This document shows positions 1 through 64,000 of a stretch of DNA of 64,000 nt, in pieces. The DNA comes from a virus. The first letter of the stretch is position 1. The number at the start of each line of letters is the position of its first letter. The stretch lies in IMG/VR virus record IMGVR_UViG_3300033402_000312. One strand, given 5' to 3'. Below the pieces are notes generated by a model that saw only the letters and a program-made list of their open reading frames with translations, had not been told where the DNA came from and did not search any database. The translations under genes were made by a program, and so were the position numbers.

Positions 1-129
1 GCACCACACCGTGGGGTCGCCGACAATCGAGGGTGCCAGAGAACAGTTGGCTGAGATACGCACCCGGATTATCGTTCCCGACTCAAACGTCTGCGACCGA
101 CCACTCCCGGTGGCAGAGGCAGTCAGCGT

Positions 130-612
130 ATGGGTGCTTCCCAACTGGCTGCGAAACAAACAAACTATCGGCGACGTCTTGCCGTGAGGTCAGCAGGGGT
201 GCGTATGGCCAGATCACCGCTGGAAAAAGTTGACGCAGTAATGAGGGACTGTCTTTTCAAAGAAGAAGAAGTGCCCGACCGCAAACCGCCCGCTGATGCT
301 GTGATTGTCGAGGGCATCATGCAGAAATTCGCCTTGCACAAGATGCGGCTGGAAGGTCACCGCCAAGACGTGATCGACATGATCGGCGAGCTTCCCAAGG
401 AGTTCCTCACCGGCGAGGGCAACGGCGGAGGCTGGAGCTTCCTCAACCTGTGCATGGACAAAAGAGGGAGCCAGTGGGGGGAGCATCCCACGATGGAAGC
501 GTTGTGCGTGCTCGCAATCGGACTTGGCATGGGGAAATGGTGCTTGCCAAGAGAAATGTGGAGCGTCTTGCCGGGTTCGATGCCCTACGTCCAATTCACG
601 GTGCCGGAGTAG
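130..612 (+). CDS. hypothetical protein; true start may be the internal Met near 205
   Basis: ORF with mixed amino-acid composition. No recognisable motif. Start uncertain. Confidence 0.3.
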   Translation: MGASQLAAKQTNYRRRLAVRSAGVRMARSPLEKVDAVMRDCLFKEEEVPDRKPPADAVIVEGIMQKFALHKMRLEGHRQDVIDMIGELPKEFLTGEGNGGGWSFLNLCMDKRGSQWGEHPTMEALCVLAIGLGMGKWCLPREMWSVLPGSMPYVQFTVPE

Positions 613-651
613 AAGTGTTGCAGCAAAGGAAGAAATTCACAGGAGAGATCA

Positions 652-891
652 ATGATCACGATCCTCAAGACGGTTTTAACTATCTTGCTTGTGGTGGCAA
701 TGATTTTTACATTTAGCCTATTGATAGGCTTCCCAGTCAAGTGGCTTGTCAATGGCCTGTTTACCGATCAAGTCCGGCTTGCGCTGTTCGGAGTCGCCCG
801 GATTGGGTTCTGGCGGGCAGTCGGTTTGAGTTTCTTGTGCGGAATCCTATTCAAGAGTTCGGGTTCAACCTCATCTTCTTCATCCTCGTAG
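652..891 (+). CDS. small membrane protein
   Basis: AGGAGA lies 6 nt upstream of the ATG. Two hydrophobic helices (LTILLVVAMIFTFSLLIGF, FGVARIGFWRAVGLSFLCGILF). Confidence 0.5.
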   Translation: MITILKTVLTILLVVAMIFTFSLLIGFPVKWLVNGLFTDQVRLALFGVARIGFWRAVGLSFLCGILFKSSGSTSSSSSS

Positions 892-899
892 GAATACTG

Positions 900-1298
900 A
901 TGCCGACAATCGACATCGTCGTTCGACGAAGGTCTAACGACTACCAAGCGTTCCTCGCAGACAACGAGGGCGTTTGGGACTGCGGTCGCACGCCCGCCGA
1001 GGCTGTCGGCAAGCTGATCTATTCGGCTCGGACTGTCTTGGCGATCTCCATCGTCGAGGAGAAACGGGAAGAGGCTCCCTGCCCCAAGCGCACAAAGCGC
1101 CTCAGCAAGAAGGCGCTTGACAATGCCGTCCGCACCCTGTGCATGTCAGACTACAGGAAAATAGACGCGATCAAGCTCGTCCGCGAGAACCGCAGCTTCG
1201 GCTTGCGCAAAGCCGTGCAATACGTTGACAAAGTAATAGCGACGGAAGGCTTGTTCAAGTCATCCAAACATATAGGAAGCTGCCATGAACGACATTAG
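900..1298 (+). CDS. hypothetical protein with ribosomal L7/L12 C-terminal-like segment
   Basis: Internal Met at 900 follows the end of the previous gene. KIDAIKLVRENRSFGLRKAVQYVDKV resembles the L7/L12 CTD (KIAVIKxVRxxTGLGLKEAKDLVE). Confidence 0.45.
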   Translation: MPTIDIVVRRRSNDYQAFLADNEGVWDCGRTPAEAVGKLIYSARTVLAISIVEEKREEAPCPKRTKRLSKKALDNAVRTLCMSDYRKIDAIKLVRENRSFGLRKAVQYVDKVIATEGLFKSSKHIGSCHERH

Positions 1299-1587
1299 GC
1301 TTGCCAACACGGAAGAGCGGAGTGAGCAAAGCCAAGGCAGGTTCTGGCTCCCGGCGTTGGAAGACCGCCAGACGCTTCGCCCCGGCGACTACGCCAAGAT
1401 CATATTTGAGACGGCAATCATCAGCGGGGAACGCATGTGGGTTGAGGTCGTGACCAAGACACCCGAGGGGCGCTACCTTGGCATACTGGACAACATCCCC
1501 GTCGTGGTGCTCGCTGTGAAGCGCGGCGACATGATCGAGTTCGGTCCGGAGAACGTCTGTGAAATCTTGAGGAGAGGTCAATGCTGA
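1285..1587 (+). CDS. hypothetical protein
   Basis: ORF overlaps its neighbours by a few nt. Amino-acid composition is coding-like. Confidence 0.5.
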   Translation: MNDIRLANTEERSEQSQGRFWLPALEDRQTLRPGDYAKIIFETAIISGERMWVEVVTKTPEGRYLGILDNIPVVVLAVKRGDMIEFGPENVCEILRRGQC

Positions 1588-2192
1588 TTCTGCTTTTGCT
1601 GGCTTGGAACTTCGGCATCTCATGGCTCAACTGCTGGTTCGTCGGCAAGACTTGGGCTGAGTCCAAGGTCATCGGGGGCTGGGTCCGCTTCGTGATGTGG
1701 AGCGCCGCCGTGATGGGCGCATGCGGCTTTGTCTGGTGCAACCTTCTGGTGCTGGGCTACATCGCCAGCACGCACGTCGGCATCCTGCCGCTCAAGTACC
1801 AGCTTAACGACACATACCTCGGGCTGCTGTGGAACATGGGCTACGCGCTGGTCATCTTCCCGATATTGGGAAGCGGTCTGGCGATCTGGGCGGACTCGGT
1901 CAAGCAGGCGTACAGGGACCGCGACGCATTGAGCATCGGCGTCGCCGGGTACAATACCTTTGCGATAGCTTACGACACCTACGAGGCGGCGAAATTCCTG
2001 CCAAGCGTGTTCAAGAGCATCGGCAAGACCTTGGATGACACAAAAGATACCAAGACGAAGCTGATGCTGCTCGCGGTCTACGTCGTGCTGGCATTGTCCG
2101 TGGGGCTGGGCGTCGCGTTGGCGTACTTCATCATCCACACCACAGCGGTGCGGGTGGCGCAGCAAGCCAAGATCGGGGCGCTTAAGGCATAA
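1581..2192 (+). CDS. integral membrane protein
   Basis: Several long hydrophobic segments across 203 aa. Overlaps the previous gene (ATGCTGA). Confidence 0.55.
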   Translation: MLILLLLAWNFGISWLNCWFVGKTWAESKVIGGWVRFVMWSAAVMGACGFVWCNLLVLGYIASTHVGILPLKYQLNDTYLGLLWNMGYALVIFPILGSGLAIWADSVKQAYRDRDALSIGVAGYNTFAIAYDTYEAAKFLPSVFKSIGKTLDDTKDTKTKLMLLAVYVVLALSVGLGVALAYFIIHTTAVRVAQQAKIGALKA

Positions 2193-2215
2193 GCTGCTGA
2201 GCGGAGGGGGAAACC

Positions 2216-2527
2216 ATGAGATTCATCATAATTCTCGGCATTGCAGGGGCGTTCATCGCATCCGTGGCAGCCTTGCTCGGGGCCGCGAAATTGCCGGTGA
2301 GAGTCCGTGTGGGAAAGGCTAAGTTCGTGTTTTGGCAGACCATCGCCGCGCTGGCAGGGCTTGCCTTGAGTCTTAGCCCGAGTGTGGGGCTGTGGCTCTT
2401 CCTCGCGCCGCATGGGTTTTTTCAGCGTTTGTTGACGCTGGGCTGCTGCACCGTGCTGCTCATCCCGCTTAGTGTCGCTGGGTTCTTCCTTTACGCTACG
2501 ATCAGCAAGAAGACGACTGGGTTCTGA
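2216..2527 (+). CDS. membrane protein
   Basis: GGAGGG lies upstream. Three hydrophobic helices. Confidence 0.55.
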   Translation: MRFIIILGIAGAFIASVAALLGAAKLPVRVRVGKAKFVFWQTIAALAGLALSLSPSVGLWLFLAPHGFFQRLLTLGCCTVLLIPLSVAGFFLYATISKKTTGF

Positions 2528-2670
2528 TGATCAGCGAAAAAGATAAAGCTCTCCGAAAAAGCCTCATCAGGCAAAAGGTGGAGGCAAGAAAAGACAAGGA
2601 ATGGAAAGATGATGGGAAAAGACGAGAGGCGGATGAGTCAGATCACGGCGTTGTGGGGACGGGTGAAGGC
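2527..2670 (+). CDS. small basic protein (47 aa), tentative
   Basis: ATGA overlap with the previous stop. Lys/Arg/Glu-rich. Below the ORF-track size cutoff. Confidence 0.25.
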
Positions 2671-2764
2671 TAGGTTTGCCCTGAAGCGAATTCTGATTCG
2701 AGTGCTAATCAGCACGCTGGTAGCTGCCATCATACTCGTCATCGCCTTTTTTGGTGAAAAATGA
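2634..2764 (+). CDS. small membrane protein (43 aa), tentative
   Basis: The stop overlaps the next ATG (ATGA). Single TM helix (ILIRVLISTLVAAIILVIAFF). Confidence 0.25.
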
Positions 2765-3315
2765 AAAAGCAAACCGACAAGTTCGAAGGCATGCGCATCT
2801 ACGTGGTCGTGCCGGGAACGGTGCAGACCCCGATCAAGGTGGCCTACACGCCAAAGGAAAGCAGCATCTATTCCTTCGGGCGCTTCGATGACACCCGCGA
2901 CATCGTGCAGCCAGCCGGGCGGCAGGCGATGCAGGTCGGGCATGTGCGCGGCATGGTGGAGCACGAGCTTATCATGCAGGACTTGGTCAAGCTCATGGCG
3001 ATGAAGGTGCGTGTGGATAAGACCAGCGGCGTCGCCCAGACCGTTCCCAAGAAGAACCTGCGCAGCTTGCTCCCGTACCACGCCATCACGGGCATCGTGA
3101 AGTCGTGCCGCGACAGCTTCGAGCTTCTCCACGTCAAGAGCCTGCTGAAGAAGGCGAACATCCGGTACTTCGAGTTCCACGACACCCAGGAAACCCTGTA
3201 TGAGGACGTGGTGACTGCGCTCGCAACCGAGCCTGTGACCCCATTCGCAGTCGCCGGAATCCTCGACTACCTGCCCTTATGGGGAGCCGAATTCCCGATT
3301 GGGGGCAAGCAATGA
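2761..3315 (+). CDS. hypothetical protein, possibly PTH2-like peptidyl-tRNA hydrolase fold
   Basis: MRIYVVV...GRQAMQVGHV resembles the PTH2 core (MVLVVR...GKVAAQCSHA). The product call is weak; the ORF itself is solid. Confidence 0.55.
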   Translation: MKKQTDKFEGMRIYVVVPGTVQTPIKVAYTPKESSIYSFGRFDDTRDIVQPAGRQAMQVGHVRGMVEHELIMQDLVKLMAMKVRVDKTSGVAQTVPKKNLRSLLPYHAITGIVKSCRDSFELLHVKSLLKKANIRYFEFHDTQETLYEDVVTALATEPVTPFAVAGILDYLPLWGAEFPIGGKQ

Positions 3316-3690
3316 AAAAGGTGAAGAACACAACGCCAAGCGCGGACGTGTTCGGGCTTGTCGGGATGCTCAGGCCGGGAGCCGTGGAGCGACAGAAGCC
3401 GAAGGTCAAAAGTCCTTCGTCGCCAGCGACACGCTCCCGGTAAAGGGCGATCACGAATTCAAGGACGTCCTTGAGTCACTCGGCTTCAAGTTTTTCGGAC
3501 CCGTGGAGGACGACCCGCTCTTTCAATACGTGCAGCTTCCGACCACTCGATGTGGTCCTCCATCGTGGACGACAAGGGCAAGGAGATGGTCTCCATTTTC
3601 TACAAGGCGGCGTTCTACGACCGCGACGCCTTTTACATCGTGGACCGCGATGTCACGCTCAGCTTTCGCAAGACCAGTCGGTTGACTTAG
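3312..3690 (+). pseudogene. disrupted or frameshifted gene: three consecutive reading frames each carry a protein-like segment
   Basis: Frame 0 gives MKKVKNTTPSADVFGLVGMLRPG... (stop at 3441). Frame 2 gives ...DTLPVKGDHEFKDVLESLGFKFFGPVEDDPLFQYVQLPTT and then turns into Arg/Ser/Thr-rich junk. Frame 1 from about 3550 gives MWSSIVDDKGKEMVSIFYKAAFYDRDAFYIVDRDVTLSFRKTSRLT (stop at 3690). Confidence 0.35.
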
Positions 3691-3762
3691 ACTCCCCGTC
3701 ACGAGGTTGTTTTGGCTGGTAAATAGCTGATAAACAAGCACTTGTGACTGGACGTTTTCCGA

Positions 3763-3794
3763 CCCCCGGCTGTATACTATGGCTGGAGGGAACG
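3763..3794 (+). promoter_or_regulatory. conserved promoter/RBS cassette: CCCCC-G-(2-3 nt)-TGTATACT-(6 nt)-GGAGGG-AACG-ATG
   Basis: Extended -10 TGTATACT at 3771-3778. GGAGGG at 3785-3790. ATG at 3795. Near-identical cassette with the same spacing at 10453-10485. Confidence 0.55.
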
Positions 3795-4058
3795 ATGCCA
3801 AACGACAAGCTAGTTCTTCGAGTCTTCATCCCCGAGGATCGCCGCCTGCCAGACAACGCGCAGTACATCCACCGCTTTCAGATCAAGTCCGAGTCCTCCG
3901 AAAGGCTCTATACCATCGCGCAAAGCCGCAGCGGCGGGTGGTGGTCTTGCGGCTGCCCCGGCTGGATTCGCCACAAGAACTGCAAGCACCTTCGCGCCCT
4001 CGGTCTGCCCGGACAACACCAGCCGTTCGAAGCAACGCTACCTGCGGGGAGCAAGTAA
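3795..4058 (+). CDS. SWIM zinc-finger protein
   Basis: CGCPGWIRHKNCKH matches the SWIM CxCx(n)CxH pattern. Strong RBS GGAGGG precedes the start. Confidence 0.6.
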   Translation: MPNDKLVLRVFIPEDRRLPDNAQYIHRFQIKSESSERLYTIAQSRSGGWWSCGCPGWIRHKNCKHLRALGLPGQHQPFEATLPAGSK

Positions 4059-4310
4059 ATGCCGACACCCAACCCCACTGTTGAGCCGGATTATGTGGTT
4101 GCCGTCAGCAGCGACAACAAGGCTTTGCTCGCCCTGGATTCTTATTTGCGGAAGCAGTTCAAGATGCGCACGGAAATTCATCCTTGCGAACAAGGCTTCT
4201 TTTTGCTTTATCGCCCGCTCAGCGAAATCAACCGGGAGACATTGGCTGTCTTAATCTCCCGTTGCGATGGGTTTCTTGCCGGATTGTCGGCAAAGGAAGG
4301 TGCTCTGTGA
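4059..4310 (+). CDS. hypothetical protein
   Basis: ORF directly follows the previous stop. Coding-like composition. Confidence 0.5.
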   Translation: MPTPNPTVEPDYVVAVSSDNKALLALDSYLRKQFKMRTEIHPCEQGFFLLYRPLSEINRETLAVLISRCDGFLAGLSAKEGAL

Positions 4311-4738
4311 GCCGCCGCGCAGCAACATCGAACTTCGGTCGCAAACCCGGCTACTTTGAAAGGTTGAAGGCGGGCACGTCGCATCCGGTCTACGACCCGG
4401 ACACGGAAGGCTACGGCAACGTGACGGAATGGGTCTCGACGTTCAACGTGCGCATGGGCTTCGAGGAAGCGCAGAACCACAAGGCTTCGGGCACCAAGCG
4501 CCGTGAATGGAAATCCGATTGGGCGGTTCTCGGCGAGATCGCAGGAGTCCACCTTGACGAAAATTCCATGTGGGACGAGATCAAGAAGGCGTTCCGCAAG
4601 GCTGCGATGAACTGCCACCCCGACCGCGTGACGTCGCACGGCATGTCGAAGGAGCAGGCGGAAGAGACGTTCAAGGATGCCAGCGCCGCCTATGCGATGC
4701 TGGAAGACGTCTACAACGTGCAGGGGAGGCTCAAATAA
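4307..4738 (+). CDS. J-domain (DnaJ-like) protein
   Basis: Probable GTG start overlaps the previous stop (GTGA). IKKAFRKAAMNCHPDR carries the HPD tripeptide within a J-domain helix pattern. Confidence 0.7.
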   Translation: MSRRAATSNFGRKPGYFERLKAGTSHPVYDPDTEGYGNVTEWVSTFNVRMGFEEAQNHKASGTKRREWKSDWAVLGEIAGVHLDENSMWDEIKKAFRKAAMNCHPDRVTSHGMSKEQAEETFKDASAAYAMLEDVYNVQGRLK

Positions 4739-4953
4739 TGCGCGAAAGGCGGGACTTGCGCTCGCGGGTGCATGGGAACAGCCGGATGCGGCAAGTCCGG
4801 TCGTCCATGCTTCATGTGCACCATGAGGCTGAGTCCAACGCGACGAAGGGGAAGAAATCGAAGCCGGAATGGGTGCGCGATTGGGAAGCCGTCAAGCGCT
4901 TGAGGGATTTCTGTGAAAGGATGAGGGATTTCTGTGAAAGGATGGGGCACTAA
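4738..4953 (+). CDS. small hypothetical protein with tandem heptad RDFCERM x2
   Basis: TAATG overlap with the J-domain gene. The C-terminus is encoded by the 21-bp tandem repeat at 4901-4942. Confidence 0.4.
   Translation: MRERRDLRSRVHGNSRMRQVRSSMLHVHHEAESNATKGKKSKPEWVRDWEAVKRLRDFCERMRDFCERMGH
4901..4942 (+). repeat. 21-bp perfect tandem direct repeat x2 (tgagggatttctgtgaaagga)
   Basis: Read directly: 4901-4921 is identical to 4922-4942. Confidence 0.9.
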
Positions 4954-4978
4954 CCATATGCGGAGTGAAGGAGGAACC

Positions 4979-5254
4979 ATGAAAGCCCTAACGATCAACA
5001 CGGCTCGGACATTTCTGAGCAACTACAGACAGATCAGGGACCCGCACAGCTTGTCCTACAACGACAATTACTGCGGCGCATGGCTGAACGACCAAACCAG
5101 ATCGCCAAGGCATGGGCGGCGCTCCTCGGCTGCGAGGACAAGAAGCGCAGGCGGAAAGCGTAAGAAGGGACTGGCAGTGATTTGGGTGCTTCTACGAAAT
5201 CACGATAGGCAGGAGATGACATCTCCCCTATCGATGATTGAGGGCTGGGCGTAG
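4979..5254 (+). CDS. hypothetical protein
   Basis: GGAGGA lies 5 nt upstream of the ATG at 4979. Confidence 0.4.
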   Translation: MKALTINTARTFLSNYRQIRDPHSLSYNDNYCGAWLNDQTRSPRHGRRSSAARTRSAGGKRKKGLAVIWVLLRNHDRQEMTSPLSMIEGWA

Positions 5255-5292
5255 AAGCATCCTAACCACTGCCACACCGGGAGAGAACGGCG

Positions 5293-5595
5293 ATGGAGAC
5301 CGACATGAAGGCGCAGTTCCTGAAAAAGGCGACCGAGGCGTTTGAGGCGGAGAAGAAAGCCGCCGTTGCATGTCAAGAGCACGCGAAATCGTGCTATATC
5401 TGCCGCAGCAAAATCCTGAGCTTCTTCATCCGGTGCTTGACAATGGAGGGCCTCCTCTTTGACCACATAACGGCGAGAACGGATGCTGACCAGTACCGCT
5501 CCGAGATAAACAACCTGCTGCGGGAAGAAACGCCGAGCGTGGACTGGCTGGAAAACCTCTACAGGCTTCCTGACGACCGAGTCGGAAAATGGTGA
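5293..5595 (+). CDS. hypothetical protein
   Basis: ORF with coding-like composition. ATGGTGA overlap with the next gene. Confidence 0.5.
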   Translation: METDMKAQFLKKATEAFEAEKKAAVACQEHAKSCYICRSKILSFFIRCLTMEGLLFDHITARTDADQYRSEINNLLREETPSVDWLENLYRLPDDRVGKW

Positions 5596-6119
5596 CCTCG
5601 GAAAAGAGGCTCCAGCGCTGGCTGCATACGTTCGTCGGGATGATGCGCGGGCGTTGCAATACATGCCTGTCGCAGCGCAAGGACGGCTCGTTCGTCCCGA
5701 AGGTGGACTACAAGAGCCAAGCCACAGCCGCGAAGTCGGCGCTCCGGCTGACTGAAAAGTGGGGGAAGCCGTTCGACGCGTATCGGTGCTTTTTCTGCAA
5801 GGGGTGGCACGTCGGGGGCGCAGCGAACCTCACGTTCGGCAAGTTCGTGAGCATCGCGCTGGTATGGGCCTTCGGCAAGAGGCGGGCAGGAAACAAGTAT
5901 CGCCTGAAGCCGTACAGGAGGATTAAGACCGTGGTGGAATGCCAAAGGTGCCACAAACATACGCTCGCAACGATCATGTCCATGTTCAACACGGAAGAGA
6001 TTTGCATGGAGTGCAAGGAGGCGGAGAAGCAGCGCCCGGACTACGACGCAGCGGTCAAGGCTGACGAAGCCGCCATCCGCTCCGGGGATTTCAATTTCAA
6101 GGGAATTAGTTTAAAATAG
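5589..6119 (+). CDS. Cys-rich putative zinc-binding protein
   Basis: Multiple CxxC pairs (CNTC...CFFC; CQRCHKH...CMEC). Confidence 0.55.
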   Translation: MVTSEKRLQRWLHTFVGMMRGRCNTCLSQRKDGSFVPKVDYKSQATAAKSALRLTEKWGKPFDAYRCFFCKGWHVGGAANLTFGKFVSIALVWAFGKRRAGNKYRLKPYRRIKTVVECQRCHKHTLATIMSMFNTEEICMECKEAEKQRPDYDAAVKADEAAIRSGDFNFKGISLK

Positions 6120-6171
6120 GCAACGGGAACGGCGGCAGACTACCGAGGCTGATAAGGAGAATAGGGCTAAA

Positions 6172-6698
6172 ATGAGCATAATGGGCAAAACCATGCTGAT
6201 TCTTTCGATCATCTTCCTGTCTTTTGGGCCTGGCGCGAAATCGTCGTAAACTACGAGTACGACAACACCATCGACTCCTACTGGTCGCTGAGCGACAAAG
6301 CGTCCACCCTCCAGCAGAAGGCGATCTACCTCGACCAGTACGTCGCCGCGCTTGAGGCGCAGCACCTTGAGGGTACGCACGACGCCGTCTGGCTTCAGAC
6401 GCCGGACAACAGCTTCGACCAGAACATGGTCGCGCTGAAGTCGCTGCAAGGGCGCATGCACCAGATTCAAAGCATGGACGAACAGTCGTTCGCCTACCAG
6501 ACGGCGATACAACAGATCACCGCGCAGGAACAGGGGGAAGCCGCACACCTGACGGACACGTTCGAGGGCTGCTGGTACCTGCGCAACTACTCCGCTCTGT
6601 GGCAATGGCACGACCTCTTGGTCTGGCTTGGCATCGTTGTATGGGTCGTCTTCAGCATCGTGATCATCTGCATCAATTCTGATTCTTCATTTTTTTGA
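6172..6698 (+). CDS. membrane-anchored protein with apparent -1 frameshift near 6222-6246
   Basis: Frame 1 from ATG 6172 gives MSIMGKTMLILSIIFLSFGPG... and stops at 6249. Frame 0 stays open from 6171 to 6698 with coding-like sequence (VNYEYDNTIDSYWSLSDKASTLQQKAIYLDQYV...LGIVVWVVFSIVIICI) and has no start codon before 6426. Confidence 0.35.
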
Positions 6699-6705
6699 AG
6701 GAACC

Positions 6706-7092
6706 ATGATTTTCGTCTTCGGGGCGAACGAAATCGGTCGGCACGGCGGCGGCGCAGCGCGGGTAGCACGCGAGCGGCACGGCGCGGTCTACGGGCAGGG
6801 CTTCGGGCCGCAAGGCAACAGCTTCGGCATCCCGACCTGCGCCAAGCCGACCGGAGAGCCGAACCACGAAATCGCGCTGGACAAGGTCAAGTACTACGTG
6901 GGCTGCTTCATCCTGTACGCCAGGGCGCACCCAGAGCTTGGGTTCCAAGTCACGCAGGTGGGCTGCGGCCTCGCGGGCTGGACGAAGGAGCAGATCGCCC
7001 CGCTCTTTGCGGACGCGCCGGGCAACTGCGAATTTGACACGGCGTGGAAGCCGTTCCTCGGGGAGAACCGGAAGTACTGGGGGCACGCATGA
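6706..7092 (+). CDS. conserved hypothetical protein (FVFGxNxxGxHGxGAA motif, nucleotide-binding-like)
   Basis: N-terminal IFVFGANEIGRHGGGAARVA...GQGFGPQGNSFGIPT. The family could not be named with confidence. Confidence 0.55.
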   Translation: MIFVFGANEIGRHGGGAARVARERHGAVYGQGFGPQGNSFGIPTCAKPTGEPNHEIALDKVKYYVGCFILYARAHPELGFQVTQVGCGLAGWTKEQIAPLFADAPGNCEFDTAWKPFLGENRKYWGHA

Positions 7093-7304
7093 CCAGACTC
7101 GCCGCAGCCTTCGACCTCGGATGGAAAGTCCGCAGGCTGCGCAAGTGGGAAATCCAGAGGTTTTGCAGCGGTCACCACGTCACGGTGGACATGAAGGAGT
7201 CGTGGAGACCGCTCGTCTCCGCCATCCGCCTGTACGCGGAGGGGGAGACAGACGGAATTGACGCACTGTCCGACTTCCTGCGGGAAAGGGGGCTTTGTGA
7301 CTGA
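7089..7304 (+). CDS. hypothetical protein
   Basis: ATGA overlap with the previous stop. Confidence 0.45.
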   Translation: MTRLAAAFDLGWKVRRLRKWEIQRFCSGHHVTVDMKESWRPLVSAIRLYAEGETDGIDALSDFLRERGLCD

Positions 7305-7311
7305 TGCTTCC

Positions 7312-7629
7312 ATGATCGCAACGCTGCTTCCGGTGCAAACGGTTGTCATGCTTTACCTCGCTTTCGCCTTCCTGTGCGCGATACCGTGGATATTCAACTG
7401 GGTTTCGCCCGCGCCCATCACTACCCGGCTTCTTTCTTTGCTTGTATTCCTGATAGTTTTCACCTCGGATGAGTCGCTTCTGTGGACTGTCCACAATAAG
7501 GTGCCCGGATATACCATGGATGTCCTAAGGCTCCTTTTTCCGATGATGCTCTTCTCCGTAATCGGAATAGTCCTCGTCATGAAGTCCTTGGTCAAGATGG
7601 CCAAAAAGAGCATGCCGGAGGGTAAATGA
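7312..7629 (+). CDS. membrane protein
   Basis: Three hydrophobic helices. The start could instead be 7258. Confidence 0.5.
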   Translation: MIATLLPVQTVVMLYLAFAFLCAIPWIFNWVSPAPITTRLLSLLVFLIVFTSDESLLWTVHNKVPGYTMDVLRLLFPMMLFSVIGIVLVMKSLVKMAKKSMPEGK

Positions 7630-7673
7630 AGCATCCGAATGAAATCTTTATAAAAGAGACGGCAAATTGACTG

Positions 7674-8123
7674 ATGAGAGCCGCGATCAACCCCGACTAC
7701 ACGTGGTACAGGCTCGCCCTTTTCAGGTCGAAGATTCACGGTCGCGGCGTGAAAGCGGTCGAGAACATACCGGCCCGAATGCCCGTCATCGAGCACACCG
7801 GGCTGCTGATAAACCGCAGGCGATACCGGAAGCTTGTCCTGAACGACAAAAGCAAGCACCAGCACCAGTACCTGTGGAACATAAACCCGTATTGGAGCAT
7901 GGACGGCGCGGTCGGGGGCAGCGGGGCGGAGTTCGTCAACCATTCCTGCGACCCGAACCTTGTCGCGCACATAATCGGCAAGCGCATCTACTACTACTCG
8001 CGCCGGGCGATCAAAAAGGGCGAGGAACTGACAATCGACTACCGTTTCGATGCCAGCGAAACCCCGGTGCCGTGCCGGTGCGGGTCTGAGAAGTGTCGTG
8101 GTACAATAAACATGAAAGGATGA
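7674..8123 (+). CDS. SET-domain protein (lysine methyltransferase-like)
   Basis: NHSCDPN and ELTIDY signatures, plus a Cys-rich post-SET segment (CRCGSEKCRG). Confidence 0.8.
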   Translation: MRAAINPDYTWYRLALFRSKIHGRGVKAVENIPARMPVIEHTGLLINRRRYRKLVLNDKSKHQHQYLWNINPYWSMDGAVGGSGAEFVNHSCDPNLVAHIIGKRIYYYSRRAIKKGEELTIDYRFDASETPVPCRCGSEKCRGTINMKG

Positions 8124-8124
8124 A

Positions 8125-8340
8125 ATGGCTAGGAAGAAAAAAGCACGGAAGGCACAGATCGGCGATTGCGAGATGATGGTGTTCTGCCCGCAGTCGGAAA
8201 ACCCTCGCGGCGAGCGCGAATGCGGCGATCCGGGCGTGGCTGAGTGCCGGGAATGCGGCTTGCCGTTCTGCGGAGACCCTGACCACGGCAACGAGATCGA
8301 GGAGCTTTGCCGGGATTGCCGAGAGGGGGAGGAACAATGA
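8125..8340 (+). CDS. small Cys-rich protein
   Basis: Nine Cys in 71 aa. Confidence 0.5.
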   Translation: MARKKKARKAQIGDCEMMVFCPQSENPRGERECGDPGVAECRECGLPFCGDPDHGNEIEELCRDCREGEEQ

Positions 8341-9146
8341 ACCCGCATTTTCTATTTCCGATGTCGCTTCACCCGCACATAATCGATGAAGCATTCGAAG
8401 ACCAAGCCGTTGCCCTCAAGCAGAAAGGCTTCGAGACGTCCGTCATCGACATCGACGACGGATGCATCACTCCGAAACCGAAGCCGGATGCGACCTGCGT
8501 GTACCGGGGCTGGATGATGAACCCCGAGGAATACATGCACTACACCGCAACGGTCGTCTTGAACAAGGCGACGCCGCTCACGTACATCGACCAATATCTT
8601 GCGGCGCACCACCTGCCGAACTGGTACCCGCTGCTCTCGCGGTGGACGCCGAACACAGAGGTTTTTCCGGTGTTCGAAGACAATCTTCGCACCGCGTCTG
8701 TCCCTTTGGAGGATTTCGTGCGCTCCCATATGTTGGGGCTGGGCTGGTCAAAGTTCCAGCTTAAGGACTATGTCAAGAGCCTCAAGACGGCAGGCGGCTC
8801 CGTGATCACCGCGCCGGAGGAGATCATCCCCACGCTGGAAAACATGGAAAAATACCGTGGAACCATCGAGGGGGGCGTCTGCGTCCGGCAATGGGAAAGC
8901 TTCATCCCAGGCAGCGAGACGCGCTACTTCGTGGTCAACGGCCGCTACTTCGGGCAGAACGCCGCCTTCGACACCCGGGCCATGCGCATCTTGGAAGCAA
9001 TCAAGGATTTGATACCCAGCCCGTTCTGGTCTGTGGACATCGCCCAGCGCACGGATGGGGAATTCCGCATCGTCGAGATCGGCGACGGACAGGTCAGCGA
9101 CCTGGTCGGGTGGACACCCGGAAGGTTCGCGGAGATTTGGCAATGA
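8337..9146 (+). CDS. ATP-grasp fold protein
   Basis: ATGA overlap at the start. RYFVVNGRYFG and FWSVDIAQRTDGEFRIVEIGDGQVSD resemble ATP-grasp C-terminal motifs. Confidence 0.55.
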   Translation: MNPHFLFPMSLHPHIIDEAFEDQAVALKQKGFETSVIDIDDGCITPKPKPDATCVYRGWMMNPEEYMHYTATVVLNKATPLTYIDQYLAAHHLPNWYPLLSRWTPNTEVFPVFEDNLRTASVPLEDFVRSHMLGLGWSKFQLKDYVKSLKTAGGSVITAPEEIIPTLENMEKYRGTIEGGVCVRQWESFIPGSETRYFVVNGRYFGQNAAFDTRAMRILEAIKDLIPSPFWSVDIAQRTDGEFRIVEIGDGQVSDLVGWTPGRFAEIWQ

Positions 9147-9448
9147 AAAAGAAAGCAAAGCGCCCCGACTACAAGGCGATGTTCAAGTGCGACACAGTCC
9201 GCATCGCGGAATTCCCCGGCAGGATGTTCCTCATCATCGGCTGGAAGCGAAACAGCAGTGGTGAATGGTTCAGGCTCAAGGACGGCGAGTATGAGCCTTT
9301 TGACTTCGACTACGTAGACGAGCAGGTCGTGGCTTCCGGGCGAAACGCAAAGGAACTCCTCAAGTCCGCTGAAGAACACAGGCGGGTTTCCAAGCTGACG
9401 CCGGAACAATACCTGCGGGAACTGGTCAAGAAGGGGAAGCATGGTTAA
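9143..9448 (+). CDS. hypothetical protein
   Basis: ATGA overlap with the previous stop. Confidence 0.5.
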   Translation: MKKKAKRPDYKAMFKCDTVRIAEFPGRMFLIIGWKRNSSGEWFRLKDGEYEPFDFDYVDEQVVASGRNAKELLKSAEEHRRVSKLTPEQYLRELVKKGKHG

Positions 9449-9905
9449 GAGACCCAGCATCGGAATAGGGGTGCTGCTCGTCCGCGACAAGAAAATTCTC
9501 TTGTCCATGAGGCGGAAGAAGTACGGCTACGGCACGCTGGCGCTGCCGGGCGGTCACGTCGAATGGATGGAAAATTTGAGGGACACCGCCGTGCGCGAAG
9601 TCCTCGAAGAGACGGGCATCCGGCTGAGCAGGCGCAGAGTCCGCAACCTCCACGCGTACAGCGAGGAAATCCACCCGAAGCTGGGCAAGCATTACATCAC
9701 GTTCTACCTGATCGCCAAGTGCCCAAGGGGCCAAGAGCCGAGGAACATAGAGCCGCACAAGCACGGCAAATGGGGCTGGTACGACCCGTTCGACCTGCCG
9801 AGGAGCACTTGGCGACCGACCAAGCGCCTGTGCTCGTCGGAACTGACGGGCGGCAGCGGCACGCTGATCCGGGCGTACATCAACGGGGAGGGAGCCGAGC
9901 TATGA
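9441..9905 (+). CDS. Nudix hydrolase
   Basis: Nudix box LPGGHVEWMENLRDTAVREVLEETG (Gx5Ex7REUxEExGU). Confidence 0.85.
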   Translation: MVKRPSIGIGVLLVRDKKILLSMRRKKYGYGTLALPGGHVEWMENLRDTAVREVLEETGIRLSRRRVRNLHAYSEEIHPKLGKHYITFYLIAKCPRGQEPRNIEPHKHGKWGWYDPFDLPRSTWRPTKRLCSSELTGGSGTLIRAYINGEGAEL

Positions 9906-10411
9906 GCACGGAGATGACCAACTGGAAAACGCTCTACAAGAAAGAGTCGTGGGGCAACCACAGCTTCGGCATAGAAATCCGCGCCGCCATAGATCGCCCG
10001 CTCAACGAGAACGACGAGATGGCGATGCACCGGATCGCAGACGAGATCGAGGAAGCGATCATGCGGGAAACCATGCGCCTCGACCCGGAGGCACAAAAAG
10101 CCAAGAAGGAAGAGAACACGAAGCTGATGGAATGCTTCGGCGGGGAGAACATCTATGCGCTAGAAATCCCGAACGGGTACTCCCCAAGCTGGGAGTATTC
10201 GCAAACTCCATGGTACAAGGTCACGACGCGCAAAGGCGTCGTCGAGATTGGCTGGCGCAAGCGCGTGATCGAGATAAGCTGGGAGCCGTCAGTGAACAGC
10301 GAAGCCTACGACCTTTTCCCCGATGAGGATGTCACCAGAATGGGGCGCACGATCCACGCTTGGGGATACGACAAGGCGAAGGCGTACATCTCGCGGCTTC
10401 TGGCACCGTAA
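9902..10411 (+). CDS. hypothetical protein
   Basis: ATGA overlap with the Nudix stop. The N-terminal 339 nt of the listed 9563 ORF overlap the Nudix gene and are probably not translated. Confidence 0.55.
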   Translation: MSTEMTNWKTLYKKESWGNHSFGIEIRAAIDRPLNENDEMAMHRIADEIEEAIMRETMRLDPEAQKAKKEENTKLMECFGGENIYALEIPNGYSPSWEYSQTPWYKVTTRKGVVEIGWRKRVIEISWEPSVNSEAYDLFPDEDVTRMGRTIHAWGYDKAKAYISRLLAP

Positions 10412-10452
10412 AAGACTGAAAACACAGGCATTATTTCCAGACAAAACCGCCT

Positions 10453-10482
10453 CCCCCGTTGTATACTGAAGGCGGAGGGAAC
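10453..10482 (+). promoter_or_regulatory. second copy of the CCCCC...TGTATACT...GGAGGG cassette
   Basis: TGTATACT at 10460-10467. GGAGGG at 10474-10479. GTG at 10483. Confidence 0.55.
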
Positions 10483-11367
10483 GTGATCTACGCCGAACTG
10501 CTGCGCAACGCCTGCGACATGTGCTCCGGGGCGCAGTGCGCCCACGCCAACGCCCTCGTCCAGCGCCTCCTGCTCGACAACGGCTACGGCTGGCAGGAAA
10601 AGTACAACGGCGACCGCCGCGTCGTCGAAAAGACCACCGCGCCTAACGGCACCGTCCGAATCGTGGACTACAACCGCAGGGGCGACCGTGGCAAGGGCTT
10701 GTCGCCGGAGATCATCGCCGCCCTCAAAAAGCACCCCCTCTACCAGTTTGTCATCGACTGCGAGTTCGTCGGCAAGGGCATCCACGAATCAAAGCTGCAC
10801 GTATTCGACACGCTCCATCTTGGCGACCACAACGTCGTAAACGAAAAGTACCGCACGCGGCTGGACTACTTGCATGCGGCGCTTGACGGGTTCCACCCGC
10901 TGGTCGCCCCGGCTTACACGGCGTTCACCCCCGAGGAAAAGCTGGCGCTGTACGAGCGGCTCCAAGCGGAATTCGCCGAGGGCTTTGTGATGAAAGACCT
11001 GAATGCTCGGTACCGCGAGAGCAACAGGCAAGGCACGGCGCGGTGGAACTACAAATACAAGTTCGTCAAGACGCTCGACGCGGTCGTGATCGGCAACTCG
11101 ACAGAGCGCGACCCCAAAGGCGTACTCAGGAACAGCGTGCGCCTCGGGCTGTACATGCCGAACGGGATGCTGAAAGACATCTGCGGCGCGACGAAGAAGT
11201 CCTCGTTCGTGCTCAAGCCGGGCGACGTGGTCGAACTGGCGTACCTGTGCGGCACGATTTCCTTGGACGTGGTCGAGCCGCGCATCCTGCGGCCCCGCGA
11301 CGACAAGCGGCGACAGGACTGCACGATAGACCAAATCATCGTCAACAAGAACTGGAGAAAATCATGA
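10483..11367 (+). CDS. ATP-dependent DNA ligase (small phage type)
   Basis: Motif I KYNGDR, motif III FVIDCEFV, motif IV EGFVMKD, motif V KFVK. GTG start after GGAGGG is preferred over the listed TTG at 10459. Confidence 0.8.
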   Translation: MIYAELLRNACDMCSGAQCAHANALVQRLLLDNGYGWQEKYNGDRRVVEKTTAPNGTVRIVDYNRRGDRGKGLSPEIIAALKKHPLYQFVIDCEFVGKGIHESKLHVFDTLHLGDHNVVNEKYRTRLDYLHAALDGFHPLVAPAYTAFTPEEKLALYERLQAEFAEGFVMKDLNARYRESNRQGTARWNYKYKFVKTLDAVVIGNSTERDPKGVLRNSVRLGLYMPNGMLKDICGATKKSSFVLKPGDVVELAYLCGTISLDVVEPRILRPRDDKRRQDCTIDQIIVNKNWRKS

Positions 11368-11705
11368 GCTACCAAGAGCAGATTGACGCGAAGCTGGCGG
11401 AAGCCGAGAAGATCATCGGCACGCCCCTGACGGAGCGCGAGCGGAGGGAATTCCATTCCTACACGGTCGGAGCCATTGTCGGCATTAAGCTGATTCGCTC
11501 AATAGACTCCGAAGCGCTGAAAGCCGCGTTGACCGACCCGGCAAAGGGCGAGGCATTGCGCCAGCAAATAGGCGTGGGCACAAACCCCTTGTGGGTGGTC
11601 AGCATCACCGCCGAGACGCTGTACATGCGGCACGAGATCGACGGAGCCAAGCTGGACTACCTGATGGCACACGGCAACCTGGGCGAAGTCAAGATCGAGC
11701 TATGA
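11364..11705 (+). CDS. hypothetical protein
   Basis: ATGA overlap with the ligase stop. Confidence 0.5.
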   Translation: MSYQEQIDAKLAEAEKIIGTPLTERERREFHSYTVGAIVGIKLIRSIDSEALKAALTDPAKGEALRQQIGVGTNPLWVVSITAETLYMRHEIDGAKLDYLMAHGNLGEVKIEL

Positions 11706-11881
11706 TAACCTGCGACAAGTGCGGCGCTGTCTGCCGGGAGAAGAAGGACGAAAAAAGGTTCCAGCGACGGCACCCCGAGAAGTGCGTCCGCCATGAGGAG
11801 TTCCACAAGGCACTGGCGGAAGGCACAGCGAGCGTGGACTACGACGAAGCCGTTGGGATAAAAGAGGAAGACCAGCAATGA
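11702..11881 (+). CDS. small zinc-ribbon protein
   Basis: ATGA overlap. CDKCGAVC motif. Confidence 0.45.
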   Translation: MITCDKCGAVCREKKDEKRFQRRHPEKCVRHEEFHKALAEGTASVDYDEAVGIKEEDQQ

Positions 11882-12174
11882 GCGAACCACTAACGAACCA
11901 ACCATTGACCGAATTTCAGACGCCTCCAGCGACCTTCGGCGACGGCTGGCTGACAAAGTCCGCCCAAGACCTGTGCAAGGCCGCCATCGCGTTCGGCGGC
12001 TTCGAACCGGCGGAGGTCGTGCTGGCTGTCGCCAGAGTTCAGGGGAAGCGGGACGCCAAGGCGAGCCTTGCAACCGTGGAAAAAGCGCTCCAAATGATCT
12101 ACGAAGCGCATGAGACGCCAGAAGAAAAGGCGGCACGCGATGCCGCTTTGAAAGCGAGGATTCTTGGCTCGTAA
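11878..12174 (+). CDS. hypothetical protein
   Basis: ATGA overlap with the previous stop. Confidence 0.5.
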   Translation: MSEPLTNQPLTEFQTPPATFGDGWLTKSAQDLCKAAIAFGGFEPAEVVLAVARVQGKRDAKASLATVEKALQMIYEAHETPEEKAARDAALKARILGS

Positions 12175-12430
12175 GCTGCGCATCTGGAACGGCAGGGGCG
12201 ACTACCGGGAATTTCCCGGTCGCTTCTACGTGTGCGCTCCGACAAAGAAGATGGCGGTCGAACTGCTCAAGCAGGCGGGCCACGACTGCATCAACATGCG
12301 CGAGTTCACTACGTACTACGCCGAGGCTTGGGGCGTCTATATGAAAGACGTGACGCCCGAAACCGGCGTATGGTACGATGAAAAAGGCCCCGGCGGATTC
12401 GACGCAGGGAAACCAAAGAGGTTGCTATGA
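12164..12430 (+). CDS. hypothetical protein
   Basis: ORF overlaps its upstream neighbour by 11 nt. Confidence 0.5.
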   Translation: MARKLRIWNGRGDYREFPGRFYVCAPTKKMAVELLKQAGHDCINMREFTTYYAEAWGVYMKDVTPETGVWYDEKGPGGFDAGKPKRLL

Positions 12431-12633
12431 CCGACTTCAAGATCGGCAGCAAGGTGCGGTGCCTGCACAATCCGCCTGCGCGGCCCGAGGATTCGATAGA
12501 GTTTCAGATCGCCGAGATCAAGCAGGGCGACGGCGTCTTTACCCAATCGGGCATCGTTTACGCCTGCGGGCCCTCGCTGCACACAACGGTTAAGATTTGC
12601 TGGCCGATAGATCGGGTCGAGTTGATCGGATGA
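12427..12633 (+). CDS. hypothetical protein
   Basis: ATGA overlap with the previous stop. Confidence 0.45.
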   Translation: MTDFKIGSKVRCLHNPPARPEDSIEFQIAEIKQGDGVFTQSGIVYACGPSLHTTVKICWPIDRVELIG

Positions 12634-12646
12634 AAGGGGATACACA

Positions 12647-13357
12647 ATGGGCAACAAGGGTCTGAGCGAAGAGACGACCGAGAAGCACGAGAGCTACGGC
12701 ATGGTGGGCATCAACCGCACCACCAGCAGCGGCACCTACTTGTTCGGCTCGCTGGCGAGGCACCACAGCTTCATCACGCTTTCGGTGAAACGCGCCTCGC
12801 GCACCCGGCATCTGGCGGACGACTGGTACCACGCGGAAAGCCGCGACCTGATCGAGATCGAAATGACCCACACGCAGTTCGGGGAGCTTATCACCAGCCC
12901 CGGCATGGGCGACGGCGTGCCCTGCACCATCCGCAACTTCAACGGCGAATCGATGAAAGATTGCCCGGAGCCGGAGGGCATGACCAGCAAATTCTCGGAG
13001 GACTTGAAAAAGACCACCCAAGAGACCGTGGCGGAACTGGTCGCGCTCCGCAACCAGCTTAACGAATCCCTGCTGCCGGGAAACAAGCCCCTCGGCAAAA
13101 GGGAGCAACGTGAACTGCTGGAGAAGATCAACAGCGTCCTCGCAGACATCGAGAACGGCATCCCGTTCATCGAGAAAAGCTTCGGCGAGGAGTTGGAGCA
13201 GCAGCAGAACAGAGCCGTCGGCGAACTGGAAGCGGTCGCCTCCCACCTCATCCACAAGACGGGGCTTAACGCGCTGGCGAGAGCCAATGCCGAAAACATG
13301 CTGCCGGAATTCCCGAAGCCGCAAGCCCAGCTTCCTCCGGCAAAGGGCAAAAAATGA
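12647..13357 (+). CDS. hypothetical protein
   Basis: 236-aa ORF with balanced amino-acid composition. Confidence 0.55.
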   Translation: MGNKGLSEETTEKHESYGMVGINRTTSSGTYLFGSLARHHSFITLSVKRASRTRHLADDWYHAESRDLIEIEMTHTQFGELITSPGMGDGVPCTIRNFNGESMKDCPEPEGMTSKFSEDLKKTTQETVAELVALRNQLNESLLPGNKPLGKREQRELLEKINSVLADIENGIPFIEKSFGEELEQQQNRAVGELEAVASHLIHKTGLNALARANAENMLPEFPKPQAQLPPAKGKK

Positions 13358-13785
13358 CAAGGAAGCCCAAGAAGCCCAAAACCGACGCCGAACTGATCGA
13401 CGCCTTTGCGCACGGCATCGAGGAGCGCAGCTACGCCTCGGTAGCCGCGCAAAGCCAGCGGTTCGTGGTGTTCAAGATCAAGGGGCACTCTGCGTGGGCT
13501 GCCAGAGGCGTGCAGGAGTACGCTAAGACGCAGTACATCCTCATCCGCAAAGGCGATTGGTGGATGTCCGGCAAGCCCACGCGCAAGTGGGAGGGGCGCG
13601 TCTCCCCGCAGACCCTCAAGGAAGCCCTGCGCCGGAGCGAGCTATTCGGCAAGGTCTACGACGGCGACTTCCCGCCCATGTGCTCGGAGTGCGACATCGA
13701 GATGAGCTACGGCTCGGGCTACGAAGGCGACAAGCTGGTGGAATACTATCGCTGCGACCAATGCGGATGGAGCATAGATGCCTGA
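13354..13785 (+). CDS. hypothetical protein with C-terminal zinc ribbon
   Basis: ATGA overlap. CSECD...CDQCGW motif. Confidence 0.55.
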   Translation: MTRKPKKPKTDAELIDAFAHGIEERSYASVAAQSQRFVVFKIKGHSAWAARGVQEYAKTQYILIRKGDWWMSGKPTRKWEGRVSPQTLKEALRRSELFGKVYDGDFPPMCSECDIEMSYGSGYEGDKLVEYYRCDQCGWSIDA

Positions 13786-13948
13786 CGAGCGCGACTTGCC
13801 GACGATCAAACAGATCGGATTCGCGGCTGACAGCATCGCTGACGAGCCGATGTCCGATGAAGAAGCCGAGAAGTGGTTCGAACGCACAGTGGCGCGGAAC
13901 CGCGAGAGAAGGATCAAACGTGAACAAATAGGAGGGAGCGATGGGTGA
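13778..13948 (+). CDS. small acidic protein (56 aa), tentative
   Basis: Overlaps both neighbours (ATG...TGA and ATGGGTGA). Confidence 0.3.
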   Translation: MPDERDLPTIKQIGFAADSIADEPMSDEEAEKWFERTVARNRERRIKREQIGGSDG

Positions 13949-14492
13949 CGAACGACCTTTATGGTGGGGGGCATTCCATCATATTTGGACATGGGCTGTT
14001 GGGAAGCCTGAGTACACGAAAAAGGATTGGCAACAGTTAGAGGCTGAGATTCAGGCCGACCTCGACGCCCGCGTGGCTGCTGCGCTGGCGATGGCGGGTG
14101 AGCATCACCAAGAGTGGGAAGGCATTCGCCTAATTTGTAACTGCGGATGGAAAGCAGATATGAATAATCCAACGAGATTCAAAGACCAATGGCGTGGTCA
14201 CATCCAATCGCTCGTGCCCGCTGCGGCCGAGCACAATAATCTGCTGGTTGCGGGAGCGTACGTGGATTGCGCTACCGAGCTAGAAGACCTAAACAATGCC
14301 GCGCTCGCCGGGATCGCGCAGGCTTTGCGTAAGAAGACCCCCGCCAACGCCCAAGCCGCGCTGGAGAACGACAGACAGAAGGCTGTCCGAGAGTACCTGA
14401 AACGGATGAAAGATGAATGGCTACACGGCAACGAAACGTGGGCCGTCCTGAAATTCTTTGACGATCACATCAACGCTCTCGCTGGAAAATAA
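13941..14492 (+). CDS. hypothetical protein
   Basis: 183-aa ORF. Coding-like. Confidence 0.55.
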   Translation: MGDERPLWWGAFHHIWTWAVGKPEYTKKDWQQLEAEIQADLDARVAAALAMAGEHHQEWEGIRLICNCGWKADMNNPTRFKDQWRGHIQSLVPAAAEHNNLLVAGAYVDCATELEDLNNAALAGIAQALRKKTPANAQAALENDRQKAVREYLKRMKDEWLHGNETWAVLKFFDDHINALAGK

Positions 14493-14493
14493 A

Positions 14494-14961
14494 ATGCCAA
14501 AAGAAGACCCCAACTGGAAGCTGTCCAGCACGGCGAAAGCCGAAATCCTAGCCGGGACGATTCATGTGCTCGCCAGCCACATGCCCAAGGTCTGGAAAAA
14601 AGTCCCGGCATGGCTCCGGGCGCAGATTCGCCAAGCGATGCTTGATTGCAGCGTCGAGCATAAAGACCTGACATCACAAGACCGCAACACGTGCTTGAAG
14701 TACGCGACGTGGCTCGCCGGGAAGCACCCGCAGCCCGGCTTGGCTTTGACGGCGTCGCTGAAGAAGCGGAAGCCGTTGCCGAAAAAGCCACGGTACCTGC
14801 ACTTCGCTTTCATTGACAAAGAACCTGACGGCGTAGGGCAGTACGGCTGCGCATGGGGCACAAGCCTCGCCGATGTGCAGAAAAACAGTGATTTGAGTGA
14901 GATCGGGGACTTGGTGAGGATGCCCCAAAGGGACTGCAAGCTCTGCAAGGAAAACGAATGA
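14494..14961 (+). CDS. hypothetical protein
   Basis: Internal Met lies immediately after the previous stop. Confidence 0.5.
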   Translation: MPKEDPNWKLSSTAKAEILAGTIHVLASHMPKVWKKVPAWLRAQIRQAMLDCSVEHKDLTSQDRNTCLKYATWLAGKHPQPGLALTASLKKRKPLPKKPRYLHFAFIDKEPDGVGQYGCAWGTSLADVQKNSDLSEIGDLVRMPQRDCKLCKENE

Positions 14962-14962
14962 C

Positions 14963-15973
14963 ATGTCGGAACTGCTCAGCCGCGACCAGTTCCGCGAAGC
15001 CGTCTTCGCCAGAGACGGGCACAAATGCGTCCATTGCGGCAAGCCCGGCGTCGATGCGCACCATATCATCGAGCGCAGGCTGTTCCCGAACGGCGGCTAT
15101 TACCTCAACAACGGGGTGACGCTCTGTGCCGACTGCCATCTCGCAGCAGAAGCCACGCTGATCGACTGCTATCAGCTTAGAACGGACGCGGCTATCCTGG
15201 AGGTTGTCCTCCCAGAACACTTTTTCCCTGACGGCGTATACGACAAGTGGGGCGACCAAATCGCCGAAAACGGCATGCGCATGAAGGGCGAGCTTTTCGA
15301 GGAGGAGCCTGTCCAGAAGGTGCTCGCCCCGGTCATGCACTTGTTTACCGACCGGATCAAGTACCCGCGAACAATGCACCTGCCGTTCAGTCCCGGCTTG
15401 CAAAATGATGACCGTGTGCTAGCGAACGGCACAGCAGATTGGGAAGGCACGGAGGTTGTTATCACCGAGAAGCTCGACGGAGAAGGGACCACGATGTACA
15501 AAGACTATCTTCACGCCCGGTCGCTGGAGTTCGAGGCGCATCCGTCACGGGAGCATATCAAAGCTATTCACGCCCAGATTGCTTACGAAATTCCAGAAGG
15601 GTTTAGAATTTGTGGTGAAAACATGACAGCCAAGCATTCTATTAAATATACAGGGCTGCCATCGTACTTCAGGGTCTTCAACATCTGGAACAGGCTCACA
15701 TGCTTGTCTTGGGAAGAGACAAACGAGTGGTGTGCTTTGCTTAATCTTTGGACGGTGCCTGTGCTATACCAAGGCAAATACAGCGACGGGCTGTGCCAAG
15801 AGCTTTGTAGCAAACTTGACCCAGAGACACAAGAAGGTCTTGTGGTTCGTCCGACCCGTGCTTTCCACATGCGAGAATACTCGTCTGTCGTTGGTAAGTA
15901 TGTTCGCAAGGGACATGTGCAGACTACCGAGCACTGGCTTAGGCAAGCCATAGAATACAATCAGCTTGGATGA
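14963..15973 (+). CDS. HNH nuclease domain fused to ATP-dependent RNA ligase (Rnl-type nucleotidyltransferase)
   Basis: N-terminus: HKCVHCG...DAHHI...NNGVTLCADCH (HNH). C-terminus: motif I KLDGE, motif IV EGLVVRP, motif V KYVRKG. Confidence 0.75.
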   Translation: MSELLSRDQFREAVFARDGHKCVHCGKPGVDAHHIIERRLFPNGGYYLNNGVTLCADCHLAAEATLIDCYQLRTDAAILEVVLPEHFFPDGVYDKWGDQIAENGMRMKGELFEEEPVQKVLAPVMHLFTDRIKYPRTMHLPFSPGLQNDDRVLANGTADWEGTEVVITEKLDGEGTTMYKDYLHARSLEFEAHPSREHIKAIHAQIAYEIPEGFRICGENMTAKHSIKYTGLPSYFRVFNIWNRLTCLSWEETNEWCALLNLWTVPVLYQGKYSDGLCQELCSKLDPETQEGLVVRPTRAFHMREYSSVVGKYVRKGHVQTTEHWLRQAIEYNQLG

Positions 15974-16013
15974 AAATGAATTTCCATCTCTTTATAGTGG
16001 AGAGGTGGAAATT

Positions 16014-16547
16014 ATGGTCTCAAATGCTTACAAACGCTACAAGGCAGCGGGATTGTGCCGACGATGCGGGAAACGTCCGTTACCGGGGAAAACAAGGTGC
16101 AAAAACTGCCATGCAGATCACCTTGCTTACACCAAAAAAGCAAAGGACGAAGCAATGGCTTCCGGGCTTTGCCGTTATTGCTGCGTGGTTCCACGGCTAC
16201 CCAACCGCAGCATGTGTTCGAAATGCTGCGAGCTTCATGCGACAAAACAGAAAAGAAACTACGATTTATGGCGTAACGCCTGCATCAAAGCTTACGGGGG
16301 ACGTTGCGTATGCTGTGGTCTCAGCAACAACAAATACCTGCAACTTGACCACAAGGAAAATGACGGCGCTGAACACAAACGGAAAATTTTTGGGCACTGT
16401 AGAGGGCGTAACATGTACCGCTGGGCTTACAAAAACAACTTCCCCGATCTCTTACAACTTCTCTGCGCGAACTGCCATCAAGCTAAAACGTTTCACGGAG
16501 AATGTACTACAGCCGATCACGCGGAGTTCAACGGATTGAAGAAATGA
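16014..16547 (+). CDS. HNH endonuclease with N-terminal zinc ribbons
   Basis: RBS GGAGAGGTGGAA then ATG at 16014. CVCCG...LQLDHKEND...LCANCH. Confidence 0.75.
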   Translation: MVSNAYKRYKAAGLCRRCGKRPLPGKTRCKNCHADHLAYTKKAKDEAMASGLCRYCCVVPRLPNRSMCSKCCELHATKQKRNYDLWRNACIKAYGGRCVCCGLSNNKYLQLDHKENDGAEHKRKIFGHCRGRNMYRWAYKNNFPDLLQLLCANCHQAKTFHGECTTADHAEFNGLKK

Positions 16548-16795
16548 AAAAGACACGGGTAAGCGAACTGGCGCACGAACTGCGCTGCAAGGCAAGGGAA
16601 ATCCTGCAAACCCTGCCGGGATTGGGCATCAAATACACGGGGGCGATCACGCACAACACGCGCCTCGAAGCAGGGGATGCGGACAAGGTGCGGAGGCATT
16701 TCGCTGCGAACCCAACCTTAAGGGAACCGAGGGTTGACCACGTCACGTTGGGTCGCGCCAAATCCATAGCGGATCAATTCGGGGAGGAAATTTGA
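16544..16795 (+). CDS. IF2 N-terminal-like or DNA-binding small protein
   Basis: ATGA overlap. KKTRVSELAHELRCKAREILQTLPGLGI resembles the IF2_N helix-hairpin. Confidence 0.4.
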   Translation: MKKTRVSELAHELRCKAREILQTLPGLGIKYTGAITHNTRLEAGDADKVRRHFAANPTLREPRVDHVTLGRAKSIADQFGEEI

Positions 16796-17133
16796 GCCGA
16801 AAGCTGGAGATTCTCTATGAAAAAATGAGCCAGCTTACGGCACCCGTGTGCGCCAAGGAATGCCGGGTACCCCACTCTTGCTGCGAGCGCATGTACTGCG
16901 AGATCGCCGACGAGTACGCCAAGGAACAAGGCGTGACTCTGGCTCGCACGGATCACCCGACATTACCGTTCATGTCGGCATCCGGCTGTACTGTCCCGCC
17001 GCATCTGCGGCCCATCTGCACTGTCCACGTCTGCTGCATCAACTCGCTTGGCTTCAAGCCCAACGACCCCGAATGGACGAAAAAGTACTTCAAGCTGCGG
17101 GAGAAAATCGCAGAGCTTGACGGGGTAAGTTAA
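16792..17133 (+). CDS. Cys-rich hypothetical protein
   Basis: ATGA overlap. Ten Cys residues. Confidence 0.5.
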   Translation: MSRKLEILYEKMSQLTAPVCAKECRVPHSCCERMYCEIADEYAKEQGVTLARTDHPTLPFMSASGCTVPPHLRPICTVHVCCINSLGFKPNDPEWTKKYFKLREKIAELDGVS

Positions 17134-17212
17134 AATCACGGTTTTCCCCATGCTCTGACCTTCTAGCCCAAGTCGGCTCGACTTTCCGTCCCTAAGATGA
17201 GGGGCGCAAGGG

Positions 17213-18760
17213 ATGCCCGACTACTACAAGTCAATCAAAGTGACGCCCCCGGCAAACCCCGGCGGACCGCTGAACGAGTCGCTCGTCGGCGCGGTGCAGG
17301 TGTCGGGCGGGGCGGCAGACGCCGGGAAGCTGGTTGTGCTTGACTCCTCCGGCATGATCGATTCCTCCATGATTTCAGGATTGGGATCGACCGTTTCCGT
17401 CAACGGCATCCTGGTATCCAGCCCCGATTTCACGGACGGCGACATCCTTTGGCAGGCCACCGGGAGCATCGTCACCGCGACTGTCAATGCGCTCGCCACC
17501 ACAGGGTTGTCGGTGGTCACGAGCACCAGCGCCCCTCCGGCGCACGCCGGGCAACTCCTGATTTCCCAGCCGGGCAACACTAGCGCTGCATGGGCAGACC
17601 CGCTCGTGCAGGGCGTGCAGGCGGCTGGCACTGCCGCATCCACGGTTAATCCCGTCCTCATCGGCGGACGAGACGCGAGTGGTTTGCTCCAAGACTTCAC
17701 GATGACGGCTGCCGGGTCTCCCCCGACCGAAGCCCTCAACGTTTACGTCGTCAACCAGTCCGGCAACGCAAGCAACGTGACCGTCGTTTCGCCGCTTGAC
17801 AGCAGCGGCTACGTCGAAGTCGATCTCAAGACCGCGCTCCCGGCAGGCACGAATGCAATCGGTCACGTCGTCACCGACACGGGCAGCACCACGGCCGTCA
17901 CCGGGACTGTCTCTGTTACCCAAAGTACAAGCCCATGGGTCGTGTCGCTTGCCTCAACCACGGTCTCGGGAACCGTCGCGGTCACGCAGTCCACGTCACC
18001 GTGGGTCGTCAGCAACCCGGTCTTGTCGGGGATGTCGTTCACGTCCTACGGAAGCCCGGCGACCGAGAACCTGAACGTCTATGTCGTCAACCCGGTCACC
18101 GCGACGTTCACCGAGACGCAAATCGGCGTCACGCAATTGACTTCTCCGTGGGCAGTAAGCGGGGCTGTGACCTATGTTACAACTGTCCCTTCTCTAACGA
18201 ACGGCCAATCCGTAGCTCAGCAATGCGACGCCACGGGTTCTAACTACGTCAACACAGAAGGCAGAAAAGCAACATATTCTGCTGTAAATTCCGCAACAGG
18301 CTCCCCGCCCGCAGGCGGCATCTACGTTGTGATTCCCGGCAATGCGACCACGACGGTCAGGGTCACGAGGGTGGAGGTCTCCTTGTCCACCACAGGGACT
18401 GCCGGGGTAGAAACAGTGTTGCTTCAGAAACTAAGCTCCGCTCCTACGGGGGGGACATCCTACAACTTGTCGGTTGTTCCCCACGACACCAATTTTGGGC
18501 CGGCTGACTCCACCCCTATCTGCTACACCGCCGCGCCGACAGGCGGGGCGCTCGTCGGCAACATCCGTGCTTTGCAGTTTTTCGATGAATCGTCTGCGCT
18601 TGCAGGCAGTAGTAGTTGGTTGTGGGAGTTCGGCACACGCGGCGGGGCCGCCGCTATTGTCCTCCGTGGCACAGCCCAATGCCTTGCAATCAACATTGTC
18701 GGTATTATCGCCACTCAAACGGCAACGGTTTCGATTGAATGGACGGAGGACAACAGCTAA
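17213..18760 (+). CDS. tail-fibre-like structural protein with internal repeats
   Basis: Gly/Ser/Thr/Val-rich 515-aa protein. Repeated TQSTSPWVVS and NLNVYVVN segments. The C-terminus resembles the downstream paralogues. Confidence 0.55.
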   Translation: MPDYYKSIKVTPPANPGGPLNESLVGAVQVSGGAADAGKLVVLDSSGMIDSSMISGLGSTVSVNGILVSSPDFTDGDILWQATGSIVTATVNALATTGLSVVTSTSAPPAHAGQLLISQPGNTSAAWADPLVQGVQAAGTAASTVNPVLIGGRDASGLLQDFTMTAAGSPPTEALNVYVVNQSGNASNVTVVSPLDSSGYVEVDLKTALPAGTNAIGHVVTDTGSTTAVTGTVSVTQSTSPWVVSLASTTVSGTVAVTQSTSPWVVSNPVLSGMSFTSYGSPATENLNVYVVNPVTATFTETQIGVTQLTSPWAVSGAVTYVTTVPSLTNGQSVAQQCDATGSNYVNTEGRKATYSAVNSATGSPPAGGIYVVIPGNATTTVRVTRVEVSLSTTGTAGVETVLLQKLSSAPTGGTSYNLSVVPHDTNFGPADSTPICYTAAPTGGALVGNIRALQFFDESSALAGSSSWLWEFGTRGGAAAIVLRGTAQCLAINIVGIIATQTATVSIEWTEDNS

Positions 18761-19260
18761 TGGCAAGCACAATCGAATCGGATTTCGGGTCAAGCGGGCA
18801 GCCCCTAACGATCACGCTCAACAACCTTGCTGCCTCCAACGTTGCTGGCGGTACCTATACGGGCAGACAGTCCACGGCGGTGGACAACACGACCAACCTG
18901 TTCCTCGACGCCCTCGTCAGCGTGCAGGTGAAGACGCAGAGTTCCGTTGTAGCCCCAAGCTTCGTGCTCATCTACGCCTACGGGACAGCGGACGGAGGCC
19001 TAACTTGGTCAGATACCGTGACCGGCGCGGACGGGTCTGTCTCGCTTATAAGTCCGCCCAACGCGCCGCTCCTTTGCACGCTCGCCACGCCCGCCGTTTC
19101 CACCGTCTACGACTCGGGTCCGCTCAGCGTGGCGTCGGCTTTCGGCGGCGTCCTGCCCCAGAAGTGGGGCGTTGTAGTCATCAACTCGACGGGTTCGAAC
19201 CTCGACACGACTACGGGCGGGGCAGCAGTGTACCAGGGCGTGTACGCCCAGCGCACATAA
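18760..19260 (+). CDS. structural paralogue A (166 aa)
   Basis: TAATG overlap with the previous stop. Shares with 19272-19760 the strings STAVDNTTNLFLDALVSVQVKT...LIYAYGTADGG...GPLSVASAFGGVLPQKWG...AAVYQGV. Confidence 0.6.
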   Translation: MASTIESDFGSSGQPLTITLNNLAASNVAGGTYTGRQSTAVDNTTNLFLDALVSVQVKTQSSVVAPSFVLIYAYGTADGGLTWSDTVTGADGSVSLISPPNAPLLCTLATPAVSTVYDSGPLSVASAFGGVLPQKWGVVVINSTGSNLDTTTGGAAVYQGVYAQRT

Positions 19261-19271
19261 GGAGCGACAAA

Positions 19272-19760
19272 ATGGCAAGCACAATCGAAACAAAATACGG
19301 CACAAGCGGGCAGCCCATAACGATCACGCTCACCAGCCTCGGCAACTCCACGTCCTTCGTCGGTGTCCAGTCCACGGCGGTGGACAACACGGCCAACCTG
19401 TTCCTCGACGCCCTCGTCAGCGTGCAGGTGAAGACGAATTCCAGCAGTACTAGCGTCACGGGATACGTGCTGATTTACGCCTATGGGACGGCGGACGGCG
19501 GTTCAACGTGGACTGACACCGCAACCGGGACAGCCGGGGCGATCACACTCACGAACCCGCCGAACATGAAGCTCATCGGCACCCTGAACGCGAACGTCAA
19601 TTCGGTCACATATAATTCAGGACCGCTTAGCGTTGCGAGCGCTTTCGGCGGCGTCCTGCCTCAGAAATGGGGCATCGCCGTTATCAACGTCAGCGGCAAT
19701 ACGCTCGACGGCACGGTGGGGGCGGCTGTGTACCAGGGAGTGGCGGCACAAAGCACATAA
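19272..19760 (+). CDS. structural paralogue B (162 aa)
   Basis: Tandem duplicate of 18760-19260 with long identical stretches. Confidence 0.6.
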   Translation: MASTIETKYGTSGQPITITLTSLGNSTSFVGVQSTAVDNTANLFLDALVSVQVKTNSSSTSVTGYVLIYAYGTADGGSTWTDTATGTAGAITLTNPPNMKLIGTLNANVNSVTYNSGPLSVASAFGGVLPQKWGIAVINVSGNTLDGTVGAAVYQGVAAQST

Positions 19761-19762
19761 CC

Positions 19763-20608
19763 ATGTCGCTTATCATAAATCCTCGTCCTTGGCGCACCAA
19801 GCCGTCAAGGCCCGAGACCGCGCATATAAATTGGAGCCATCCCCTGGCTCAGGGCCTGCTGTTTGCCTGCTTCCCGAAATTCAGCCCTTTTTTTGTAGAC
19901 CTTGTCCGCAGGCGGATGAACAACGAGAATGCCGATTACGCAAATGTAAGTTATCTCCCTGAGGGGCCGGCGGTGAACCAGCAGCAGGACAAGGAACAAT
20001 TCACGCACGCCTCTACAGCGGATTTAACCTTGACCGTGGGCTTCTCGGTCTGGACCCGTTACTTCGCTTTCGCCGTTGACACAGGCATCAACAACTTCGG
20101 TCTGATGATGGGCTTTCAACACTACGTGAACGAGTCGAACAACCAAGGGTGGGCTATCAGCAAGCGGTCTCCGGGAAGCGGAACGGCGAATGCGTGTTTC
20201 ATCACCCTCAACAACAACGGCTCCGCCCAGTACGTCCTTGCTGACCCGGTCAACGCCCCGCTCAAGGCTGGCACCGTGTACGACCATCTTGGGGTGGTCA
20301 CTTCGGCAGGTAATGCTATATTTTACGGGCAAGGAGTGTCCGTCGCAACATCAGCGTATGGCACATGCGCGGCGAACACAACCACCGGGCTGGAGTTGGG
20401 GGCACCTGACAATAGCTTCGCAGACGATTATCGCACGATGACGGCTTGTGTCTGGAACCGCCCGCTCCGAGCAGACGAGGCTCTATGGCTGCATCAGGAG
20501 CCTTATGCGTTCTTGGCTCCGGTGGGACCGCGAAGAAAATATTCTTTTATCAGGGGTCCCGTTGTTGTTGGCGGTTATAGCCCTGCGGTTTGTATCATAA
20601 AAGGGTAG
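19763..20608 (+). CDS. putative structural protein
   Basis: 281-aa Gly/Asn/Thr-rich, beta-rich composition next to the fibre genes. Confidence 0.5.
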   Translation: MSLIINPRPWRTKPSRPETAHINWSHPLAQGLLFACFPKFSPFFVDLVRRRMNNENADYANVSYLPEGPAVNQQQDKEQFTHASTADLTLTVGFSVWTRYFAFAVDTGINNFGLMMGFQHYVNESNNQGWAISKRSPGSGTANACFITLNNNGSAQYVLADPVNAPLKAGTVYDHLGVVTSAGNAIFYGQGVSVATSAYGTCAANTTTGLELGAPDNSFADDYRTMTACVWNRPLRADEALWLHQEPYAFLAPVGPRRKYSFIRGPVVVGGYSPAVCIIKG

Positions 20609-20609
20609 C

Positions 20610-20637
20610 AAACAGCGTCAGCCAACAAAGCTGTTTT
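20610..20637 (+). terminator. weak stem-loop after the structural block
   Basis: AAACAGC-13 nt-GCTGTTT stem followed by T. A second CUUCGG tetraloop hairpin followed by TTTT lies at 20696-20710. Confidence 0.25.
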
Positions 20638-20726
20638 CAGTAGGAGTCCGCCATGGAGGACTACGGGCTTCTCAAATACTTTGCCCACTTGATTTAGCCT
20701 TCGGGCTTTTCGGGTGAGCTTCTTTT

Positions 20727-20741
20727 TGGTACAATGGGGGC
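20727..20741 (+). promoter_or_regulatory. extended -10 promoter TGGTACAAT only 6 nt upstream of the ATG (leaderless-type)
   Basis: TGGTACAAT at 20727-20735. ATG at 20742. Confidence 0.45.
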
Positions 20742-20996
20742 ATGAAAGCCGACGTCATCTACACAGCAGTCGTCTGGGAGAGCGAGCGCGGCTGGGGCCG
20801 GAAGGTCGATGAAACCAGAGAATTCAAGACCGAGGGGGCGCGGGACAAGTTCATCGAGAAATTCAACTCCAAGAACAACGAGCCTGTAGCGCCCGACTGG
20901 TACATGTTCGCCGAGAGGGGCGAAAACATCATCCGTCCCATCCGCCTGAGGCGCAAAGCGCGGTCTTCTCGAAGAGCAAAAACATGCAAACGATAA
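20742..20996 (+). CDS. hypothetical protein
   Basis: 84-aa ORF that begins essentially at the predicted TSS. Confidence 0.5.
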   Translation: MKADVIYTAVVWESERGWGRKVDETREFKTEGARDKFIEKFNSKNNEPVAPDWYMFAERGENIIRPIRLRRKARSSRRAKTCKR

Positions 20997-21133
20997 ACGA
21001 CCTCCGCGACGAGCTAAGGCGCAAGCGCCGGGCGCTCGTCACCGGGCAGATTATCGCCGTCATCTTCTACCTATCAGTCGGGTTCGCCCTCGGCTGGGCA
21101 GCCGCGAAGCACATCCATCCTTGAGAAGAAAGC

Positions 21134-21529
21134 ATGACGAACTCAATAGTTTTTAAGCGTTCCCGTGACCACGACCTTCCATCCGAAGAGTTTCTGCTGC
21201 CGGTCACAAGGTACAACCAAGCCGTCGGGCCGATGTTCGCGGAGTTTCGGGGACGGTTCCCGCTCAGCAAGCACAGCGAGTGCGGGCTGCAACGCTCGCT
21301 GGGCATTTTCCTCGACTCCTGCTTCCGCACCGCCTTGAAGCAGATGGAGAGGCTGCGCCCGGCGCAACTCTCGCGAGAAGAGTGGAACCTTGCCTTGCCG
21401 GAAACCAAAGCTGGGCATATGCTGTGGCAGCGGAACTTGAGGTACCTGCGGCAACGCAACGCCTATTTCGTCAGCCTGATCACCCACGCAAAGCTGAGGC
21501 AGTCGAGGGGCGATAGTGATTCTCTCTGA
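21134..21529 (+). CDS. hypothetical protein
   Basis: 131-aa ORF. Confidence 0.5.
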   Translation: MTNSIVFKRSRDHDLPSEEFLLPVTRYNQAVGPMFAEFRGRFPLSKHSECGLQRSLGIFLDSCFRTALKQMERLRPAQLSREEWNLALPETKAGHMLWQRNLRYLRQRNAYFVSLITHAKLRQSRGDSDSL

Positions 21530-21890
21530 AAAACAAAAGTTCGCAAATACAAAATCTCATCGTCGCTGGAAGTCCCGCCAGATAAAAGAACATCTTGCAG
21601 CCCTAAACCATAAGTGGCATCAAAAAGCATCCAAAATAGCCAGAGAAACCGTAGCGCTTTATTTGTTGGAACATCCTTGCGTAGACTGTGGAGAAACAGA
21701 CATTGTGGTTCTGGAATTTGACCATGTCCGAGGTCAAAAAAAGAATGCTATCAGCAATATGATCACTACTGGTTTGAGCGTAAAGCGTATCATGGCAGAG
21801 ATCAAAAAATGCGAAGTCGTTTGCGCTAATGACCATCGCCGACGCACTGCAAGACGAGCCAAGCATTTTCGCTACGTTCGCACCCCTTAA
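21516..21890 (+). CDS. HNH endonuclease
   Basis: GTG start. CVDCGETD...EFDHV...KCEVVCANDH. Confidence 0.75.
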   Translation: MILSEKQKFANTKSHRRWKSRQIKEHLAALNHKWHQKASKIARETVALYLLEHPCVDCGETDIVVLEFDHVRGQKKNAISNMITTGLSVKRIMAEIKKCEVVCANDHRRRTARRAKHFRYVRTP

Positions 21891-22060
21891 ATACGTAAAA
21901 CGCCCGGAAGATCGAGGGACGCAACATCGAGTTCGACAGACTCAGACCCCGCCCGCAGGATTTTTGCCCCAGCCTGTGACGACAGCCGACAACGCTGAAA
22001 TCCCATAGTTACAGCCAATTTCCCCAGCGAGCATGACAACAGAACTATCTGTCTCTTCTC

Positions 22061-23278
22061 TTGAGGGAAGGACTTGTGGGTTTCGGTAACGACAGCAGCG
22101 CAGCGAAGCGAGCGCCCTCAAGGACAGGTGCCCCGGTGAAGAGCGCAGTAAAAACCGCCCAGCTTGACCCGCATCGACGCAGCGACCAAGTGAAGGAGTT
22201 TTTGAATGCCATGCGCCGCCGCGTCGTGGGCCAAGACCCCGCGATTGAAAAGGTCGCGGAAATCTACCAGATGTTCCTCGCCGGATTGAACCCGCCCGGC
22301 CGCCCCGTGGGCAACCTTCTTTTCCTCGGCCCAACCGGGTCGGGCAAGACACGCGTGGTTGAGGCCACGGCGGAGGCGCTATTCGGCGACGCACGCGCTT
22401 GCATCAAAGTGGACTGCACGGAGTTCCAGCACTCGCATGAAATCGCCAAGCTGATCGGCTCTCCTCCGGGCTACCTCGGCCACCGGGAGACACATCCCGT
22501 GCTCACGCAGGAAGAACTGGCGAAATGGCACAAGGAAGACCTCAAGCTGTCCCTCCTGCTGTTCGACGAGATCGAAAAGTCCTCCGATGCGCTCTGGCAA
22601 CTTCTCCTCGGCATACTCGATAAGGCTACGCTCACGCTGGGAGACAACCGGCGCGTAGACCTGTCGCAAACCATCATCTTCCTGACATCCAACCTTGGGG
22701 CCGGGGAGATGCAGACTTTCCAGGAAGGCGGAGGCATCGGCTTCGGCGGTCCGGTCGTTGTGGTGGACGAAATGCTCGACCAGAAGATTCAGCGTACGGC
22801 AGCCGAGGCGGCAAAACGAAAGTTCACACCGGAATTCCTCAACCGCATAGACAAGACGGTGGTCTTCAGGACGCTGCGCGACGAACACCTCAGGAAAATC
22901 CTTGAGATCGAGCTTGGTCTTGTCCAAGGGCGCGTCCTGTACGCCGGGGGGACAACCAAAGGGTTCCTGATCAGCGTGGATCAGCAAGCAAAGGAAGCTT
23001 TGCTGCTGGAGGGCACCGATGCGAAGTACGGCGCTCGCCATCTAAAGCGTGCCATCGAAAGGAACATCGTGCACCCGCTGGCGAATCTCGTTGCCACAAA
23101 CCAAGTGACGCTGGGCGACGTCGTCCAGATCGGCTACGAGGGCGATCTTCCGGCTCACGGCGAAGCCCCAGTCACGGGGCAGTACACTTTCACAAAGAGG
23201 CAGGAAGGCGTTATACTTCCTACTGTGCTCCTTGAAGCCGAGGGGATCGTCGCACCTGGCAAAGCCGCAAAATTGTAA
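22061..23278 (+). CDS. Clp/Hsp100-family AAA+ ATPase (ClpB D2-like single module)
   Basis: RRVVGQDPAIEKV...LLFLGPTGSGKT (Walker A). LLLFDEIEK (Walker B and sensor). C-terminal small domain. Start may be TTG 22061 or GTG 22076. Confidence 0.8.
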   Translation: MREGLVGFGNDSSAAKRAPSRTGAPVKSAVKTAQLDPHRRSDQVKEFLNAMRRRVVGQDPAIEKVAEIYQMFLAGLNPPGRPVGNLLFLGPTGSGKTRVVEATAEALFGDARACIKVDCTEFQHSHEIAKLIGSPPGYLGHRETHPVLTQEELAKWHKEDLKLSLLLFDEIEKSSDALWQLLLGILDKATLTLGDNRRVDLSQTIIFLTSNLGAGEMQTFQEGGGIGFGGPVVVVDEMLDQKIQRTAAEAAKRKFTPEFLNRIDKTVVFRTLRDEHLRKILEIELGLVQGRVLYAGGTTKGFLISVDQQAKEALLLEGTDAKYGARHLKRAIERNIVHPLANLVATNQVTLGDVVQIGYEGDLPAHGEAPVTGQYTFTKRQEGVILPTVLLEAEGIVAPGKAAKL

Positions 23279-23315
23279 TTTGAACTTCCTGACCAAAAAA
23301 CAGCGCGGCAGGCTG

Positions 23316-23660
23316 ATGTCACGGATACGCTCCGTGTCCCGGCTGGAGCTTAGCGCACGCAGCGCAGCAGAGCGCCGAACCGGATGCAAACTCGTCCACG
23401 GCACGCGCAAGTCCGGTCTCCCCGGATCGCCGGACTACTACTCCAAGAAAAACAAGGTTGTTGTGTTTGTTCATGGTTGCTTTTGGCACGGGTGCCGTGA
23501 GCATTTCAAGCAACCACAGACCAACGCGGAATACTGGCACAAAAAAATCTCCCGCAACCGCCAGCACGACAGGGCTGTGCGCATCATGTACAAAAACCTC
23601 AGATGGCGAGTCGTGACCATCTGGGAGCACTCCTTAAAGCCAACAAAAGCAAAGACTTAG
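23316..23660 (+). CDS. vsr: Vsr-type (very short patch repair-like) endonuclease
   Basis: VVVFVHGCFWHGC...NAEYWHKKISRNRQHDRAV...WRVVTIWEH. Internal ATG 23316 was chosen because the upstream part overlaps the ATPase gene. Confidence 0.85.
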   Translation: MSRIRSVSRLELSARSAAERRTGCKLVHGTRKSGLPGSPDYYSKKNKVVVFVHGCFWHGCREHFKQPQTNAEYWHKKISRNRQHDRAVRIMYKNLRWRVVTIWEHSLKPTKAKT

Positions 23661-23731
23661 AAACCTTGCAATTTCATGCGCTGTTTGCCTCTTTTGCTGC
23701 ATCAAAACGCACAAGGAGGAAGTCGCTTTCT

Positions 23732-24022
23732 ATGGCTACCGCAAAGCAAGTAAGAATCCTGCCCAAGTACACAGGATGCCGCTACCCCAATGAGATGGCG
23801 GAATACCCAGACCTCAACCCCGACCTGTACCCGCCCTTCGAGTTCCCGAAAGACATGACCAAGCTCCAGAGCGGTCTATACCACATTACGTCCGCAATGA
23901 CGCGTGACGAGAAGTTCATCTCCCGCTTCCGCTCCGCGAACTCTGTGCGCAACAGCGCCTCGTGGCAGTCCGAACTGAGTCGCCGCTACATAAGCGGACT
24001 CGGCATGCTCATGGACACATGA
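23732..24022 (+). CDS. hypothetical protein
   Basis: AAGGAGG RBS precedes the start. Confidence 0.45.
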   Translation: MATAKQVRILPKYTGCRYPNEMAEYPDLNPDLYPPFEFPKDMTKLQSGLYHITSAMTRDEKFISRFRSANSVRNSASWQSELSRRYISGLGMLMDT

Positions 24023-24043
24023 GAGTGGGGCAAGGACGGCTTC

Positions 24044-25225
24044 ATGAACAACGCCCACAACCGCGCCATGGCGCTGGCCAAGCTGCCCGGCGACGGAGCC
24101 TGCATCCTCATCAACGCCGTGTTCGGCGTCAACCCGAGGGCGTACCGCTGGTACGACGCCGTAAAGCAGCGCGACATCGCGCAGGTTCTCTACCAAGAAC
24201 TGGGCGAGAAGCGCGGCTGGTCGTTCCCCGACACCAAGAAGATCGCCGCCGCGACGCGCTGGCTCAACCTCTATTGGAGCGGCATCCCCTTGGACAGCCG
24301 CATCGGCATTACCCGCGAGGAGCGCCTTGACAAGTGGGGCTACGACATCCCCGACGACTTCGACGAGTTCTCGGAAAAGGAACTGAACAAGTTCGCCGAG
24401 GAAGCATATCGCCAAGGGATCGGCGGCGAAGCCGACCAGATTTACACCTTCCTTACCGAGCTTAAGCGCATCGTCAAAAAAGCTCCATGCAACCCCAAAG
24501 GCAAGGCAATCCTTCCAATGCGCGAGACGCTGCTGCTCTCCGCGTACACGCTGGGCTGCCGCATCTCCGACATGAAAGGCAAAACCGAGGATTTCTTCGA
24601 ATCCATCATCACGAAAAGCGCCTACGCCTTGAAGACGACCGATCCGCGCCGCGTTTGCATGGAGTACCTGATCAAGAACCAGACCGAGAACGGCAAGGTC
24701 GAGTGGCGCGTCTCCGGCAGCGAGCAGCTTACCGTGACGCTCATTTGCATGCGCGAATACTTCGACGGTCACGAGATTCGCGACGGCGAAATCAAGTGGG
24801 TCGATTGGGAGTCGCAGAATTACCACGGCTGGATGGTGGGCGGCTACCGCTGGAACGACAGGCTGGTCGCTGGCGCTCCGCGTCTGTCCGACGAGGAAGA
24901 CAAGCTCTTCAAGGCGAACGAGGAGTTCGAGAAAGTCCTGCGTGCCCAGCGACGCGCGGCTTTGGCACTGAAGGCTGAGGAAGCCGAGGAAGCCAAGCCT
25001 GAGAAGCCGGAAGAGAAGGTTACCGACAGCACCTCATTGGCTCGCTTGGACATGTCCAAGAAGACCTACAAGATCATCACCGAGAACGGCGGCGTCAAGA
25101 CGGTCGGCGAACTCCGCTCGCTGACGCAGGCGAAGCTGTTCAACATCAAAGGCGTCACCTCGAAGGTCTTCAACGAACTGAAAGATGTTCTTGGCGGCTA
25201 CGGGCTGACGTTCAGGAAATGGTAA
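24044..25225 (+). CDS. hypothetical protein with C-terminal RNA polymerase alpha-CTD-like HhH domain
   Basis: LDMSKKTYKIITENGGVKTVGELRSLTQAKLFNIKGVTSKVFNELKDVL resembles the alpha-CTD HhH. Confidence 0.55.
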   Translation: MNNAHNRAMALAKLPGDGACILINAVFGVNPRAYRWYDAVKQRDIAQVLYQELGEKRGWSFPDTKKIAAATRWLNLYWSGIPLDSRIGITREERLDKWGYDIPDDFDEFSEKELNKFAEEAYRQGIGGEADQIYTFLTELKRIVKKAPCNPKGKAILPMRETLLLSAYTLGCRISDMKGKTEDFFESIITKSAYALKTTDPRRVCMEYLIKNQTENGKVEWRVSGSEQLTVTLICMREYFDGHEIRDGEIKWVDWESQNYHGWMVGGYRWNDRLVAGAPRLSDEEDKLFKANEEFEKVLRAQRRAALALKAEEAEEAKPEKPEEKVTDSTSLARLDMSKKTYKIITENGGVKTVGELRSLTQAKLFNIKGVTSKVFNELKDVLGGYGLTFRKW

Positions 25226-25664
25226 CCGTCAATTTGTAAACAAGACCGGGGAGGGTTCCGCCCGACCAAGCGATCTTCCCCGCAACCTTCATGCCGTGGC
25301 GCTCGTAGAAGGCGCATGCCACGGCATTCGCTTCCCTGACCGAAAGGTAGAGGTCGCCCCCGGACGGCAGCACAACCTGGGCGACAAAGTCTTCAAACAC
25401 GACCGAGCCTTTGCCGTTGCCTTGGCTGCCGTTCACGATCTGGTGGAGCATGACGGCACCGGCAGGAATGTCAACCTCGCCCACGCGGGTGCGCTTCTTG
25501 TATTTCTGGAATGTGATCGCGACGCCGTCCTCATAGATGCACTGCCCCTCCTCGATGCGCTTCTTCAGCTTGTCTTGGCGGACGTGCCTGAGTTCCTCGT
25601 GCGCCTGCATGAGCCTGTGGATTTCCTTCAGGTCGGCCAGAGTCGCGTACCTCATTGTGCCCAT
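25212..25664 (-). CDS. GNAT acetyltransferase
   Basis: VREANAVACAFYERHGMK and a GNGKG motif. Confidence 0.6.
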   Translation of the reverse strand: MGTMRYATLADLKEIHRLMQAHEELRHVRQDKLKKRIEEGQCIYEDGVAITFQKYKKRTRVGEVDIPAGAVMLHQIVNGSQGNGKGSVVFEDFVAQVVLPSGGDLYLSVREANAVACAFYERHGMKVAGKIAWSGGTLPGLVYKLTVTIS

Positions 25665-26779
25665 TATTTCCTTTTGAACACGTAGATCGGCTCGTACTTG
25701 TGGGTGTCTGTTTGCTTCTTGCGGGTGCCCATCATGCGGCTGAGCGCGAGCTTGAGGGTCTCAACGTATTTCCAATCCTTCCGGTTGGCAAAGCGCAAGA
25801 ATTGGTCTTCCATCCCGCTGTAGGTGCCGACGTCCGCGATGTTGACCGCGAGGAAACCGTCCGGCTTAAGACAGTATTCGCAGTTGTCCAGCGTCGCGCC
25901 CATAAAACCTTCCAGCCAGGCTAAGCTGCTTGGAAATTTCTTGTAGCTTTGGGTCTCCTCGTCGGCATATTTCTCGCAGTCAAAATACGGCGGGCTGGTA
26001 AAGCACAAGTCCACGGTGTTCGGCGCAAGCTTGACATGCATCATCTCGCTTCCTAGCATGTGCAGGTCGGTTTCCAGACCGCGCTCCGGTACGATGCGCC
26101 TGATGTCGGCTTCCATCTGCCTCAGGCCAGCGAATGTCTTGGAGGCAGGGTCGCAGCCGATGTATTTGCGGACTTTCTTGGAGGCGACAGCACCGAGCAA
26201 GCGACCGCCCCAGCCCATGCTCATATCCCATGTGGTGCCGCCCTCCGGCAGCAGATGGTCATAGATCGCCGCCGCCGCTGTGGGGCGAAAATTGCTCACA
26301 GCCTGCGTCCCGGTGAATGAGCGGACGGATTTGCGGATGCCGCTGTTGGACATGTAAGCGCCGTACTTGAGGCGCTTCTCGATGACAGCCTTGAGCAGGG
26401 CGTCATCGTTCCATGTCTTCTCTACGGTGCGCATGCTGCCGCACTCGACGCTGATGTGGTGGGGATGATAAGACCAAGCGAGACCGAGGGCATACATGTT
26501 TTGCCCTATGATGCCGTCCTTGAGCAGACCTGAATAGTCGCGCTTGACAAGCATACGGAGCGTGCGCTCCTTTTGCGCCTCGGTCAGCACGTACTGCGGG
26601 TAGCCGGTGGCGCGGTAATGGTCGAACGCAGCCTGCTTGAATGCAGCCATGGCAGGCTCGTCGTAGGTGTCCCATACTTTCTTGTTGACGAAAATTTCGG
26701 GATGCGACAATCCACAGATTTCGCAAGGCTTGAGCGTGGGTGCCACAGCGATTTCACTCATCAAGAGTAATACTCCCAT
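25664..26779 (-). CDS. DNA methyltransferase (amino-MTase, SPPY motif)
   Basis: Motif I-like DMSMGWGGRLLGA comes before motif IV TSPPYFD. N-terminal Cys cluster. Confidence 0.65.
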   Translation of the reverse strand: MGVLLLMSEIAVAPTLKPCEICGLSHPEIFVNKKVWDTYDEPAMAAFKQAAFDHYRATGYPQYVLTEAQKERTLRMLVKRDYSGLLKDGIIGQNMYALGLAWSYHPHHISVECGSMRTVEKTWNDDALLKAVIEKRLKYGAYMSNSGIRKSVRSFTGTQAVSNFRPTAAAAIYDHLLPEGGTTWDMSMGWGGRLLGAVASKKVRKYIGCDPASKTFAGLRQMEADIRRIVPERGLETDLHMLGSEMMHVKLAPNTVDLCFTSPPYFDCEKYADEETQSYKKFPSSLAWLEGFMGATLDNCEYCLKPDGFLAVNIADVGTYSGMEDQFLRFANRKDWKYVETLKLALSRMMGTRKKQTDTHKYEPIYVFKRK

Positions 26780-26816
26780 CTGGACGATTTCAGTGTCCCG
26801 GCTGTATATTTAAGGT

Positions 26817-27083
26817 ATGGAAGCCCACAAGGAGGCCACGGCGTACCGCGTGGATTTGGTCATTTCCACCGGGGGCTATGCCCCATACACCAGCCGCGAA
26901 GGAACCGACCTCGGCATGGCTCAATCGCTTGCTGCCGGGCTGAAAAGGCAATCGACGGCGGGCCGCATCGTTGAGCTTCCATCCGGCGCTGTGGTGGAGG
27001 AGTGGGGTTCCGATCTCCTGCCCAAATCCCCGAATGCCGTGCGTGACGCAGTCCAAGCCCTCCGCGACAAACGCCCTTTATAG
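26817..27083 (+). CDS. hypothetical protein (plus-strand island in a minus-strand block)
   Basis: 88-aa ORF. Weak support. Confidence 0.3.
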   Translation: MEAHKEATAYRVDLVISTGGYAPYTSREGTDLGMAQSLAAGLKRQSTAGRIVELPSGAVVEEWGSDLLPKSPNAVRDAVQALRDKRPL

Positions 27084-27545
27084 CCTTTTCGCCATGCTGA
27101 TGGCGTGTTTCCCCAAGCCGTAGTAATTTTTTACGAATCCGCACACCCGATAGCCAAGCTGAAAGTAGAGAATTTGCGCCGGGTTCTCGGTGTAGACCTC
27201 CAGCCTCATGTCCTCGTACCCGCGCTGCTTCACAGCTTTCTCGCAGGCAGCGATGAGCTTTGTGGCTGCCCCCTTGCGGCGGTGCGCACGGCTGACGTTG
27301 CACGTCTCGATGTTGATCTTGCGGCCCTTGACAGCGGCGACCAGGAATCCGGCAATGCGGCTGCCGATATAGGCGACCCACGCGAGATTCAGCTTCCGGG
27401 CGAATGTCATCTCGCGGCTAAACTCCGGCTCGTGCCAGCGCAACTCCGGCTCAAAGCACTCGCATTCAATCGCAAACAGTCTTGGCAATTCCTCGTCTTT
27501 GAAGGCGTTGCGGATTGCGACGGGCATCTTACTCGGCATGCCCAA
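27078..27545 (-). CDS. GNAT acetyltransferase
   Basis: CNVSRAHRRKGAATKLIAACEKAVKQRGYEDMRLEV...YFQLGY. Confidence 0.75.
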   Translation of the reverse strand: MGMPSKMPVAIRNAFKDEELPRLFAIECECFEPELRWHEPEFSREMTFARKLNLAWVAYIGSRIAGFLVAAVKGRKINIETCNVSRAHRRKGAATKLIAACEKAVKQRGYEDMRLEVYTENPAQILYFQLGYRVCGFVKNYYGLGKHAISMAKRL

Positions 27546-27975
27546 CTAAATATGCTATTGCTGTTTGCAAAACAGCGATATTTTCCTCCGCGAATCCGAG
27601 AAGACTATTGCACTTTTGGCAGAGCAATCCTCGAAAAGTTTTGTTCCTATCATGGGTATGATCAATATAGGGTTTGCGATCTTCTCCAAACTCCTTTTGG
27701 CAAATAGCGCAACGATTGTTTTGGGTCTGTTTTTGGGTTTCTACCTGTTCAGGCGTTACGTCATACAAACACTTGATGCGCGACGCATATTTACGATCTG
27801 GATAGCGACTTGCCCAAGCACGCGTGGCTTTATGATGGTACTCTGGGTCATTCAAATAGCGTGTTCGACCGCGTTGTCTTCGACACTCTGAACAGTGTGC
27901 TTTACGCCCAGACCCTTGACGAGTAATCGACATATCATGCCCCGCTCGACAAAAAGCTTGTCTGGGTGCTGCCAT
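27529..27975 (-). CDS. recombination endonuclease VII family protein
   Basis: CAICQKEF...YIDHTHDRNKTFRGLLCQKCNSLLG. Confidence 0.8.
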   Translation of the reverse strand: MAAPRQAFCRAGHDMSITRQGSGRKAHCSECRRQRGRTRYLNDPEYHHKATRAWASRYPDRKYASRIKCLYDVTPEQVETQKQTQNNRCAICQKEFGEDRKPYIDHTHDRNKTFRGLLCQKCNSLLGFAEENIAVLQTAIAYLVGHAE

Positions 27976-27978
27976 TTT

Positions 27979-29262
27979 TTATTCCTCTTCGACGAAAATC
28001 GGGGTCACCATTGCTTTACATCGGTGCCGTCGATTTATCAAAAAAAACGCCTGTTTCGGCGGCTCGTACGGCGCTTTGATGTGGATGGCGAACGAATTGT
28101 AGCCGATCAGGGACCCGTTGCAGATGAAGTCCTGGCCGTCGATGAACTGGTGGTGGTGGCCGAACACGTCGAGGTTGACGTCGCGCACCGACTTGTTCCA
28201 GCCAGCAATCGCCTTGTTGACCGTGGGGTAGATGCCGCCCACGCCGCCTGTGCTCTTGATGGCGTGCCCATGGTGGAAGCGGATCACGTAGGGCTTGTCC
28301 TTGTCGAACAGGCGGACGATGGTGTGGTAGCCCGAAGCGATCTGGAAAACTATGCGAGGCTCGTCCTTGAATTGGTCGCGGATGTTGAAGTACATGAAGC
28401 GCTCGATGGAAGTGCCTGCTTCAGTCTTTATGCGCTGCTCGGATGTCATCCTGCCGTGGTTGCCGCTGTGGCATACGATGGTGAGCTTCACGTCCTTGGG
28501 CAAGTGCTCCAGCAGGAACAGCAAGCCGCTGATGATGAAGCTTTGCGCCTTGTACATGGCGTCGGTCGGCTGGAGCAGGTTGCTTTCGGCTAGGTCCTCA
28601 TGGATGCGGTTGGTGATAAAATCCCCAAGCAGGGCGATGATGACTTCCTTGATTTCGGTCTCCTTCGACTCTTTCTCGTACAAGCGAAGGGCGCTCTGCC
28701 AAGCCTTGATCACGCGCTTCTCGGCGATCTCAAGGTTGAACTCGTTCACGCCGCTGACGTCGTTCGGATCAACAGGCTCCTCGATGTGCCAGTCCGAAAA
28801 GACGACCACAGCGACGGAATAGCTGCTGCCGCTGCTCCTCCTCGGGAGGATGTCGATGATCTGGGGGGTGTGCTGGTCGAGGCCGATCAGGAGCGAAACC
28901 TGCTCCTCAAGTTCTTTGATGCGGTTGAGGGACTCGTTGTATTTCTGCTGCGTGCCCTCTTTCTTGACGGCAACCTTTTCAAGGTCAACCTTCAGCCTAT
29001 CTTCCGGGGTCAATTCGACCGGCGCTGCCTTGGGCGACGCCAAAGCCTCGGGCTGCCCCCCTCCGGCCTCGATGAATGCCTTGAAGGTTGGAAAATACTC
29101 CGCCCATGCGATGTCCGCATATTCGCCATGTTTGCGGTAAAAATCTCTTGTGATCGTGGCGTCTGGGAAATTCCTGCGGATTTTCTTGATGTCCGCGACC
29201 AGTTTCTTGCGCGTGCCGTGAGTCGGCTTCTGTCCCGGCTCTGTCCTTGAGGGCTTGTTCAT
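27979..29262 (-). CDS. calcineurin-like metallophosphoesterase with N-terminal coiled coil
   Basis: VVVFSDWH, LLGDFITNR, CHSGNHG and VFGHHHQ phosphoesterase motifs. ATG at 29262 is preferred over the listed TTG at 29283. Confidence 0.75.
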   Translation of the reverse strand: MNKPSRTEPGQKPTHGTRKKLVADIKKIRRNFPDATITRDFYRKHGEYADIAWAEYFPTFKAFIEAGGGQPEALASPKAAPVELTPEDRLKVDLEKVAVKKEGTQQKYNESLNRIKELEEQVSLLIGLDQHTPQIIDILPRRSSGSSYSVAVVVFSDWHIEEPVDPNDVSGVNEFNLEIAEKRVIKAWQSALRLYEKESKETEIKEVIIALLGDFITNRIHEDLAESNLLQPTDAMYKAQSFIISGLLFLLEHLPKDVKLTIVCHSGNHGRMTSEQRIKTEAGTSIERFMYFNIRDQFKDEPRIVFQIASGYHTIVRLFDKDKPYVIRFHHGHAIKSTGGVGGIYPTVNKAIAGWNKSVRDVNLDVFGHHHQFIDGQDFICNGSLIGYNSFAIHIKAPYEPPKQAFFLINRRHRCKAMVTPIFVEEE

Positions 29263-29442
29263 TGACAAGGGGTGTGCCTCCAAAAATGTTCTGCCTTACT
29301 AATGAGGCAGGAAGCGGCTGCATCCGATAGATACTGCGCATTCTGGGACTTGCAGAATTGCCAGTGCTCGACTCTTGACCAAACTATCCGTTTCAAGGTA
29401 GAGGAGGGCTGTCTTGGCACGCGCCGGAATTCCAACAAAACC

Positions 29443-31002
29443 ATGAAATCCGTAACCGCAGACAAGCTGCCCAACATGCACTCCACGGAATTCAAGGGAA
29501 TCCCGCTCGTCGTCCAATGGCCTAAGGGGAGCACACGCGTCGGCGAGCGCGGCGACGGCACCCCGTTCAAGATCGAGATGAAGGCAGACTACGGCTACAT
29601 CCCCGCCACAGTTGACATCGATGCGGACGACCACCTTGACGTCTACATCGGCCCGCACAGGGATTCCGAGTACGCATACGTGCTGGAGCAGTTGCGGAGC
29701 GGGGCGTTCGACGAGTACAAGATCATGCTCGGCTACGAATCGCTGGAGGAGGCGGAACGCTCCTACCTCGACCACCTGCCCGAGGACATGCTTGGGGAAA
29801 TCTACGAGGTGCCGTTCGACGACCTTTTCGACGCGTACAAAAAGGAAGAGGTAAAGGGCAAAACGGACGAAGCGGAAATCCACGAGGAGCGTGCCGAAAA
29901 GCACAAGCAGGGCGACGAGAAGCTCTCTTTGATCGACGCTTTCGTCAAGCTGTACAAGCACGAGTTCGAGTACTTCGACAAGGTCGCCGACGAGGTGCAC
30001 GACCAGCTTTCCGAGGTGCTCCAGGAAGCGGGCATCCGCGCCATCGTGACCTACCGCGCCAAGAAGCCCCGCAAGCTCAAGGGAAAGCTCCTTGAGCGCA
30101 GCAAGGCAAAGAACTACCAGTCCTTCCAGGACATCTACGACGACATCGTAGACCTCGCCGGAGTCCGCGTGGCGCTGTACCTGCCCAACGACCGCGCCGC
30201 CGTGGGGCAACTCATCGAGCAGCGGTTCACCCTGATGCGGAAGCCCAAGAATTTCCCCGAAGACAAGGGACCGAAAGACAGCATAGGCTACGTCGCCACG
30301 CACTACCTCGTCAGGCTCAAGCCGGAAACCCTCCACAAGGACGAATACCAGTATGCAGACACAAACGTCGAGATTCAGATCGCGTCCGTGCTCATGCACG
30401 CGTGGGCCGAAGTCACCCACGACCTCCTCTACAAGCCCCAAAACGGCACCACCCTCACCCCCGAAGAAGTAGCGATGATCGACGACCTGAACCGGGTCGT
30501 GCAGGAAGGCGAGGCCGTCCTTGAGAGGCTTCAGCAGTCCGTCGAAAGCCGCAGCCATGAAGACCTGCGCTTCGAGCTTGCCGCTGCCCTGACCAGGCTG
30601 GCGAAAAGGCTGGAAACCCAGTCCAAGGGGCGGGCAATCCGCAGGATCACCGCCAGCGACGTCAGGGCTGTCGCCAAGCAAGCGGCGGGAGACCTTTACG
30701 CCTCGCTGATGCAGTGCATGAAAGACCTCGGCTGGAACTACGCGGAGAACGACAACTGGTCGGACCCCATCAAGCCGCAAGAGCAAATCCAAGTGTTCCG
30801 CGACGGCTGGCTGCACCGCGCATGGGACAAGATCAAGGGGAGCGGCAGCACGGCGCAGGAGCTTCAGGAATACCTTGGGAGGCACGGTTTGGGCGACGCC
30901 AAGCACCCGCACAGGCTGCCGAACCAGCCCCCGCTGCCGCCGCACGTGAGCTACCTGAGAGCCAAGCTCGCGCTGTGGAAGGCGTACAGCAAGTCGCTTT
31001 GA
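29443..31002 (+). CDS. RelA/SpoT-like nucleotidyltransferase (small alarmone synthetase-like) with large extensions
   Basis: DLAGVRVALYLPND...GYVATHYLVRL...TNVEIQIASVLMHAWAEVTHDLLYK matches the RelA_SpoT synthetase core. Internal ATG 29443 is used because the upstream part overlaps the divergent gene. Confidence 0.75.
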   Translation: MKSVTADKLPNMHSTEFKGIPLVVQWPKGSTRVGERGDGTPFKIEMKADYGYIPATVDIDADDHLDVYIGPHRDSEYAYVLEQLRSGAFDEYKIMLGYESLEEAERSYLDHLPEDMLGEIYEVPFDDLFDAYKKEEVKGKTDEAEIHEERAEKHKQGDEKLSLIDAFVKLYKHEFEYFDKVADEVHDQLSEVLQEAGIRAIVTYRAKKPRKLKGKLLERSKAKNYQSFQDIYDDIVDLAGVRVALYLPNDRAAVGQLIEQRFTLMRKPKNFPEDKGPKDSIGYVATHYLVRLKPETLHKDEYQYADTNVEIQIASVLMHAWAEVTHDLLYKPQNGTTLTPEEVAMIDDLNRVVQEGEAVLERLQQSVESRSHEDLRFELAAALTRLAKRLETQSKGRAIRRITASDVRAVAKQAAGDLYASLMQCMKDLGWNYAENDNWSDPIKPQEQIQVFRDGWLHRAWDKIKGSGSTAQELQEYLGRHGLGDAKHPHRLPNQPPLPPHVSYLRAKLALWKAYSKSL

Positions 31003-31080
31003 CCGATTTTTCCGAAAAAACGTTTACAAAATCCCTAAGCAGCGGGGAAGATAAAATCCCCTAAGCAAAATAAGGGATTG

Positions 31081-34000
31081 ATGAGCTTGCTGGACAAAAA
31101 GACGGCCAAGCAGTACGAAAACGCCAGTACGCAGATCAACGTGCCCCCGGAGGTCGCCGCCGAGATCGCCCGCATAGGGAAGAAACTGATCCCGGACGGG
31201 CACCTTGCAGGCGACGGCAGAGTTGAAGTTCTGCATGTCACAATAAAGTACGGCGTGCAGCCGAACGAACACGTCCTCCAGCAAGCCTTGGCTGGGCACA
31301 AATCCTTCGAGGTTGTGCTCGGAAAGACCACGATATTCCCCGAGGCGAGCACCGAAGCCACCCCGGTGGTGATCGAAGTCCACGGTCATGAGTTCGAGGC
31401 GCTCCACGAGACAGTCGCTGCTGTCATGGGCATCCTGCCCGACGACTTCCCTTACACCCCGCACATCACCATCGCCTACGTCAAGCAAAAAGAAGCGCAG
31501 CACTACGCCGGGAAGGACGACTTTGTCGGCATCGAGTTTGTCGCCGACGCCGTAACCCTGTCCATATTCGACGACGACAACCAGGTTGACGTCCCGCTGG
31601 CGAAAGCCGCCGCAGAGGCTATCTTAGGAGGGAGAAACACAAAAGCGTGGCTTCTTCCCAACGGTAGATTCCAGACATGGGAGTTTATCGAGCATCCTTT
31701 GGTAGAACCTGAGATGTCACCCGCCATCCGTGTTGGGCGAGGTCCCTCGGGGCATGCTTACGCCCAGATAACAGAACCGCCGACTAACGCCCAGATGAGC
31801 GCCCTCGCAGACTTGGACAAGTTCGAAAAAGGATTATTCGTTGAGATCAAAGATAAAAACTCAGATACCGTGTATGAGGGCGTCCCCGTAAGGTTTTCTG
31901 AAATTCGTCATGCGGTGAACTCTGCTTTTCCCAAAACTGCCGCGTCCCCGGCTGTAATGCCCGAAATTCCCGAGGTTGTGCCGCAGGTTCCGCAGGAACA
32001 GCCTGAAGACGAGGAAGAGGTGCAGCGCGACGAGCCTGCCACGGGAGAGAAGCGGGAGGAACCGAAGCGCCAAAGGCAGCCGAAGAACAGGCTCCTCCGG
32101 CCGAAGCAGCCCAAGCAGAGGGCACCGAAACCCCCCGTCCAAACCACGAACTTCAAGAGGTGGTTCGGCAAATCCAAGGTGCGCGACGACAGCGGCAAGC
32201 CGCTGGTGGTCTACCATGGCACGACGCATGATTTCGAGGCGTTCGACCCGAGCCAGGGCAACGTGGAGAACCACTACGGCAGGGCACTGTACTTCACGTC
32301 CTCCAAGACCGACTTGGCGGAAAACTACGCGACAGAGGCGGGGCCGGACATCACCCAACGCATCGAACTGACCGCCGAGCGCATCTTCAACGACTTGCAG
32401 GAGGAGTGGGACGAGGAGCACCCCGGCGAGGAGTTCCCGCCATACAGTTCGGACGAATACCAAAAGTTAATGGAAGAAGCGAGGCAGCAGGCGAAAAAGC
32501 AAATCGCTGGGCAGAGCCAAGGCGTGAGCATGCCCGTCTACCTCAGCCTCCAGAACCCGGTCGTCGTGCAGAAGAACGGCGGCACCGGGTTCGAACTCAA
32601 CATCGACGAGGACGGCAACGAGTCCGGCAGCGCATTAACCCTGTACCACGCGATGTTGCGCGTGGCAGGAAACTATCACCATACTGATGCGCAAGAAATA
32701 TGGGTCGATCTCATCGAACATAACGGCGAGTCGTTCAATGCCTGGGATTTCGAGCGGCAAGTTCGCAACGCGGGACATTACGTTGAGGACGACGAAGGGA
32801 ACCTGGCAAGCGGCAGCTTCATCGCAGATGTTTACCGAGAGATGGGCTTCGACGGCATCATCCAAGACGCCTACGCCGAGTTTGGGGTCGGTCAATACGG
32901 CAGAATGAAGATGGAGCCGGGCACGAAGCACTACATCGTCTGGGACCCACGCAAGGTCAAGAGCGCCATCGGCAACGTGGGCAAGTTCGACCCGGCGAAC
33001 CCCAGCATCACGGCCGCGAGCAGGCAGTACCCCGCCACGGAAGAGTGGATCGGCAGGGCGAAGAAGTTCCTGAGGGAAAAGTGGGCGCAGCGCAACGACG
33101 AAATGGGGCGCGGAGAAATTCCAAGCAACCTTGAAGGCGCGTGCAAGTTCGCGTCGCTGTTCGCCAAGGAGCTTTTCGGCGGCAGGATCGTCGGCAACCC
33201 CGAACACCAAGTTGTCCAGCACGTGTACCAGATCATCGACTTGACCGACCGATACGACCCGAATACGTTCCGCCACGACAAGGAATGGTTCGGGAACCCC
33301 GAGCATCAGGAATCCATGCAGTCTTGCATGCCCCGCGTGAAACAGTGGGCAGAGGAGTTCAGGCAAAAGCACCCGCTTGAGTCCGAGACCGATGCTAAAC
33401 TCGCAAGCGACTACCACCGAAATGTCGGCTGGCTCCTGCATGACGGCAGCTTCAAGCCCCTAATCAAAGGCGAGAGCCACCGCGAGGGGGCTGTGCGCCT
33501 CGGGCTTTCAACCGACCCGCAGGACATGACCGAGGCTTTCGACAAGGGGGCCGTGCGGGTCAGCGGGAACCAGTATACGAGCCTTGAGTTCAAGATGCTG
33601 TCGCCGAACATCGCTTCCCTGCTCCTGGACTTCATCCTACAAAAACGCAGCGACGCAAAGACAATCACCTTCGACTGGTTCAGGCCGCGACGGGCAGAGC
33701 AGGAATTCAACAGCGTGGACGACGCCGTCGAGTGGCTGGACAACCCGTTCGCCGTGATGGCTTCCGCCAAATCCGCCGCTGGCTTTAACAAGCGCGTTAT
33801 CAGCATCGACGACCTTCCGGGGGAGGCGAAAGCCGACTTGGCGGCGGAGATCGCCGAGCATCTGACCGCCATCGGATTCCAGCCCCCGTGGCAGGAGAGC
33901 GGGGCGGTGGAGGCCAACGACCTGCGCCCGGAACTGTTCGACCTCGCCGACCCGCCGCTGGTCACGGTGTACGACGCCCCGGTCGAAAGCCTGCACAAGA

Positions 34001-37000
34001 CGCTAGACCGCAAGTACGACCCCGGCGACGGCGTCGTCAGGAAATACGTGGAAATGCTGAAATCCGGCGTGGAGTTCGACCCGATCTTCGTGAACAACGG
34101 CGAATTCTCGGACGGCGGGCACCGCCTCGAAGCCTACTATCGCGCCGGGCGCAAGACCATCCCGGTCGCCGAAATCGGCCCGTTCCTGAACGCCCCTGCC
34201 GAGTTCTGGCAGCGCTGGCTCTCGGGCGACGAGAATGCAAAGTTCGCAGCGTTTCCGAAGACGGCCTTGAACGTGCCCCGCCTCGTGAAGGACTTTGGGC
34301 AGAAGCTTGTTGCCCGCGCAGAGCGGGACCACTCCGCGCCTACGGTGCCCCCGCCGCGGCCGGGAGCGGAACCCGCGACGAGGGAACAGCAGGTGGAGCA
34401 GCGGGCGACGACGCTCGTCAACTCCATCGCGCAGTCCGACCCGTCCCCCAACAAGGAATACACGGCGTGGATCGTGGGCAACTACGCCAGGGGCGGCATC
34501 AACCGCTGGGAGGACATCAAGTCCCGCGCCATTCCGGCGCTCAAGCGCTTCAATACCCTGAAAATCACCAGGAAGCTGCCCCTCGAAGAGCGCGACATCA
34601 TGAAGGTCAAGGGCATGAAGGGGCTTGAAGACCTCATGGAGAAGTACAAGGAGGTCGAGGCAATCTCTGAGACCCAAAAGGAAAAGGAGGTGGAGGCGGC
34701 TTTCTTCCAGAACGGCGGCGCGGCGATGGTGCATGACGACCCCCAGATCAAAGTCGTCACCCCCAAGACCAAGGAAGCAGCTTGCTTCTTCGGCATCAAC
34801 ACGCGCTGGTGTACATCGGCGCAGAACAGCTACAACTATTTCGAGAGCTACAACAAGAAGGGTCCGCTGTACATCGTGCTCATCAAGGCGAACAACCAGC
34901 GCTTCCAATTCCATTTTGAGACCGAGTCGTACATGGACGAGCGCGACAACGCGGTCGATCCGTGGGACTTGACCTCCCAGTACCCGGTGCTCAAGAAAAT
35001 CTTCCAGCCCGTCGTTCTCGGATTCATGCGGAACAACGCGAACATCAGGGCCAGCTTCGTGGCTTTCGTTGAGAAGCCCACCACGGAGATGATGCTGGCT
35101 GCCGTGGACGAAGACCCGTCCGCCATCGACCATTTCCCGAACGCCCCGCAGGAGGTCAAGTGGAGGGCATTTTGCCGCCGAATGGGGTTCTCGGAAGAGA
35201 ATTACGACAAGAAGCTGAAGGGCTTCGTTGTCGCGGAATACGAGAACGTGGAGGAGTTCGCCGAGGAGCGGGGAAACGACACCGCGAAGTGGGCTGCCGG
35301 GATTTCGAGCGGCAAGGAAGACTGGGACTCCGATGGCTCCGGGTTCGAGGCAAGCACTGTGCTGGACGCGTGCAAGCCGACCACCATAGCCGAGATCAAC
35401 GAGTACATCAAGTTCCACCACGACGCCTCGCTCCAGCCTTGGCTCAAAGCCAACGAGGAAACATTCCCCCTCGATGCCAGCAAGATCGAGCAGTTCATGA
35501 CCGACGAAGGGCTGGACGATGTCGAGGACAAGCTCCGGTCCGGCTGGTACAGCGGCGAGGAATCGGGGGCGCAGGACGAGGTTATCGGCGCGTTCAAGAG
35601 CGCCTTGACGGACATTAACCGCAGCACCACGGAAAACGGCACGGTAATCGTCTTCGACCAGGCAAATATGTGGGACAGCAAGGTCTTGGAAATCCTGCCG
35701 CTTGCCGAAGCCGAGAACATGGTCAAGGAGAACCCCGGCGACACGGACCTATGGGACAGTTCCGACAGGTACCACGAGAACGAAATCCTCAAGGTCGAGC
35801 AGCCGTACTACGGCTTTTCCGGCTTCAGCGAGGAGGCGTGCAACGAGCGCATCTCCGAGGAGTTCTACATCTCCGACAAGGAGCGCAAGGAAAGAGCGGG
35901 GCAGCAACCGGAACTTCCCCTAGCCGCACCGGCAAAGAAAAAGCGCAGGAAAACCAAGGCGTCGCTGCTGGAAAAGCGGGGCGTGCGCGAGAAGAGCGTG
36001 GACGACCTCGGGCTGGCGAAAAAGGTCATGCGCGAGCTTATCCCCGTCCTCGGCGAGCAATTGCCGGAGCCGGAACTGAAGGTCGTGAACCAGCCGAGGG
36101 CGGGGTGGCTCGGGCGGGACACGTGGCGCGTCGGCATCCAGAATGGCAAGCCGACTTGGGGTGACAACACGACCATCGAGCTTCAGGCGTACATCCTGAA
36201 TGATGAAAACACTCTGCGCCGGATCATTGCGCACGAGCTTGCGCACCATGCCGACGCGCTGGTCAACGGCGTCGAGGAAATGAAGAAGGTCAACGACAAG
36301 TGGACGTACAAGTGGTTCTTGCGCGAGAACAGAGGCAGGGGCCACGGCATGACGTGGAAGCAGTATGCGCAGAAGTTCAACGCCAAGTACGGTGCGGACT
36401 TCGTCACTGAGAAGTCCGACGAGTCGTACGTGACGGAAGAGCAGGAATTAAGACCGTACCACATCCTGCTCAAGCGGGACTATGACGGGAAGCTCGCCTA
36501 CGAGGTTTCGTCCCGCATTTCGCCGAAGATGAAGAGAATCCTCGATAGGATGGCGAGCAACAAGGACGGCACGGAATACCGCCTCACGCAGACTAACGAC
36601 CGTGACTTCTACGAGGGGCAACTCATCAGTTCATACTACTGGAACCACCCGAAGGAGCCGGAGAAGCAGGCGAAGCTGGAAGCGCTCTGGGAGAAAGGGC
36701 AGAGGGTTCTGCCGACCGGAACGGCGAAGGAGCAAGATGAACTGGTGAGACTGTGGAACGAAGCCAAGGAGCGCAGCAAGGCGAGGGGCAAGGCGAAGGT
36801 CTCCGACGCCCACAGCGACAGAGCCAAGACCTTCCCTGACGCCGATGCTTTCTTGAAGGAGCACTACACGGGGTTTATCCCCAGCAACGCTTACGACAGC
36901 AAAGACTGGTCTATGTGGAAAAGGGAGGATTTCCCGGTCCTCCTCAAGACCTTCACTCTCAAGGACGGCACGGAAGTCGAACTCCGCAAGACAGGAGAAC

Positions 37001-40000
37001 CCAACAAGTACACGAAGGTGGACGAGAGCGGCGAAATTGTCCGCGACACAGGAGGTCTCGCAACCTACCTCTCCCCGGAGGAGGTGAAGGCGAAGGGTCT
37101 TCCCGAAACGGACACCGCGATTTTCGCCTTCATCATGGACGGGGATTGCGTAGGCCAAGCGTCTGATGAATGGGGCGCGGACGGTGTCTGGGTCGCCCCG
37201 CAAATTCAGCGTCAGGGCCTAGGCACCGAACTCCTAACCGAGCTAAGAAAGCAATTCAAACCGACCCGCCAAATGGGGCAAATGACCCCGGCTGGCAGGG
37301 AGATGGCCAAGAAGTACTACAACAATTTGTTGTTGAAAGAAGCCGCCGTGCCCCAGCTTCAGGAATTGCAGCACGGCGTGTCCAAGGACTACGACCGCGT
37401 GCGCTGGGTCTATCAGCAGTTCCTCGACAGCCGCGTCCGGTCCATGCCGTGGCAGGACTTCCAGAAGAGGTTCCCGTGGGCGCAGAACTCCCCGCTGTTC
37501 ACCGAGGTGCGCCAGAACCGCCCGAGGATCACGACCGAGGACATGGAACGCTGGATGGACGAGTACGACGCCAAAGCCAAGGAGTACCAGAACTACGAAA
37601 TCGAGCACGGCACGTACCGGGACAAGGAGACATCCTTCCGCGACGTGGAGCAGCTTGTTCTGAAAGTCAACCAGTCCGCCAGCGCGAGGGAGATCGTCGG
37701 CGAAGACCCGATGATGAAGGAGTTCCTGGGGCAGGTCGCGCAGGGCAGCGCCCAGTCCGGGCACCCTGCGGGCGAGAGCACCGTGGGCTGGCTCCGCGTG
37801 GACTTCATCGACGACGACTGGCTGCTTGTCGATGAAGTCCAATCGGACTTGATCAACGCGATGGAGCTAGGCAAGCGCTTCCTCGCCGAGCCGACGCTCG
37901 AATCGCTGATGTCCAAGTACAAGAGCGAGACCGTGAAGCAGAAAATCCGCGACATGGGGGCGACGGAGCAGACGTTCCAGATGTCCAAGCGGGAGATGGT
38001 GCGCCGGGGCTACACGGTCGAGAAGCTGGAGGAGATGAAGCGGCAGCTTGTCAACCTGTTCAAGGACTGGGCAGAGTACGGCATCGCCAGCCTGATCGAG
38101 ATCGCCCGTCGCCACGGCATCAGGAACGTGGCGATCCACACGGGCGAGACCGTCGCAAGGCGGGACCCCGACCTCGAAGCAGACAAGGCGGGCATGTACT
38201 ACGACCGGCTTGCGAAGTCCTTTGGTTTTAGGAAGCAACCGTTGGACGTTGGCGACCTCAAGGGCACCTTCTGGGTGCGCACCGCAAGCGCCAAGATGCC
38301 CAAACACCTGTACCACGGCACATCAGAATCTAACATAGCAAAAATCCTGAAAGAAGGAATAAAGATAAAGCACGTCCGGCAGGCTTCTGACGGAATCTAT
38401 CTCACAGATAATCCATCGAAAGCCGCAGAGTACAGTGATTCTTCCGAGGTTCTGAGGATTGACACAAAAGCCCTAGATTCGAACAAATTGCGGCCTGATT
38501 CCGACGACCTACAAGCCTTTTGGGAGGAGCATCTATCTGAGGCGGAGAAGGAACAATACGGGAATAGTGCCAACGTCCCGTGGCAAGCTGTAGTTCACGA
38601 TTTGACCCAGATTACCTACGTTGGGGATATTCCGCCCGAGGCTATTCAAGTCATTCGAGTAAAGACCGCAGGCAAGCGCGACGAGGACGTGGGCGACCTC
38701 AAGGGGAATTTCTGGGTGCGCACCGCGAGTAAAACCAGCCCGGTGACGTGGGAAGAAGTTAAAAAGCATATCACTAAGACTAATCCCCATGAAGGTGCCC
38801 GAGACGCTTGGGGTGGTATGAGTGTGGAACTTCCAAATCTGGCGTGGGCAAAAGAACTAATCCAACCGAACGACCCCCGTCTTGATTGGAGTAATCTACA
38901 TCCAGCGTCAAAGCGGGATATAAGGCGCTATATCAAATTCCATGAAAAGAGCGAAAACCAAGATTGGTACAGAGGTTTTCCCGCAGTCATATTGACACTG
39001 GAGAACGGTAGGCTTTTTGTGCAAGATGGGGCGCATCGCCTTGCAGCTATTCATGAATTGGGCATTCCGGTTGAGGCTTATGTGGGGAGACAACAGGAAT
39101 CAAAGCAGGCAGGCAAGCGCGACGAGGCGACGACCAGCATGACGGTCGGGACGACCGACCCGAGCTTCCCCATGCCGGTGCTGATCCGCTGGGAGCAGGG
39201 CATGCGCTGGCGTCAGGTGCTCAAGGCGGTCAAAGCGATAGTGGGCGAGATCGCCGGGCGCAGGGTGCCGTGGCGCGAAATCCACATCTGGGCCTCGCTC
39301 TGGGAGAACCAGCAGGTGCAGCAGGAGGGCTGGGCGACGGAGAGGGCGATTGGCAACCGCGTCATGTACGACATCCTGCACAACGGCAGCTTCGTGAGCG
39401 TGGGGAAGCAGGTTGCCACGGCGACGGGGGCGGAACCAGAGCCGGAGTATGTCGGAAACTGCACCGAGGACGAGGTCGTGGCGCAGTATTTCGGCGACGC
39501 CACAAGGCTCGCCCAAGCCATAGAAAACGGCGAGAAAAGGTCGGAAACCGAAGTCTTTGATCCGACCTCGAACTTGCTGATCAAGTACGACCCGGCGACG
39601 GACGTCCACTCCTTCTACAAGACTGCCGACTCGCACAAGGTCACGCCGCTCGACGAGACGTACTACAACTCGCCGGAGAGCGGCGAGGAGACCAACGCCT
39701 ACGCCGACGTACCGGAGCGCGTGCGCGGCATCTACGACGTGCCGCCTTTGAAGGAGCTTGCCCCGCAGCTTTTCGAGAAGGACGCGGCGGGCAAAAAATA
39801 TCCTTTCGCCGCAGTGAAGCGCGTCGCCGACCGATGGTTCAGGAAGAATTGGCGCACGGTGCAAAGCGGGTGGGGAGACCAAGTAAGCTACGAAGTGGGG
39901 TTCACGATCTACCTCGACCAGAACGGCAAAGTGCAGATGACGAAGCTCGCGCAGGGTGACACCGCCGAGGTGGAAATCCCCGCCCCGCCCGAGGGGTGCA

Positions 40001-42036
40001 TTGCGCTTGGCAGCCTGCATACCCACAGCGGAGAGGGCGGAGGCGAACTCAGCCCGTGGGACGAGGAAGAAGGGCAGAGGGTCGCCAACGAACAAGGCTC
40101 CTCTTACTGGATGTTCGTCGTCGGCCCCAATCCGCTGAGTGAATCTTCCGATATACCAGGCGTGGTCATGGTGAACGACTTTTTCGAGCCTGAGACGCAG
40201 GTCAAGAAGGGTGCGCTTGAAGGCGTGGAGTACAGGGTCAATGTGCTGGATTCGCACGGCGGCGAGCTTTTCTGCACGGCTGAGGCTTGGCTGAACGGCG
40301 AGCGCGTCGGCACGGTGGACTTCAACGAATCCGAGGCGGATGTTCCTCTTGAGGACACGCGCTACTACAAAGAAGTGCAGGACGAGTACGGTGCAAAGGA
40401 GTACGAGCGTATCGCCGAAATTCCGAAGGAAGTTTGGATCAAGCATGTGTGGGTCGAGCCAACGCACCGCCGCAAGGGCATAGCCACGGGTATGTACGAG
40501 AAGATCAAGCAGGAGTTCCCCGGCGAGAAGATCGTGAGCAGCGGCACGACCCCCGAGGGCGGCGAGTTCCGCAAAAAGCTAAAAGAGCACGGCGTGCTCG
40601 CGCATAAGATGGCGGCAGACATGCCTGCCTTGGCGAGGTCAATCCAAGACGCTATTGAGGAGGCGGGACAGAAAATTCCTCGCACTAACTGGGAGGAATG
40701 GCTCAGGAAAGCGAAAGCACGTCTCAGCGAAAGAACCGGAGTGGAAGCTGATGATCTGCTTGACGACGCTATCACGGAAGCCGTAGTGAACGCACTGTTC
40801 AGGGATAACTTGGCTAAGAGATACGACCCAAGCAGAGGTCCTAGCAACTACCTGACATTCGTCCTCGGAAAGAGGGTAATGAGCGGGGGTGAAGAGTACC
40901 TGCAAAGAGAAGCGAGACAGCAACCGGAAACAATGCCGCAGGAACGTTCCGATGAAATAGAGCTTGTGGAAAACAAAAAAGACGCACAAAAATTCGTTCG
41001 CGCTTTCGGAGAATGGCTTGCAACTTTCTGTAGCAAAACACTTATGGGTTGCAAGCCTGCCGTAACCCAAAAAAGAATTTGGTTGTTGTCAATGGTGATG
41101 AAGTACGGATATCCGAAGCGAAGGGAATTAGTCGGCCCTTGGCAAAAGACATTCAATCTCAGTCTTGGAGCACTGAAAGGGTATCTCGGCGAATTGAAGA
41201 ATCTCATGAGGGAATTTGCAAGGACAGGCGGGGCTTGGGCAGAAGCCGCTGGTGCAGTCTCGTCCCTGCTAGCCAAGGAAGCTTCGTCCAAGGAGTTCAA
41301 GACCGCCCGACTTCAAAAAAACGCTGTGTACGCCGAGGCGCAGAACCAAGTCCAGCACACCGACCACGAAGCCGTGGGGATGACCAAAACGCTGAAGAGC
41401 GACCCGTTCGCCGAAGAGATGGAGGCGCTGCACAAAGACCTCGGGCAAGAAGTGCCGGAGCCGAACCCCGCCATTACGCCCAGCAAGGGCGAGGGCCAGC
41501 CGCAGGCGAAGGGCGAAGACCAGTTGCAGCTTCAGCAAGCCCAGAGGATGCAGCAGGCGAGCTTGCTAGCAGCCAAGAAACCCCTGCTCGAATCCTTGGA
41601 AGCCCTGCGCCCCGCCTTCGTCAAGGCGGCGCAGGAGGCATACGAGAACGGGCCGGAGCACGAATGGCAGGGCGTCTGTTATTGGGTCGCCTCAGCCATC
41701 TTGGAGGAGGCGCTGTCGCACAACCCAGGCTGGGGCGGAAAGGTCGTGGACTGCGGCGAGCACCACTCGTGCGCCGTCGTTTGCGACCGCAAAGAATGCT
41801 TCAGGGTTGACATTCCGTTTGCAAAGTACGAGAAGCTGATCCCGAGGGAGGAGAAGCCCGGCAACAAGGCGTACGACTACGACATGCCTTGGAGCTTTGA
41901 GACAATCGGCGACGTGGTGTTCAAGCCTGAGGACATCGAGATCGTGCCCACCAAGCGCCCGAAATGGGGCAAGAAAAGCAAGAAAATGGCTAATGACCTG
42001 CCATCGCTTGAAGAAGTGTTGGCAGAATTGGAATAG
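31081..42036 (+). CDS. giant polyvalent multidomain protein 1 (about 3,651 aa)
   Basis: Uninterrupted 10.96-kb ORF. Motifs read in order: 2H phosphoesterase (HVTI/HITI); ART/Tpt1-like (VVYHGT); Cys/His module; ParB-like (DGGHRLEAYYRAGRKTIPV); HExxH (IAHELAHH); GNAT (RQGLGTELL); second ART-like (LYHGTS...GIYLT); second ParB-like (DGAHRLAAIHELGIPV); JAMM-like (HTHSGEGGGELSPWD); second GNAT (HRRKGIATGMYE); C-terminal Cys/His module. Confidence 0.85.
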   Translation: MSLLDKKTAKQYENASTQINVPPEVAAEIARIGKKLIPDGHLAGDGRVEVLHVTIKYGVQPNEHVLQQALAGHKSFEVVLGKTTIFPEASTEATPVVIEVHGHEFEALHETVAAVMGILPDDFPYTPHITIAYVKQKEAQHYAGKDDFVGIEFVADAVTLSIFDDDNQVDVPLAKAAAEAILGGRNTKAWLLPNGRFQTWEFIEHPLVEPEMSPAIRVGRGPSGHAYAQITEPPTNAQMSALADLDKFEKGLFVEIKDKNSDTVYEGVPVRFSEIRHAVNSAFPKTAASPAVMPEIPEVVPQVPQEQPEDEEEVQRDEPATGEKREEPKRQRQPKNRLLRPKQPKQRAPKPPVQTTNFKRWFGKSKVRDDSGKPLVVYHGTTHDFEAFDPSQGNVENHYGRALYFTSSKTDLAENYATEAGPDITQRIELTAERIFNDLQEEWDEEHPGEEFPPYSSDEYQKLMEEARQQAKKQIAGQSQGVSMPVYLSLQNPVVVQKNGGTGFELNIDEDGNESGSALTLYHAMLRVAGNYHHTDAQEIWVDLIEHNGESFNAWDFERQVRNAGHYVEDDEGNLASGSFIADVYREMGFDGIIQDAYAEFGVGQYGRMKMEPGTKHYIVWDPRKVKSAIGNVGKFDPANPSITAASRQYPATEEWIGRAKKFLREKWAQRNDEMGRGEIPSNLEGACKFASLFAKELFGGRIVGNPEHQVVQHVYQIIDLTDRYDPNTFRHDKEWFGNPEHQESMQSCMPRVKQWAEEFRQKHPLESETDAKLASDYHRNVGWLLHDGSFKPLIKGESHREGAVRLGLSTDPQDMTEAFDKGAVRVSGNQYTSLEFKMLSPNIASLLLDFILQKRSDAKTITFDWFRPRRAEQEFNSVDDAVEWLDNPFAVMASAKSAAGFNKRVISIDDLPGEAKADLAAEIAEHLTAIGFQPPWQESGAVEANDLRPELFDLADPPLVTVYDAPVESLHKTLDRKYDPGDGVVRKYVEMLKSGVEFDPIFVNNGEFSDGGHRLEAYYRAGRKTIPVAEIGPFLNAPAEFWQRWLSGDENAKFAAFPKTALNVPRLVKDFGQKLVARAERDHSAPTVPPPRPGAEPATREQQVEQRATTLVNSIAQSDPSPNKEYTAWIVGNYARGGINRWEDIKSRAIPALKRFNTLKITRKLPLEERDIMKVKGMKGLEDLMEKYKEVEAISETQKEKEVEAAFFQNGGAAMVHDDPQIKVVTPKTKEAACFFGINTRWCTSAQNSYNYFESYNKKGPLYIVLIKANNQRFQFHFETESYMDERDNAVDPWDLTSQYPVLKKIFQPVVLGFMRNNANIRASFVAFVEKPTTEMMLAAVDEDPSAIDHFPNAPQEVKWRAFCRRMGFSEENYDKKLKGFVVAEYENVEEFAEERGNDTAKWAAGISSGKEDWDSDGSGFEASTVLDACKPTTIAEINEYIKFHHDASLQPWLKANEETFPLDASKIEQFMTDEGLDDVEDKLRSGWYSGEESGAQDEVIGAFKSALTDINRSTTENGTVIVFDQANMWDSKVLEILPLAEAENMVKENPGDTDLWDSSDRYHENEILKVEQPYYGFSGFSEEACNERISEEFYISDKERKERAGQQPELPLAAPAKKKRRKTKASLLEKRGVREKSVDDLGLAKKVMRELIPVLGEQLPEPELKVVNQPRAGWLGRDTWRVGIQNGKPTWGDNTTIELQAYILNDENTLRRIIAHELAHHADALVNGVEEMKKVNDKWTYKWFLRENRGRGHGMTWKQYAQKFNAKYGADFVTEKSDESYVTEEQELRPYHILLKRDYDGKLAYEVSSRISPKMKRILDRMASNKDGTEYRLTQTNDRDFYEGQLISSYYWNHPKEPEKQAKLEALWEKGQRVLPTGTAKEQDELVRLWNEAKERSKARGKAKVSDAHSDRAKTFPDADAFLKEHYTGFIPSNAYDSKDWSMWKREDFPVLLKTFTLKDGTEVELRKTGEPNKYTKVDESGEIVRDTGGLATYLSPEEVKAKGLPETDTAIFAFIMDGDCVGQASDEWGADGVWVAPQIQRQGLGTELLTELRKQFKPTRQMGQMTPAGREMAKKYYNNLLLKEAAVPQLQELQHGVSKDYDRVRWVYQQFLDSRVRSMPWQDFQKRFPWAQNSPLFTEVRQNRPRITTEDMERWMDEYDAKAKEYQNYEIEHGTYRDKETSFRDVEQLVLKVNQSASAREIVGEDPMMKEFLGQVAQGSAQSGHPAGESTVGWLRVDFIDDDWLLVDEVQSDLINAMELGKRFLAEPTLESLMSKYKSETVKQKIRDMGATEQTFQMSKREMVRRGYTVEKLEEMKRQLVNLFKDWAEYGIASLIEIARRHGIRNVAIHTGETVARRDPDLEADKAGMYYDRLAKSFGFRKQPLDVGDLKGTFWVRTASAKMPKHLYHGTSESNIAKILKEGIKIKHVRQASDGIYLTDNPSKAAEYSDSSEVLRIDTKALDSNKLRPDSDDLQAFWEEHLSEAEKEQYGNSANVPWQAVVHDLTQITYVGDIPPEAIQVIRVKTAGKRDEDVGDLKGNFWVRTASKTSPVTWEEVKKHITKTNPHEGARDAWGGMSVELPNLAWAKELIQPNDPRLDWSNLHPASKRDIRRYIKFHEKSENQDWYRGFPAVILTLENGRLFVQDGAHRLAAIHELGIPVEAYVGRQQESKQAGKRDEATTSMTVGTTDPSFPMPVLIRWEQGMRWRQVLKAVKAIVGEIAGRRVPWREIHIWASLWENQQVQQEGWATERAIGNRVMYDILHNGSFVSVGKQVATATGAEPEPEYVGNCTEDEVVAQYFGDATRLAQAIENGEKRSETEVFDPTSNLLIKYDPATDVHSFYKTADSHKVTPLDETYYNSPESGEETNAYADVPERVRGIYDVPPLKELAPQLFEKDAAGKKYPFAAVKRVADRWFRKNWRTVQSGWGDQVSYEVGFTIYLDQNGKVQMTKLAQGDTAEVEIPAPPEGCIALGSLHTHSGEGGGELSPWDEEEGQRVANEQGSSYWMFVVGPNPLSESSDIPGVVMVNDFFEPETQVKKGALEGVEYRVNVLDSHGGELFCTAEAWLNGERVGTVDFNESEADVPLEDTRYYKEVQDEYGAKEYERIAEIPKEVWIKHVWVEPTHRRKGIATGMYEKIKQEFPGEKIVSSGTTPEGGEFRKKLKEHGVLAHKMAADMPALARSIQDAIEEAGQKIPRTNWEEWLRKAKARLSERTGVEADDLLDDAITEAVVNALFRDNLAKRYDPSRGPSNYLTFVLGKRVMSGGEEYLQREARQQPETMPQERSDEIELVENKKDAQKFVRAFGEWLATFCSKTLMGCKPAVTQKRIWLLSMVMKYGYPKRRELVGPWQKTFNLSLGALKGYLGELKNLMREFARTGGAWAEAAGAVSSLLAKEASSKEFKTARLQKNAVYAEAQNQVQHTDHEAVGMTKTLKSDPFAEEMEALHKDLGQEVPEPNPAITPSKGEGQPQAKGEDQLQLQQAQRMQQASLLAAKKPLLESLEALRPAFVKAAQEAYENGPEHEWQGVCYWVASAILEEALSHNPGWGGKVVDCGEHHSCAVVCDRKECFRVDIPFAKYEKLIPREEKPGNKAYDYDMPWSFETIGDVVFKPEDIEIVPTKRPKWGKKSKKMANDLPSLEEVLAELE

Positions 42037-42906
42037 ATGCAGCAAATAGACTTTACCGTACCTAAGTGTATGCTATTACATAACATCTATGTTCTTACTG
42101 ATCCTTTGGAACCCGACCATATTCGATATGTGGGATACAGCCGACACTTGCCTGAAACTCGCTTGAGGCGACATATCATTGAAGCCCGGTCGTCGCATAA
42201 GGATTCTCGCACTTACAAGAATACTTGGGTTCGTAAATTGCTTAGGGAAAATCGCATACCCACAGCGCTTTGGATTGAAGCTACTAGCGATCCTGACGAA
42301 GCTGAGAAACGCTGGATACAAAAACTCAAGGCGGAGGGACATTCCTTGACAAACGGAACAGATGGTGGGATAGGCGGACCTCCGGGTGTTCACCGGGGGC
42401 ACAAACACTCGGAGGAAACCAAGCTACGTTGGAGCCAAAAGAGGCGTGATGGTGTCAGAAAAACTTCATCCATTTTGAAAGCCGCACAATCCAATTCAGG
42501 GCAAACAAGAACCGCAGAGCAAAAAACTCGCATCAGCGAAGGAAAGCGCAAAGCGTGGGCATTGAGAAAAGAAAAAGGACTGGACGCACATAGGAGAACT
42601 TACACAATCATCTTTCCCGATGGTCATTGTGAAGAAGTGTCCTCTTTGCATGAATGGTGTACACAGAACAAGATAAGCTATGACATGATGACCCGAGTTA
42701 CCGGGGGGAAATGCGAATCCTATCACGGCTACGCCTGCGAAACCCATAACGGGGATCGAGCACAAAAGATAGCTGCCTTTATTGTGGCTAACCCAAAAAT
42801 CAGCTACAAAAAAATAGCAACACACTTTTCCACAACCAAACCGACAGTTCTGTCTGTCGTGCGCAAGTACAACTTGTATCGCAAACAGAGACAGCCAAAT
42901 GTCTAG
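42037..42906 (+). CDS. GIY-YIG homing endonuclease (Seg/I-Tev-like) with NUMOD3-like repeats
   Basis: NIYVLTDP...IRYVGYS...RLRRH (GIY-YIG). HSEETKLRWSQKRRDG and TAEQKTRISEGKRKAW (NUMOD3-like). The ATG immediately follows the giant ORF stop (TAGATG). Confidence 0.8.
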   Translation: MQQIDFTVPKCMLLHNIYVLTDPLEPDHIRYVGYSRHLPETRLRRHIIEARSSHKDSRTYKNTWVRKLLRENRIPTALWIEATSDPDEAEKRWIQKLKAEGHSLTNGTDGGIGGPPGVHRGHKHSEETKLRWSQKRRDGVRKTSSILKAAQSNSGQTRTAEQKTRISEGKRKAWALRKEKGLDAHRRTYTIIFPDGHCEEVSSLHEWCTQNKISYDMMTRVTGGKCESYHGYACETHNGDRAQKIAAFIVANPKISYKKIATHFSTTKPTVLSVVRKYNLYRKQRQPNV

Positions 42907-44383
42907 TTGCTATCTTCTTCACTTTGATCGAGGCCTTCCCCATGGTGCTCAAGCCGAGACAAGGCACTATCTCGGGTTCAGCACTGCTCCCGAGGAACGC
43001 ATCGCGCAGCATTTCAGCGGCGAGGGCGCACGTTTAATGCAAGTACTTTACGAACGCGGAATCACTTTCACTGTCGCCCGCATCTGGAACAACTGTGAAC
43101 GAAAGTTTGAGCGGCGCTTGAAGAGCCAAGGCGGACTCTCTCGTCATTGTCCAATTTGCCTGAATCTGGGATTGATTCCCACTTCACGGGCACGAAGCAA
43201 GGCTTTAAGTGACGTGCAACCTGTCCCCAAGACCATGCAGCCCAAGACGGCCGCTGGCGCTGTGGACATCGACTGGGAGACCGGCATGTTCGAGAACTAC
43301 AAGCTCGTCCCAAAGTACTCGTACCACGAGTACGGCGACCCAATCGACGAGGACGAGGCGATTGGCGAATTGAACTGGAACATGCTGGTCGTGAGCGTGT
43401 TCGACACCGCCAAGGAGCAAAGGGGAAAGCCGGGCAAGCAGGTCGGCGAAGCCGACTTCGTGCTGCGCGGCGGGCGGCTTGAGTCCGCGAACACCGAAGT
43501 GGACAAGAGCTACTGGAGGCGGGGCATAGCCACGGCATTGTACCAGTACGCCGAGAGCTTGACCGGATTCAAGACGAAGCCACACTCGACGCAGTCCCCG
43601 GAAGGACGCGCCCTGTGGCAGCAGGGGAGCAGGCCGTTCGGCAAGTCCGGCTCGGACAAGCCCATGATGGAAATGCACCGCAAGGGCGCTGTTGTCTGGA
43701 TCGACTGGTTCGAGGTTCCGGCGAGCCAGCAGGGCAAGGGCTTAGGCAGGAAGTACTACGAGGCGTGGGAACAAAAGCTGCCCAAAAACGTGAAGCTTGT
43801 TCGGCTGTTCGCAGGTAATACGGACACCGGAGAAGCGTCGGGCTTCTGGGCAAAGATGGGCTTCGAGAATGTATTCTACGACGAAGAAAGTCAGTACAGC
43901 TTCTACATGTGGAAAGGCGTGAACGGCAACCCGACGCCGCCGCCGATGGATTCCCCCGACGAAGACCCCGGCTACGACGTCGAGGACGAACCGGAGAAGA
44001 CGGCGTCCAAGACGGCTGCAAACCGTGTGAGCGGCGAGGACGTGGTCGCTTACGTCATGAAGCTCAACGAGTGGGACAGGGACACGGCTTATCAGGTCGT
44101 GGGGCCGGACGCCGGGGGCGACTACGTGCTGCGCGACTTCCCGCTCAGCAAGCTGAGCGCAGGGGACGATTACGACCCGGAGCAAGCGGAGCAGTACTCA
44201 AGAATGGAGGGCCCGCTCCCGCCCATCGTGCTGGGGCTGGAGTCTAGGGCGCACCGCGACAAGCCGGAAATGGTGACGTACTATGTCATCCGCGACGGGA
44301 ACCATCGCGTGGCGGCGGCAAAGCTGCGCGGGGATAGCAAGATCAAGGCGTACGTCCCAGCGGACGCTACGAAGGTTAAGTAA
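42899..44383 (+). CDS. GIY-YIG-like / GNAT / ParB-like multidomain protein (494 aa)
   Basis: N-terminus YLLHF...HYLGFS...RIAQH (GIY-YIG-like). GNAT-like SYWRRGIATALY and QQGKGLGRKYY. C-terminal YYVIRDGNHRVAAAKLRG (ParB-like). Confidence 0.7.
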   Translation: MSSCYLLHFDRGLPHGAQAETRHYLGFSTAPEERIAQHFSGEGARLMQVLYERGITFTVARIWNNCERKFERRLKSQGGLSRHCPICLNLGLIPTSRARSKALSDVQPVPKTMQPKTAAGAVDIDWETGMFENYKLVPKYSYHEYGDPIDEDEAIGELNWNMLVVSVFDTAKEQRGKPGKQVGEADFVLRGGRLESANTEVDKSYWRRGIATALYQYAESLTGFKTKPHSTQSPEGRALWQQGSRPFGKSGSDKPMMEMHRKGAVVWIDWFEVPASQQGKGLGRKYYEAWEQKLPKNVKLVRLFAGNTDTGEASGFWAKMGFENVFYDEESQYSFYMWKGVNGNPTPPPMDSPDEDPGYDVEDEPEKTASKTAANRVSGEDVVAYVMKLNEWDRDTAYQVVGPDAGGDYVLRDFPLSKLSAGDDYDPEQAEQYSRMEGPLPPIVLGLESRAHRDKPEMVTYYVIRDGNHRVAAAKLRGDSKIKAYVPADATKVK

Positions 44384-44384
44384 A

Positions 44385-47300
44385 ATGCGCTGGTATCACG
44401 GCACAAGTCGGCAGAACGCCAAAAAAGCCCTCAAGGAGGGCATTCTCAAGCCGGGGGAGGACTCCATTTATGACGTGGACGTCCCGCGAGATGATGCCGT
44501 ATACATAACTTCGGAATACCAAATCGCCAAATACTACGCTGAAGAGCATAGTTGGCAGGGCAAAGGCGGCGTGGTCTTGGAGGTTGCCGCCAACGAAGGC
44601 AGCTTGATGCCTGACGAGGACGCAATTTACGACGCCCTGCATGAGGGCGCTGTGGTGCTGGGCGAGAAAAGCAGCAAAAAGCTGGGGCAGGCGATCCGCA
44701 AGGCATGGCTGAGGCACTGGAAGTCCATCGAAGGCGAAGGCGACACGTTCGAAGAGGCATGGGAAGCGTGGGGGAATGTGGAAGCCGAGGGTTCGTCGGG
44801 GATCGCCGAAGAGATGAAGGAACTGACTGAGGAAATCCATAGGGAGAACCCGGCTCTGTCCAAGGCTATCATCGAAGCCAGCGGCAAAGCTGCGCACATC
44901 GGGCCGGTGAAGGTCATGGGCATCGCCAAGAAGCAAACCGCAAAACCGGACCTGTCAAACGATCAAGAGCCTCTGGAGGCGGCGCGGCAAATGCTTGCGG
45001 AGCTTGGCGGAAACGAGAAACTCTGCGGAAAAAGCAAAGTCGTGCATGGGTATTGGATCGAGACCCACACGCTGGGATGCCGCAACGCCGCAGACGAGCC
45101 GGAAAGCGAGTGGGAAGCCAACCACAAGCGCATCAGGGACGAATACGCCAACGACGGCGTCAGTATCGTCCTGGACGACAAGAATTCCAGCAACTTCGCG
45201 ACGGTGACCCCGCAGTCCAAGACCGCAGCCAAGAAGGTCAGGGTCGTCAAGACTCCGGGCTTCATGATCGAAGTGCCGCAGGAACGTCGCAAGACGTTTT
45301 TCATCCGCCCGAAGACCCCGCTGGAGTACTGGGCTTTCAAGAACCGCCCCCGCGTCTTCGTGAACGAGCCGCTTATCTTCACGTTCGGCGGAAAGCCCGT
45401 GGCGGAAGCTGTAGCCGTGAGGGTCGAGGCCCCCGGTCGCGGCGAGGGCGAGTACAGGCACTGGCACAAGGTGTACTGGAAGCCCACGAGCTTCAAGAGG
45501 TTCCGTATAACTGCGTCTGAGCGACCCGGAGTGTTGTACCACATCAGCCGCCGCACCAACCGCCAGTCCATCCTGAAGAACGGACTGCTGCCGTTGCTCA
45601 AAGAGTACAAGGATGTAGAGCGTGCGCCGGGAATCTATTTCTTCCAGAGCATCGACGCCGCGAAGGACTACGGCTTCTACCACGCGCAGCATGTCAACCA
45701 AGCTCTCGACATCTGGGAATGCCGCATCCCCGAAGGCTACGAGGTGCGCCATGACCCGCACCCGGAGATGGACGAGTTCGATGCGTGGATGAGCCATGAG
45801 CCGCTGCCCCCGGAAAACCTGAAAGTCGTGGACACGATCCTCGTGCCGAAGTCCACTGCCGACGCGCCTCCTCCCTACAAGAGCCAACGCGGCGACAAAT
45901 TCAAGAGAATGTATGAAGAGCGAGTCCGGGAATTTGCTTACCGGGGCAAAGGTGCTGCTGGGAAACCAGTTCCATGGAAGTCCGACCTGCTGCGCTGGGA
46001 CAGGCTCACCGCGTGGGAAGACAGGAACACCGCGAACGACGATGCCGAGTACACATCCGAGGAGATCGAGGAGAAGTACAGACTCGCGCCGCCCAGCGAG
46101 ACGCGCAGGGGCGTCAACGCCGCGCTGCTCAAGTCCGCCAAGGCTAATTTCCCGACCTTCGAGCAGGTGATCGACAAAAAGACCGACACGAACAACGAGT
46201 TCGAGATTGACATGTGGAAGGGCGAGGAACTGGGAAACAGGCGCAAAGAGTACGACGAGTTGCTCCGGCAAATGAAGGCGCTGAAGTTCCCGCTCACGGT
46301 GTACCGCTGCTTCGCGCTCAAAGAGGGCGAAAAGATCGACTACAGCAGCCTCGGCGGCTCGTGGTCTCTCAACAGCCGGGCAGCGTACTTGGTTTCCCAC
46401 GAACTGTTTCCCGACGACGAGGGCTACGACTACAAGACCGTCGCGGGCACCATCCAAAGCCCGGATGCCGTGGACTGGCTCAACACCATGCGTGCCTGGC
46501 TGACCTTGCCGGACGAGGAGGAGATCAGGCTGAAGCCCGGCGCGAAAGTCGGGGTCCGGGGGAAGACCCGCACCGCAACCGGCAAAAAATTCTATCACGG
46601 TACGAAAAAGAAGAACCTTGACGACATCCTGAAAAACGGTTTGAAGGTCGAGATGTCCGAGGCGCACACCGAATGGGGCAGGGCAATCTACCTAGCGTGC
46701 GATGCCTACACCGCCGCGAACTACGAGGGCATGCACGGAGGCGGCGAGCCGTGGGCGATCCTTGAGATCGACGGCAGTAAGCTGAACGAATACTACATGC
46801 GCCCGGACGACTACGACTTCCCCGACCTCTGGGAACAAGCAGGGCGCAAGGAGAACTGGGCGCACCAGACATGGCAGACGAGCCTCAAGGTGTCGTGCCA
46901 GATCGCCTATCTCGCCGACATCCCGGCAAGCGCCATCAAGGTGCATCCGTACAAAAAGAACAATGTTCCGGCAAAAAATACGCAAAAAGAGTTTCTCGAC
47001 AGCCACACCGTGGAGCAGGTCGCGGAGCACTTCGGCATCACGCCCGCAGCCGCAGCCAAGGCGAAATCCGAGGGCATAGTGAAGAAAGCCGATATGACCG
47101 AAGACCCCGACTACTACATGACAGAAGGCTGCGGCATCTGGGCGGTGGACTTCGCCCGGAAGAACGGCGGGGAGATATACATCCTGTCGGCGGAGCGCGG
47201 CGAGGAGTGGAGCGAGGAAATCCCGTACGAGGTCACGCACGCCTTCGTGAAGAAGGACGGCAGGACCTACGACGTCCGGGGCGAGCGGACGCCCGACAAG

Positions 47301-50300
47301 ATGGCCTGGGAGCTAAGCATGGGCGAGTACACCGTCAAGGGGCCGTGGACGCCCGACGAGTTCGAGGCCAAGTTCATGGGCAGCACCGACGATAAGCCGC
47401 TGTTCGGCAAGGAGAGTGCCAAGACCGCGACGATGCCCCCTCGCGGGCGGTTTATGTGGCACGTTACCCCAATGCGTAACGTACCCTCGATCAAAAAGAA
47501 CGGGCTGATTCCGCAAGTGGGCGAACGCAGCGCCGAAGGGGGCGAGAAGCCAGGCATCTTCCTCTTTCCGACAAAGCAAGGAGTAGAGGATGCCCTTACT
47601 GGATGGCTCGGCGAATCCTTTGAGAACACTCCCGAGGAACTGGCTATCGTTGAAGTAGCTGTGCCAGAAGATGTTCAAATGGAGGATTCCACTGATTACA
47701 CCACTCAGTTCGAAGTGGTCATCCGTCAGCCGTTGCCAGCGAACTACATCCGCAGGATATACACGGAAAAAGAGTTCGAAGACCACCTTGCCCGAATTGC
47801 CTCCAAGACCGCCGACAAGGTCATCGGCGTGGGCGAAGGGGACGAGTACTGGGCGGGAGAGGGCAACGCCGCGTCCGGCGTGCTGCCCGTGTGCCCGAGC
47901 AAGGGCACGGTGTGCCTCGCGTGGAGAAGCCCCTATGTCATGAGTCCCGACTGCTGGGGCACCATCGGCGGGGCGGTCAAGAAAGGCATGAGTCCGCAGC
48001 AGAGCGCGAAGACCGAGATGGCGGAGGAGACGGGGTACCACGGCGGGATCAGGCTGATTCCCGCGTACACTTTCTTGGATCGCGGCTTCAAGTATTTCAA
48101 CTTCGTCGGCGTGGTGCCGAACGAGTTCCCGTTCAGCCCCGGCGAAGGGCACGGCTGGGAGACCGACCACATCGCGTGGGTGCCCTACGAGCAGGTCGTC
48201 AAGGACATGCAGGAGAACCCCGGCGACTACCATCCCGGCTTGCTCAAGCTGTTCGCCAACTCCAAGGACGCCATCGAGCGAGCGCTGAAGATCAAAAAGC
48301 AAGGAGCCATTAAGACTGCCTCTATTGATACCAACGGTTGGATCACCCCCGATGGAGACTGGGAACCGCTGGAAGACGGAGAAACTCATGTCAACGCAAT
48401 CCAACGCCTGCTAAATCGCGACGATGTTTTTGAAAAAGATGGATTGAAAGAAGGATATATCCGAGTTCATTACCAGGATTACGTGCCCGGTCAACCCATC
48501 GAAGCCTACTTTCTTTGCGAAAAACGCACGTCACACAATTTTGCCTTGGTCAGGGAAGCGATCCATGATTTGCCGTCTCAGACTAAGCAAGTAGCGGTCG
48601 TGTTCAAACATCCCGAAGATTATCAAACATACACGTTTGAGGAGGCACTGGAGGATTTCCCCCGCCGTGCTGTTTTCGCGGCCGAGAAGCAAAGCGCCAT
48701 CGTGAGACGCGGCGCGTTCGACCCGTTATGGATGAAGCGCTGGGTCGAGGGCGGCTGCTGGCTGTTTGCGCTGGCTTTGCAGCCTCTCATCCCCGGCTCG
48801 GTGTTCGTCGGTCTCGCTAGAGAAGGCGAAGTCCTTGAGCACGTCGGCGTGCGCAAGGGTGACAGGTACTACGACGTGCGCGGGGAGATGGACGAGACCG
48901 AGTTCAACTACGGAGCCGACTCCGAGGTTCCTCTCCATATCGTGCCCGTGGACTACGAGCAGGTGATGAGGGACGGGGAGTACGGAAGCTGGCTCGGGCA
49001 CGAGGACGAGTTCGAGACCCTGCCGGAGATGCAGGCGGCTAAGGAAGCTGTGCAGAAAGTATTCGGCAAGGGCAAGACCGCAGAAGTCAACCCAACAGCC
49101 CCACCGCCAAGTTCCAGCCGCCTCCCGTGCCCCAGCGGCAAGCGCAAGTTCTACGACGAAGTGTCGGCAATCGGCCCCCACAAGCAGTGGAGCAAGGGCA
49201 CGCCGAACCTCCGCGCCTACAAGTGCCCGATATGCGGCTGGTGGCACCTGACGAGCAAGCCGCAAAGAGTGACGGCGAACCTCCATGGGATGGGGACGTT
49301 CTATCACGGGACATCATGGGCAGAGGCAGACCAAATCAAGGTCGAGGGCCTCAAAGCCCACCCATGGGCTTTCAACGACAAATCGTACGTCTGGTGTACG
49401 CTGATCGAGCAGCTTGGCATCAGCTATGGGGAATCCAAAACGGAGAATAGCTCAGAACCCGGATACGTCGTAAGCTTCGAATGGGATTACGACCAAACGG
49501 AACCCGACCCCGAGCATGGGGAAGAGTATGAGGACGTATATCGTCGCATCGAGGGCGACGTGCCAGCCTCCGCCATCACCGGCATCAACTATTACGCCCC
49601 GGATCACAGGCTTGTGAAGACAGCAGCCGGGCAGAAGCAGGCGGATGCCGCCTTGAACGACTTCTTGGCAGGCAGGATTTCCAAGGAAGAGTACAAGGCG
49701 ATGCTCTCAGGGGAAAGCCAGCCGGAGCAGGCACCGCAGCAACAGCACTTGTTCCCGTCTTCGCAAGACGCAAAGTTCAAAGCTTGGTTCGACGGCTCGA
49801 AGGTCGTGGACAAGAACGGGAACCCGATGCCTGTGTACCACGGCACGCGCTCATCCGTGGAATTCGAGGAGTTCAGCGTCGAGGGCCCGCCACAAACAGA
49901 TTCATACGAAAATGAAACCACGTCTTCCGGCTCCGGTGCAGACCCGACCGCGTTCCTCGGCGCTCACTTCGCTGAGGAAACAAACGTCGCCAACCTGTTT
50001 GCCGAGGGCAAGGGCTGGACGGGCGTCCGCTACGAGGGGGAGCAGCCCAAGCCCCGCGTGATACAGGTTTTCCTGCGGATCACGAATCCGAAGGACTTCG
50101 GCAGCGAGCACAACCTGCGCGAGTTCATTAACCAAGGCAAAATCGCCGACGATGAGGTGACCAATCTCGTTATGGAAAATCGTGACGGGATTAACTATTG
50201 GGAGCCAGAGCAAGAACAAGCGGCGCAGGAGTGGGGTGAAAAGTATGAGAACGATCAAGCCTTCCGCACTGAAGTCAACCGTTACCTGTGGGAGCAGCAT

Positions 50301-53300
50301 AGCACGGGATCAGAATACGAAGGTGAACAGGACAGGTTAAATTCCGCTGCCTACGATCTCGCTATGCAGGCACGGAATCGTCTGACCACCGCTGGTTATG
50401 ATGGGGTTCGCTATAAGAACGTGGTCGAGGGCGGTCACGCATGGATCGCGTTCGCGGCGAACCAGATCAAGAGCGTCTATTCCCAGTTCAACCCGAAAGA
50501 CCCAAGCTTCACCGCTTCCAAAGACGCAGCAACCCATACGCCAGAATATGCGCAGAAACTTGTGGAAGCGCTGAAGCAGACCGTCACGGACGCAGACTTC
50601 CGGGTTATCGGCTCCGTGGGAGCCGGGCAAGAATCCGAGAACGACATTGACATCATGGTGGACATTCGCCCGGATGCCGCCTTTAAGGACGATCAAGCTT
50701 GGATCGACACCAGCGGCCTGACCGGGGCGATGAAGCTGCTGGGCTTCGACTACCTCGGGCCGTCCGATTTCGCACCGGGGGAAAGCGCGGAGAAGTCCGA
50801 GGCGAGCGGCAAATACCTCGACCCGGCAGGCTCCGGCGTCGAGAAGTTCTTCAACCCGACGACATACCACACGGTCGAGTTCTGGTTCACCGAGTCCGGC
50901 ATGCCGAAGGAAGCGGATTGGAGGAGCAAGTACGTGCTGCCGACAGCCCTTGCGTTGGGTCTCGGCGCTCCGTCCAGCGTGCACCCCGACGAAGTGACTC
51001 CGCAGCAAATCGAGCAGGTGCGCGAGGAGCAGGCGAAAAAGCGGATCGACGCCCTCGTCGAGGCGATCTCCCGCGCCGAGGGCGCTAAGCCGGAACTCAA
51101 CAACCCCGGCAACCTCGTGGACTTCAACACGGGCAAGATCAGGACGTTCGATTCGTGGGAAGAGGGCCGCAACGCGTTGGCTGAGCAGCTTGAGCGCATC
51201 GCTGACGGCGACCACCCGAACATCAAGCCCGACATGACGCTGCGCGAAGCCGGGCTGGTCTACAGCAACGGCGACCCGAACTGGGCGAAAAACGTCTCGC
51301 GCATCATGCGCGTGCCGGAAACCATAAAGATGCAAGAACTCGTCCGTGGACGCACGGAAGAGGCGGGCGTGGCTGCGACGCCTTCCGGCAAGATAGGATG
51401 GCTCAGGAAGGCTGCGGGCTTCGCGTTCAAGTCCTTCAAGAAGCTCTGGCACGTCGGCAGCATGAACCCCAAGGACAAGCGGCCCGGCTCGCTGGAGGGC
51501 GTCGGTCTCAGCGTGAGCGTACATCCCGAGGAGTGGAAAGGGATCGCGGAGATCGGCGGCCCGACATGGGAACTGACCAAGCCGGGCAACAAATTCCTGA
51601 ACTTCTACCGCCTCAGCAAGACGCAGCGCAAGCAGATCGCCGTGTGGGGCGTCGCGAACGGCTATGCCACCGAGGTCGCCATCGGCTGGCGCTGGTATTT
51701 CACGGACGCCGAGACCGACGAAGAGCGCTACATGGAGTTCGAGACCGAGCAGGAAGCCCAAGAGGAGATGGAAGGTCAAGGCATAGGCGAGGTGCGCCCG
51801 GCGAAAGGCTCCAGCATGAAGGGCACGGAAAAGCTCAAGCAGCGCACCAAGAACCCGAAGGCGGACGATATGGTCGTCGCCTTCGACTTGCTTGTCACCG
51901 TGTATGCCGAGGATGAGCTTGACTGCGACGGCGTCTGGTGGGAAGACATCTTCGATCCCGCCTCCCTGTCCGCGCCTCGCGGCGTAATATTCCCTGGAAA
52001 ATTGTCATCATGGAAAAAGAAGAAGGTCGAAGAAGTAGATGACGAAGGTGCTGCACCGATCAATAGGGAAATCGATATGCTGGAGCAGGAGATCAAAAAA
52101 CACGGCGACCCCACCGGAATGCTGACTGATCACCTGAAAATGCTCAAGCAGAAAAAGTCCGGCGCAGCGAAGACCGCAGCTAGGCTTGCTGCCTACGACC
52201 CAGCCCGTGCCGCGCAATTTTCTGTTAGGGTTATCAAACATCCCACCAACCCCAACATGTTTGATGTGCGAGCCGTGGACGTAGGTAAGGGGTGGGCGGG
52301 GACGGTTTCCGTTACACAGAAAGGCAAGGATTTCTATGTCACTCAGTCTGTGCTTTACAAGCCCTACCAAGGCATTGGTTTGGGGTCCCGCTTGTACGCC
52401 TGGGCGATGGATGAGGCCGAAAAGCGGGGCGGTGAACGTTTTTGGTCTGACGTAGAAGTCAGCTTGGACGCTCAAAAGATTTGGGAACGGTTGGACGCCG
52501 GTTTTGATGAAGAAAGCGGGAGATTTTTTATCCCGTTGATGGCCACGGTCAAAACCGCAACCGCAGAGTTCTTCCGGGACTCGAACGGGGTGCTGTGGGC
52601 GAAAGACCCCGCGCTGTCGCCGAACCCCGTCTCCATCCCCAACCGAATCCCTGAGGGCGAGCGCGAAGCCTACGTCGCCGAAAAGCTGAGGCAGCAGGGC
52701 GAGATGGACGCTGCCCTTAAAACTGAACGGGCGAAAAAGAACCCGGCGAAAAAGAACCCGTGGCAAGAGTGGAACCACGGGCTTGGTACAGTTGACCCAA
52801 CGGAGGTCGTCAAGAAGCTCGAAGCGGAAGGCAAGGAAGTCAAGGTGCGGCTCATCCCCTTGGGCTATTACAAGATTTGGTTCAGGGACAAGACCGCAGC
52901 GAAACCCAAGCCCAGCCCGACGCAGGTCGCCGCGCTGCAAGGCATGGCTGCGGGCGACGGCACCATTCACCGGGAGAAGGGCGGCTTCTGGATTTGGGGC
53001 GACTACATCGTCGGTTGGGACAGTCTTGGATTGCCTATCTTCAAAGGCGAGGAGGAAGGCAGGCATCTTGAGCCGCGCCCGTGGGTTGACATCCGCACCG
53101 TGCGGGCGATGGAGTCTCGCGGCTGGGTGAAGCGCACGAACAAATTTCCTGAAGAGTGGAGAGATAACCGTAAAATAACGGACGCTGGGCGTGCGCTCAT
53201 CGCAGGCAAGACTGCCGATCTTGACGAGGATGATGACATTTATGACCAGCCTGTTGAGTACTTTGCCCACAGTGCGTGTTGGCTTTACGCCTTCGCGCTG

Positions 53301-53981
53301 CACAAACTCACAGGGCTGCCGATGGTATCAATCTCTGATCCCCACGAAGGTGTTATTCATGCCGCCGTCGAGCGTGAAGGAAAGCTTCTGGACTCTAAGG
53401 GCGAATTCACGCTTAAGCAAATCGGAAAACGCTATGGGCTGAAAAACCCGTTCACTCTTCCGTTGACCGAAGAAGGTGTGGAGTATTTTTACGGCATCAA
53501 CGAGCACGAGCTTGAACGGGCGATGGAAGTTGCCCGCGAGCAGGTCAAAAAGCTGGGCATTAAGACCGCAGCGGCAGAAATCTACCTGTACCACGGCACC
53601 TCGGAAGACAACTGGAACGCGATCATGGAAGCCGGGGGTGTGGTTCCCGCTGGAAGCTGCTGGGGCACCGAGCGGGTAGCCGAATACTACGCAGAGGACC
53701 GCGCTGAGGCGCAGACGAACGACGCCATCTACAACGAATTGGGCACGCGGGTTGAGGAGGCTATCATCCGCGTCCCGCTTTCGCGGTTCGACGAGACGAA
53801 CCTCAAGCCGGACGGCAACTCCGTCGCGGAGCCGTTGACTTTCACCTTGCAGCGTAGCGAAGAAGACCTTTATGCTGACTGGCAGAAAGCCGGGGGCACA
53901 TGGCAGGATTCGCTCCGCATCTACGAATCCGTGCGCTACGACGCGCCCATGAAAGTCACCAAAAAAGACCGCTACGTATAG
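44385..53981 (+). CDS. giant polyvalent multidomain protein 2 (about 3,198 aa)
   Basis: Start MRWYHGTS one codon after the previous stop. Seven YHGT-type ART/Tpt1-like modules. Three Cys/His modules (GCGIWAVDFA, GGCWLFALAL, SACWLYAFAL). Nudix (WGTIGGAVKKGMSPQQSAKTEMAEETGY). MNT nucleotidyltransferase (GSVGAGQESENDIDIMV). Possible GH73-like (AEGAKPELNNPGNLVDF). GNAT (QGIGLGSRLYAW). Confidence 0.85.
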   Translation: MRWYHGTSRQNAKKALKEGILKPGEDSIYDVDVPRDDAVYITSEYQIAKYYAEEHSWQGKGGVVLEVAANEGSLMPDEDAIYDALHEGAVVLGEKSSKKLGQAIRKAWLRHWKSIEGEGDTFEEAWEAWGNVEAEGSSGIAEEMKELTEEIHRENPALSKAIIEASGKAAHIGPVKVMGIAKKQTAKPDLSNDQEPLEAARQMLAELGGNEKLCGKSKVVHGYWIETHTLGCRNAADEPESEWEANHKRIRDEYANDGVSIVLDDKNSSNFATVTPQSKTAAKKVRVVKTPGFMIEVPQERRKTFFIRPKTPLEYWAFKNRPRVFVNEPLIFTFGGKPVAEAVAVRVEAPGRGEGEYRHWHKVYWKPTSFKRFRITASERPGVLYHISRRTNRQSILKNGLLPLLKEYKDVERAPGIYFFQSIDAAKDYGFYHAQHVNQALDIWECRIPEGYEVRHDPHPEMDEFDAWMSHEPLPPENLKVVDTILVPKSTADAPPPYKSQRGDKFKRMYEERVREFAYRGKGAAGKPVPWKSDLLRWDRLTAWEDRNTANDDAEYTSEEIEEKYRLAPPSETRRGVNAALLKSAKANFPTFEQVIDKKTDTNNEFEIDMWKGEELGNRRKEYDELLRQMKALKFPLTVYRCFALKEGEKIDYSSLGGSWSLNSRAAYLVSHELFPDDEGYDYKTVAGTIQSPDAVDWLNTMRAWLTLPDEEEIRLKPGAKVGVRGKTRTATGKKFYHGTKKKNLDDILKNGLKVEMSEAHTEWGRAIYLACDAYTAANYEGMHGGGEPWAILEIDGSKLNEYYMRPDDYDFPDLWEQAGRKENWAHQTWQTSLKVSCQIAYLADIPASAIKVHPYKKNNVPAKNTQKEFLDSHTVEQVAEHFGITPAAAAKAKSEGIVKKADMTEDPDYYMTEGCGIWAVDFARKNGGEIYILSAERGEEWSEEIPYEVTHAFVKKDGRTYDVRGERTPDKMAWELSMGEYTVKGPWTPDEFEAKFMGSTDDKPLFGKESAKTATMPPRGRFMWHVTPMRNVPSIKKNGLIPQVGERSAEGGEKPGIFLFPTKQGVEDALTGWLGESFENTPEELAIVEVAVPEDVQMEDSTDYTTQFEVVIRQPLPANYIRRIYTEKEFEDHLARIASKTADKVIGVGEGDEYWAGEGNAASGVLPVCPSKGTVCLAWRSPYVMSPDCWGTIGGAVKKGMSPQQSAKTEMAEETGYHGGIRLIPAYTFLDRGFKYFNFVGVVPNEFPFSPGEGHGWETDHIAWVPYEQVVKDMQENPGDYHPGLLKLFANSKDAIERALKIKKQGAIKTASIDTNGWITPDGDWEPLEDGETHVNAIQRLLNRDDVFEKDGLKEGYIRVHYQDYVPGQPIEAYFLCEKRTSHNFALVREAIHDLPSQTKQVAVVFKHPEDYQTYTFEEALEDFPRRAVFAAEKQSAIVRRGAFDPLWMKRWVEGGCWLFALALQPLIPGSVFVGLAREGEVLEHVGVRKGDRYYDVRGEMDETEFNYGADSEVPLHIVPVDYEQVMRDGEYGSWLGHEDEFETLPEMQAAKEAVQKVFGKGKTAEVNPTAPPPSSSRLPCPSGKRKFYDEVSAIGPHKQWSKGTPNLRAYKCPICGWWHLTSKPQRVTANLHGMGTFYHGTSWAEADQIKVEGLKAHPWAFNDKSYVWCTLIEQLGISYGESKTENSSEPGYVVSFEWDYDQTEPDPEHGEEYEDVYRRIEGDVPASAITGINYYAPDHRLVKTAAGQKQADAALNDFLAGRISKEEYKAMLSGESQPEQAPQQQHLFPSSQDAKFKAWFDGSKVVDKNGNPMPVYHGTRSSVEFEEFSVEGPPQTDSYENETTSSGSGADPTAFLGAHFAEETNVANLFAEGKGWTGVRYEGEQPKPRVIQVFLRITNPKDFGSEHNLREFINQGKIADDEVTNLVMENRDGINYWEPEQEQAAQEWGEKYENDQAFRTEVNRYLWEQHSTGSEYEGEQDRLNSAAYDLAMQARNRLTTAGYDGVRYKNVVEGGHAWIAFAANQIKSVYSQFNPKDPSFTASKDAATHTPEYAQKLVEALKQTVTDADFRVIGSVGAGQESENDIDIMVDIRPDAAFKDDQAWIDTSGLTGAMKLLGFDYLGPSDFAPGESAEKSEASGKYLDPAGSGVEKFFNPTTYHTVEFWFTESGMPKEADWRSKYVLPTALALGLGAPSSVHPDEVTPQQIEQVREEQAKKRIDALVEAISRAEGAKPELNNPGNLVDFNTGKIRTFDSWEEGRNALAEQLERIADGDHPNIKPDMTLREAGLVYSNGDPNWAKNVSRIMRVPETIKMQELVRGRTEEAGVAATPSGKIGWLRKAAGFAFKSFKKLWHVGSMNPKDKRPGSLEGVGLSVSVHPEEWKGIAEIGGPTWELTKPGNKFLNFYRLSKTQRKQIAVWGVANGYATEVAIGWRWYFTDAETDEERYMEFETEQEAQEEMEGQGIGEVRPAKGSSMKGTEKLKQRTKNPKADDMVVAFDLLVTVYAEDELDCDGVWWEDIFDPASLSAPRGVIFPGKLSSWKKKKVEEVDDEGAAPINREIDMLEQEIKKHGDPTGMLTDHLKMLKQKKSGAAKTAARLAAYDPARAAQFSVRVIKHPTNPNMFDVRAVDVGKGWAGTVSVTQKGKDFYVTQSVLYKPYQGIGLGSRLYAWAMDEAEKRGGERFWSDVEVSLDAQKIWERLDAGFDEESGRFFIPLMATVKTATAEFFRDSNGVLWAKDPALSPNPVSIPNRIPEGEREAYVAEKLRQQGEMDAALKTERAKKNPAKKNPWQEWNHGLGTVDPTEVVKKLEAEGKEVKVRLIPLGYYKIWFRDKTAAKPKPSPTQVAALQGMAAGDGTIHREKGGFWIWGDYIVGWDSLGLPIFKGEEEGRHLEPRPWVDIRTVRAMESRGWVKRTNKFPEEWRDNRKITDAGRALIAGKTADLDEDDDIYDQPVEYFAHSACWLYAFALHKLTGLPMVSISDPHEGVIHAAVEREGKLLDSKGEFTLKQIGKRYGLKNPFTLPLTEEGVEYFYGINEHELERAMEVAREQVKKLGIKTAAAEIYLYHGTSEDNWNAIMEAGGVVPAGSCWGTERVAEYYAEDRAEAQTNDAIYNELGTRVEEAIIRVPLSRFDETNLKPDGNSVAEPLTFTLQRSEEDLYADWQKAGGTWQDSLRIYESVRYDAPMKVTKKDRYV

Positions 53982-53982
53982 G

Positions 53983-54693
53983 TTATTTTGGCGGTGCGAG
54001 TTCCGTAAAATTTTTGCCCCAACGGGTTGCAGCCGCTTTTCGTGAAGACCATTTCTTGTACGCATCGGAACGTGAGTCCCGCATAACCCTTTTCTGTGAT
54101 GATTTCCTGAAGACGAAACGGCGCACTCTGTGTCTCGGCCCACGCGGTCGTAAAGGCATACCGCTTTTCTTTAACCTGCGATGCACAGTCATTGGGCTGC
54201 ATTCAAATTTTTCTGCCAATTCCTTAATTGAAAGCCCTCCCCCATACAACTTGGCAAGCTTATCGTCTGCTATTCTATGAATCAACCGAAGGGGTTTTTT
54301 GATTGGTATTTTTCTCATCTTCCACCGAGACAAATAGGTGGCACCTTGCCTCAAAATTTTTGTATTATCCTTGGCTAAACCGAGCATGCGGTTGCAGAGT
54401 CCACAAAGCACACCTCGCACGCACTTTTCACAGAAGCGACCCGATGGACAGCATGTATGGTCATGGTCAACGTTCCAACTGTTCGGAACCGCCAAGCAAA
54501 GAGGTTTGCGGCATACCGGGCACCTGCCTTTTTGCCATTCCACTAAGCGTACCACCGGGAGTCCAAACAGCCCAAGTCGTCGGAAGGCGTTCATCTGCTT
54601 TACGTCGTGTAGTTCTTGGCAGGATAAGCACCAAAAACTTTCTACGCGACGTAGATTTTTGCCAATGTTTACGCTGTCAAGATATATTTCCAA
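53983..54693 (-). CDS. endonuclease VII family protein with C-terminal HTH
   Basis: CPVCRKPL...NVDHDHTCC...CEKCVRGVLCGLCNRMLG. HTH LSIKELAEKFECSPMTVHRRLKK. Convergent with the giant gene, 1 nt apart. Confidence 0.7.
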   Translation of the reverse strand: MEIYLDSVNIGKNLRRVESFWCLSCQELHDVKQMNAFRRLGLFGLPVVRLVEWQKGRCPVCRKPLCLAVPNSWNVDHDHTCCPSGRFCEKCVRGVLCGLCNRMLGLAKDNTKILRQGATYLSRWKMRKIPIKKPLRLIHRIADDKLAKLYGGGLSIKELAEKFECSPMTVHRRLKKSGMPLRPRGPRHRVRRFVFRKSSQKRVMRDSRSDAYKKWSSRKAAATRWGKNFTELAPPK

Positions 54694-54778
54694 GTTTTTT
54701 TGCTCCTTAAATTTCAGTTACTTACAAAACAATAATACCAAAACTTCAAGGGAAACGCGAATTTCCGAAAATGCGATT

Positions 54779-54820
54779 TGGTATAATGGGCGCGTAGTCG
54801 AAACTCGACAAGGAGGAAGC
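54779..54820 (+). promoter_or_regulatory. extended -10 promoter TGGTATAAT, 5-bp-arm inverted repeat (GTCGA-AAC-TCGAC) and RBS AGGAGG
   Basis: TGGTATAAT at 54779-54787. Palindrome at 54796-54808. AGGAGG at 54811-54816. ATG at 54821. Confidence 0.5.
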
Positions 54821-55063
54821 ATGACTTATTTGGTTAAGCGGAAATCGCGCCTGATCTTTACTACCGCCGACACTGTCCGGTACAAAGGCCGCGAACGGGA
54901 GATCGTGATCGAGGTCTCGCCGTTTATTGCCACCTGCCGACTGGCGGGGACGCGGACGCGATACGAAATGTCGTGGTCTGGAATTTTTCAGCATGCTGCA
55001 CGCGTGTACGCTGACAGGCTGCGTGCGGAGCGCAAAGCAAAAAAGAAAGGGGCGAGCCGATGA
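54821..55063 (+). CDS. hypothetical protein
   Basis: Strong RBS precedes the start. ATGA overlap with the next gene. Confidence 0.5.
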   Translation: MTYLVKRKSRLIFTTADTVRYKGREREIVIEVSPFIATCRLAGTRTRYEMSWSGIFQHAARVYADRLRAERKAKKKGASR

Positions 55064-55608
55064 GAGTCACGAACCGCACGAAATGGAGTACGCTGGACAT
55101 CATCAGGCTGGTGTACCGCATCGCGCAGGACGAATTGAATCCGGGCGGTTTGAAAAATGCCCACATCGCAATTAGGTACCGACGCGGAAACGGCATCAGC
55201 GGGCGGTGCTGTTACGGCACGATCCAAAACCCGAACGTCCGCATGAGGCTCAGCCTGCCGCGCATGCAGATTGACCCGGTTTCGCTGGCGATGGTCATTG
55301 CGCACGAGCTTGCGCACGCAAGGGGGCTGCATCACCGCGATATGAATGCAAAGCGGTACAAGTGGGGCGAAGGCTGGCGCGAGCTTTACGCCTACGCCAA
55401 GGATTTCCCCATCGGCATCAAGCCCGATCCCCCGAAGCCCACTCTGAACGACAAGCGCCGCGCAGAACTGACCAAGGCGCAGGGCATGGTCATCAAGTGG
55501 ACGCGCAGGCACAGACTCGCATCCACAACACTCAAAAAGTGGCAACGGAGGGTGAGGACTATCGAGCGTCGGCTAGTTGTCGCAGTTCCCGCCGCACCTT
55601 CCGCCTAA
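55060..55608 (+). CDS. putative zinc metallopeptidase (HExxH)
   Basis: MVIAHELAHARGLHH motif. Confidence 0.6.
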   Translation: MRVTNRTKWSTLDIIRLVYRIAQDELNPGGLKNAHIAIRYRRGNGISGRCCYGTIQNPNVRMRLSLPRMQIDPVSLAMVIAHELAHARGLHHRDMNAKRYKWGEGWRELYAYAKDFPIGIKPDPPKPTLNDKRRAELTKAQGMVIKWTRRHRLASTTLKKWQRRVRTIERRLVVAVPAAPSA

Positions 55609-55840
55609 CCTTCCTATGGTAGCGCCTTTTGCCGCGTGGGCGAATATGCTTCGCCCACTCCGGCGAGGGCGTTTGAGTGATCCCGTCTGGTTTCCCATAA
55701 CTTCCTTGAAGCAGCCCCTCCAGGCGCAGGTCTTTACGGAGTCCTTCGCTGCGCTTGTGCGGGTAGCGGGTCTCCAACTTGAAGCGTTCTTGCTTTTGAG
55801 TTGCCATGCGTGCATGGCAACCCCCCGTTTGACAAACCAA
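55559..55840 (-). CDS. hypothetical basic protein, tentative
   Basis: The ATG abuts the stop of the upstream minus-strand gene. Overlaps the 3' end of the plus-strand gene by 50 nt. Confidence 0.3.
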   Translation of the reverse strand: MVCQTGGCHARMATQKQERFKLETRYPHKRSEGLRKDLRLEGLLQGSYGKPDGITQTPSPEWAKHIRPRGKRRYHRKVRRKVRRELRQLADAR

Positions 55841-56554
55841 TCATCTCGTCTTGCTTGCCCATCTTTTGTCCAGTTCCCTTTGGGTTTTCCCGTTGACTTG
55901 CCGCTTGGCGGTCACGTCTTTGGCGTACTCGGGGAGGGCGATGCGCACGATCCTCACCTCCCCGTTTTCCTCTACCAAGTCCTCGTAGGAGTTCTTGAAC
56001 GTGTAGTGCTTGGTCTCGAACTCGAACCAATAACCTTCGATCTTCTCGTACCAGTGGTCGGCATTCACAAAGATTTTCGGGTTCGGAGCCTTGTACGGCT
56101 CCGGCTTCCACTTGTTGCGCCTCCGCCAATAGGCAGCCTCGGCGGCTCGTTCCGCCTCGGTTTTCTCGCGCTTCTCTTGCAGGGTGCCGTCCGTGTCCAC
56201 GAAGAACGGTCCGTAGCGCCCGTTGTGACCGACGTCGTAGTTGTTGGGCACGACATAAGACCAGACATGCTGCCGAAGGTGGTAGCCCCGGATGGCGCGG
56301 GAGTCCGCGAACGCGCAAATGTCCCGATACACGTCATCCCAAGGGCGACCGCAGTTCGCCTTCAGAAAACGCCAAAGCGGACGCGAGCGGTCGCCGAGTT
56401 CCTTATGGCCTTCTTGCCTGCGGCGGGCAGAAGAGATGAAGCGCGGCAGATCGTCCGCGTCCGCATTCTTGAAGCGAAAGCGGCGCGAGGAAGCTTTCCC
56501 GTAGCTGCCGCTGCGCCCGGTGTCAACGAGCAGGTCTTTCATGTCTTGACGCAT
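55841..56554 (-). CDS. hypothetical protein
   Basis: Trp/Tyr/Phe-rich, coding-like. The antisense ORF 55577-56599 is Leu/Pro/Val-rich and looks like an artefact. Confidence 0.55.
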   Translation of the reverse strand: MRQDMKDLLVDTGRSGSYGKASSRRFRFKNADADDLPRFISSARRRQEGHKELGDRSRPLWRFLKANCGRPWDDVYRDICAFADSRAIRGYHLRQHVWSYVVPNNYDVGHNGRYGPFFVDTDGTLQEKREKTEAERAAEAAYWRRRNKWKPEPYKAPNPKIFVNADHWYEKIEGYWFEFETKHYTFKNSYEDLVEENGEVRIVRIALPEYAKDVTAKRQVNGKTQRELDKRWASKTR

Positions 56555-56595
56555 CGCTTATTTCAATCTCCATACTCGCTGTCGCACTTGTCAGC

Positions 56596-57111
56596 CTAAT
56601 CTTTCCCCGTCTTGTAATCCCCGTAGAATTTCCATGCGAGCCTCGCAAGGCGAACAAGAGCTTCGTCAAAGGTGCTGGCTCCCGTGTCAAGGCGCGTGTC
56701 GTGAAAATGGCGGAGATAACTCCGGGCGTGGTCTTCCTTGGCCTCAAATTCGGGCTGGTTGTAACCGTACTCTAAAGGGCCGAATTCCAGCCAGCACTCG
56801 GCGTATTTGTTCTTGGTCTTGTCGTTATCAACTGTGCCGTGCCCGCCCGGCTTGTTGGTCTTGGCGTAGAAGATGTTGAGATTCTCTTCAATAGCGTGGC
56901 GAACGAGGCGGCGGCAAACGGCCCATGTATTTCCGCCCTCGTCCTTCACGAAGCGATAGTGCTTTGCGCTGAATTGTTTCGCGTGCTTCTCGTCCCTGAC
57001 TTCGATGCGCTCAGGCAGGCAAAGCCTGGGATGCCCGTACAGGAACCACCACGCCTCATAGCTGTTGGTGATCTTGTGGTAGTGCTTTTTCTTCATGTGT
57101 TTTTCCTTCAT
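56596..57111 (-). CDS. hypothetical protein
   Basis: 171-aa ORF. Confidence 0.55.
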   Translation of the reverse strand: MKEKHMKKKHYHKITNSYEAWWFLYGHPRLCLPERIEVRDEKHAKQFSAKHYRFVKDEGGNTWAVCRRLVRHAIEENLNIFYAKTNKPGGHGTVDNDKTKNKYAECWLEFGPLEYGYNQPEFEAKEDHARSYLRHFHDTRLDTGASTFDEALVRLARLAWKFYGDYKTGKD

Positions 57112-57329
57112 GGCAGGTTTTTTATCTCTTGCTTAAACGCCTTCACTTTGGGCAGGCACCTGCTGCACCAAAAATCATCATTATAGCCCGTGATGATGTG
57201 GTCGCCGAACCACTCCAGATGGGTGACGCAGCGGTCGCACAGCGATAGCTTGATCCGTCTATGCAATTTGGTGAGATCATCCTCACCGCTATGCATGGCG
57301 GCGAAAAGGCGGTTGTCCATCAGTCCCAC
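57108..57329 (-). CDS. small zinc-binding protein
   Basis: ATGA overlap. CDRC...CSRC motif. Confidence 0.45.
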   Translation of the reverse strand: MGLMDNRLFAAMHSGEDDLTKLHRRIKLSLCDRCVTHLEWFGDHIITGYNDDFWCSRCLPKVKAFKQEIKNLP

Positions 57330-58006
57330 AACGAGCGATAGTGCTCGACGAAGAGCTTCATGCCCTCTTCGAAAATCTTCTGGTCGCGCTCTTCAAGGAG
57401 GCGGGAAGCCTTGAAACGATCATCCTTGATCTTCTTCCAGCCTTCCTTGCTGACGCCCTCGGGGCGGTGCAGCGGATATTCCCCGAGTTCCTCCTCGTAA
57501 AGCCCCTCGTCCATGCGGCGGCTCGCCTCGAAAGCAGCGATCATTTTGTCCAATACCGCGTCCCATCGCGCCTCGGCGATCCTGAACTCCGGGTCGTCGT
57601 GGTAGCCCTGCTCGTTCACGGGGAGACCGTCGAACATAGGCGTGGGTATGCCGTGCTTGTCCTTCTTGAGCTTGCGGAGAATGTCTGGCATCATTCCGTC
57701 GAGCCACCAATCGATGCTCCATACGGCGCGGTCGTCCCAGCCGCGAGTTAGGCGCTGGTAGGCGAACTTGATTTTGCGGCAAGCGTCGCGGGGGTTGACG
57801 AGCCAATGGTTCGTCCAGAAGCGGCGGACTGCCCAGTACGCACGGGTGCGCAGGGGGTCTTTCTTCGGGTCTTTGTCGAAGATGTCCTCGAAAGGAATGA
57901 GCTTGGAATCGCCCGATGGCGGGGAATAGGGTTCGTTGCGCAGGTAGAAGTCCGCCCGGCGCAGTAATGCCTTGAGCTTCATGACAGTGCCCTCCTTAGG
58001 GTTCAC
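57320..58006 (-). CDS. hypothetical protein
   Basis: 228-aa ORF. Confidence 0.55.
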   Translation of the reverse strand: MNPKEGTVMKLKALLRRADFYLRNEPYSPPSGDSKLIPFEDIFDKDPKKDPLRTRAYWAVRRFWTNHWLVNPRDACRKIKFAYQRLTRGWDDRAVWSIDWWLDGMMPDILRKLKKDKHGIPTPMFDGLPVNEQGYHDDPEFRIAEARWDAVLDKMIAAFEASRRMDEGLYEEELGEYPLHRPEGVSKEGWKKIKDDRFKASRLLEERDQKIFEEGMKLFVEHYRSLWD

Positions 58007-58109
58007 TATAGAAATCTAACTGTCATGTGCTCCTCAAGGGGAAGTGTCCCAGTTCATCTACAAATACCAGCCAAAGTCCGAAAAGTCAAGAAGAAAAGTA
58101 AGTTCTCAC

Positions 58110-59087
58110 CTAAACCGATGGGCGATGGTGGTGATGGTGGTGGTGATGGTGGCGATGGTGCTTGTGGTGGTGCTTGTGGTGCTTATGTTTATGGTGTTTG
58201 TGGTGCTCATGGTGCTCGTGGTGCTCGTGGTGCTCGTGATGCTCATGGTGCCCCTCATCCACCAGCTTGCGCATCATTTGCGGCTTGCCCTGCGCTGCGT
58301 AGTAGCGGTGCGAAAGCTTGTTGTTCACGCCGAACTCGGGCTGGTTTTCCCACACGCGCTCGTTCCAGTGAACCCAGTCTTGTATCCCTTGCGAGCCGAT
58401 CTGCGGGTGCCACAGGTGCAAGACTTGGCTGGGCAGGGTCTTGTGAAGACCGTACAGGGTGTCCATGGCACGCATCGCGGCATGGTCCTCGCCGCCCCAG
58501 CCACGGAAGCGCACATCCCAGCCCCCCACAAGCTCGAATGCCTCGCGGGGCACGATTTGGATCATCGCCCCGTACCAGTGCCCGACGCCGGGATCGGTGT
58601 CCCCCAAAACGAAATCCGCTGGCGGAGGCGAGGAAAACCTGTAAGGCAATGCCGGGTCGGATTCCAGCAAGATGCGCGATGCCTTCTCCGTCAAACGATA
58701 GAACTTGCGGTAGGGGACGAACCACAGCTTATAGCCCATTCTCCGTGCGTGGCGGATTTCCTTGGCGCAATAGAGAACGACATCGGCGGGGACGTATCCG
58801 TCCGCATCCACGATCACAAACACATCGCCTGTTGCCCTGGACGCCGCATTGTTCACTGCCTCCGACTTGGAAAAGGGCCCCTCCGTGACCGGGTCGTCGC
58901 CTATGACAATTTCGGCACCCGGAAGCTGGGCAGCCCAGTACCTCTTGAGCCATTCAACGTTCCTCATACGGGGACTCGACGGGTCGGAGCAGCGGAACGG
59001 AATCAAAATGCTAACGCCATAGCCCCTGCGAAAGCGCGAGGAAAGCGCCGCGAGCGACAGTATCGCTATGAGCAAGGCGTATATCAT
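58110..59087 (-). CDS. family-2 (GT-A) glycosyltransferase with C-terminal poly-His/Glu/Lys tail
   Basis: DxD motif VIVDADG. GGWDVRFRGWGGEDHAAMRAMD (GT2 C-terminal motif). Tail of about 40 aa reading HHEHHEHH...HHHHHHHHH. Confidence 0.75.
   Translation of the reverse strand: MIYALLIAILSLAALSSRFRRGYGVSILIPFRCSDPSSPRMRNVEWLKRYWAAQLPGAEIVIGDDPVTEGPFSKSEAVNNAASRATGDVFVIVDADGYVPADVVLYCAKEIRHARRMGYKLWFVPYRKFYRLTEKASRILLESDPALPYRFSSPPPADFVLGDTDPGVGHWYGAMIQIVPREAFELVGGWDVRFRGWGGEDHAAMRAMDTLYGLHKTLPSQVLHLWHPQIGSQGIQDWVHWNERVWENQPEFGVNNKLSHRYYAAQGKPQMMRKLVDEGHHEHHEHHEHHEHHEHHKHHKHKHHKHHHKHHRHHHHHHHHHRPSV
58113..58260 (-). repeat. imperfect GTGGTG(C/A)T-type microsatellite encoding the poly-His tail
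   Basis: Runs of gtggtgctc / gtggtgatg units read directly from the sequence. Confidence 0.7.
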
Positions 59088-59890
59088 TTCAACTCCTTTC
59101 CAAGCGCCTTAAAGGCATCGTAAATTGCGAACTTTACGTCCTCAACATAAAACCTTTCGGGCAGCATCACTTTCCCCGTAACAAACGGCGTCCGTATCGA
59201 AGCGCTGTAGTCGCGGAACTTAAAGTCCCCGCCGTCCTTTGCCAGCTTCGAGCACATCTCTACCCGGCGCGGGATGCCGAAGGCGTCCGCTGCTATAAGG
59301 CCGTGCAACGAAGAAGTCACGATCTTGCGGCAAGCGCCGATTTGCCGCAGCACCCCAAGCGGGTCTCCCATCGGGTTGATGACTTTGACGGTATAAGGCT
59401 TAGGAATCAACGGGATAAACCTCCCCGCTAGCTCCTTATCCTGCCAGTGGGGCACGATCCCCAAGTCCCATTGCTTTTCCTGCGGGCCGACAAGCTCATC
59501 AGCCAGTATGCCGGGATCGCCCAAGGCGTAGCTGCCTGGTATCCCCCTCGCCGACAGCGGCCCCCGCACGGCAAGAATCTTGGCGGTCACGCCGGACTTA
59601 AGCTGCTGCAATTGCAGCCGGGAATCCTCGATCAGCCTGCCGGAGCCGAGGATATACCCGTCCCAAAGCGGGGGGATATGCTCAAGGATCGAACCCACGG
59701 AGGCTATCGAAGAATGGGAAATCGTGTCCCACTTGACCTTGATCTCGGCAAAACGCTCCAATAGGAGCGGGGATATGGTATCGCCAAAATTAGGGACTTG
59801 ATTCCACCAATAGGCCTTGAATACCCGGTTTCTGAAGGGGTTTATGAGCATCGCGTCTCGCTCCTCTACTAACGAAACGCACACATTCAA
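59084..59890 (-). CDS. polysaccharide pyruvyl transferase-like protein
   Basis: NFGDTISPLL near the N-terminus and KIVTSSLHGLIAADAFGIPRRVE near the C-terminus. Confidence 0.5.
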   Translation of the reverse strand: MNVCVSLVEERDAMLINPFRNRVFKAYWWNQVPNFGDTISPLLLERFAEIKVKWDTISHSSIASVGSILEHIPPLWDGYILGSGRLIEDSRLQLQQLKSGVTAKILAVRGPLSARGIPGSYALGDPGILADELVGPQEKQWDLGIVPHWQDKELAGRFIPLIPKPYTVKVINPMGDPLGVLRQIGACRKIVTSSLHGLIAADAFGIPRRVEMCSKLAKDGGDFKFRDYSASIRTPFVTGKVMLPERFYVEDVKFAIYDAFKALGKELK

Positions 59891-59928
59891 AATTTTTTGA
59901 CTTGCAGGAAGAGGGCGAAGCCAAGGGG

Positions 59929-60495
59929 TTAGTTGTGGTCGTTGTCGGCGTACTGCTCTTCGGTTGCAGCTTCCATTGCTGCATCATGCTGCTCGGCCAG
60001 GGCGTCCGTGCTTGCCTGCACTGTTGAAGTGTTCCCGAAGTTGTTGACCAAAGGCTCGACCACTGCGGCGGACGCAATGGTTGCTGGCGTCGGCTGCTCC
60101 GTTGCCTGCACGGGCTGTCCCTGCGGGGGCGCATCCTGAAGCTCGTACGTGAAAGCGAACTCCTTCGCAGTTTCGACGGTCTCGCCGTCCGCAACCTCCC
60201 ACTTGATGTTGATGCGCTTCTGCTGGAGGGACTCCATCTCTTCCTTCGTCAGCACGACTTTGTCGTTTAGCTTCCTGATAAGGCTTACTGCCAGCACCGA
60301 GAGGCGCTGGTTCTGACCGTAAAGCTCGCGGAACTGCCCGATGAACGAACCAATGACCGTGCTCGGGTCGTTCTTTAGATCGTAGTTTTCTTTCTCAAGC
60401 TGCTCAACGTACTTCCTGCACGACGAGAGCATCTGCTTCTTCAGCGTGTTGCGCTGCCGGATCGCGTCCAGCCCCTTCGATCTCCTGCCCATCAT
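59929..60495 (-). CDS. hypothetical coiled-coil protein
   Basis: 188-aa ORF. Confidence 0.5.
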   Translation of the reverse strand: MMGRRSKGLDAIRQRNTLKKQMLSSCRKYVEQLEKENYDLKNDPSTVIGSFIGQFRELYGQNQRLSVLAVSLIRKLNDKVVLTKEEMESLQQKRINIKWEVADGETVETAKEFAFTYELQDAPPQGQPVQATEQPTPATIASAAVVEPLVNNFGNTSTVQASTDALAEQHDAAMEAATEEQYADNDHN

Positions 60496-60824
60496 TCTCC
60501 CTCGTCGAACTCTTCGTCGAACCTGCTAACGTCCGTCCAAGACCCCTCGCCGAACCGCTTCTCGAACTCGTTGAAGCAGTCAACGCAAATCCAGATCACG
60601 GTGTCGCCCGTCTCGCTGACCTGCTTGTAGAACGCTGGCTTGCCGCACAGCCTCGCCCCGGCGTCGATCAGGCGTTGCTCGTCCACCATGTCGGTGACGG
60701 CGAAAGTTCCCTCCGGGAAGTCTGGCTTGAAGACCCTTTGGCAGGTAGGCATTATACTTGCTCCGGCTCGTTTACTACGATGTGCCAATAGCCCTTCAAC
60801 AGACCGTTGTTGAACGACAAGCAC
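60492..60824 (-). CDS. hypothetical protein
   Basis: ATGA overlap. CVDCFNEF motif. Confidence 0.5.
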   Translation of the reverse strand: MLVVQQRSVEGLLAHRSKRAGASIMPTCQRVFKPDFPEGTFAVTDMVDEQRLIDAGARLCGKPAFYKQVSETGDTVIWICVDCFNEFEKRFGEGSWTDVSRFDEEFDEGE

Positions 60825-60924
60825 ACGCTTTCGAACGGGATGCCAACCATCTCGGCTACTTCGTGAAAATCTTTCGCATCGTCCAAGAGGGCCTGCCTTA
60901 TCTCTTCTAGGTAAGGTGCCGCCA

Positions 60925-61200
60925 TTAGAGTTCTTCTTTCATAGCAGATGCGGCTCGAAGGGGCGCTCCGTGCTGCTCAAGGCACCGCACCGCGATGGCT
61001 GCGATTTTGCGCACGATCTCCAACTTCGCTGTGTCGCTATCGGACTTTGTCGCTGCCTCGTCCAACACCTTGCTGTACCGCCGGATGTAAGTCGCGAGCG
61101 CATCGATCTCGTGCGGGTTCTCGCCGAAAAGGTCGCGCTGGTAGGCAAGCTCCCCGTCGATGGCGGCATAGACGTTGCTGCGGGTTTCTCTGCCCATCAC
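60925..61200 (-). CDS. hypothetical protein
   Basis: 91-aa ORF. Confidence 0.45.
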   Translation of the reverse strand: MMGRETRSNVYAAIDGELAYQRDLFGENPHEIDALATYIRRYSKVLDEAATKSDSDTAKLEIVRKIAAIAVRCLEQHGAPLRAASAMKEEL

Positions 61201-61421
61201 TTTTGCTCCGGCTCGCCCCCGGAGAGCGGGAGTTCAAGCTGCGCCGTGTCCGCCTGCTCCGCCAAGACCTTGCCCAGCTTCGCGTCGAACAGGGGGTCGA
61301 TGTAGTGCTCCAACCCGTAGGAGTCGCGGTAGGTAAGCTCGGTGAGCTTGGTGAACTTCTCGCCGTCAACGACGAACGTGTCGCCGACTTTGAGAAGGGT
61401 AAGAAAGTGTTCGATTTTCAT
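61197..61421 (-). CDS. hypothetical protein
   Basis: ATGA overlap. Confidence 0.45.
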   Translation of the reverse strand: MKIEHFLTLLKVGDTFVVDGEKFTKLTELTYRDSYGLEHYIDPLFDAKLGKVLAEQADTAQLELPLSGGEPEQK

Positions 61422-61448
61422 TTAGTTGCTCCTCCCCTTTGATACTGC

Positions 61449-63977
61449 TCAGATCGCCTCTTCCTCGATTTCTTTCGGGACGGGCTGCGAGATCAGCACG
61501 CCGTGGTCGGTCAGGTATTTCTCCGCGAGCTTCTTGATGTGGTCGGGGTCAACTTGCAGTTTTTGGACAAGGTCTTGGTTCGGGTCCCTAATGCCCTCGA
61601 TCTGCTGCTTCTTGATTCCCAACACGTCGGACACGACCGGGTCAGAGCCTTCGTCCGCCAGAAGGTAGTAGCTGGTGACAGGCTCATCCTGCCCGTCGCG
61701 GTGGAGGCGGCCTTCGCAGTTCCCGACTATCGCTGTTTTTCCGTTACGGCGCACTACCAACGTGCCCAGCCTATTGCTAACGCACCAAACCCGTTCCCCC
61801 GGTGTGCTTACGCAAAGCGTTAGCTTAGATCGGTCTTTTTGGGATGTCCCTGCCACAGAACGATAACCCATCGGCTTTACATGCAATAGCCAATTGCCGC
61901 TGGGCAAATCAGCTATGTTTGCCCGCCAACCACGCCTTACGCAGAGACTTTGAAGCCTGTCCACAAAAGCCCTCCTGCCGGATGTTATTCGATAGGTAGC
62001 TTGCACAAAATTTCCTGAATCCGTACTGCCATCGCCCATGTCAACCGCTTCTAGGAACAAGGCAAGTTGACGCTCATCCATGTCCTCCAACAGCGGCGAC
62101 AGGTCTTTGTCGAGATATTGAGCTAAACGGTTCCAGCCTTTGTTAGACTTTAGATAGCCCGGCGCTTTCGGTCCGAACTTTGGGACACAAAAACGCAAAA
62201 GCGGGGCACTTCTCTTCCACTGGCTGTTCTTTGTTATTTTGTTCACAGTGAAGTGGAACCCGCATGAAGTAAGGCAATGCTCTATCTCATCCTTGAACGG
62301 TGAGTTCTCATTTTGGCAAACAGTCAAAGTGCCGGACAAAGGATTGAAGCTGCCGTCTGTGCAAAACCAGCCAAGGAATCGTATCTCATCGTCAGTGAGC
62401 GGAACACCTTTTGCGTGCTGCTTTCCGGCCACAGGAATATGGTAAAACTGGCTCCGGGTTGCCAAATCTTGCGCTGTCGTTACCCCCCATTTAGACAGTC
62501 TCTTGTGGTTTTTGCCGACCCCGCTCCGGTAAACCATCCTATGCCCGCCCGTAACGCGCAAGTCCATGCCCGGTTGCCGCAGAGCAAACATCTGTTCCCC
62601 GACTGCTAACTGACGATCAACTACGCGCTCCGCAGGCGTCCAGTCTACGCTTCCGGTCGCCAGATCAAAGCCAGCAACAGAGTCGCCCACTACGATCTCT
62701 CCTCGCTTTTTGAATCCAAACGGCGTCAAAATTTCCGTCGCATCGTCAAGGCACTGCTCGTGGACCCCAGGCGACCAGTCAAGCTCGCCGAACACGCAGA
62801 TGTGGCACATGTCCTGCAAGCCGTCCATGCCCAGCCCGGCGCGGAGCGAGATAACCATGACCTTCGACCGGCCGGACAGGAACTCTTGCTTCGCCCATTC
62901 CTTTTGGTTTGGGCTTTCGGTGCCCGTGTACATCACCGGGTTGAGGTCCGCAACACCGTGGGCCGGGTTCCCCCGGAGCTTCTCCAGCCAAATCTCGTAC
63001 ACGTCGCGGTGCCAGCCGTAGAGAACCACAGGCGTTTCGTTCTCCTCGACGAGGAACCGCACGAAGTCGGCGACGAACGGGGCCTTGGCGATGCCGGTCG
63101 CCTGCCGCATCCTCATGTCGAACTCGCCTGCTGCCTGCATCTTCTGCCCCCTGAACTCCTGGCTCTGGCGTAGGATCAGCTTGGCAAGCTCGATGGCTTG
63201 CCCCTTGAGCTTCTTGAACTCCTCGGGGTCGGACTGAACCCACTGGGGCACGCGGATGACGCCGGGAAGCTCGCGCTTGACCTCCTTCCGCGTCCTGCGG
63301 AGCATGACGCCCGTCTCACGGGCGTACACGCCGAACGCGGCGGGGTCGTCGATCACGTATCTCTGCCCCTGGAACTCGCACCATTCCCGGCTAAACTCCT
63401 CCCACGTGCCCAGCGCGTCCGGCACGATGACGTTGCACACGTTCCAGATTTCGCCGCCGTAGTTGTAGATCGGCGTGGCGCTCAGCCCCAGCCGGAAGTC
63501 CACGCTGTCCGCGACCCGCTTGGCAGCCTCGTACTTTTGCGTGCCTTTGTGGCGCAGTTCCTGGCATTCGTCGAACGCGACGCTTCGGACGACGCCGTCC
63601 AACGTCTCCGCCCAGCCGTCCAGCTTGTGGTAGTTCGAGATAATGACGTCCGGCAGCCTTCCCTGCTTGTCGAGGATGTCGTAAGGGGTGCCCCTCTTCA
63701 GGATGTGGCACCGCAGGTCGGTGAACTTCTCAAGCTCGGACGCCCACTGGAACGGGAGGTGGGACAGTGTTACGACCAGCGCCGGGCGGAGCCTGGGGTC
63801 TATGAAGCCGCAGAACGCCACCAGCGTCTTGCCTAACCCCACGTCGTCCGCCAGCAGCAGACCGCCCGTGGTCAGCCACATGTTCGCGGCCAAGCCTTGG
63901 TACTCGCGGGGCGGAAGCTTCAGCGGGAAGAGCTTGTCGTTGCCCTCGCCACGCAGGAACCTGTCCACAAGGCTCAT
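61449..63977 (-). CDS. SNF2-family helicase interrupted by an intein
   Basis: Motif I LADDVGLGKT. Motifs V/VI DWSPGVHEQ | intein | CEGRLHRDGQDEPVTSYYLLADEG. Confidence 0.85.
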   Translation of the reverse strand: MSLVDRFLRGEGNDKLFPLKLPPREYQGLAANMWLTTGGLLLADDVGLGKTLVAFCGFIDPRLRPALVVTLSHLPFQWASELEKFTDLRCHILKRGTPYDILDKQGRLPDVIISNYHKLDGWAETLDGVVRSVAFDECQELRHKGTQKYEAAKRVADSVDFRLGLSATPIYNYGGEIWNVCNVIVPDALGTWEEFSREWCEFQGQRYVIDDPAAFGVYARETGVMLRRTRKEVKRELPGVIRVPQWVQSDPEEFKKLKGQAIELAKLILRQSQEFRGQKMQAAGEFDMRMRQATGIAKAPFVADFVRFLVEENETPVVLYGWHRDVYEIWLEKLRGNPAHGVADLNPVMYTGTESPNQKEWAKQEFLSGRSKVMVISLRAGLGMDGLQDMCHICVFGELDWSPGVHEQCLDDATEILTPFGFKKRGEIVVGDSVAGFDLATGSVDWTPAERVVDRQLAVGEQMFALRQPGMDLRVTGGHRMVYRSGVGKNHKRLSKWGVTTAQDLATRSQFYHIPVAGKQHAKGVPLTDDEIRFLGWFCTDGSFNPLSGTLTVCQNENSPFKDEIEHCLTSCGFHFTVNKITKNSQWKRSAPLLRFCVPKFGPKAPGYLKSNKGWNRLAQYLDKDLSPLLEDMDERQLALFLEAVDMGDGSTDSGNFVQATYRITSGRRAFVDRLQSLCVRRGWRANIADLPSGNWLLHVKPMGYRSVAGTSQKDRSKLTLCVSTPGERVWCVSNRLGTLVVRRNGKTAIVGNCEGRLHRDGQDEPVTSYYLLADEGSDPVVSDVLGIKKQQIEGIRDPNQDLVQKLQVDPDHIKKLAEKYLTDHGVLISQPVPKEIEEEAI
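61719..62753 (-). mobile_element. intein (about 345 aa) with LAGLIDADG-type homing endonuclease; coordinates +/-1 nt
   Basis: N-terminal splice junction Q|CLDDATEILTP. C-terminal junction AIVGN|C. Internal LGWFCTDGSF and LFLEAVDMGDGSTD (two LAGLIDADG-like motifs). Confidence 0.7.
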
Positions 63978-64000
63978 GCGCTCCTTGTGCTCGTTCGCCC

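Follow-up and report, generated by a model that had tools for sequence, protein, structure and literature searches.

Does a viral gene that joins a nuclease to a ligase serve the repair of broken RNA, and does the DNA around it supply the rest of a repair toolkit? The question is raised by 64,000 nt of virus record IMGVR_UViG_3300033402_000312 (IMG/VR; one strand, hereafter the window). In this window, an original prediction had called one open reading frame (ORF) that fuses an HNH nuclease in frame to an Rnl-type ligase, and had grouped it with a 2H phosphoesterase domain, Tpt1/KptA-like modules, a possible PTH2-like hydrolase and a separate DNA ligase. The gene, hereafter HNH-Rnl, and its parts are:

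14963..15973, + strand: HNH-Rnl gene from the ORF list, with an ATG start, 336 amino acids and a stop codon
14963..15157, + strand: zinc-HNH (beta-beta-alpha-Me) nuclease core, residues 1-65
15158..15346, + strand: HNH-module extension (residues 66-128), conserved and bearing the invariant DKWG motif at residues 94-97 (nt 15242-15253)
15347..15970, + strand: minimal Rnl2-like ATP-dependent RNA-ligase nucleotidyltransferase domain, residues 129-336

The in-frame fusion was confirmed: a single ORF occupies exactly 14963..15973, starts 1 nt past the stop of the preceding gene and matches Pfam and PHROG profiles in both modules. An assembly or sequencing artefact joining two separate genes, the outcome that would have undone the prediction, is ruled out because five independent contigs from separate assemblies (Logan SRR9711196 and SRR9711195; JGI 3300033405; ENA ERZ27256913) encode an identical protein, a large protein database search returned 3,515 homologs, with the same HNH and ligase architecture in >3,500, and an archaeal-virus homolog at 36% identity retains the catalytic residues of both modules. 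The fusion is not novel, being present already in PHROGs and in the literature. Iyer et al. 2021 (PMC7824862), citing Burroughs & Aravind 2016, noted HNH-ligase fusions in jumbo phages and assigned them to the Rnl2 family among the RNA-repair ligases of phages; the fusion is also annotated in phages CcrSC, ME3 and HGTV-1. These relatives (PHROG 24030; Caulobacter phage CcrSC gp219, Acinetobacter phage ME3 gp200 and Halovirus HGTV-1 gp233) have the same length and full-length architecture at 36-53% identity and have all catalytic residues and the DKWG linker in common with the window protein, which differs in sequence alone. Against the phage collection, megablast of a 22-kb part of the window gave no DNA-level match, and the best protein identity of HNH-Rnl to any entry was at most 53%. 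The gene is an ordinary member of a widespread HNH-Rnl family of jumbo and huge phages.

All of the HNH and ligase motifs originally quoted were located in the 336-aa protein. CVHCG (residues 22-26), HHI (33-35) and LCADCH (54-59) contain the zinc ligands C22, C25, C55 and C58, and the catalytic residues are H33/H34, N50 and H59. This places a catalytic histidine, a structural asparagine and a metal-binding histidine on a CxxC...CxxC zinc scaffold, as is characteristic of HNH (beta-beta-alpha-Me) nucleases, and Pfam HNH (PF01844) matches with an E value of 5e-7 (30.2 bits, cut-off 21.4). An AlphaFold2 model of the whole protein has a pLDDT of 89.8 and a pTM of 0.78, with values mostly of 83-96 for the extension (residues 66-128). 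Read from sequence, residues 1-128 form an autonomous metal-dependent zinc-HNH module with predicted nuclease activity. In the ligase domain, motif I is K170-L-D-G (nt 15470-15484; KLDGE, residues 170-174), motif Ia is R186, motif III is E219, motif IV is E291-G-x-V-x-R (nt 15833-15853; EGLVVRP, residues 291-297) and motif V is K312-x-V-R315 (nt 15896-15913; KYVRKG, residues 312-317). The KxDG lysine and motifs III, IV and V of covalent nucleotidyltransferases are conserved, motif V as a K-x-V-R variant of the usual K-x-K. Pfam RNA_ligase (PF09414) matches at profile positions 2-171 of 171 (E 1.4e-30, 107.2 bits, cut-off 27), and phrog_24030, annotated as 'RNA ligase', aligns residues 4-333 to profile positions 3-338 of 342 (E 6e-117). 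These matches lie well above what chance would produce.

In structural class, the ligase domain has its nearest fold match in the adenylyltransferase domain of T4 Rnl2, and it has motifs I, Ia, III, IIIa and IV and PF09414 in common with T4 Rnl2 (gp24.1) and trypanosome REL1. Unlike these enzymes, it carries KxDG rather than KxHG in motif I and K-x-V-R rather than K-x-K in motif V, has an N-terminal HNH module, and lacks the C-terminal helical domain of Rnl2 in the strict sense: the protein stops at residue 336, ~20 residues after motif V, and the secondary structure of the AlphaFold2 model has one short helix alone beyond that motif. There is no sequence-level match to ligases of the PDB, where searches with the single protein and with a 40-sequence profile retrieved IscB HNH domains only. 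The Rnl5 enzymes (Naegleria gruberi NgrRnl, Deinococcus DraRnl) are similar in having an N-terminal accessory domain, no C-terminal domain and a KxDG motif I, but their accessory domain has an OB-like fold, whereas the N-terminus of HNH-Rnl is an HNH nuclease and scores 10.6 bits against TIGR02306 (cut-off 151), outside Rnl5. The HNH module takes the place of the accessory C-terminal or OB domains that define Rnl2, Rnl3 and Rnl5.

One alternative is that the enzyme acts on DNA or RNA-DNA hybrids, nicking and resealing the phage genome or repairing DNA breaks with the DNA ligase encoded nearby:

10483..11367, + strand: small ATP-dependent DNA-ligase-like gene, 294 aa (Pfam DNA_ligase_A_M, E 6e-11; phrog_114)

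This gene bears out the separate DNA ligase called in the window and is also called in L001-L003. A DNA ligase gene recurs 0-7 kb from HNH-Rnl (the window, L007, L008, HGTV-1; about 15 viral loci), adjoining it in L008 with Ku nearby, and HNH enzymes are mostly DNases. However, this proximity may largely be inherited synteny among related huge phages, and with a separate DNA ligase already encoded a second would be redundant. The ligase domain of HNH-Rnl itself resembles RNA ligases more than DNA ligases and has no OB domain, which the latter require; a DNA-ligase identity was rejected. The partners of the gene elsewhere are RNA-repair enzymes. We regard action on DNA as very unlikely.

Across the family, catalytic residues are invariant in alignments of 40 and of 12 diverse homologs, archaeal virus HGTV-1 included, as are D94, K95 and W96 of the extension in both (A1, A2), and the HNH catalytic residues are nearly invariant across 367 homologs. 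A Bacteroidota clade (30/367) has lost the ligase active site while keeping the HNH residues, so ligase chemistry is not the invariant part of the family. The two modules also occur apart. BFVD holds a standalone 204-aa ligase and a standalone 139-aa HNH plus linker, locus L095 has a standalone HNH module between HD and PhoH genes, ligase-only homologs are found in XacN1, Atu_ph07 and Phosso, and locus L093 encodes a split version, with HNH and ligase as adjacent overlapping ORFs. Directly downstream of the fusion in the window lies a further nuclease gene:

16014..16547, + strand: free-standing HNH endonuclease gene (phrog_4234, E 2e-6)

It belongs to an HNH family other than that of HNH-Rnl, has GC contents by codon position of 0.49/0.44/0.51 versus about 0.57/0.41/0.78 in its neighbours, and has no counterpart downstream of the L007 homolog; it is probably mobile.

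Standalone modules and a mobile-looking nuclease gene next door are what would be expected if the two halves of HNH-Rnl worked independently, the ligase repairing RNA and the HNH module serving as a weapon aimed at the DNA of the host or of competing phages, or as a domesticated homing endonuclease. Such independence was suggested by Iyer et al. 2021 (PMC7824862), and in structure the HNH module is nearest to DNases, among them McrA and the GVE2 HNH endonuclease. Against it, fusion through an invariant linker persists across thousands of proteins of bacterial and archaeal viruses, which is unusual for selfish endonucleases; the two domains are predicted to take up a defined arrangement in the model (pTM 0.78); the split ORFs of L093 remain adjacent and overlapping; and the 128-aa HNH module is without an obvious domain for recognizing long DNA sites. 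We regard independent modules as unlikely.

The remainder of the proposed toolkit fared less well. No gene for a polynucleotide kinase, a phosphatase, RtcB, RlaP or a tRNA was found within the 64-kb window, and a complete repair toolkit in it is not supported. The 2H domain is located as follows:

31144..31569, + strand: 2H phosphoesterase domain, residues 23-164 of a 3,652-aa polyvalent protein (31078-42036)

Its presence at the N-terminus of the giant protein stands, with a PF13563 match (E 4e-11, 43.7 bits, cut-off 27), a weak Acb1 match (E 0.003) and the two HxT motifs of the 2H superfamily (HVTI at residue 53, HITI at residue 129); its role as a partner of the ligase is not supported, the domain being a polyvalent-protein module. 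Iyer et al. 2017 (PMC5512222) report that such 2H domains do not associate with RNA ligases, and propose that they act as RNases or as 2'-5' or cyclic-nucleotide phosphodiesterases. The modules described as Tpt1/KptA-like do carry YHGT motifs, seven in the window, and are part of two giant polyvalent proteins (the 2H/ART-bearing proteins, of 3,652 and 3,232 aa). They match ART-PolyVal (E 1e-20 and 6e-18) and PARP (E 2e-15), both of which outscore the Tpt1 profile on the same modules. With Tpt1 (PF01885), the alignment spans only ~30 residues (766-795; profile positions 99-127 of 177) at the HGT motif that the families share. E. coli KptA itself carries LYHGT, the YHGT motif being common to ART-superfamily modules and Tpt1, and a jackhmmer search seeded with KptA found no match among the window proteins or within <=8 kb of about 150 HNH-Rnl loci. 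Judged by the full two-lobe domain of Tpt1, which has an RNA-binding N-terminal lobe and catalytic Arg-His-Arg-Arg residues, the modules do not qualify, and a Tpt1 identity was rejected in favour of ART-PolyVal/PARP-type ADP-ribosyltransferase domains. The surrounding 'toolkit' of the window is largely a set of unrelated polyvalent-protein domains.

These results bear directly on the analogy drawn with fungal and plant tRNA ligases, in which a 2H cyclic phosphodiesterase (CPDase) would make a 2'-phosphate end, the ligase would seal and a Tpt1-like YHGT module would remove the 2'-phosphate. The window does contain a genuine 2H domain and the YHGT motif that Tpt1 has in common with ART modules, and a bacterial precedent exists in Runella, in a cluster of ligase, HD-Pnk and Tpt1 whose ligase adenylylates but sealed none of the standard substrates tried (PMC6097658). 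Yet the likeness of HNH-Rnl to Trl1 and Tpt1 is confined to the broad concept of mending cut tRNA by healing and sealing. Trl1 is a single chain with an Rnl1-type ligase, a kinase and a CPDase, and needs a 2'-phosphate; the window has no kinase and no Tpt1, its ligase is Rnl2-like rather than of Rnl1/Trl1 type, and its 2H domain, like its ART domains, sits in an unrelated giant protein, of a class whose 2H domains reportedly never accompany RNA ligases (PMC5512222). The Tpt1 part of the scheme is largely refuted, and we consider such a pathway as a whole extremely improbable.

Indications of RNA repair come from the neighbourhoods of homologs elsewhere. A T4-type Pnkp (AAA_33 plus HAD_PNKP, E 1e-49) is encoded 330 nt upstream of HNH-Rnl in locus L018, and RlaP 4 kb away on the same side. 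HD-Pnk is the next gene downstream in L114, with overlapping ORFs, and in L147, where it is followed by a bona fide PTH2. RtcB is directly upstream in L112, L123 and L128; RlaP, NADAR and P-loop kinases are found <=8 kb from HNH-Rnl in several of 71 viral loci; and HGTV-1 encodes a CCA-adding enzyme 3 kb downstream. Pnkp with HNH-Rnl in L018 and the HNH-Rnl/HD-Pnk overlap in L114 echo the heal-and-seal pairing of T4 Pnkp-Rnl1, bacterial Pnkp-Hen1 and the Runella cassettes, and the gene order of L114 is that described for Runella (PMC6097658). The window, by contrast with T4- and Runella-type cassettes, has no healing partner, and its ligase is of neither the Rnl1 nor the Rnl4 type. Most HNH-Rnl neighbourhoods are unconserved, with any one partner in a minority of loci: all-against-all clustering of neighbours from 72 viral loci yielded no strongly conserved partner, no repair genes adjoin the homolog in a Haliscomenobacter isolate genome, and the annotated neighbours in CcrSC, ME3, RsoM2USA and SCTP-2 are nearly all hypothetical proteins. 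In L114 and L154, the 285-286-aa genes that follow HD-Pnk were considered as a conserved third gene but proved mutually non-homologous. A repair role is plausible at the family level through gene linkage elsewhere (Pnkp, HD-Pnk, RtcB, RlaP, PTH2), and to this extent the original proposal survives, although not as a complete toolkit in the window.

The reading we favour, as probable though far from certain, is a two-module enzyme, an end-compatible nuclease plus RNA ligase, with a role in repairing broken RNA during infection. ATP would adenylylate K170, the AMP would be transferred to a 5'-phosphate RNA end, and attack by a 3'-OH end would seal the break. The two activities would be compatible because HNH cleavage leaves 3'-OH and 5'-phosphate, exactly the ends that the ligase requires. 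The RNA repaired would most likely be tRNA cut by host ribonuclease defences, with end-healing enzymes encoded by the host or by other parts of the phage genome. The architecture, the fold, the intact catalytic residues and the family-level linkage to RNA-repair genes are established, whereas the ligase activity, its substrates and the HNH target are inferred; our literature search found no biochemical study of any family member. Several observations count against this reading: HNH nucleases usually cut DNA, a small DNA ligase gene is found close by in related contigs and Ku in L008, motif V has the atypical K-x-V-R form, no solved ligase is matched by sequence, end-healing enzymes were not found in the window, each partner elsewhere occurs in a minority of loci, the Bacteroidota clade has lost its ligase site, and the Runella ligase sealed no standard substrate. 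In a bolder reading, which we think distinctly unlikely, the HNH module would trim damaged RNA ends (2',3'-cyclic phosphate, 5'-OH) to 3'-OH and 5'-phosphate and the ligase would then seal the same RNA, with RlaP refilling where needed. Such a cut-back-and-seal route would be independent of kinase and phosphatase, and the near-absolute conservation of HNH, even with a dead ligase, would then identify the nuclease as the central component. A requirement of the family for non-standard ends could possibly explain the failure of the Runella ligase on ordinary substrates, should that ligase belong to it.

Phage RNA ligases take part in the arms race against host defences based on ribonucleases, anticodon nucleases for example, and have been a source of standard laboratory enzymes. 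HNH-Rnl is very common in huge phages yet biochemically uncharacterised. The target of the HNH module, any cooperation of the two active sites and the ends accepted are the features that would set the family apart as another structural class of RNA ligase, in which a nuclease serves as the accessory domain; they could also bear on the unexplained bacterial ligase/HD-Pnk/Tpt1 cluster. For the window itself, the outcome is mostly corrective.

A further gene of the proposed set was supported by profile comparison:

2761..3315, + strand: divergent PTH2-like (peptidyl-tRNA hydrolase 2) gene

On its own, the ORF scores 15.9 bits against Pfam PF01981, below the cut-off of 23 (E 0.015), and a single-sequence AlphaFold2 model of the protein has a pLDDT of 37. 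Pfam PTH2 matches 4/4 members of its family, with a best E value of 7e-7, and hhalign comparison with bona fide PTH2 gives 96.2% probability (E 2e-9), in keeping with the possible PTH2-like hydrolase first suggested. The product is possibly a translation-rescue partner; bona fide PTH2 genes or syntenic homologs also lie near HNH-Rnl in L147, L143, L007, L008 and L014.

The HNH-Rnl gene lies exactly where the original prediction placed it. Its ATG start lies 1 nt beyond the stop codon of the preceding gene, and it is part of a long, tightly packed, co-directional gene block whose GC content by codon position is like that of real genes of the window. The features considered here are:

2761-3315, + strand, PTH2-like gene (hhalign and Pfam family matches)
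10483-11367, + strand, small DNA ligase gene (confirmed)
14963..15973, + strand, HNH-Rnl ORF (ATG start, 336 aa)
31078-42036, + strand, giant polyvalent protein 1 (3,652 aa)
44283-53981, + strand, second giant polyvalent protein (3,232 aa)

Every nuclease and ligase motif originally quoted is found in HNH-Rnl, and profile searches score far above chance: residues 22-62 match Pfam HNH (E 5e-7), residues 164-314 match Pfam RNA_ligase PF09414 (E 1.4e-30), and PHROG 24030 ‘RNA ligase’ aligns end-to-end (residues 4-333 with profile positions 3-338 of 342, E 6e-117). The fusion is real and not an artefact, since an identical protein occurs on five contigs from separately assembled samples and three sources, and full-length homologs occur in many genomes. 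A large protein database holds 3,515 homologs, the best 120 of which are all full length. Cultured jumbo phages (Salicola SCTP-2, Caulobacter CcrSC and CcrBL9, Ralstonia RsoM2USA and Acinetobacter ME3) encode full-length homologs with 40-53% identity, as do metagenomic huge phages, and the archaeal virus HGTV-1 encodes one with 30% (tblastn) or 36% (alignment) identity, recorded as ‘RNA ligase / HNH endonuclease domain’. IMG/VR yielded 80 more loci, many on contigs of 200-494 kb, and bacterial and archaeal assemblies yielded 71, isolate chromosomes among them. The fusion was already known from Iyer et al. (PMC7824862), PHROGs and RefSeq carry the family, and the window protein is clearly a member of this described group; a literature search turned up no biochemical work on its members. 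The longest contig listed for the 90%-identity cluster of the exact window protein (P0001) is 894,233 bp, which would be exceptionally large if it belongs to a phage; the contigs retrieved reached only 50-200 kb.

Invariance was judged on two alignments, of 40 and 12 diverse members. In both, the HNH module retains zinc ligands C22, C25 and C55, catalytic H33/H34, N50 and H59, and a DKWG motif (94-97) in the segment that follows the HNH core, while the ligase domain starts with an invariant KYPxTxH motif and retains motifs I (K170-x-D-G), Ia (R186), III (E219), IV (E291-G-x-V-x-R) and V (K312-x-V-R315). AlphaFold2, run on the 40-sequence alignment, gives a confident model (pLDDT 89.8, pTM 0.78). 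Because the chain stops ~20 residues past motif V, it contains neither the C-terminal domain that defines strict Rnl2 nor the OB domain that defines strict Rnl5, and so falls outside both definitions. The NCBIfam Rnl5 model scores far under threshold, and no solved ligase was detectable by sequence, including profile searches. HNH-Rnl is therefore a minimal Rnl2-like nucleotidyltransferase with the nuclease as its sole accessory domain.

Across 367 aligned non-identical full-length homologs, the HNH residues are retained in 366-367, with the C58 position alternating with His, whereas 30 carry another residue (Q, L, H and others) in place of the ligase nucleophile K170 and have also lost E219, E291 and K312. 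The nuclease site, rather than the ligase site, is thus the constant feature of the family. The ligase-dead proteins (~300 aa) form one clade in the Bacteroidota (Saprospiraceae-like), and the Haliscomenobacter hydrossis member is annotated just as ‘HNH endonuclease’. Every HNH residue is retained in this clade (loci L153-L158, proteins P0185-P0211).

The N-terminal module (residues 1-128) is also an independent unit. A search with it recovered short proteins (90-212 aa) made of this module alone. In L095 the module occurs by itself, flanked by an HD protein and PhoH, and the surroundings contain no ligase. The best matches in a viral structure library were two single-module proteins, a ligase of 204 aa and an ‘endonuclease’ of 139 aa, the latter with 36% identity across the entire N-terminal module, and XacN1, Atu_ph07 and Phosso encode homologs with the ligase only. 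A 499.6-kb contig (L093, 5001-5998) carries a split version of the gene, a 145-aa HNH+linker ORF followed in a different frame by a 187-aa RNA_ligase ORF with a 4-nt overlap; this arrangement reflects either a frameshift or a naturally two-subunit enzyme. Beside these separate modules stands the reading that the two halves act independently, the HNH module being a DNA weapon or a domesticated homing enzyme; we consider this unlikely. A nick-and-seal role on DNA or a hybrid seems distinctly improbable; the genes that recur near HNH-Rnl, each checked with Pfam, serve RNA repair or translation rescue.

Neighbourhoods are mostly without conservation. Among 71 dereplicated viral loci, a minority have RlaP, NADAR, P-loop kinases, peptide deformylase or a second, Rnl5-like ligase within ≤8 kb. 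Several loci carry HNH-Rnl in operon-like RNA-repair cassettes: a T4-type Pnkp (AAA_33 + HAD_PNKP, E 1e-49) 330 nt upstream and RlaP 4 kb upstream (L018, 3288-9002); HD-Pnk (HD + AAA_33) directly downstream with overlapping ORFs (L114, 7992-10162); HD-Pnk directly downstream, then a bona fide PTH2 (L147, 7989-10787); and RtcB (L112, 6758-9020). Three Armatimonadales loci, L112 among them, have RtcB as the immediate upstream gene, HD-Pnk is also near several ligase-dead Saprospiraceae genes, and in HGTV-1 a CCA-adding enzyme is encoded 3 kb downstream. The best-supported reading, which we hold to be fairly probable, is that HNH-Rnl is a bifunctional RNA (tRNA) repair enzyme in phage-host conflict. 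The nuclease and ligase chemistries are compatible, since HNH enzymes cut to give 3'-OH and 5'-phosphate ends. The C-terminal domain would act as an ATP-dependent 3'-OH/5'-phosphate RNA ligase via K170-AMP, the N-terminal domain would be an active metal-dependent nuclease, and enzymes encoded elsewhere would heal the ends; no tRNA genes, polynucleotide kinase, phosphatase, RtcB, RlaP or NADAR were found in the 64-kb window.

L114 has the gene arrangement described for Runella slithyformis, in which the ligase ORF overlaps HD-Pnk. The Runella cluster comprises Tpt1, MTase-HIT, ligase and HD-Pnk, and its ligase forms enzyme-AMP yet sealed no 3'-OH/5'-phosphate substrate tried (PMC6097658). The main interest lies in the role of the invariant HNH site and in a possible link to this unexplained ligase.

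The remaining toolkit components fared unevenly. All seven YHGT motifs fall inside ART modules (ART-PolyVal and PARP-like) of the two giant ORFs, which also encode several GNAT domains and NUDIX, SprT-like and YunG-like domains. A Tpt1 profile aligned just ~30 residues of these modules, around the HGT motif, which is common to the whole ADP-ribosyltransferase superfamily. An iterative search started from E. coli KptA matched no window protein, nor did it recover a genuine Tpt1 from the regions up to 8 kb away from ~150 HNH-Rnl loci. The proposed Tpt1/KptA identity was therefore rejected. A genuine 2H domain is present (PF13563, two HxT motifs), but it forms the N-terminal module of polyvalent protein 1. 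The paper defining this class reports no case of its 2H domains associating with RNA ligases and suggests that they act as RNases or as 2'-5'/cyclic-nucleotide phosphodiesterases (PMC5512222), with which a weak Acb1 (anti-CBASS) match agrees. The fungal-type 2H/Tpt1 pathway first envisaged is very improbable. The call of a putative PTH2-like gene gained support, with 96.2% hhalign probability (E 2e-9) against bona fide PTH2, Pfam PTH2 matches in 4/4 family members, and syntenic homologs upstream of HNH-Rnl in related contigs. The small DNA ligase, too, recurs near HNH-Rnl in related contigs.

Several other genes accompany these features. A free-standing HNH endonuclease gene (phrog_4234; 16014-16547, +) directly 3' of HNH-Rnl has atypical codon-position GC (0.49/0.44/0.51, neighbours ~0.57/0.41/0.78), is missing downstream of the homolog in contig L007, and was probably acquired recently as a mobile endonuclease. 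A 3,341-aa protein akin to the giant polyvalent proteins lies near HNH-Rnl in L007. A GIY-YIG endonuclease gene (42037-42906, +; atypical GC, 0.49/0.44/0.47), which fits precisely into the space separating giant ORF 1 (end at 42036) from its downstream neighbour (42899), has the look of a mobile endonuclease that has entered the polyvalent-protein gene block. Just upstream of giant protein 1 is a 576-aa fusion of inorganic pyrophosphatase (InPase, PF18823) and RelA/SpoT nucleotide pyrophosphokinase (29272-31002, +). An upstream run of host-manipulation-type genes (7674-8123, 8307-9146, 9441-9905 and 4184-4738, all +) includes a SET-domain methyltransferase, an R2K-clade ATP-grasp enzyme, a NUDIX hydrolase and a DnaJ-domain protein. 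The window also encodes a ClpB-like AAA+ ATPase (22061-23278, +), a Vsr-like mismatch endonuclease (23232-23660, +), an RNA polymerase alpha C-terminal domain protein (24044-25225, +) and a DNA N6/N4 methylase (25664-26779, -); in related contigs the ClpB-like ATPase recurs ~4 kb downstream of HNH-Rnl.

Follow-up and report, generated by a model that had tools for sequence, protein, structure and literature searches.

The plus-strand gene of a divergent pair in the stretch of viral DNA analysed here (64,000 nt, hereafter the window) encodes a fusion of an InPase domain with a RelA/SpoT-type synthetase domain. We read it as a small polyvalent effector that heads a cluster of giant effector genes, and the metallophosphoesterase gene on the minus strand as a separate, nuclease-type gene (probability roughly 0.6). 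An earlier note on this DNA had proposed host takeover or anti-defence for the pair, and a role in host takeover or conflict is still the most reasonable reading for a gene that carries an intact synthetase domain and stands at the head of a conserved polyvalent effector cluster. The features are collected in Table 1.

Table 1. Features of the divergent gene pair and its surroundings (positions in the window).
Feature	Position	Strand	Remarks
GNAT-like gene	25212-25664	-	Pfam; leftward block (rest of block 25212..27545)
N6/N4 DNA methylase	25664-26779	-	Pfam; leftward block
GNAT	27078-27545	-	Pfam; leftward block; syntenic in relatives
Endonuclease VII gene	27529..27975	-	Pfam Endonuclease_7, E 1.7e-17; directly downstream of phosphoesterase, same strand
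Metallophosphoesterase gene	27979..29262	-	427 aa from ATG 29262 (ORF list)
Phosphoesterase catalytic domain	27994..28821	-	aa 148-423; DxH, GD, GNH, H, GHxH motifs
Long helix, coiled-coil-like	28873..29007	-	aa 86-130, 45 residues (AF2 secondary structure)
N-terminal helical domain	29065..29235	-	about aa 10-66; homologous to homing-endonuclease-associated repeat
Spacer between divergent genes	29263..29442		180 bp
Inverted repeat CTGCCT-N8-AGGCAG	29291..29310		perfect 6-bp arms
Conserved leader	29406..29442	+	5' of ATG; GGGCTGTC..GGC.C.CG.CCGG..TTCCAACAAAACC common to closest relative L002
InPase-RelA/SpoT gene	29443..31002	+	519 aa + stop (ORF list); opens rightward effector cluster
InPase domain	29479..29826	+	aa 13-128; Pfam PF18823, E 3.3e-27
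Small-alarmone-synthetase fold	29929..30552	+	aa 163-370: flanking helices, RelA/SpoT core, C-terminal helix (AF2)
C-terminal region	30553..30999	+	aa 371-519; helices and small beta unit (predicted secondary structure)
First polyvalent protein	31078..42036	+	3652 aa; 76 nt downstream of synthetase gene
GIY-YIG protein	42037-42906	+	Pfam; within effector cluster; syntenic in relatives
GNAT protein	42899-44383	+	494 aa; Pfam; within effector cluster; syntenic in relatives
Second polyvalent protein	44283..53981	+	3232 aa; Pfam: PARP/Tpt1-like, NUDIX, YunG-like, ART-PolyVal, GNAT

Both divergent genes are real. The InPase-RelA/SpoT protein is 100% identical to a protein in public data (P0001) and has a three-part build, with InPase first, then a RelQ/RelP-like small alarmone synthetase domain and last a C-terminal region that varies. 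Because aligned homologues begin with MKSVTADKLP, and because the 37 nt 5' of the ATG are kept in the closest relative (L002, pairwise DNA alignment), we place the start at ATG 29443 instead of GTG 29272. The fusion forms about 95 protein clusters, and 45 homologues with 47-79% identity were aligned. Some members carry an extra insert of ~165 aa that separates InPase from the synthetase domain, and P0095 has a permuted order, RSH-HAD(PNKP phosphatase)-InPase. Extra sequence does flank the RelA/SpoT core on both sides, as the earlier note had pointed out: the N-terminal ~130 aa are the Pfam InPase domain, and the C-terminal 150-185 aa or so gave no family match in searches of Pfam, the PDB and the other window proteins. 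Across the homologues this last region differs by insertions, deletions and alternative tails, and it may be regulatory.

The synthetase core itself is well supported. Pfam RelA_SpoT (PF04607) matches aa 205-333 with E 3.6e-13 (50.2 bits, cutoff 27), and the two motifs from which the core had been recognised, DLAGVRVALY and VEIQIASVLMHAWAEVTHDLLYK, are both found in the ORF. The AF2 model has a pLDDT of about 85-93 across aa 163-370, and its top Foldseek matches are RelQ and RelP (2be3, 6fgk, 5dec, 6ewz; E down to 1.3e-7), with target TM-scores of 0.76-0.79 for the best RelQ/RelP chains and 0.57-0.79 over all. The five synthetase motifs (DxxGxR, EIQ, the ATP-site Arg/Lys, GYxxxH and HxxxYK) are all present, with residues that align to RelP and RelQ, and R205, K207, K215, R219, D237, G240, R242, G282, Y283, H287, E310, Q312, H326, Y330 and K331 are invariant in the 45 homologues. 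From work on RelSeq and RelQ, we take the Asp of DxxGxR to bind Mg, the Glu of EIQ to be catalytic and the Arg/Lys residues to form the ATP site. The family does have its own motif variants, GY[VI]A[TD]H in place of GYxSxH and E[IV]Q[IV]AS without the usual Arg-Thr. In Apk2, a conversion of specificity through the motifs corresponding to these variants was tried without success. The change from EIQIRT to EIQIAS might suggest a domain that has lost catalysis or serves a structural role alone, say as a virion scaffold or decoy, but this is barely credible: all metal-, ATP- and acceptor-site residues that we checked are invariant in a family reaching down to 47% identity, and the fold is that of a complete small alarmone synthetase. 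No catalytic residue is missing from the alignment, a possibility that had been raised against the initial assignment. Judged by its sequence the domain is catalytically intact.

The InPase domain (95.4 bits, cutoff 26.8) is predicted to be a minimal family-I pyrophosphatase fold, of the kind usually met in portal, MuF and polyvalent proteins of phages. To our knowledge, this fold is not known to act on nucleotides. Residues D49, D66, E82, D90, E91, K93, R32 and K43 show little or no variation in the 45 homologues, the cluster preceding D66 is always acidic, and, compared with the portal-type DGDEVD, the acidic loop contains one inserted residue. Matches of the domain include the C-terminus of a phage portal with a solved structure (9b41 gp19, E 2e-13 / 3e-21), PHROG families of minor head, virion, DarB-like and polyvalent proteins and, in BFVD, InPase-containing viral proteins; portal or minor-head annotations also occur in 455 phage records. 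InPase is thus habitually head- or virion-associated, and in Iyer et al., 2017 (PMC5512222) both InPase and RelA/SpoT are listed among the polyvalent domains of phage type, for which packaging and injection are predicted. Since we found no structural genes in the window, the case for packaging of this effector comes solely from such habits of the InPase domain.

RelA/SpoT synthetases release AMP, not PPi, and hence there is no obvious chemical logic for a fusion with a pyrophosphatase; the fusion may hide a coupled reaction. By analogy with the hydrolase-synthetase pair of long RelA/SpoT homologues, it could be a two-step enzyme that makes a trimmed 3'-phosphorylated nucleotide, or one that acts in counter-defence on 3'-pyrophosphorylated substrates or immune signalling nucleotides. 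The retention of the fusion in so many clusters with conserved InPase acidic and basic residues fits this idea, as do the recurrence of the pair in permuted form with a PNKP-type 3'-phosphatase (P0095), the Acb1-like 2H domain in the next gene and the nucleotide-like substrate, possibly processed by InPase, that is suggested in parts of Iyer et al. (PMC5512222). Yet InPase is fused elsewhere to many unrelated domains (portal, helicase/methylase, endolysin, GP88), which argues for an independent module, and third domains can be inserted between it and the synthetase. We know of no biochemical precedent for such a coupled enzyme, and consider it quite unlikely.

The neighbourhood points to a polyvalent effector. 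In 15 out of 15 related loci the synthetase gene is the first of a conserved cluster that encodes giant polyvalent effectors, with a homologue of the 3652-aa protein downstream of it; in the window this protein combines Pfam domains 2H (2_5_RNA_ligase2, with a weak match to Acb1), ART-PolyVal, SprT-like, GNATs and PARP. With two predicted, disparate activities in one polypeptide and two giant polyvalent genes adjoining, the InPase-RelA/SpoT gene would itself qualify as polyvalent. The relatives are IMG/VR viral contigs of 332-463 kb, and the window is part of a huge soil phage genome (about 300-460 kb class). The same layout, divergent phosphoesterase included, is found in a cultured jumbo phage, Tunturiibacter phage Tunturi_5, where gp272 is InPase+GP88 and the GC content is 58.4%, vs 53-61% in the window. 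The fusion is absent from the 80 loci of bacterial species-representative genomes that we inspected, which hold the synthetase part alone; the closest of them are from Acidobacteriaceae MAGs (47-54% identity). The host probably belongs to the Acidobacteriota.

In the reading that we prefer, the synthetase gene, co-oriented and syntenic with the giant polyvalent genes, is probably co-transcribed with them, and its product would act at or just after genome entry, either brought in by the virion or produced early. The synthetase domain would move the beta-gamma pyrophosphate of ATP to the 3'-OH of a purine nucleotide, and the resulting (p)ppGpp- or (p)ppApp-type product would shut down or reprogram host transcription, translation and nucleotide metabolism. 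InPase would add a second, independent activity that removes PPi or trims a phosphate from a nucleotide, as one would expect in polyvalent proteins. The minus-strand gene would be the first of a leftward block for DNA metabolism and modification (Endonuclease VII, GNAT, DNA methylase).

A different target has to be weighed too: the synthetase could be a tRNA 3'-CCA pyrophosphokinase of the CapRel/FaRel2/PhRel2 type, blocking host translation or excluding competing phages with no free alarmone. Its closest non-fused relatives (41-54% identity) are single-gene proteins of about 420-470 aa, some of them located in hotspots of P2-like prophages, with GmrSD and HEPN genes as neighbours. PDC-S33, a defence candidate in PADLOC, is matched by these relatives and, at E 4.5e-9, by the window protein. 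CapRel is among the structural matches, and the long C-terminal extension recalls fused toxSAS. Both sequence and fold, however, are nearer to RelQ/RelP than to CapRel, which superposes with an rmsd of about 19 Å and is missed by sequence. A lesser point is charge: tRNA-targeting toxSAS are strongly basic, and the synthetase domain is not (pI about 5.7 here, family median 6.1). We regard the tRNA target as unlikely, but not negligible.

The earlier note had also described a control region shared by the two genes. The divergent layout and the 180-bp spacer are as described, provided that the minus gene starts at ATG 29262. The inverted repeat in the spacer is present and perfect, but nothing singles it out as an operator: the window averages 1.18 perfect inverted repeats of 6 bp (loops of 3-20 nt) for every 180 bp, at least one is found in 46% of Markov-simulated spacers, and this one is absent from 10 related loci, the closest relative included. 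We detected no sigma-70-like promoter in the spacer, and no words that it has in common with the spacers of other loci beyond chance. A word resembling CAAAACC is found in the upstream sequences of other relatives.

Turning to the minus strand, the phosphoesterase is 100% identical to P0121 (427 aa); public gene calls start at ATG 29262, and TTG 29283 upstream is a possible alternative. D157/H159, G213-D214, G267-N268-H269, H330/331/333 and G368-H369-x-H371 are invariant in 37 homologues. The best Foldseek match is the PolD DP1 exonuclease subunit (9f29_A, E 5.8e-7), followed by 5'-nucleotidase, the Pol alpha B subunit and acid sphingomyelinase, all in agreement with a phosphoesterase fold. 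Pfam Metallophos gives no match above threshold for the window protein and weak matches in just 2 of 37 members; despite this miss, motifs and modelled fold indicate a true metallophosphoesterase, as first proposed. A coiled-coil N-terminus had been noted as well, and the 45-residue helix fits it, with weak coiled-coil-type matches to AAA_23 and ZapB. Ahead of this helix lies the N-terminal domain, which the type-B phosphoesterases of L001, L003 and L007 also have (E about 1e-13). Pfam HNH_repeat detects it in 10 of the 37 homologues (best E 7e-7); in the window protein any match stays below threshold.

The family is far larger than that of the fusion (>3155 matches vs about 95 InPase-RSH clusters). 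Phosphoesterases with 47-51% identity are encoded on 55-95 kb phage contigs with Endonuclease VII adjoining and no RelA_SpoT or InPase gene within 6 kb, and other homologues belong to replication/recombination modules of small cultured phages. The pairing with Endonuclease VII recurs in L035-L037, and one with HNH in Bacteroides phage BU2-2. With a DNA-binding domain, a coiled coil and a metallophosphoesterase domain, the predicted protein looks like a DNA nuclease unrelated to the synthetase.

These observations bear on the proposal that the synthetase makes a toxic nucleotide and the divergent phosphoesterase hydrolyses it, as a toxSAS-like pair run from the shared 180-bp region. Proximity is recurrent: 13 distinct loci have upstream sequence, and in 10 of them, as in the window, a phosphoesterase with a DNA-binding-type N-terminus is near the synthetase (adjacent in nine, about 3 kb away in L007), and it persists even where its catalytic domain has been replaced (types A and B). 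Divergent adjacency is seen in the window, L004-L006 and L008-L012, and L001 and L003 hold the other type, with the same N-terminal domain, in the same place. Hydrolysis of nucleotide polyphosphates, moreover, is within reach of calcineurin-like enzymes, as ApaH shows with Ap4A. Against this stand the wide occurrence of the family away from RelA/SpoT genes, its DNA-binding-type N-terminal domains, its best fold match to a DNA exonuclease subunit, its recurrent partnership with EndoVII/HNH and the chance level of the inverted repeat. The phosphoesterase is kept in Tunturi_5, where GP88 replaces the synthetase domain, and so it does not depend on the synthetase; the divergent genes of L013, L014 and L027 do not detectably resemble it. 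The alarmone hydrolases known so far belong to the HD or Nudix classes, and the known antitoxins of toxSAS are encoded in the same direction as the toxin, within the same operon. The gene paired with the synthetase here specifies a phosphoesterase fold, not HD or Nudix; no HD-type alarmone hydrolase adjoins the synthetase, and the sole Nudix domain found is inside the second polyvalent protein. Nor is there a co-directional, antitoxin-like small ORF by the synthetase gene, which is flanked by the polyvalent gene and the divergent phosphoesterase. We consider the cognate hydrolase very doubtful, although the recurrent proximity may mean that the phosphoesterase is functionally tied to the effector operon and is not there by gene order alone.

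One long shot is that InPase and RelA/SpoT, possibly joined by the DNA-binding phosphoesterase that is always nearby, make up a coupled system for 3'-pyrophosphate chemistry. One possible version is a phage enzyme that writes and trims 3'-pyrophosphates to give a non-canonical nucleotide (pGp- or ppGp-like); another possible version erases, or competes with, the tRNA 3'-pyrophosphorylation and nucleotide signals of host toxSAS-type immunity. If true, this would be a new kind of viral counter-defence.

Among known systems, the minus-strand protein resembles the phage metallophosphoesterase "exonucleases" (phrog_284, E 1.4e-36; Mre11/SbcD- and PolD DP1-like), with which it has in common all phosphoesterase motifs, the phrog_284 match and DP1 as top fold; the small-phage proteins likewise adjoin EndoVII/HNH and DNA-metabolism genes. 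It differs in its own HNH_repeat-like N-terminus and coiled coil and in being missed by Pfam Metallophos, and we saw no Rad50/SbcC partner for it. For the synthetase, RelQ and RelP (5dec, 6ewz, 6fgk, 2be3) are the best matches in sequence and fold, flanking helices and all five motifs included, but identity to these housekeeping enzymes is only about 20%, and the window protein is phage-encoded, has the EIQIAS and GYVATH variants and is fused to InPase and a 150-aa tail. Like toxSAS, fused CapRel and PDC-S33 it joins a RelA/SpoT domain to a long C-terminal extension, and some of its close non-fused relatives are located in prophage defence hotspots; unlike toxSAS, fused CapRel and PDC-S33, it has no antitoxin gene and no detectable CapRel sequence match, and it is encoded by a phage beside offensive effectors rather than in a host defence island.

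A precedent for phage-delivered RelA/SpoT toxins exists in MuF-Apk2 (PMC12226406), polymorphic toxins of temperate phages that are (p)ppApp synthetases toxic to bacteria. There too, a head-associated N-terminal module is joined to a RelA/SpoT-type pyrophosphokinase. The window protein, in contrast, has InPase at its N-terminus and no Phage_Mu_F match in Pfam, is followed by a polyvalent protein gene instead of IapK or Aph1 immunity genes, shows GVR, A-T-H and I-A where the Apk2 syn2/3/4 signature is RYT, GxN and YH, and comes from a huge, probably lytic phage, not a small prophage. Also close are the polyvalent proteins of Iyer et al., 2017, where both Pfam domains are defined or discussed as phage modules with predicted packaging and injection; in a like context, the synthetase gene here directly precedes two giant proteins with ART-PolyVal, 2H, SprT, GNAT and NUDIX domains. 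Passages of their text describe RelA/SpoT polyvalent proteins of spirochaete and epsilonproteobacterial (pro)phages and no InPase-RelA/SpoT two-domain protein, and Leptospira phage LE1 gp25 has InPase with no detectable RelA_SpoT. Ours is a stand-alone gene of 519 aa in a clade of 300-460 kb soil phages, and we regard its product as a variant of the known phage RelA/SpoT effectors.

The 519-aa product of the synthetase gene combines an InPase domain (PF18823, aa 13-128, E 3.3e-27) with a RelA/SpoT synthetase domain (PF04607, aa 205-333, E 3.6e-13), and its final ~150-185 aa have no Pfam match. When this C-terminal tail and the insert found in longer homologues were compared with polyvalent proteins (giant multi-enzyme phage proteins), matches were only marginal (E 0.01-0.05). 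An AlphaFold model built from a 45-sequence alignment (mean pLDDT 80) is closest in structure to RelQ and RelP, both small alarmone synthetases, whose best chains give a target TM-score of 0.76-0.79. Behind them come CapRel, long Rel enzymes and an exported Streptomyces synthetase; a PDB sequence search detected RelP/RelQ-type proteins only, through the synthetase domain. All residues that define the active site are invariant in the family down to 47% identity: the Arg/Lys cluster (R205, K207, K215, R219), the Asp of DxxGxR (D237), Y283 and H287 of GYxxxH, E310 and Q312 of EIQ, and H326, Y330 and K331 of HxxxYK. Because of this invariance, the synthetase core proposed in the earlier note stands, with its catalytic residues intact in the alignment rather than lost.

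The family carries its own motif variants (GY[VI]A[TD]H, and E[IV]Q[IV]AS where EIQIRT is usual), which fit neither of the two kinds of signature given in the summary of PMC12226406, guanosine-type and Apk2 adenosine-type. Such motifs are not predictive of specificity according to the same source, and we therefore dropped the assignment of an acceptor nucleotide from them as unreliable. Public pipelines already label these proteins as ppGpp synthetases. That the domain would instead target tRNA we consider rather unlikely. Its computed pI of ~5.7 (family median 6.1) is not basic, which speaks, if weakly, against a tRNA acceptor.

InPase has the fold of a minimal family-I pyrophosphatase, and its acidic and basic positions are conserved across the family. 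Its matches include the C-terminal end of the phage portal 9b41 gp19, whose structure is solved, and PHROGs for a minor head protein, a virion structural protein, a DarB-like antirestriction protein and several giant proteins. With tblastn it hits 455 records of cultured phages, for the most part within portal or minor-head genes. In BFVD it matches many viral polyvalent proteins, and a fold search there recovered InPase and RelA/SpoT domains in viral proteins with no convincing full-length match to the synthetase protein. For InPase, Iyer et al. (PMC5512222) propose either PPi clearing or the processing of a nucleotide-like substrate. Many family members have an extra insert of ~165 aa between the two domains, and one metagenomic homologue (P0095, 471 aa) is permuted, with an N-terminal RelA_SpoT domain, a HAD domain (PNKP-type 3'-phosphatase) and then a partial InPase, a combination that hints at 3'-phosphate chemistry. 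Leptospira phage LE1 gp25, considered as a further protein with both domains, was rejected: Pfam gave InPase and a weak, sub-threshold HAD, and no RelA_SpoT. RelA/SpoT synthetases release AMP, not PPi, so the fusion has no obvious chemical rationale. This is the argument for a coupled enzyme, in which InPase and synthetase domain would act together, a reading that we hold to be distinctly improbable; we favour InPase as a second activity that would be independent of the synthetase.

The fusion is specific to phages. It occurs in ~95 protein clusters, all metagenomic, with relatives on IMG/VR viral contigs that measure 332, 455 and 463 kb and on further ones of 438-463 kb. A survey of 185,579 bacterial species genomes, from which 80 loci were kept, showed the fusion in none of these loci; they match the synthetase part alone, and the closest lie in MAGs of Acidobacteriaceae (47-54% identity). 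The source contig, on which the identical proteins are recorded, has 894,233 bp; about twice as long as the 438-463 kb contigs of six relatives, it could be a concatemer or a much larger element. A DNA similarity search with positions 27000-32000 gave no match among 50,697 phage records. Synthetase-only relatives of ~420-470 aa (L015-L028 and L040-L119, 41-54% identity to the window domain) are found widely among bacteria (Pseudomonas, Burkholderia, Streptomyces, Nocardia and Acidobacteriaceae MAGs among others), and some are encoded in P2-like prophages, with tail genes on one side and GmrSD/HEPN genes on the other. Like the window protein, these relatives match PDC-S33, a defence candidate of PADLOC, and they may represent an uncharacterised single-gene RelA/SpoT defence family.

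The fusion gene stands at the head of a conserved polyvalent effector gene cluster (see table). In all 15 related loci with downstream sequence, polyvalent homologues follow the synthetase gene on the same strand. By their domain content, the 3652-aa and 3232-aa products are textbook polyvalent proteins; jointly they hold two ART-PolyVal domains and several GNATs among many unrelated enzyme domains. In relatives such as L001 the domains of the giant ORFs are spread over several smaller genes. The GIY-YIG protein may be a homing endonuclease within the cluster. Elsewhere in the window, the 393-aa protein may serve the phage by imitating the RNA polymerase of the host or by recruiting it. A PHROG scan found no virion gene among ten other window ORFs, most of the window ORFs tested had no PHROG match, and the 64-kb window holds no tRNA gene.

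Features of the window and of related loci
Feature	Locus	Coordinates	Strand	Remarks
HNH endonuclease and RNA ligase domains in one ORF	window	14963-15973		
ClpB/AAA_2-type ATPase	window	22061-23278		kept a few kb from the locus in L001, L003, L006, L007
393-aa protein	window	24044-25225		C-terminal RNA polymerase alpha C-terminal-domain-like module
Phosphoesterase gene	window	27979-29262	-	427 aa, type A
Spacer	window	29263-29442		180 bp
Inverted repeat CTGCCT-N8-AGGCAG	window	29291-29310		
Stretch before synthetase ATG	window	29406-29442		37 nt, kept in L002
Synthetase gene	window	29443-31002	+	519 aa
3652-aa ORF	window	31078-42036	+	starts 76 nt downstream of synthetase gene; Pfam: 2H phosphoesterase (and weak Acb1 match), ART-PolyVal, SprT-like, GNAT, PARP
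GIY-YIG gene	window	42037-42906	+	between 3652-aa ORF and 494-aa GNAT gene; also in L013
GNAT gene	window		+	494 aa; after GIY-YIG gene, before 3232-aa ORF
3232-aa ORF	window	44283-53981	+	Pfam: PARP/Tpt1-like, NUDIX, YunG-like, ART-PolyVal, GNAT
Type B phosphoesterase gene	L001	8517-9848		
Type B phosphoesterase gene	L003	8257-9849		
Type B phosphoesterase gene	L007	5611-7191		3 kb from synthetase gene
Type C gene	L013/L014/L027	about 8100-9870		HTH protein of ~550 aa, divergent from synthetase gene
Tunturi_5 locus	L039	PP885688.1 222130-230271		
Synthetase-only gene	L017	9965-11284		
Synthetase-only gene	L016	9872-11293		

The divergent minus-strand gene has no Pfam match. The five phosphoesterase motifs of its product are invariant in 37 homologues, its model (pLDDT 80.5) shows an N-terminal helical domain, a 45-residue helix and an alpha/beta domain, and its best PDB fold match is the DP1 exonuclease subunit of archaeal PolD (E 5.8e-7), followed by 5'-nucleotidase, the Pol alpha B subunit and acid sphingomyelinase. 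From these motifs, helix and fold matches we confirm that the protein is a metallophosphoesterase with a coiled-coil-like N-terminal part, as had been read from the sequence. It is also matched by phrog_284, annotated as exonuclease (E 1.4e-36), and 10 of the 37 family members bear a homing-endonuclease-associated repeat at the N-terminus.

Much less can be said for the pairing proposed in the earlier note, where this protein could be the cognate hydrolase of the synthetase product in a toxSAS-like module. In its favour, the gene divergent from the synthetase gene in huge-phage loci is usually a phosphoesterase with a DNA-binding-type N-terminus, yet the type varies. The window gene is of type A, as are those of L004-L006 and L008-L012, while type B has the same HNH_repeat-like N-terminal domain and a different, Pfam-recognisable Metallophos domain. 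The type C proteins were not retained as phosphoesterases: DxH/HD/SNHD/GHTH-like motifs were seen by eye and were unconfirmed by Pfam, PDB or profile-profile comparison. A PDB sequence search with the phosphoesterase profile and the type B and type C proteins returned nothing useful.

The wider occurrence of the phosphoesterase points elsewhere. More than 3155 members of its family can be detected, where the synthetase has a few hundred, and tblastn found it in 62 cultured phages, including cyanophages S-CBS1 and KBS-S-2A and many Bacteroides, Phocaeicola and Parabacteroides phages; judged by organism and not accession by accession, the only overlap with phages matching the synthetase gene is one Tunturiibacter record and possibly some Bacteroides phages. 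In Bacteroides phage BU2-2 the gene order is methyltransferase, DUF2800 exonuclease, ssDNA annealing protein, phosphoesterase, HNH endonuclease, DNA polymerase and helicase, and in S-CBS1 the phosphoesterase lies near exonuclease VIII and RusA. Three full-length metagenomic homologues (47-51% identity, on contigs of 55-95 kb) have no RelA_SpoT or InPase gene within 6 kb. Endonuclease VII is found within that distance in two of the three (adjoining in L037, ~5.8 kb upstream in L035/L036), with none called in L038; in the window it is the next same-strand gene after the phosphoesterase, followed by a GNAT and a DNA methylase.

Most of the puzzle of the varying phosphoesterase types is settled by Tunturi_5, a cultured jumbo phage (309 kb, 58.4% GC), a myovirus on Tunturiibacter (PMC11924767). 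Its locus contains, in this order, a divergent Metallophos_2 "DNA repair exonuclease" (gp270), a JAB protein, gp272 and a NUDIX/ART-PolyVal/GNAT polyvalent protein, and gp272 is an InPase fused to GP88, with no RelA/SpoT domain. The phosphoesterase therefore adjoins an InPase-X/polyvalent cluster whatever X is, and InPase is the constant head of a swappable effector. Such a position fits a conserved order of two operons, or an early nuclease linked to the whole effector cluster; it is at odds with a hydrolase reserved for what the synthetase makes. With the larger family, its occurrence apart from RelA_SpoT and InPase, the company of Endonuclease VII and HNH genes and the retention of the phosphoesterase beside InPase-GP88, we judge the pairing very improbable. 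The neighbour is a nuclease-type phosphoesterase of the adjacent DNA-metabolism block.

The region between the two genes was similarly reassessed. A GTG at 29272 could open the plus-strand ORF, but homologue comparison places the real start at ATG 29443: 44 aligned homologues share the N-terminal peptide MK(S/T)VTADKLPNMHS, the JGI call for the identical protein is 519 aa, and pairwise DNA alignment with L002, the closest distinct relative (80% protein identity), shows that the 37 nt before this ATG are kept while the remaining spacer is not. Public gene callers differ (519 aa by JGI, 566 aa in ENA/Logan assemblies), the longer version starting at an ATG within the inverted-repeat loop (candidate starts 29272/29302/29443); since other assemblies call the 566-aa version, an exact-protein lookup of the 519-aa product gave no record. 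With the minus-strand start at ATG 29262 in public data, the 180-bp spacer described before holds. The perfect inverted repeat within it is present, but loses its weight as a control element: the window as a whole averages 1.18 perfect 6-bp inverted repeats (loops of 3-20 nt) per 180 bp, 46% of simulated spacers contain at least one, and its words were found neither in ten related loci nor in L002. We found no sigma-70-like promoter in the spacer, and regulatory words common to it and the rest of the window, like CAAAACCATG, which was searched for alongside them, were at chance level only. Several relatives have a CAAAACC-like word 0-25 nt upstream of the synthetase start. A Shine-Dalgarno sequence is absent before the synthetase ATG, and AAGGGA precedes the next gene.

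We propose that the synthetase protein arrives with the virion or is made very early, and that it would use ATP to pyrophosphorylate a purine nucleotide, leading to host shut-down or re-programming; regulation or targeting of the enzyme may fall to its variable C-terminal tail. An active enzyme would show that alarmone-type nucleotides serve huge phages as a means of attack when infection begins, and it would offer a tractable single-gene entry into how polyvalent effector operons work. The tempting toxin/hydrolase pairing, being unsupported, is now removed from this picture.

To our knowledge, most phage-borne RelA/SpoT enzymes characterised to date are either (p)ppApp toxins fused to MuF in small temperate phages or defence toxins of prophages. 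Neither of the two domains is new in itself, nor are the polyvalent theme and the delivery of RelA/SpoT toxins by phages. The new elements are the phage-specific InPase-RelA/SpoT architecture and the motif variants peculiar to it, its confinement to a clade of huge soil phages, the fixed place of the fusion gene at the head of the polyvalent operon, and the InPase-X swap in a cultivable relative, Tunturi_5, which offers the same locus layout in a laboratory model. The proposed mode of action has its precedents in the MuF-Apk2 (p)ppApp toxins and in those predictions of Iyer et al. (PMC5512222) that concern polyvalent proteins, predicted there to be packaged and injected.

Follow-up and report, generated by a model that had tools for sequence, protein, structure and literature searches.

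The window, a 64,000-nucleotide stretch of the IMG/VR virus record IMGVR_UViG_3300033402_000312, carries on a single strand a block of effector genes at positions 29272-53981 (24.7 kb, including the upstream InPase-RelA/SpoT gene). The block encodes an InPase-RelA/SpoT protein (576 aa), ORF1 (3,651 aa), a 494-aa fragment and ORF2 (3,198 aa), and these four effector genes together comprise 7,919 codons. The first of them (29272..31002, + strand) encodes a polyvalent-type protein that matches the Pfam InPase family with 95 bits (PF18823) and RelA_SpoT with 50 bits. Its PHROG matches are segments of giant proteins, DarB-like proteins and virion or minor head proteins, and the gene is syntenic in L001, an IMG/VR contig of 169.6 kb. 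ORF1 (31081..42036, +; frame 31078/31081..42036) starts at an ATG at 31081 with a Shine-Dalgarno-like AAGGGA sequence upstream and consists of 10 segments delimited by K[STQ]A. The frame of ORF2 (44385..53981, +) is open from 44283, with the true start at the ATG at 44385, one base past the stop of the 494-aa gene; its product consists of 13 segments delimited by K[ST]A. As the earlier note had described, only an endonuclease gene (42037..42906, +) and the 494-aa GNAT/ParB protein (42899..44383, +) lie between the two giants.

The extreme length of the ORFs, their mosaic third-position GC content (GC3 of 0.51 to 0.89 by cassette) and the many stretches that have no assignment could be taken to indicate assembly chimeras or decaying pseudogene arrays, in which continuity is only apparent. 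This is hardly credible in view of contigs obtained from separate samples and assemblers, on which continuity was judged: JGI 3300034091 covers 44202-56055 and ENA ERZ27256985 covers 34385-63981, both gap-free and 100% identical to the window. There are no stops in the 6,849 codons of ORF1 and ORF2, the longest ORF in the other frames at the locus is at most 570 aa, and the frame-specific signal is kept throughout, with in-frame GC3 of 0.53-0.93 against approximately 0.40 at codon position 2. Protein conservation with the syntenic relative also extends along both ORFs. The 3,198-aa product is an exact match to public gene calls in the JGI and ENA assemblies, and the 3,651-aa product has likewise been called on an ENA contig. 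The claim of two giant uninterrupted ORFs was thus borne out.

The modules of ORF1, all on the + strand, begin with a 2H phosphoesterase (aa 22-164, 31144..31572) in which the previously noted HVTI and HITI motifs are literally present and the 2_5_RNA_ligase2 profile gives E 3e-12; it is weakly Acb1-like, the Acb1 profile matching under the cutoff (E 3e-4). An ART-PolyVal ADP-ribosyltransferase with YHGT at residue 378 follows (aa 369 to ~520, 32185..32640; PF18760, 75.4 bits, cutoff 31.2). The ParB-like module 1 (aa 897-1059, 33769..34257) has DGGHR at residue 1011 and aligns by hhalign with the ParB-fold module family (51% probability, E 1.5e-4). Adjacent to it is a widespread uncharacterised domain with NTRWCTA and YQFH motifs and a helical extension (aa 1060-1505, 34258..35595), which is absent from L001. 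A HELAH motif marks a SprT-like zincin (aa 1689-1769, 36145..36387), for which the HExxH motif of the earlier note stands and the profile match falls short of the Pfam threshold (PF10263, E 4e-5, 23.9 bits, cutoff 25.6); it is a candidate in-cis processing peptidase. Then come a profile-supported GNAT acetyltransferase (aa 1996-2080, 37066..37320) and a PARP/Tpt1-type ART with YHGT at 2411 and GIY at 2438 (aa 2402-2455, 38284..38445; PARP E 2e-7), a paralogue of ORF2 aa 728-853 (self-BLAST, 33% identity).

The second ParB-like cassette of ORF1 (aa 2528-2675, 38662..39105), with a DGAHR motif, aligns more strongly with the ParB-fold module (hhalign 83.5% probability, E 8e-6). It is specific to the window, has a low GC3 (0.51) and is flanked by KTAGKRDE and KQAGKRDE; at its place L001 has only ...RTASEKTAGKRDE... 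The two ParB-like motifs of the earlier note are present and both modules align with that of the 494-aa protein, but neither has a ParBc or DdrB-ParB Pfam match, even at E<=10. A claimed JAMM-like motif, HTHSGEGGGELSPWD, can likewise be read literally (aa 2938-2993, 39892..40059), but its x8 spacing departs from the x7 of the JAMM/MPN+ motif E...HxHx7Sx2D, its only profile match is DUF4329 at E 0.002, under the cutoff, and PDB sequence searches of the segment gave spurious matches only. ORF1 ends with a second GNAT acetyltransferase (aa 3057-3149, 40249..40527; Acetyltransf_1, 40 bits) and a C-terminal module (aa 3495-3651, 41563..42033) that in a global alignment of the junction has no L001 counterpart and ends at the TAG abutting the endonuclease ATG.

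ORF2, whose modules are also on the + strand, includes several ART or ART-like modules. An ART-like module with the motif MRWYHGTS (aa 1-278, 44385..45218; ART-PolyVal E 0.01, phrog_13493 E 2e-6) and the C-terminal ART-like module KTAAAEIYLYHGT (aa 3060-3198, 53562..53978; PARP E 0.03-0.055, phrog_13493 E 7e-4) belong to a common PHROG family. Between them are a PARP-like ART with YHIS...GIY (aa 379-441, 45519..45707; PARP E 1.7e-5), a PARP/Tpt1-type ART (aa 732-780, 46578..46724; PARP E 9e-9, 57 bits in the whole-protein scan) and an ART-PolyVal domain (aa 1809-2032, 49809..50480; 66.4 bits, cutoff 31.2). A literal motif search found YHGT seven times and GIY as well; of the PARP/Tpt1-type YHGT...GIY modules that had been proposed, three are supported by profiles, in addition to ART-PolyVal twice.

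The Nudix hydrolase of ORF2 (aa 1163-1277, 47871..48215), of which a Nudix box had been noted, is also supported by its profile (E 4e-10; 40 bits, cutoff 21.1) and is 54% identical to Tunturiibacter phage Tunturi_5. Its box, G-x5-M-x7-TE-x2-EE-x-GY, is a variant of the consensus GX5EX7REUXEEXGU, with M in place of the first E and TE in place of RE, and EExGY retained; whether the module is an active hydrolase is uncertain. The nucleotidyltransferase fared less well: the GS...DIDI motif GSVGAGQESENDIDI (aa 2058-2098, 50556..50678) is present, and occurs also in the related protein P0019, but the NTP_transf_2 match is under the cutoff (E 0.095, 13.5 bits, cutoff 21). A peptidoglycan hydrolase resembling GH73 found no support. 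The region so named is probably the AEG...NNPGN segment that follows a hydrophobic stretch (aa 2215-2330, 51027..51374), which has no PDB sequence match, and there is no Pfam match in aa 2099-2595 at E<=10. Four small cassettes, the first a GNAT, with lengths of 127, 113, 106 and 118 aa, form a block (aa 2596-3059, 52170..53561) that has KTA at each end and is absent from L001; homology to L001 restarts exactly at aa 3060.

The gene that separates ORF1 from the 494-aa protein encodes a free-standing GIY-YIG endonuclease of 289 aa (PF01541, 25.8 bits, cutoff 22.6), for which homing is predicted. It begins directly after the ORF1 stop, its own stop codon overlaps the ATG that follows, and its GC3 is 0.45-0.47 compared with about 0.77-0.8 in the flanks. 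The 494-aa protein comprises a putative GIY-YIG-like module, a GNAT and a ParB/Srx-fold module; an alternative public call starts at M113 and gives 382 aa. Its C terminus, with a DGNHR motif, is modelled by AF2 with pLDDT 77-92, and the best 12 PDB matches in Foldseek are all ParB, sulfiredoxin or KorB proteins (probability 0.87-1.0, E only 0.03-0.2). In L001 the endonuclease gene is missing from this site, the ORF runs uninterrupted, and the homologue of the 494-aa protein forms the C-terminal part of giant gene 1 (576 aa, residues 2263-2838). The single ORF P0006 is collinear with ORF1 aa 2687-3480 and then with the ParB-like module of the 494-aa protein. Because they are fused in L001 and collinear in P0006, ORF1 and the 494-aa protein were formerly one gene, and the endonuclease gene very probably split it, detaching the last three modules as the 494-aa protein. 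The ancestral mega-gene proposed in the earlier note holds for these two but finds no support for ORF1 and ORF2, which are separate genes in both genomes: L001 too has a gene boundary between the homologues of the 494-aa protein and ORF2, with a stop/start overlap TAGTG.

A precedent for such a split by a free-standing endonuclease is nrdA of Aeromonas phage Aeh1, interrupted by mobE (PMC3045599). In both cases an endonuclease gene lies inside what is a single ORF in relatives, with tight stop/start junctions. Here the endonuclease is of the GIY-YIG rather than the HNH type, and the break falls between autonomous modules, so that the halves need no reassembly, unlike those of Aeh1 nrdA; the split is tolerated because the modules work independently. 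At the other end of the locus, an Endonuclease VII and HTH gene (53983..54693, - strand; Endonuclease_7 E 2e-16) is convergent on the end of ORF2. From its low GC and the lack of a counterpart in L001 between ORF2 and the next shared gene, it is a second homing-endonuclease-like insertion, flanking the locus.

Approximately 26 cassettes can be counted: five well-supported and three weaker ART modules, four GNATs (the earlier note had counted three or four, and all four are profile-supported), three ParB-like modules, one each of 2H phosphoesterase, Nudix hydrolase and zincin, and at least eight that are unassigned. Function is assigned for about half of the sequence only. Homology blocks shared with L001 are between 45% and 87% identical, with changed order and with one block shifted from ORF1 to giant 2, and in P0019 modules of ORF1, the 494-aa protein and ORF2 are joined in one ORF. 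As read from these alignments, the proteins are strings of independently evolving enzyme cassettes, some 26 in all, which are connected by short linkers with K-[T/S]-A and are gained, lost and moved between genes there.

That the locus is of the phage-type polyvalent effector kind, as had been proposed, is highly probable. ART-PolyVal scores well over the cutoff in both giants, and disparate activities share a chain: 2H, ART, zincin, GNAT, PARP-type ART and GNAT in ORF1, and ARTs, Nudix and GNAT in ORF2. This set fits the phage-type repertoire, which includes 2H, ART, GNAT, ParB-like, zincin and InPase with RelA/SpoT domains (Iyer et al. 2017, PMC5512222). As in the polyvalent proteins described there, e.g., P1 DarB/DdrB, unrelated enzymes are chained in phage-encoded proteins that undergo mosaic shuffling between relatives. 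The suggestion that the domain combination may be undescribed was overstated, since every confident domain type and the mosaic shuffling have already been published (PMC5512222). The giants are unusually large in that they have more modules (10 and 13 segments, plus three detached ones) than the 2-15 domains given in 2017, but for similar proteins there are already PHROG profiles of 2,600-4,650 positions. The locus further differs from the 2017 examples in having eight ART-like modules, in lacking structural, MuF and portal domains as well as late-gene neighbours, and in ParB-like modules that do not match the DdrB-ParB Pfam model. What is new here is the K-T-A tripeptide at module borders and the homing endonuclease gene that cuts one giant gene in two.

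Multi-effector chains with ART, GNAT and peptidase domains are also known in bacterial toxins, and one recorded contig is 894 kb long, which might suggest secreted toxins of the polymorphic or MARTX-like kind, carried by a plasmid or a cellular replicon. This is very improbable. Secretion, repeat, RHS and immunity features are absent from all profile scans, a search of 185,579 bacterial and archaeal genomes gave no relatives, and the surroundings are phage-like, with rIIB upstream, homing endonucleases, and RNA and DNA ligases; the HNH-RNA ligase of the window is nearest to those of jumbo phages, and the syntenic relative L001 is itself an IMG/VR viral contig. On this gene content the element is a phage, and taken as a whole the locus is likely best explained as a one-strand polyvalent effector block of a large, uncultivated phage. 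The MARTX toxins that bacteria secrete are effector arrays that include a cysteine protease domain as well as repeat regions, and from which effectors are released site-specifically at inter-domain linkers; viral polyproteins, whose domains are released by site-specific proteolysis, belong to RNA viruses. The locus resembles both in carrying an array of effector domains in one chain, with proteolytic release at linkers only a proposal here, but lacks their defining parts.

The chains are punctuated by a recurrent motif. The tripeptide K-T-A occurs 20 times where 2.34 are expected, ranking first among 8,000 tripeptides (Poisson 1e-12), at a density of 2.72 per 1,000 aa in the locus compared with 0.41 in 9,798 aa of other ORFs in the window. 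Shuffling reproduced the observed count in none of 1,000 trials for ORF2, four for ORF1 and one for the 494-aa protein. The K-[T/S]-A sites (9 nt each, + strand) start at 31099, 31933, 32959, 33769, 34258, 35596, 38662, 39619 and 41299 in ORF1, and at 45219, 46131, 47421, 47805, 48312, 49074, 49617, 52170, 52551, 52890, 53208 and 53562 in ORF2. The three K-T-A sites of the 494-aa protein (43244, 43997 and 44009, +), the only ones covered by a structure model, all fall in linkers with pLDDT <40, and probably sit in disordered stretches. Six of the nine ORF1 sites are within 10 aa of homology-block edges (p 1.5e-4), as are 6/7 and 6/9 in the two L001 giants. In L001 giant 2 and in P0014, a giant resembling ORF1, the top-ranking tripeptide is TAA. 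The segments delimited in ORF2 mostly contain at most one recognised domain, the exception being aa 1745-2595 with three assignments. ORF1 also has three domains within a stretch of 1,022 aa that lacks any K[ST]A.

We tentatively regard the K-T-A linkers as candidate proteolytic processing sites. Processing of polyvalent proteins has been predicted, and no linker or cleavage motif such as the recurrent one found here was described (PMC5512222). In giant phages, prohead proteases, such as SPN3US gp245, cut head proteins at a three-residue motif (PMC10052503). The head-packaged internal proteins and Alt of T4 and the ejection proteins of phiKZ and SPN3US offer a model of enzymes delivered with the DNA and matured by a prohead protease that reads three residues; these are, however, separate small or medium-sized proteins, mostly with one N-terminal propeptide, and their motif ends in Glu rather than being K-T-A, while packaging and cleavage are proposals for the present locus. 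A protease would cut the chains at the K-T-A linkers into single enzymes, and it could be a prohead protease or the zincin of ORF1 acting in cis. No protease that would read K-T-A was identified; the zincin scores under the Pfam cutoff and ORF2 has no peptidase.

It is quite possible, if somewhat short of probable, that the giants instead work intact and that K-T-A is a preferred flexible linker or a scar of cassette exchange. As a scar, it would mark in-frame junctions that survived recombination, perhaps aided by AAGACSGC microhomology. Indels and rearrangements do fall exactly at the motif, three indels being bracketed by it, and a matching protease was not found. The motif is degenerate between relatives: K[ST]A is retained, with T/S swaps, at seven of 12 sites alignable with L001, the other five reading KAA, KKA, KNG, AKF or LES. 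It is also weak in the wider family, with enrichment of only approximately 2-fold in 158 more distant proteins. Factors other than cleavage could also keep a linker conserved, and transfer without processing is described for N4 vRNAP and for plasmid polyvalent proteins (PMC5512222). Against this, the third codon positions at the K-T-A sites are variable, so that a signal at the DNA level is unlikely, and a generic flexible linker would not need a single tripeptide kept 20 times with T/S swaps. Passage of folded 350-400-kDa chains through a tail channel would moreover be hard to imagine without processing or unfolding.

Taking proteolytic processing further, we propose, as a speculation that we consider rather unlikely, a polyprotein strategy in a dsDNA phage. 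Some 26 single-enzyme effectors, encoded by two genes, would be freed by site-specific cleavage at K-T-A (x-T-A-A family-wide), the same linker would serve as the point where cassettes are exchanged between genes and between genomes, and MSLLDKK-KTA, a conserved leader at the N terminus, would be the packaging signal of the chain.

Packaging in the virion is evenly balanced in our judgement. Phage polyvalent proteins are typically found in a late-gene context (PMC5512222), unlike this locus. Its neighbours encode an exonuclease, a methylase, a ClpX-like ATPase, ligases, a glycosyltransferase and a SNF2 helicase, the genes upstream look early (rIIB and many small ORFs), and no structural genes were found within 25 kb on either side. 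These early-type and DNA-metabolism surroundings, and the lack of any MuF, portal or capsid-targeting domain, would suit proteins that are made in the cell early in infection and act unpackaged, as polyproteins in the style of RNA viruses or as giant enzymes. We nevertheless find this rather unlikely, since the ART-PolyVal and InPase families were defined from proteins inferred to be virion-borne and the InPase gene matches PHROGs annotated as minor head or virion structural protein. A fold relative of the uncharacterised domain of ORF1 is annotated 'structural protein' in phage PA5oct, and in L003 a distant homologue comes after baseplate-like genes. Gene order, moreover, is scattered in jumbo phages.

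By analogy with their families (Iyer et al. 2017), the proteins would probably be carried in the virion and the enzymes would act as infection begins. The ARTs and GNATs may modify host proteins or nucleic acids; 2H, Nudix and InPase-RelA/SpoT may destroy or make signalling nucleotides; and the ParB-like modules may act as DNA-nicking enzymes or NTPases.

Polyvalent proteins are thought to be the first strike of a phage on the defences of its host, and almost none have been studied experimentally. With eight ART-like modules and 7,919 codons across its four effector genes, the locus is an extreme case of them, and L001, syntenic and with different cassettes, is a natural comparison. The insertion of the endonuclease gene shows that giant genes tolerate breakage at module borders. 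At least eight modules are outside any known family, and one module is in a domain family of approximately 5,800 sequence clusters that has no Pfam entry. The borders marked by K-T-A allow clean cuts into some 26 expressible single domains, and the punctuation provides exact, testable positions for a long-predicted proteolytic processing. If the polyprotein strategy were true, K-T-A would be the first cleavage code put in concrete terms for polyvalent proteins; since 2017 their processing has been a prediction only.

The earlier note had read two giant uninterrupted ORFs of 3,651 and 3,198 aa from the sequence, and codon composition, independent contigs and public gene calls all bear this out. 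ORF1 occupies 31081-42036 (3,651 aa). The frame of ORF2 is open from 44283, and the most plausible start codon is the ATG at 44385; it comes one base past the stop of the preceding 494-aa gene and gives the 3,198-aa product. In-frame GC3 is high along the full length of both ORFs, and the longest ORF in the other frames of this 57-60% GC DNA does not exceed 570 aa. Two contigs from different samples and assemblers are identical (100%) and gap-free, a JGI 3300034091 contig over 44202-56055 and an ENA assembly contig over 34385-63981; the comparison, of assembled contigs and not of reads, gave no sign of frameshifts in either ORF. The same 3,651-aa ORF1 product is called in the ENA record, and the public gene call contains an identical 3,198-aa ORF2 product. 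Proteins identical to ORF2 and to the RNA ligase are also on public record, where the longest contig listed is 894,233 bp and a 97-kb contig carries the identical ORF2 as well; to our knowledge, such a contig, if wholly viral, would be larger than every phage genome reported so far. Directly upstream of the ORF1 start (31028-31079) lie a repeat, AAAATCCCTAAGCA / AAATCCCCTAAGCA, and a hairpin with a 9-bp stem (31055-31079), overlapping the ORF1 ribosome-binding region. The rest of the window shows no enrichment of the repeat. Promoter and terminator scans gave counts no higher than the shuffle expectation.

Pfam searches of the whole proteins and of overlapping 450-aa pieces confirmed the 2H phosphoesterase, PARP/Tpt1-type, GNAT and Nudix modules read earlier from motifs. 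In ORF1 the matches are the 2H phosphoesterase (aa 22-164, E 3e-12), an ART-PolyVal domain (aa 369 to about 520, 75 bits against a cutoff of 31), a SprT-like zincin with HELAH scoring slightly under the cutoff (aa 1689-1769), and supported GNAT (aa 1996-2080), PARP/Tpt1-type ART (aa 2402-2455) and second GNAT (aa 3057-3149) modules. ORF2 carries supported PARP-type ARTs at aa 379-441 and 732-780, a Nudix domain (aa 1163-1277, E 4e-10), an ART-PolyVal domain (aa 1809-2032, 66 bits) and a supported GNAT (aa 2637-2702), with weak ART-like matches at its N- and C-terminal ends and around aa 1640. The ParB-like modules fared less well: the ORF1 motifs are present with no Pfam match, and the fold and profile links run through the C-terminus of the 494-aa protein, which also has a supported GNAT at aa 179-328. 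The AF2 model of that protein is confident at aa 375-494 only, where all structure matches are to ParB, sulfiredoxin or KorB, and profile alignment relates this module to the two ORF1 DGxHR modules with 83% and 51% probability. The JAMM-like and GS..DIDI nucleotidyltransferase assignments stay at the level of their motifs. The GH73 identity proposed for an ORF2 segment was dropped, since Pfam and PDB sequence searches of it were empty. Roughly half of the residues are unassigned; phmmer of both ORFs against PDB sequences gave no useful match, and PHROGs searches of the 450-aa pieces added little. Just ahead of the AEG...NNPGN segment of ORF2 is a hydrophobic stretch, YVLPTALALGLGAPSSV (51000-51030, aa ~2190-2210), also conserved in the protein P0005; it is a possible membrane-inserting element of a chain that is soluble elsewhere.

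One domain of ORF1 (aa 1060-1505, window 34258-35595) is marked by the motifs NTRWCTA and YQFH. Pfam holds no model for it, and its fold has no match in the PDB. At a threshold of E<=1e-3 it is found in 5,846 clusters (counted by representatives), both stand-alone and within other giants. Its fold relatives are in jumbo phages and giant viruses, and one, in phage PA5oct, is labelled a structural protein. On a distant 243.8-kb contig (L002), another GIY-YIG gene (4786-5424) lies upstream of a homologue of this domain, between 1,542-aa and 661-aa genes that have no homology to the large genes of the window.

The domain set matches the phage-type-specific polyvalent list of Iyer et al. 2017, where module mosaicism is also described, so the class is already known: the giants are polyvalent proteins, as had been suggested, and the suggestion of an undescribed domain combination was overstated. 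ORF1 and ORF2 are a real, striking and well-replicated case of that class, whose repertoire is not new and which ranks high in size and in ART load. On sequence grounds the element is a large uncultivated phage. The stretch 29950-57990 is syntenic with a 169.6-kb IMG/VR contig (L001/L004); rIIB and Ku lie on the same contig just upstream of the window; and a 336-aa HNH endonuclease-RNA ligase fusion (14963-15973, + strand) is closest to jumbo phages, several of which keep it at ~50% identity. A scan of 185,579 bacterial and archaeal genomes and two metagenome scans turned up no relatives, ORF1 had no megablast match in 50,697 phage records, a search of IMG/VR with its C-terminus returned nothing, and ORF2 gave tblastn matches to single modules only. 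An InPase plus RelA/SpoT gene (29272-31002) precedes ORF1 and opens a same-strand block that closes at ORF2, where convergent genes start. The neighbours in the window are DNA-metabolism and early-type genes with no structural genes among them, a departure from the usual context that leaves packaging of the giants in the virion as something we infer. Elsewhere in the window, two ~240-nt stretches of 78% identity (18759-18995 and 19271-19498) indicate tandem paralogous small genes.

The earlier note had envisaged an ancestral mega-gene since split, and this stands for ORF1 and the 494-aa protein (42899-44383). The giants of L001 (2,839 and 2,652 aa) meet at an overlapping TAGTG; the C-terminal end of the first is a homologue of the 494-aa protein (55-73% identity), and the GIY-YIG gene is absent from that place. 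In P0006, a protein from a third source, ORF1 aa 2687-3480 and then the ParB-like module of the 494-aa protein follow collinearly in a single ORF. In the window, the TAG stop of ORF1 directly adjoins the ATG of the 289-aa endonuclease gene (42037-42906, GIY-YIG above the cutoff over its whole length), whose stop overlaps the ATG of the 494-aa gene and whose GC3 is 0.45 against ~0.8 in its surroundings. This continuity in relatives, the tight junctions and the low GC3 together argue that the endonuclease gene separated the last three modules from the rest of ORF1; the nrdA gene of phage Aeh1 is a precedent for a gene split by an endonuclease (PMC3045599). A single gene spanning everything is not supported, because the boundary before ORF2 is also a gene boundary in L001. 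P0007 was set aside as evidence of a former fusion of the 494-aa protein with ORF2, its ART module not being the N-terminal one of ORF2. Modules move freely between genes: a block of the second L001 giant matches ORF1, and in P0019 a single chain contains modules from ORF1, the 494-aa protein and ORF2. Immediately 3' of the endonuclease gene, the first 115 residues of the 494-aa protein (42899-43243, GC3 a low 0.54) are omitted from the public gene call, which begins at M113, and have no profile match; their motifs, YLLHFD...HYLG...FERRLKSQGGLSRHCPIC, and predicted beta-beta-alpha-alpha-beta-alpha order look GIY-YIG-like. Directly after ORF2, a low-GC Endonuclease VII plus HTH gene (53983-54693, - strand), with no counterpart at that spot in L001, appears to be the locus's second homing-endonuclease-like insertion.

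New in this analysis, and absent from the earlier note, is a K-T-A punctuation of the chains. Across ORF1, the 494-aa protein and ORF2 the tripeptide occurs 20 times against 2.34 expected, more over-represented than any other (YHG follows), at 2.72 per 1,000 aa against 0.41 in the other ORFs of the window. Third codon positions at the sites vary, which points to selection on the protein and speaks against a DNA-level signal. In both genomes the sites fall where the homology blocks between the window and L001 begin or end: six of nine in ORF1 are within 10 aa of an edge (p 1.5e-4), as are 6/7 and 6/9 in the L001 giants, and 7 of the 12 alignable sites are kept, T/S swaps included. In the model of the 494-aa protein they fall in linkers modelled with low confidence, directly ahead of the folded ParB-like domain, and most delimited segments of ORF2 hold at most one recognised domain, except segment 1745-2595 with three assignments. 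The motif also brackets indels, namely an extra GNAT-like module in L001, a low-GC3 ParB-like cassette of ORF1 (KTAGKRDE to KQAGKRDE) and a set of four small cassettes in ORF2 flanked by KTA 2596 and KTA 3060. P0014, an ORF1-like giant, and the second L001 giant both have TAA as their top tripeptide. Across 158 distant proteins K-T-A is enriched only ~2-fold, and a universal code for all polyvalent proteins was therefore dropped. ORF1 (31081-31110), the first L001 giant (from 1482) and the distant giant P0014 share an N-terminal MSLLDKK, a possible leader or targeting peptide; the first enzyme module behind it differs (2H vs ART), and the first K-T-A of ORF1 and of the L001 giant starts with the final K of this peptide. 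KSAVKTA is carried at the N-terminus of a ClpX/ClpB-like AAA+ ATPase (22061-23278, + strand), near which no protease domain was found.

Iyer et al. predicted processing of polyvalent proteins and gave no site, and the prohead proteases of giant phages recognise three-residue motifs. Together with the enrichment and the border position, this leads us to propose K-T-A as a candidate processing site, a tentative reading that we regard as possible rather than probable. Its main rival, a linker or junction convention with no cleavage, is favoured by the meagre enrichment in the distant proteins. Two features of this locus merit follow-up, the endonuclease split and the punctuation motif, because they make the question of polyvalent protein processing directly testable.
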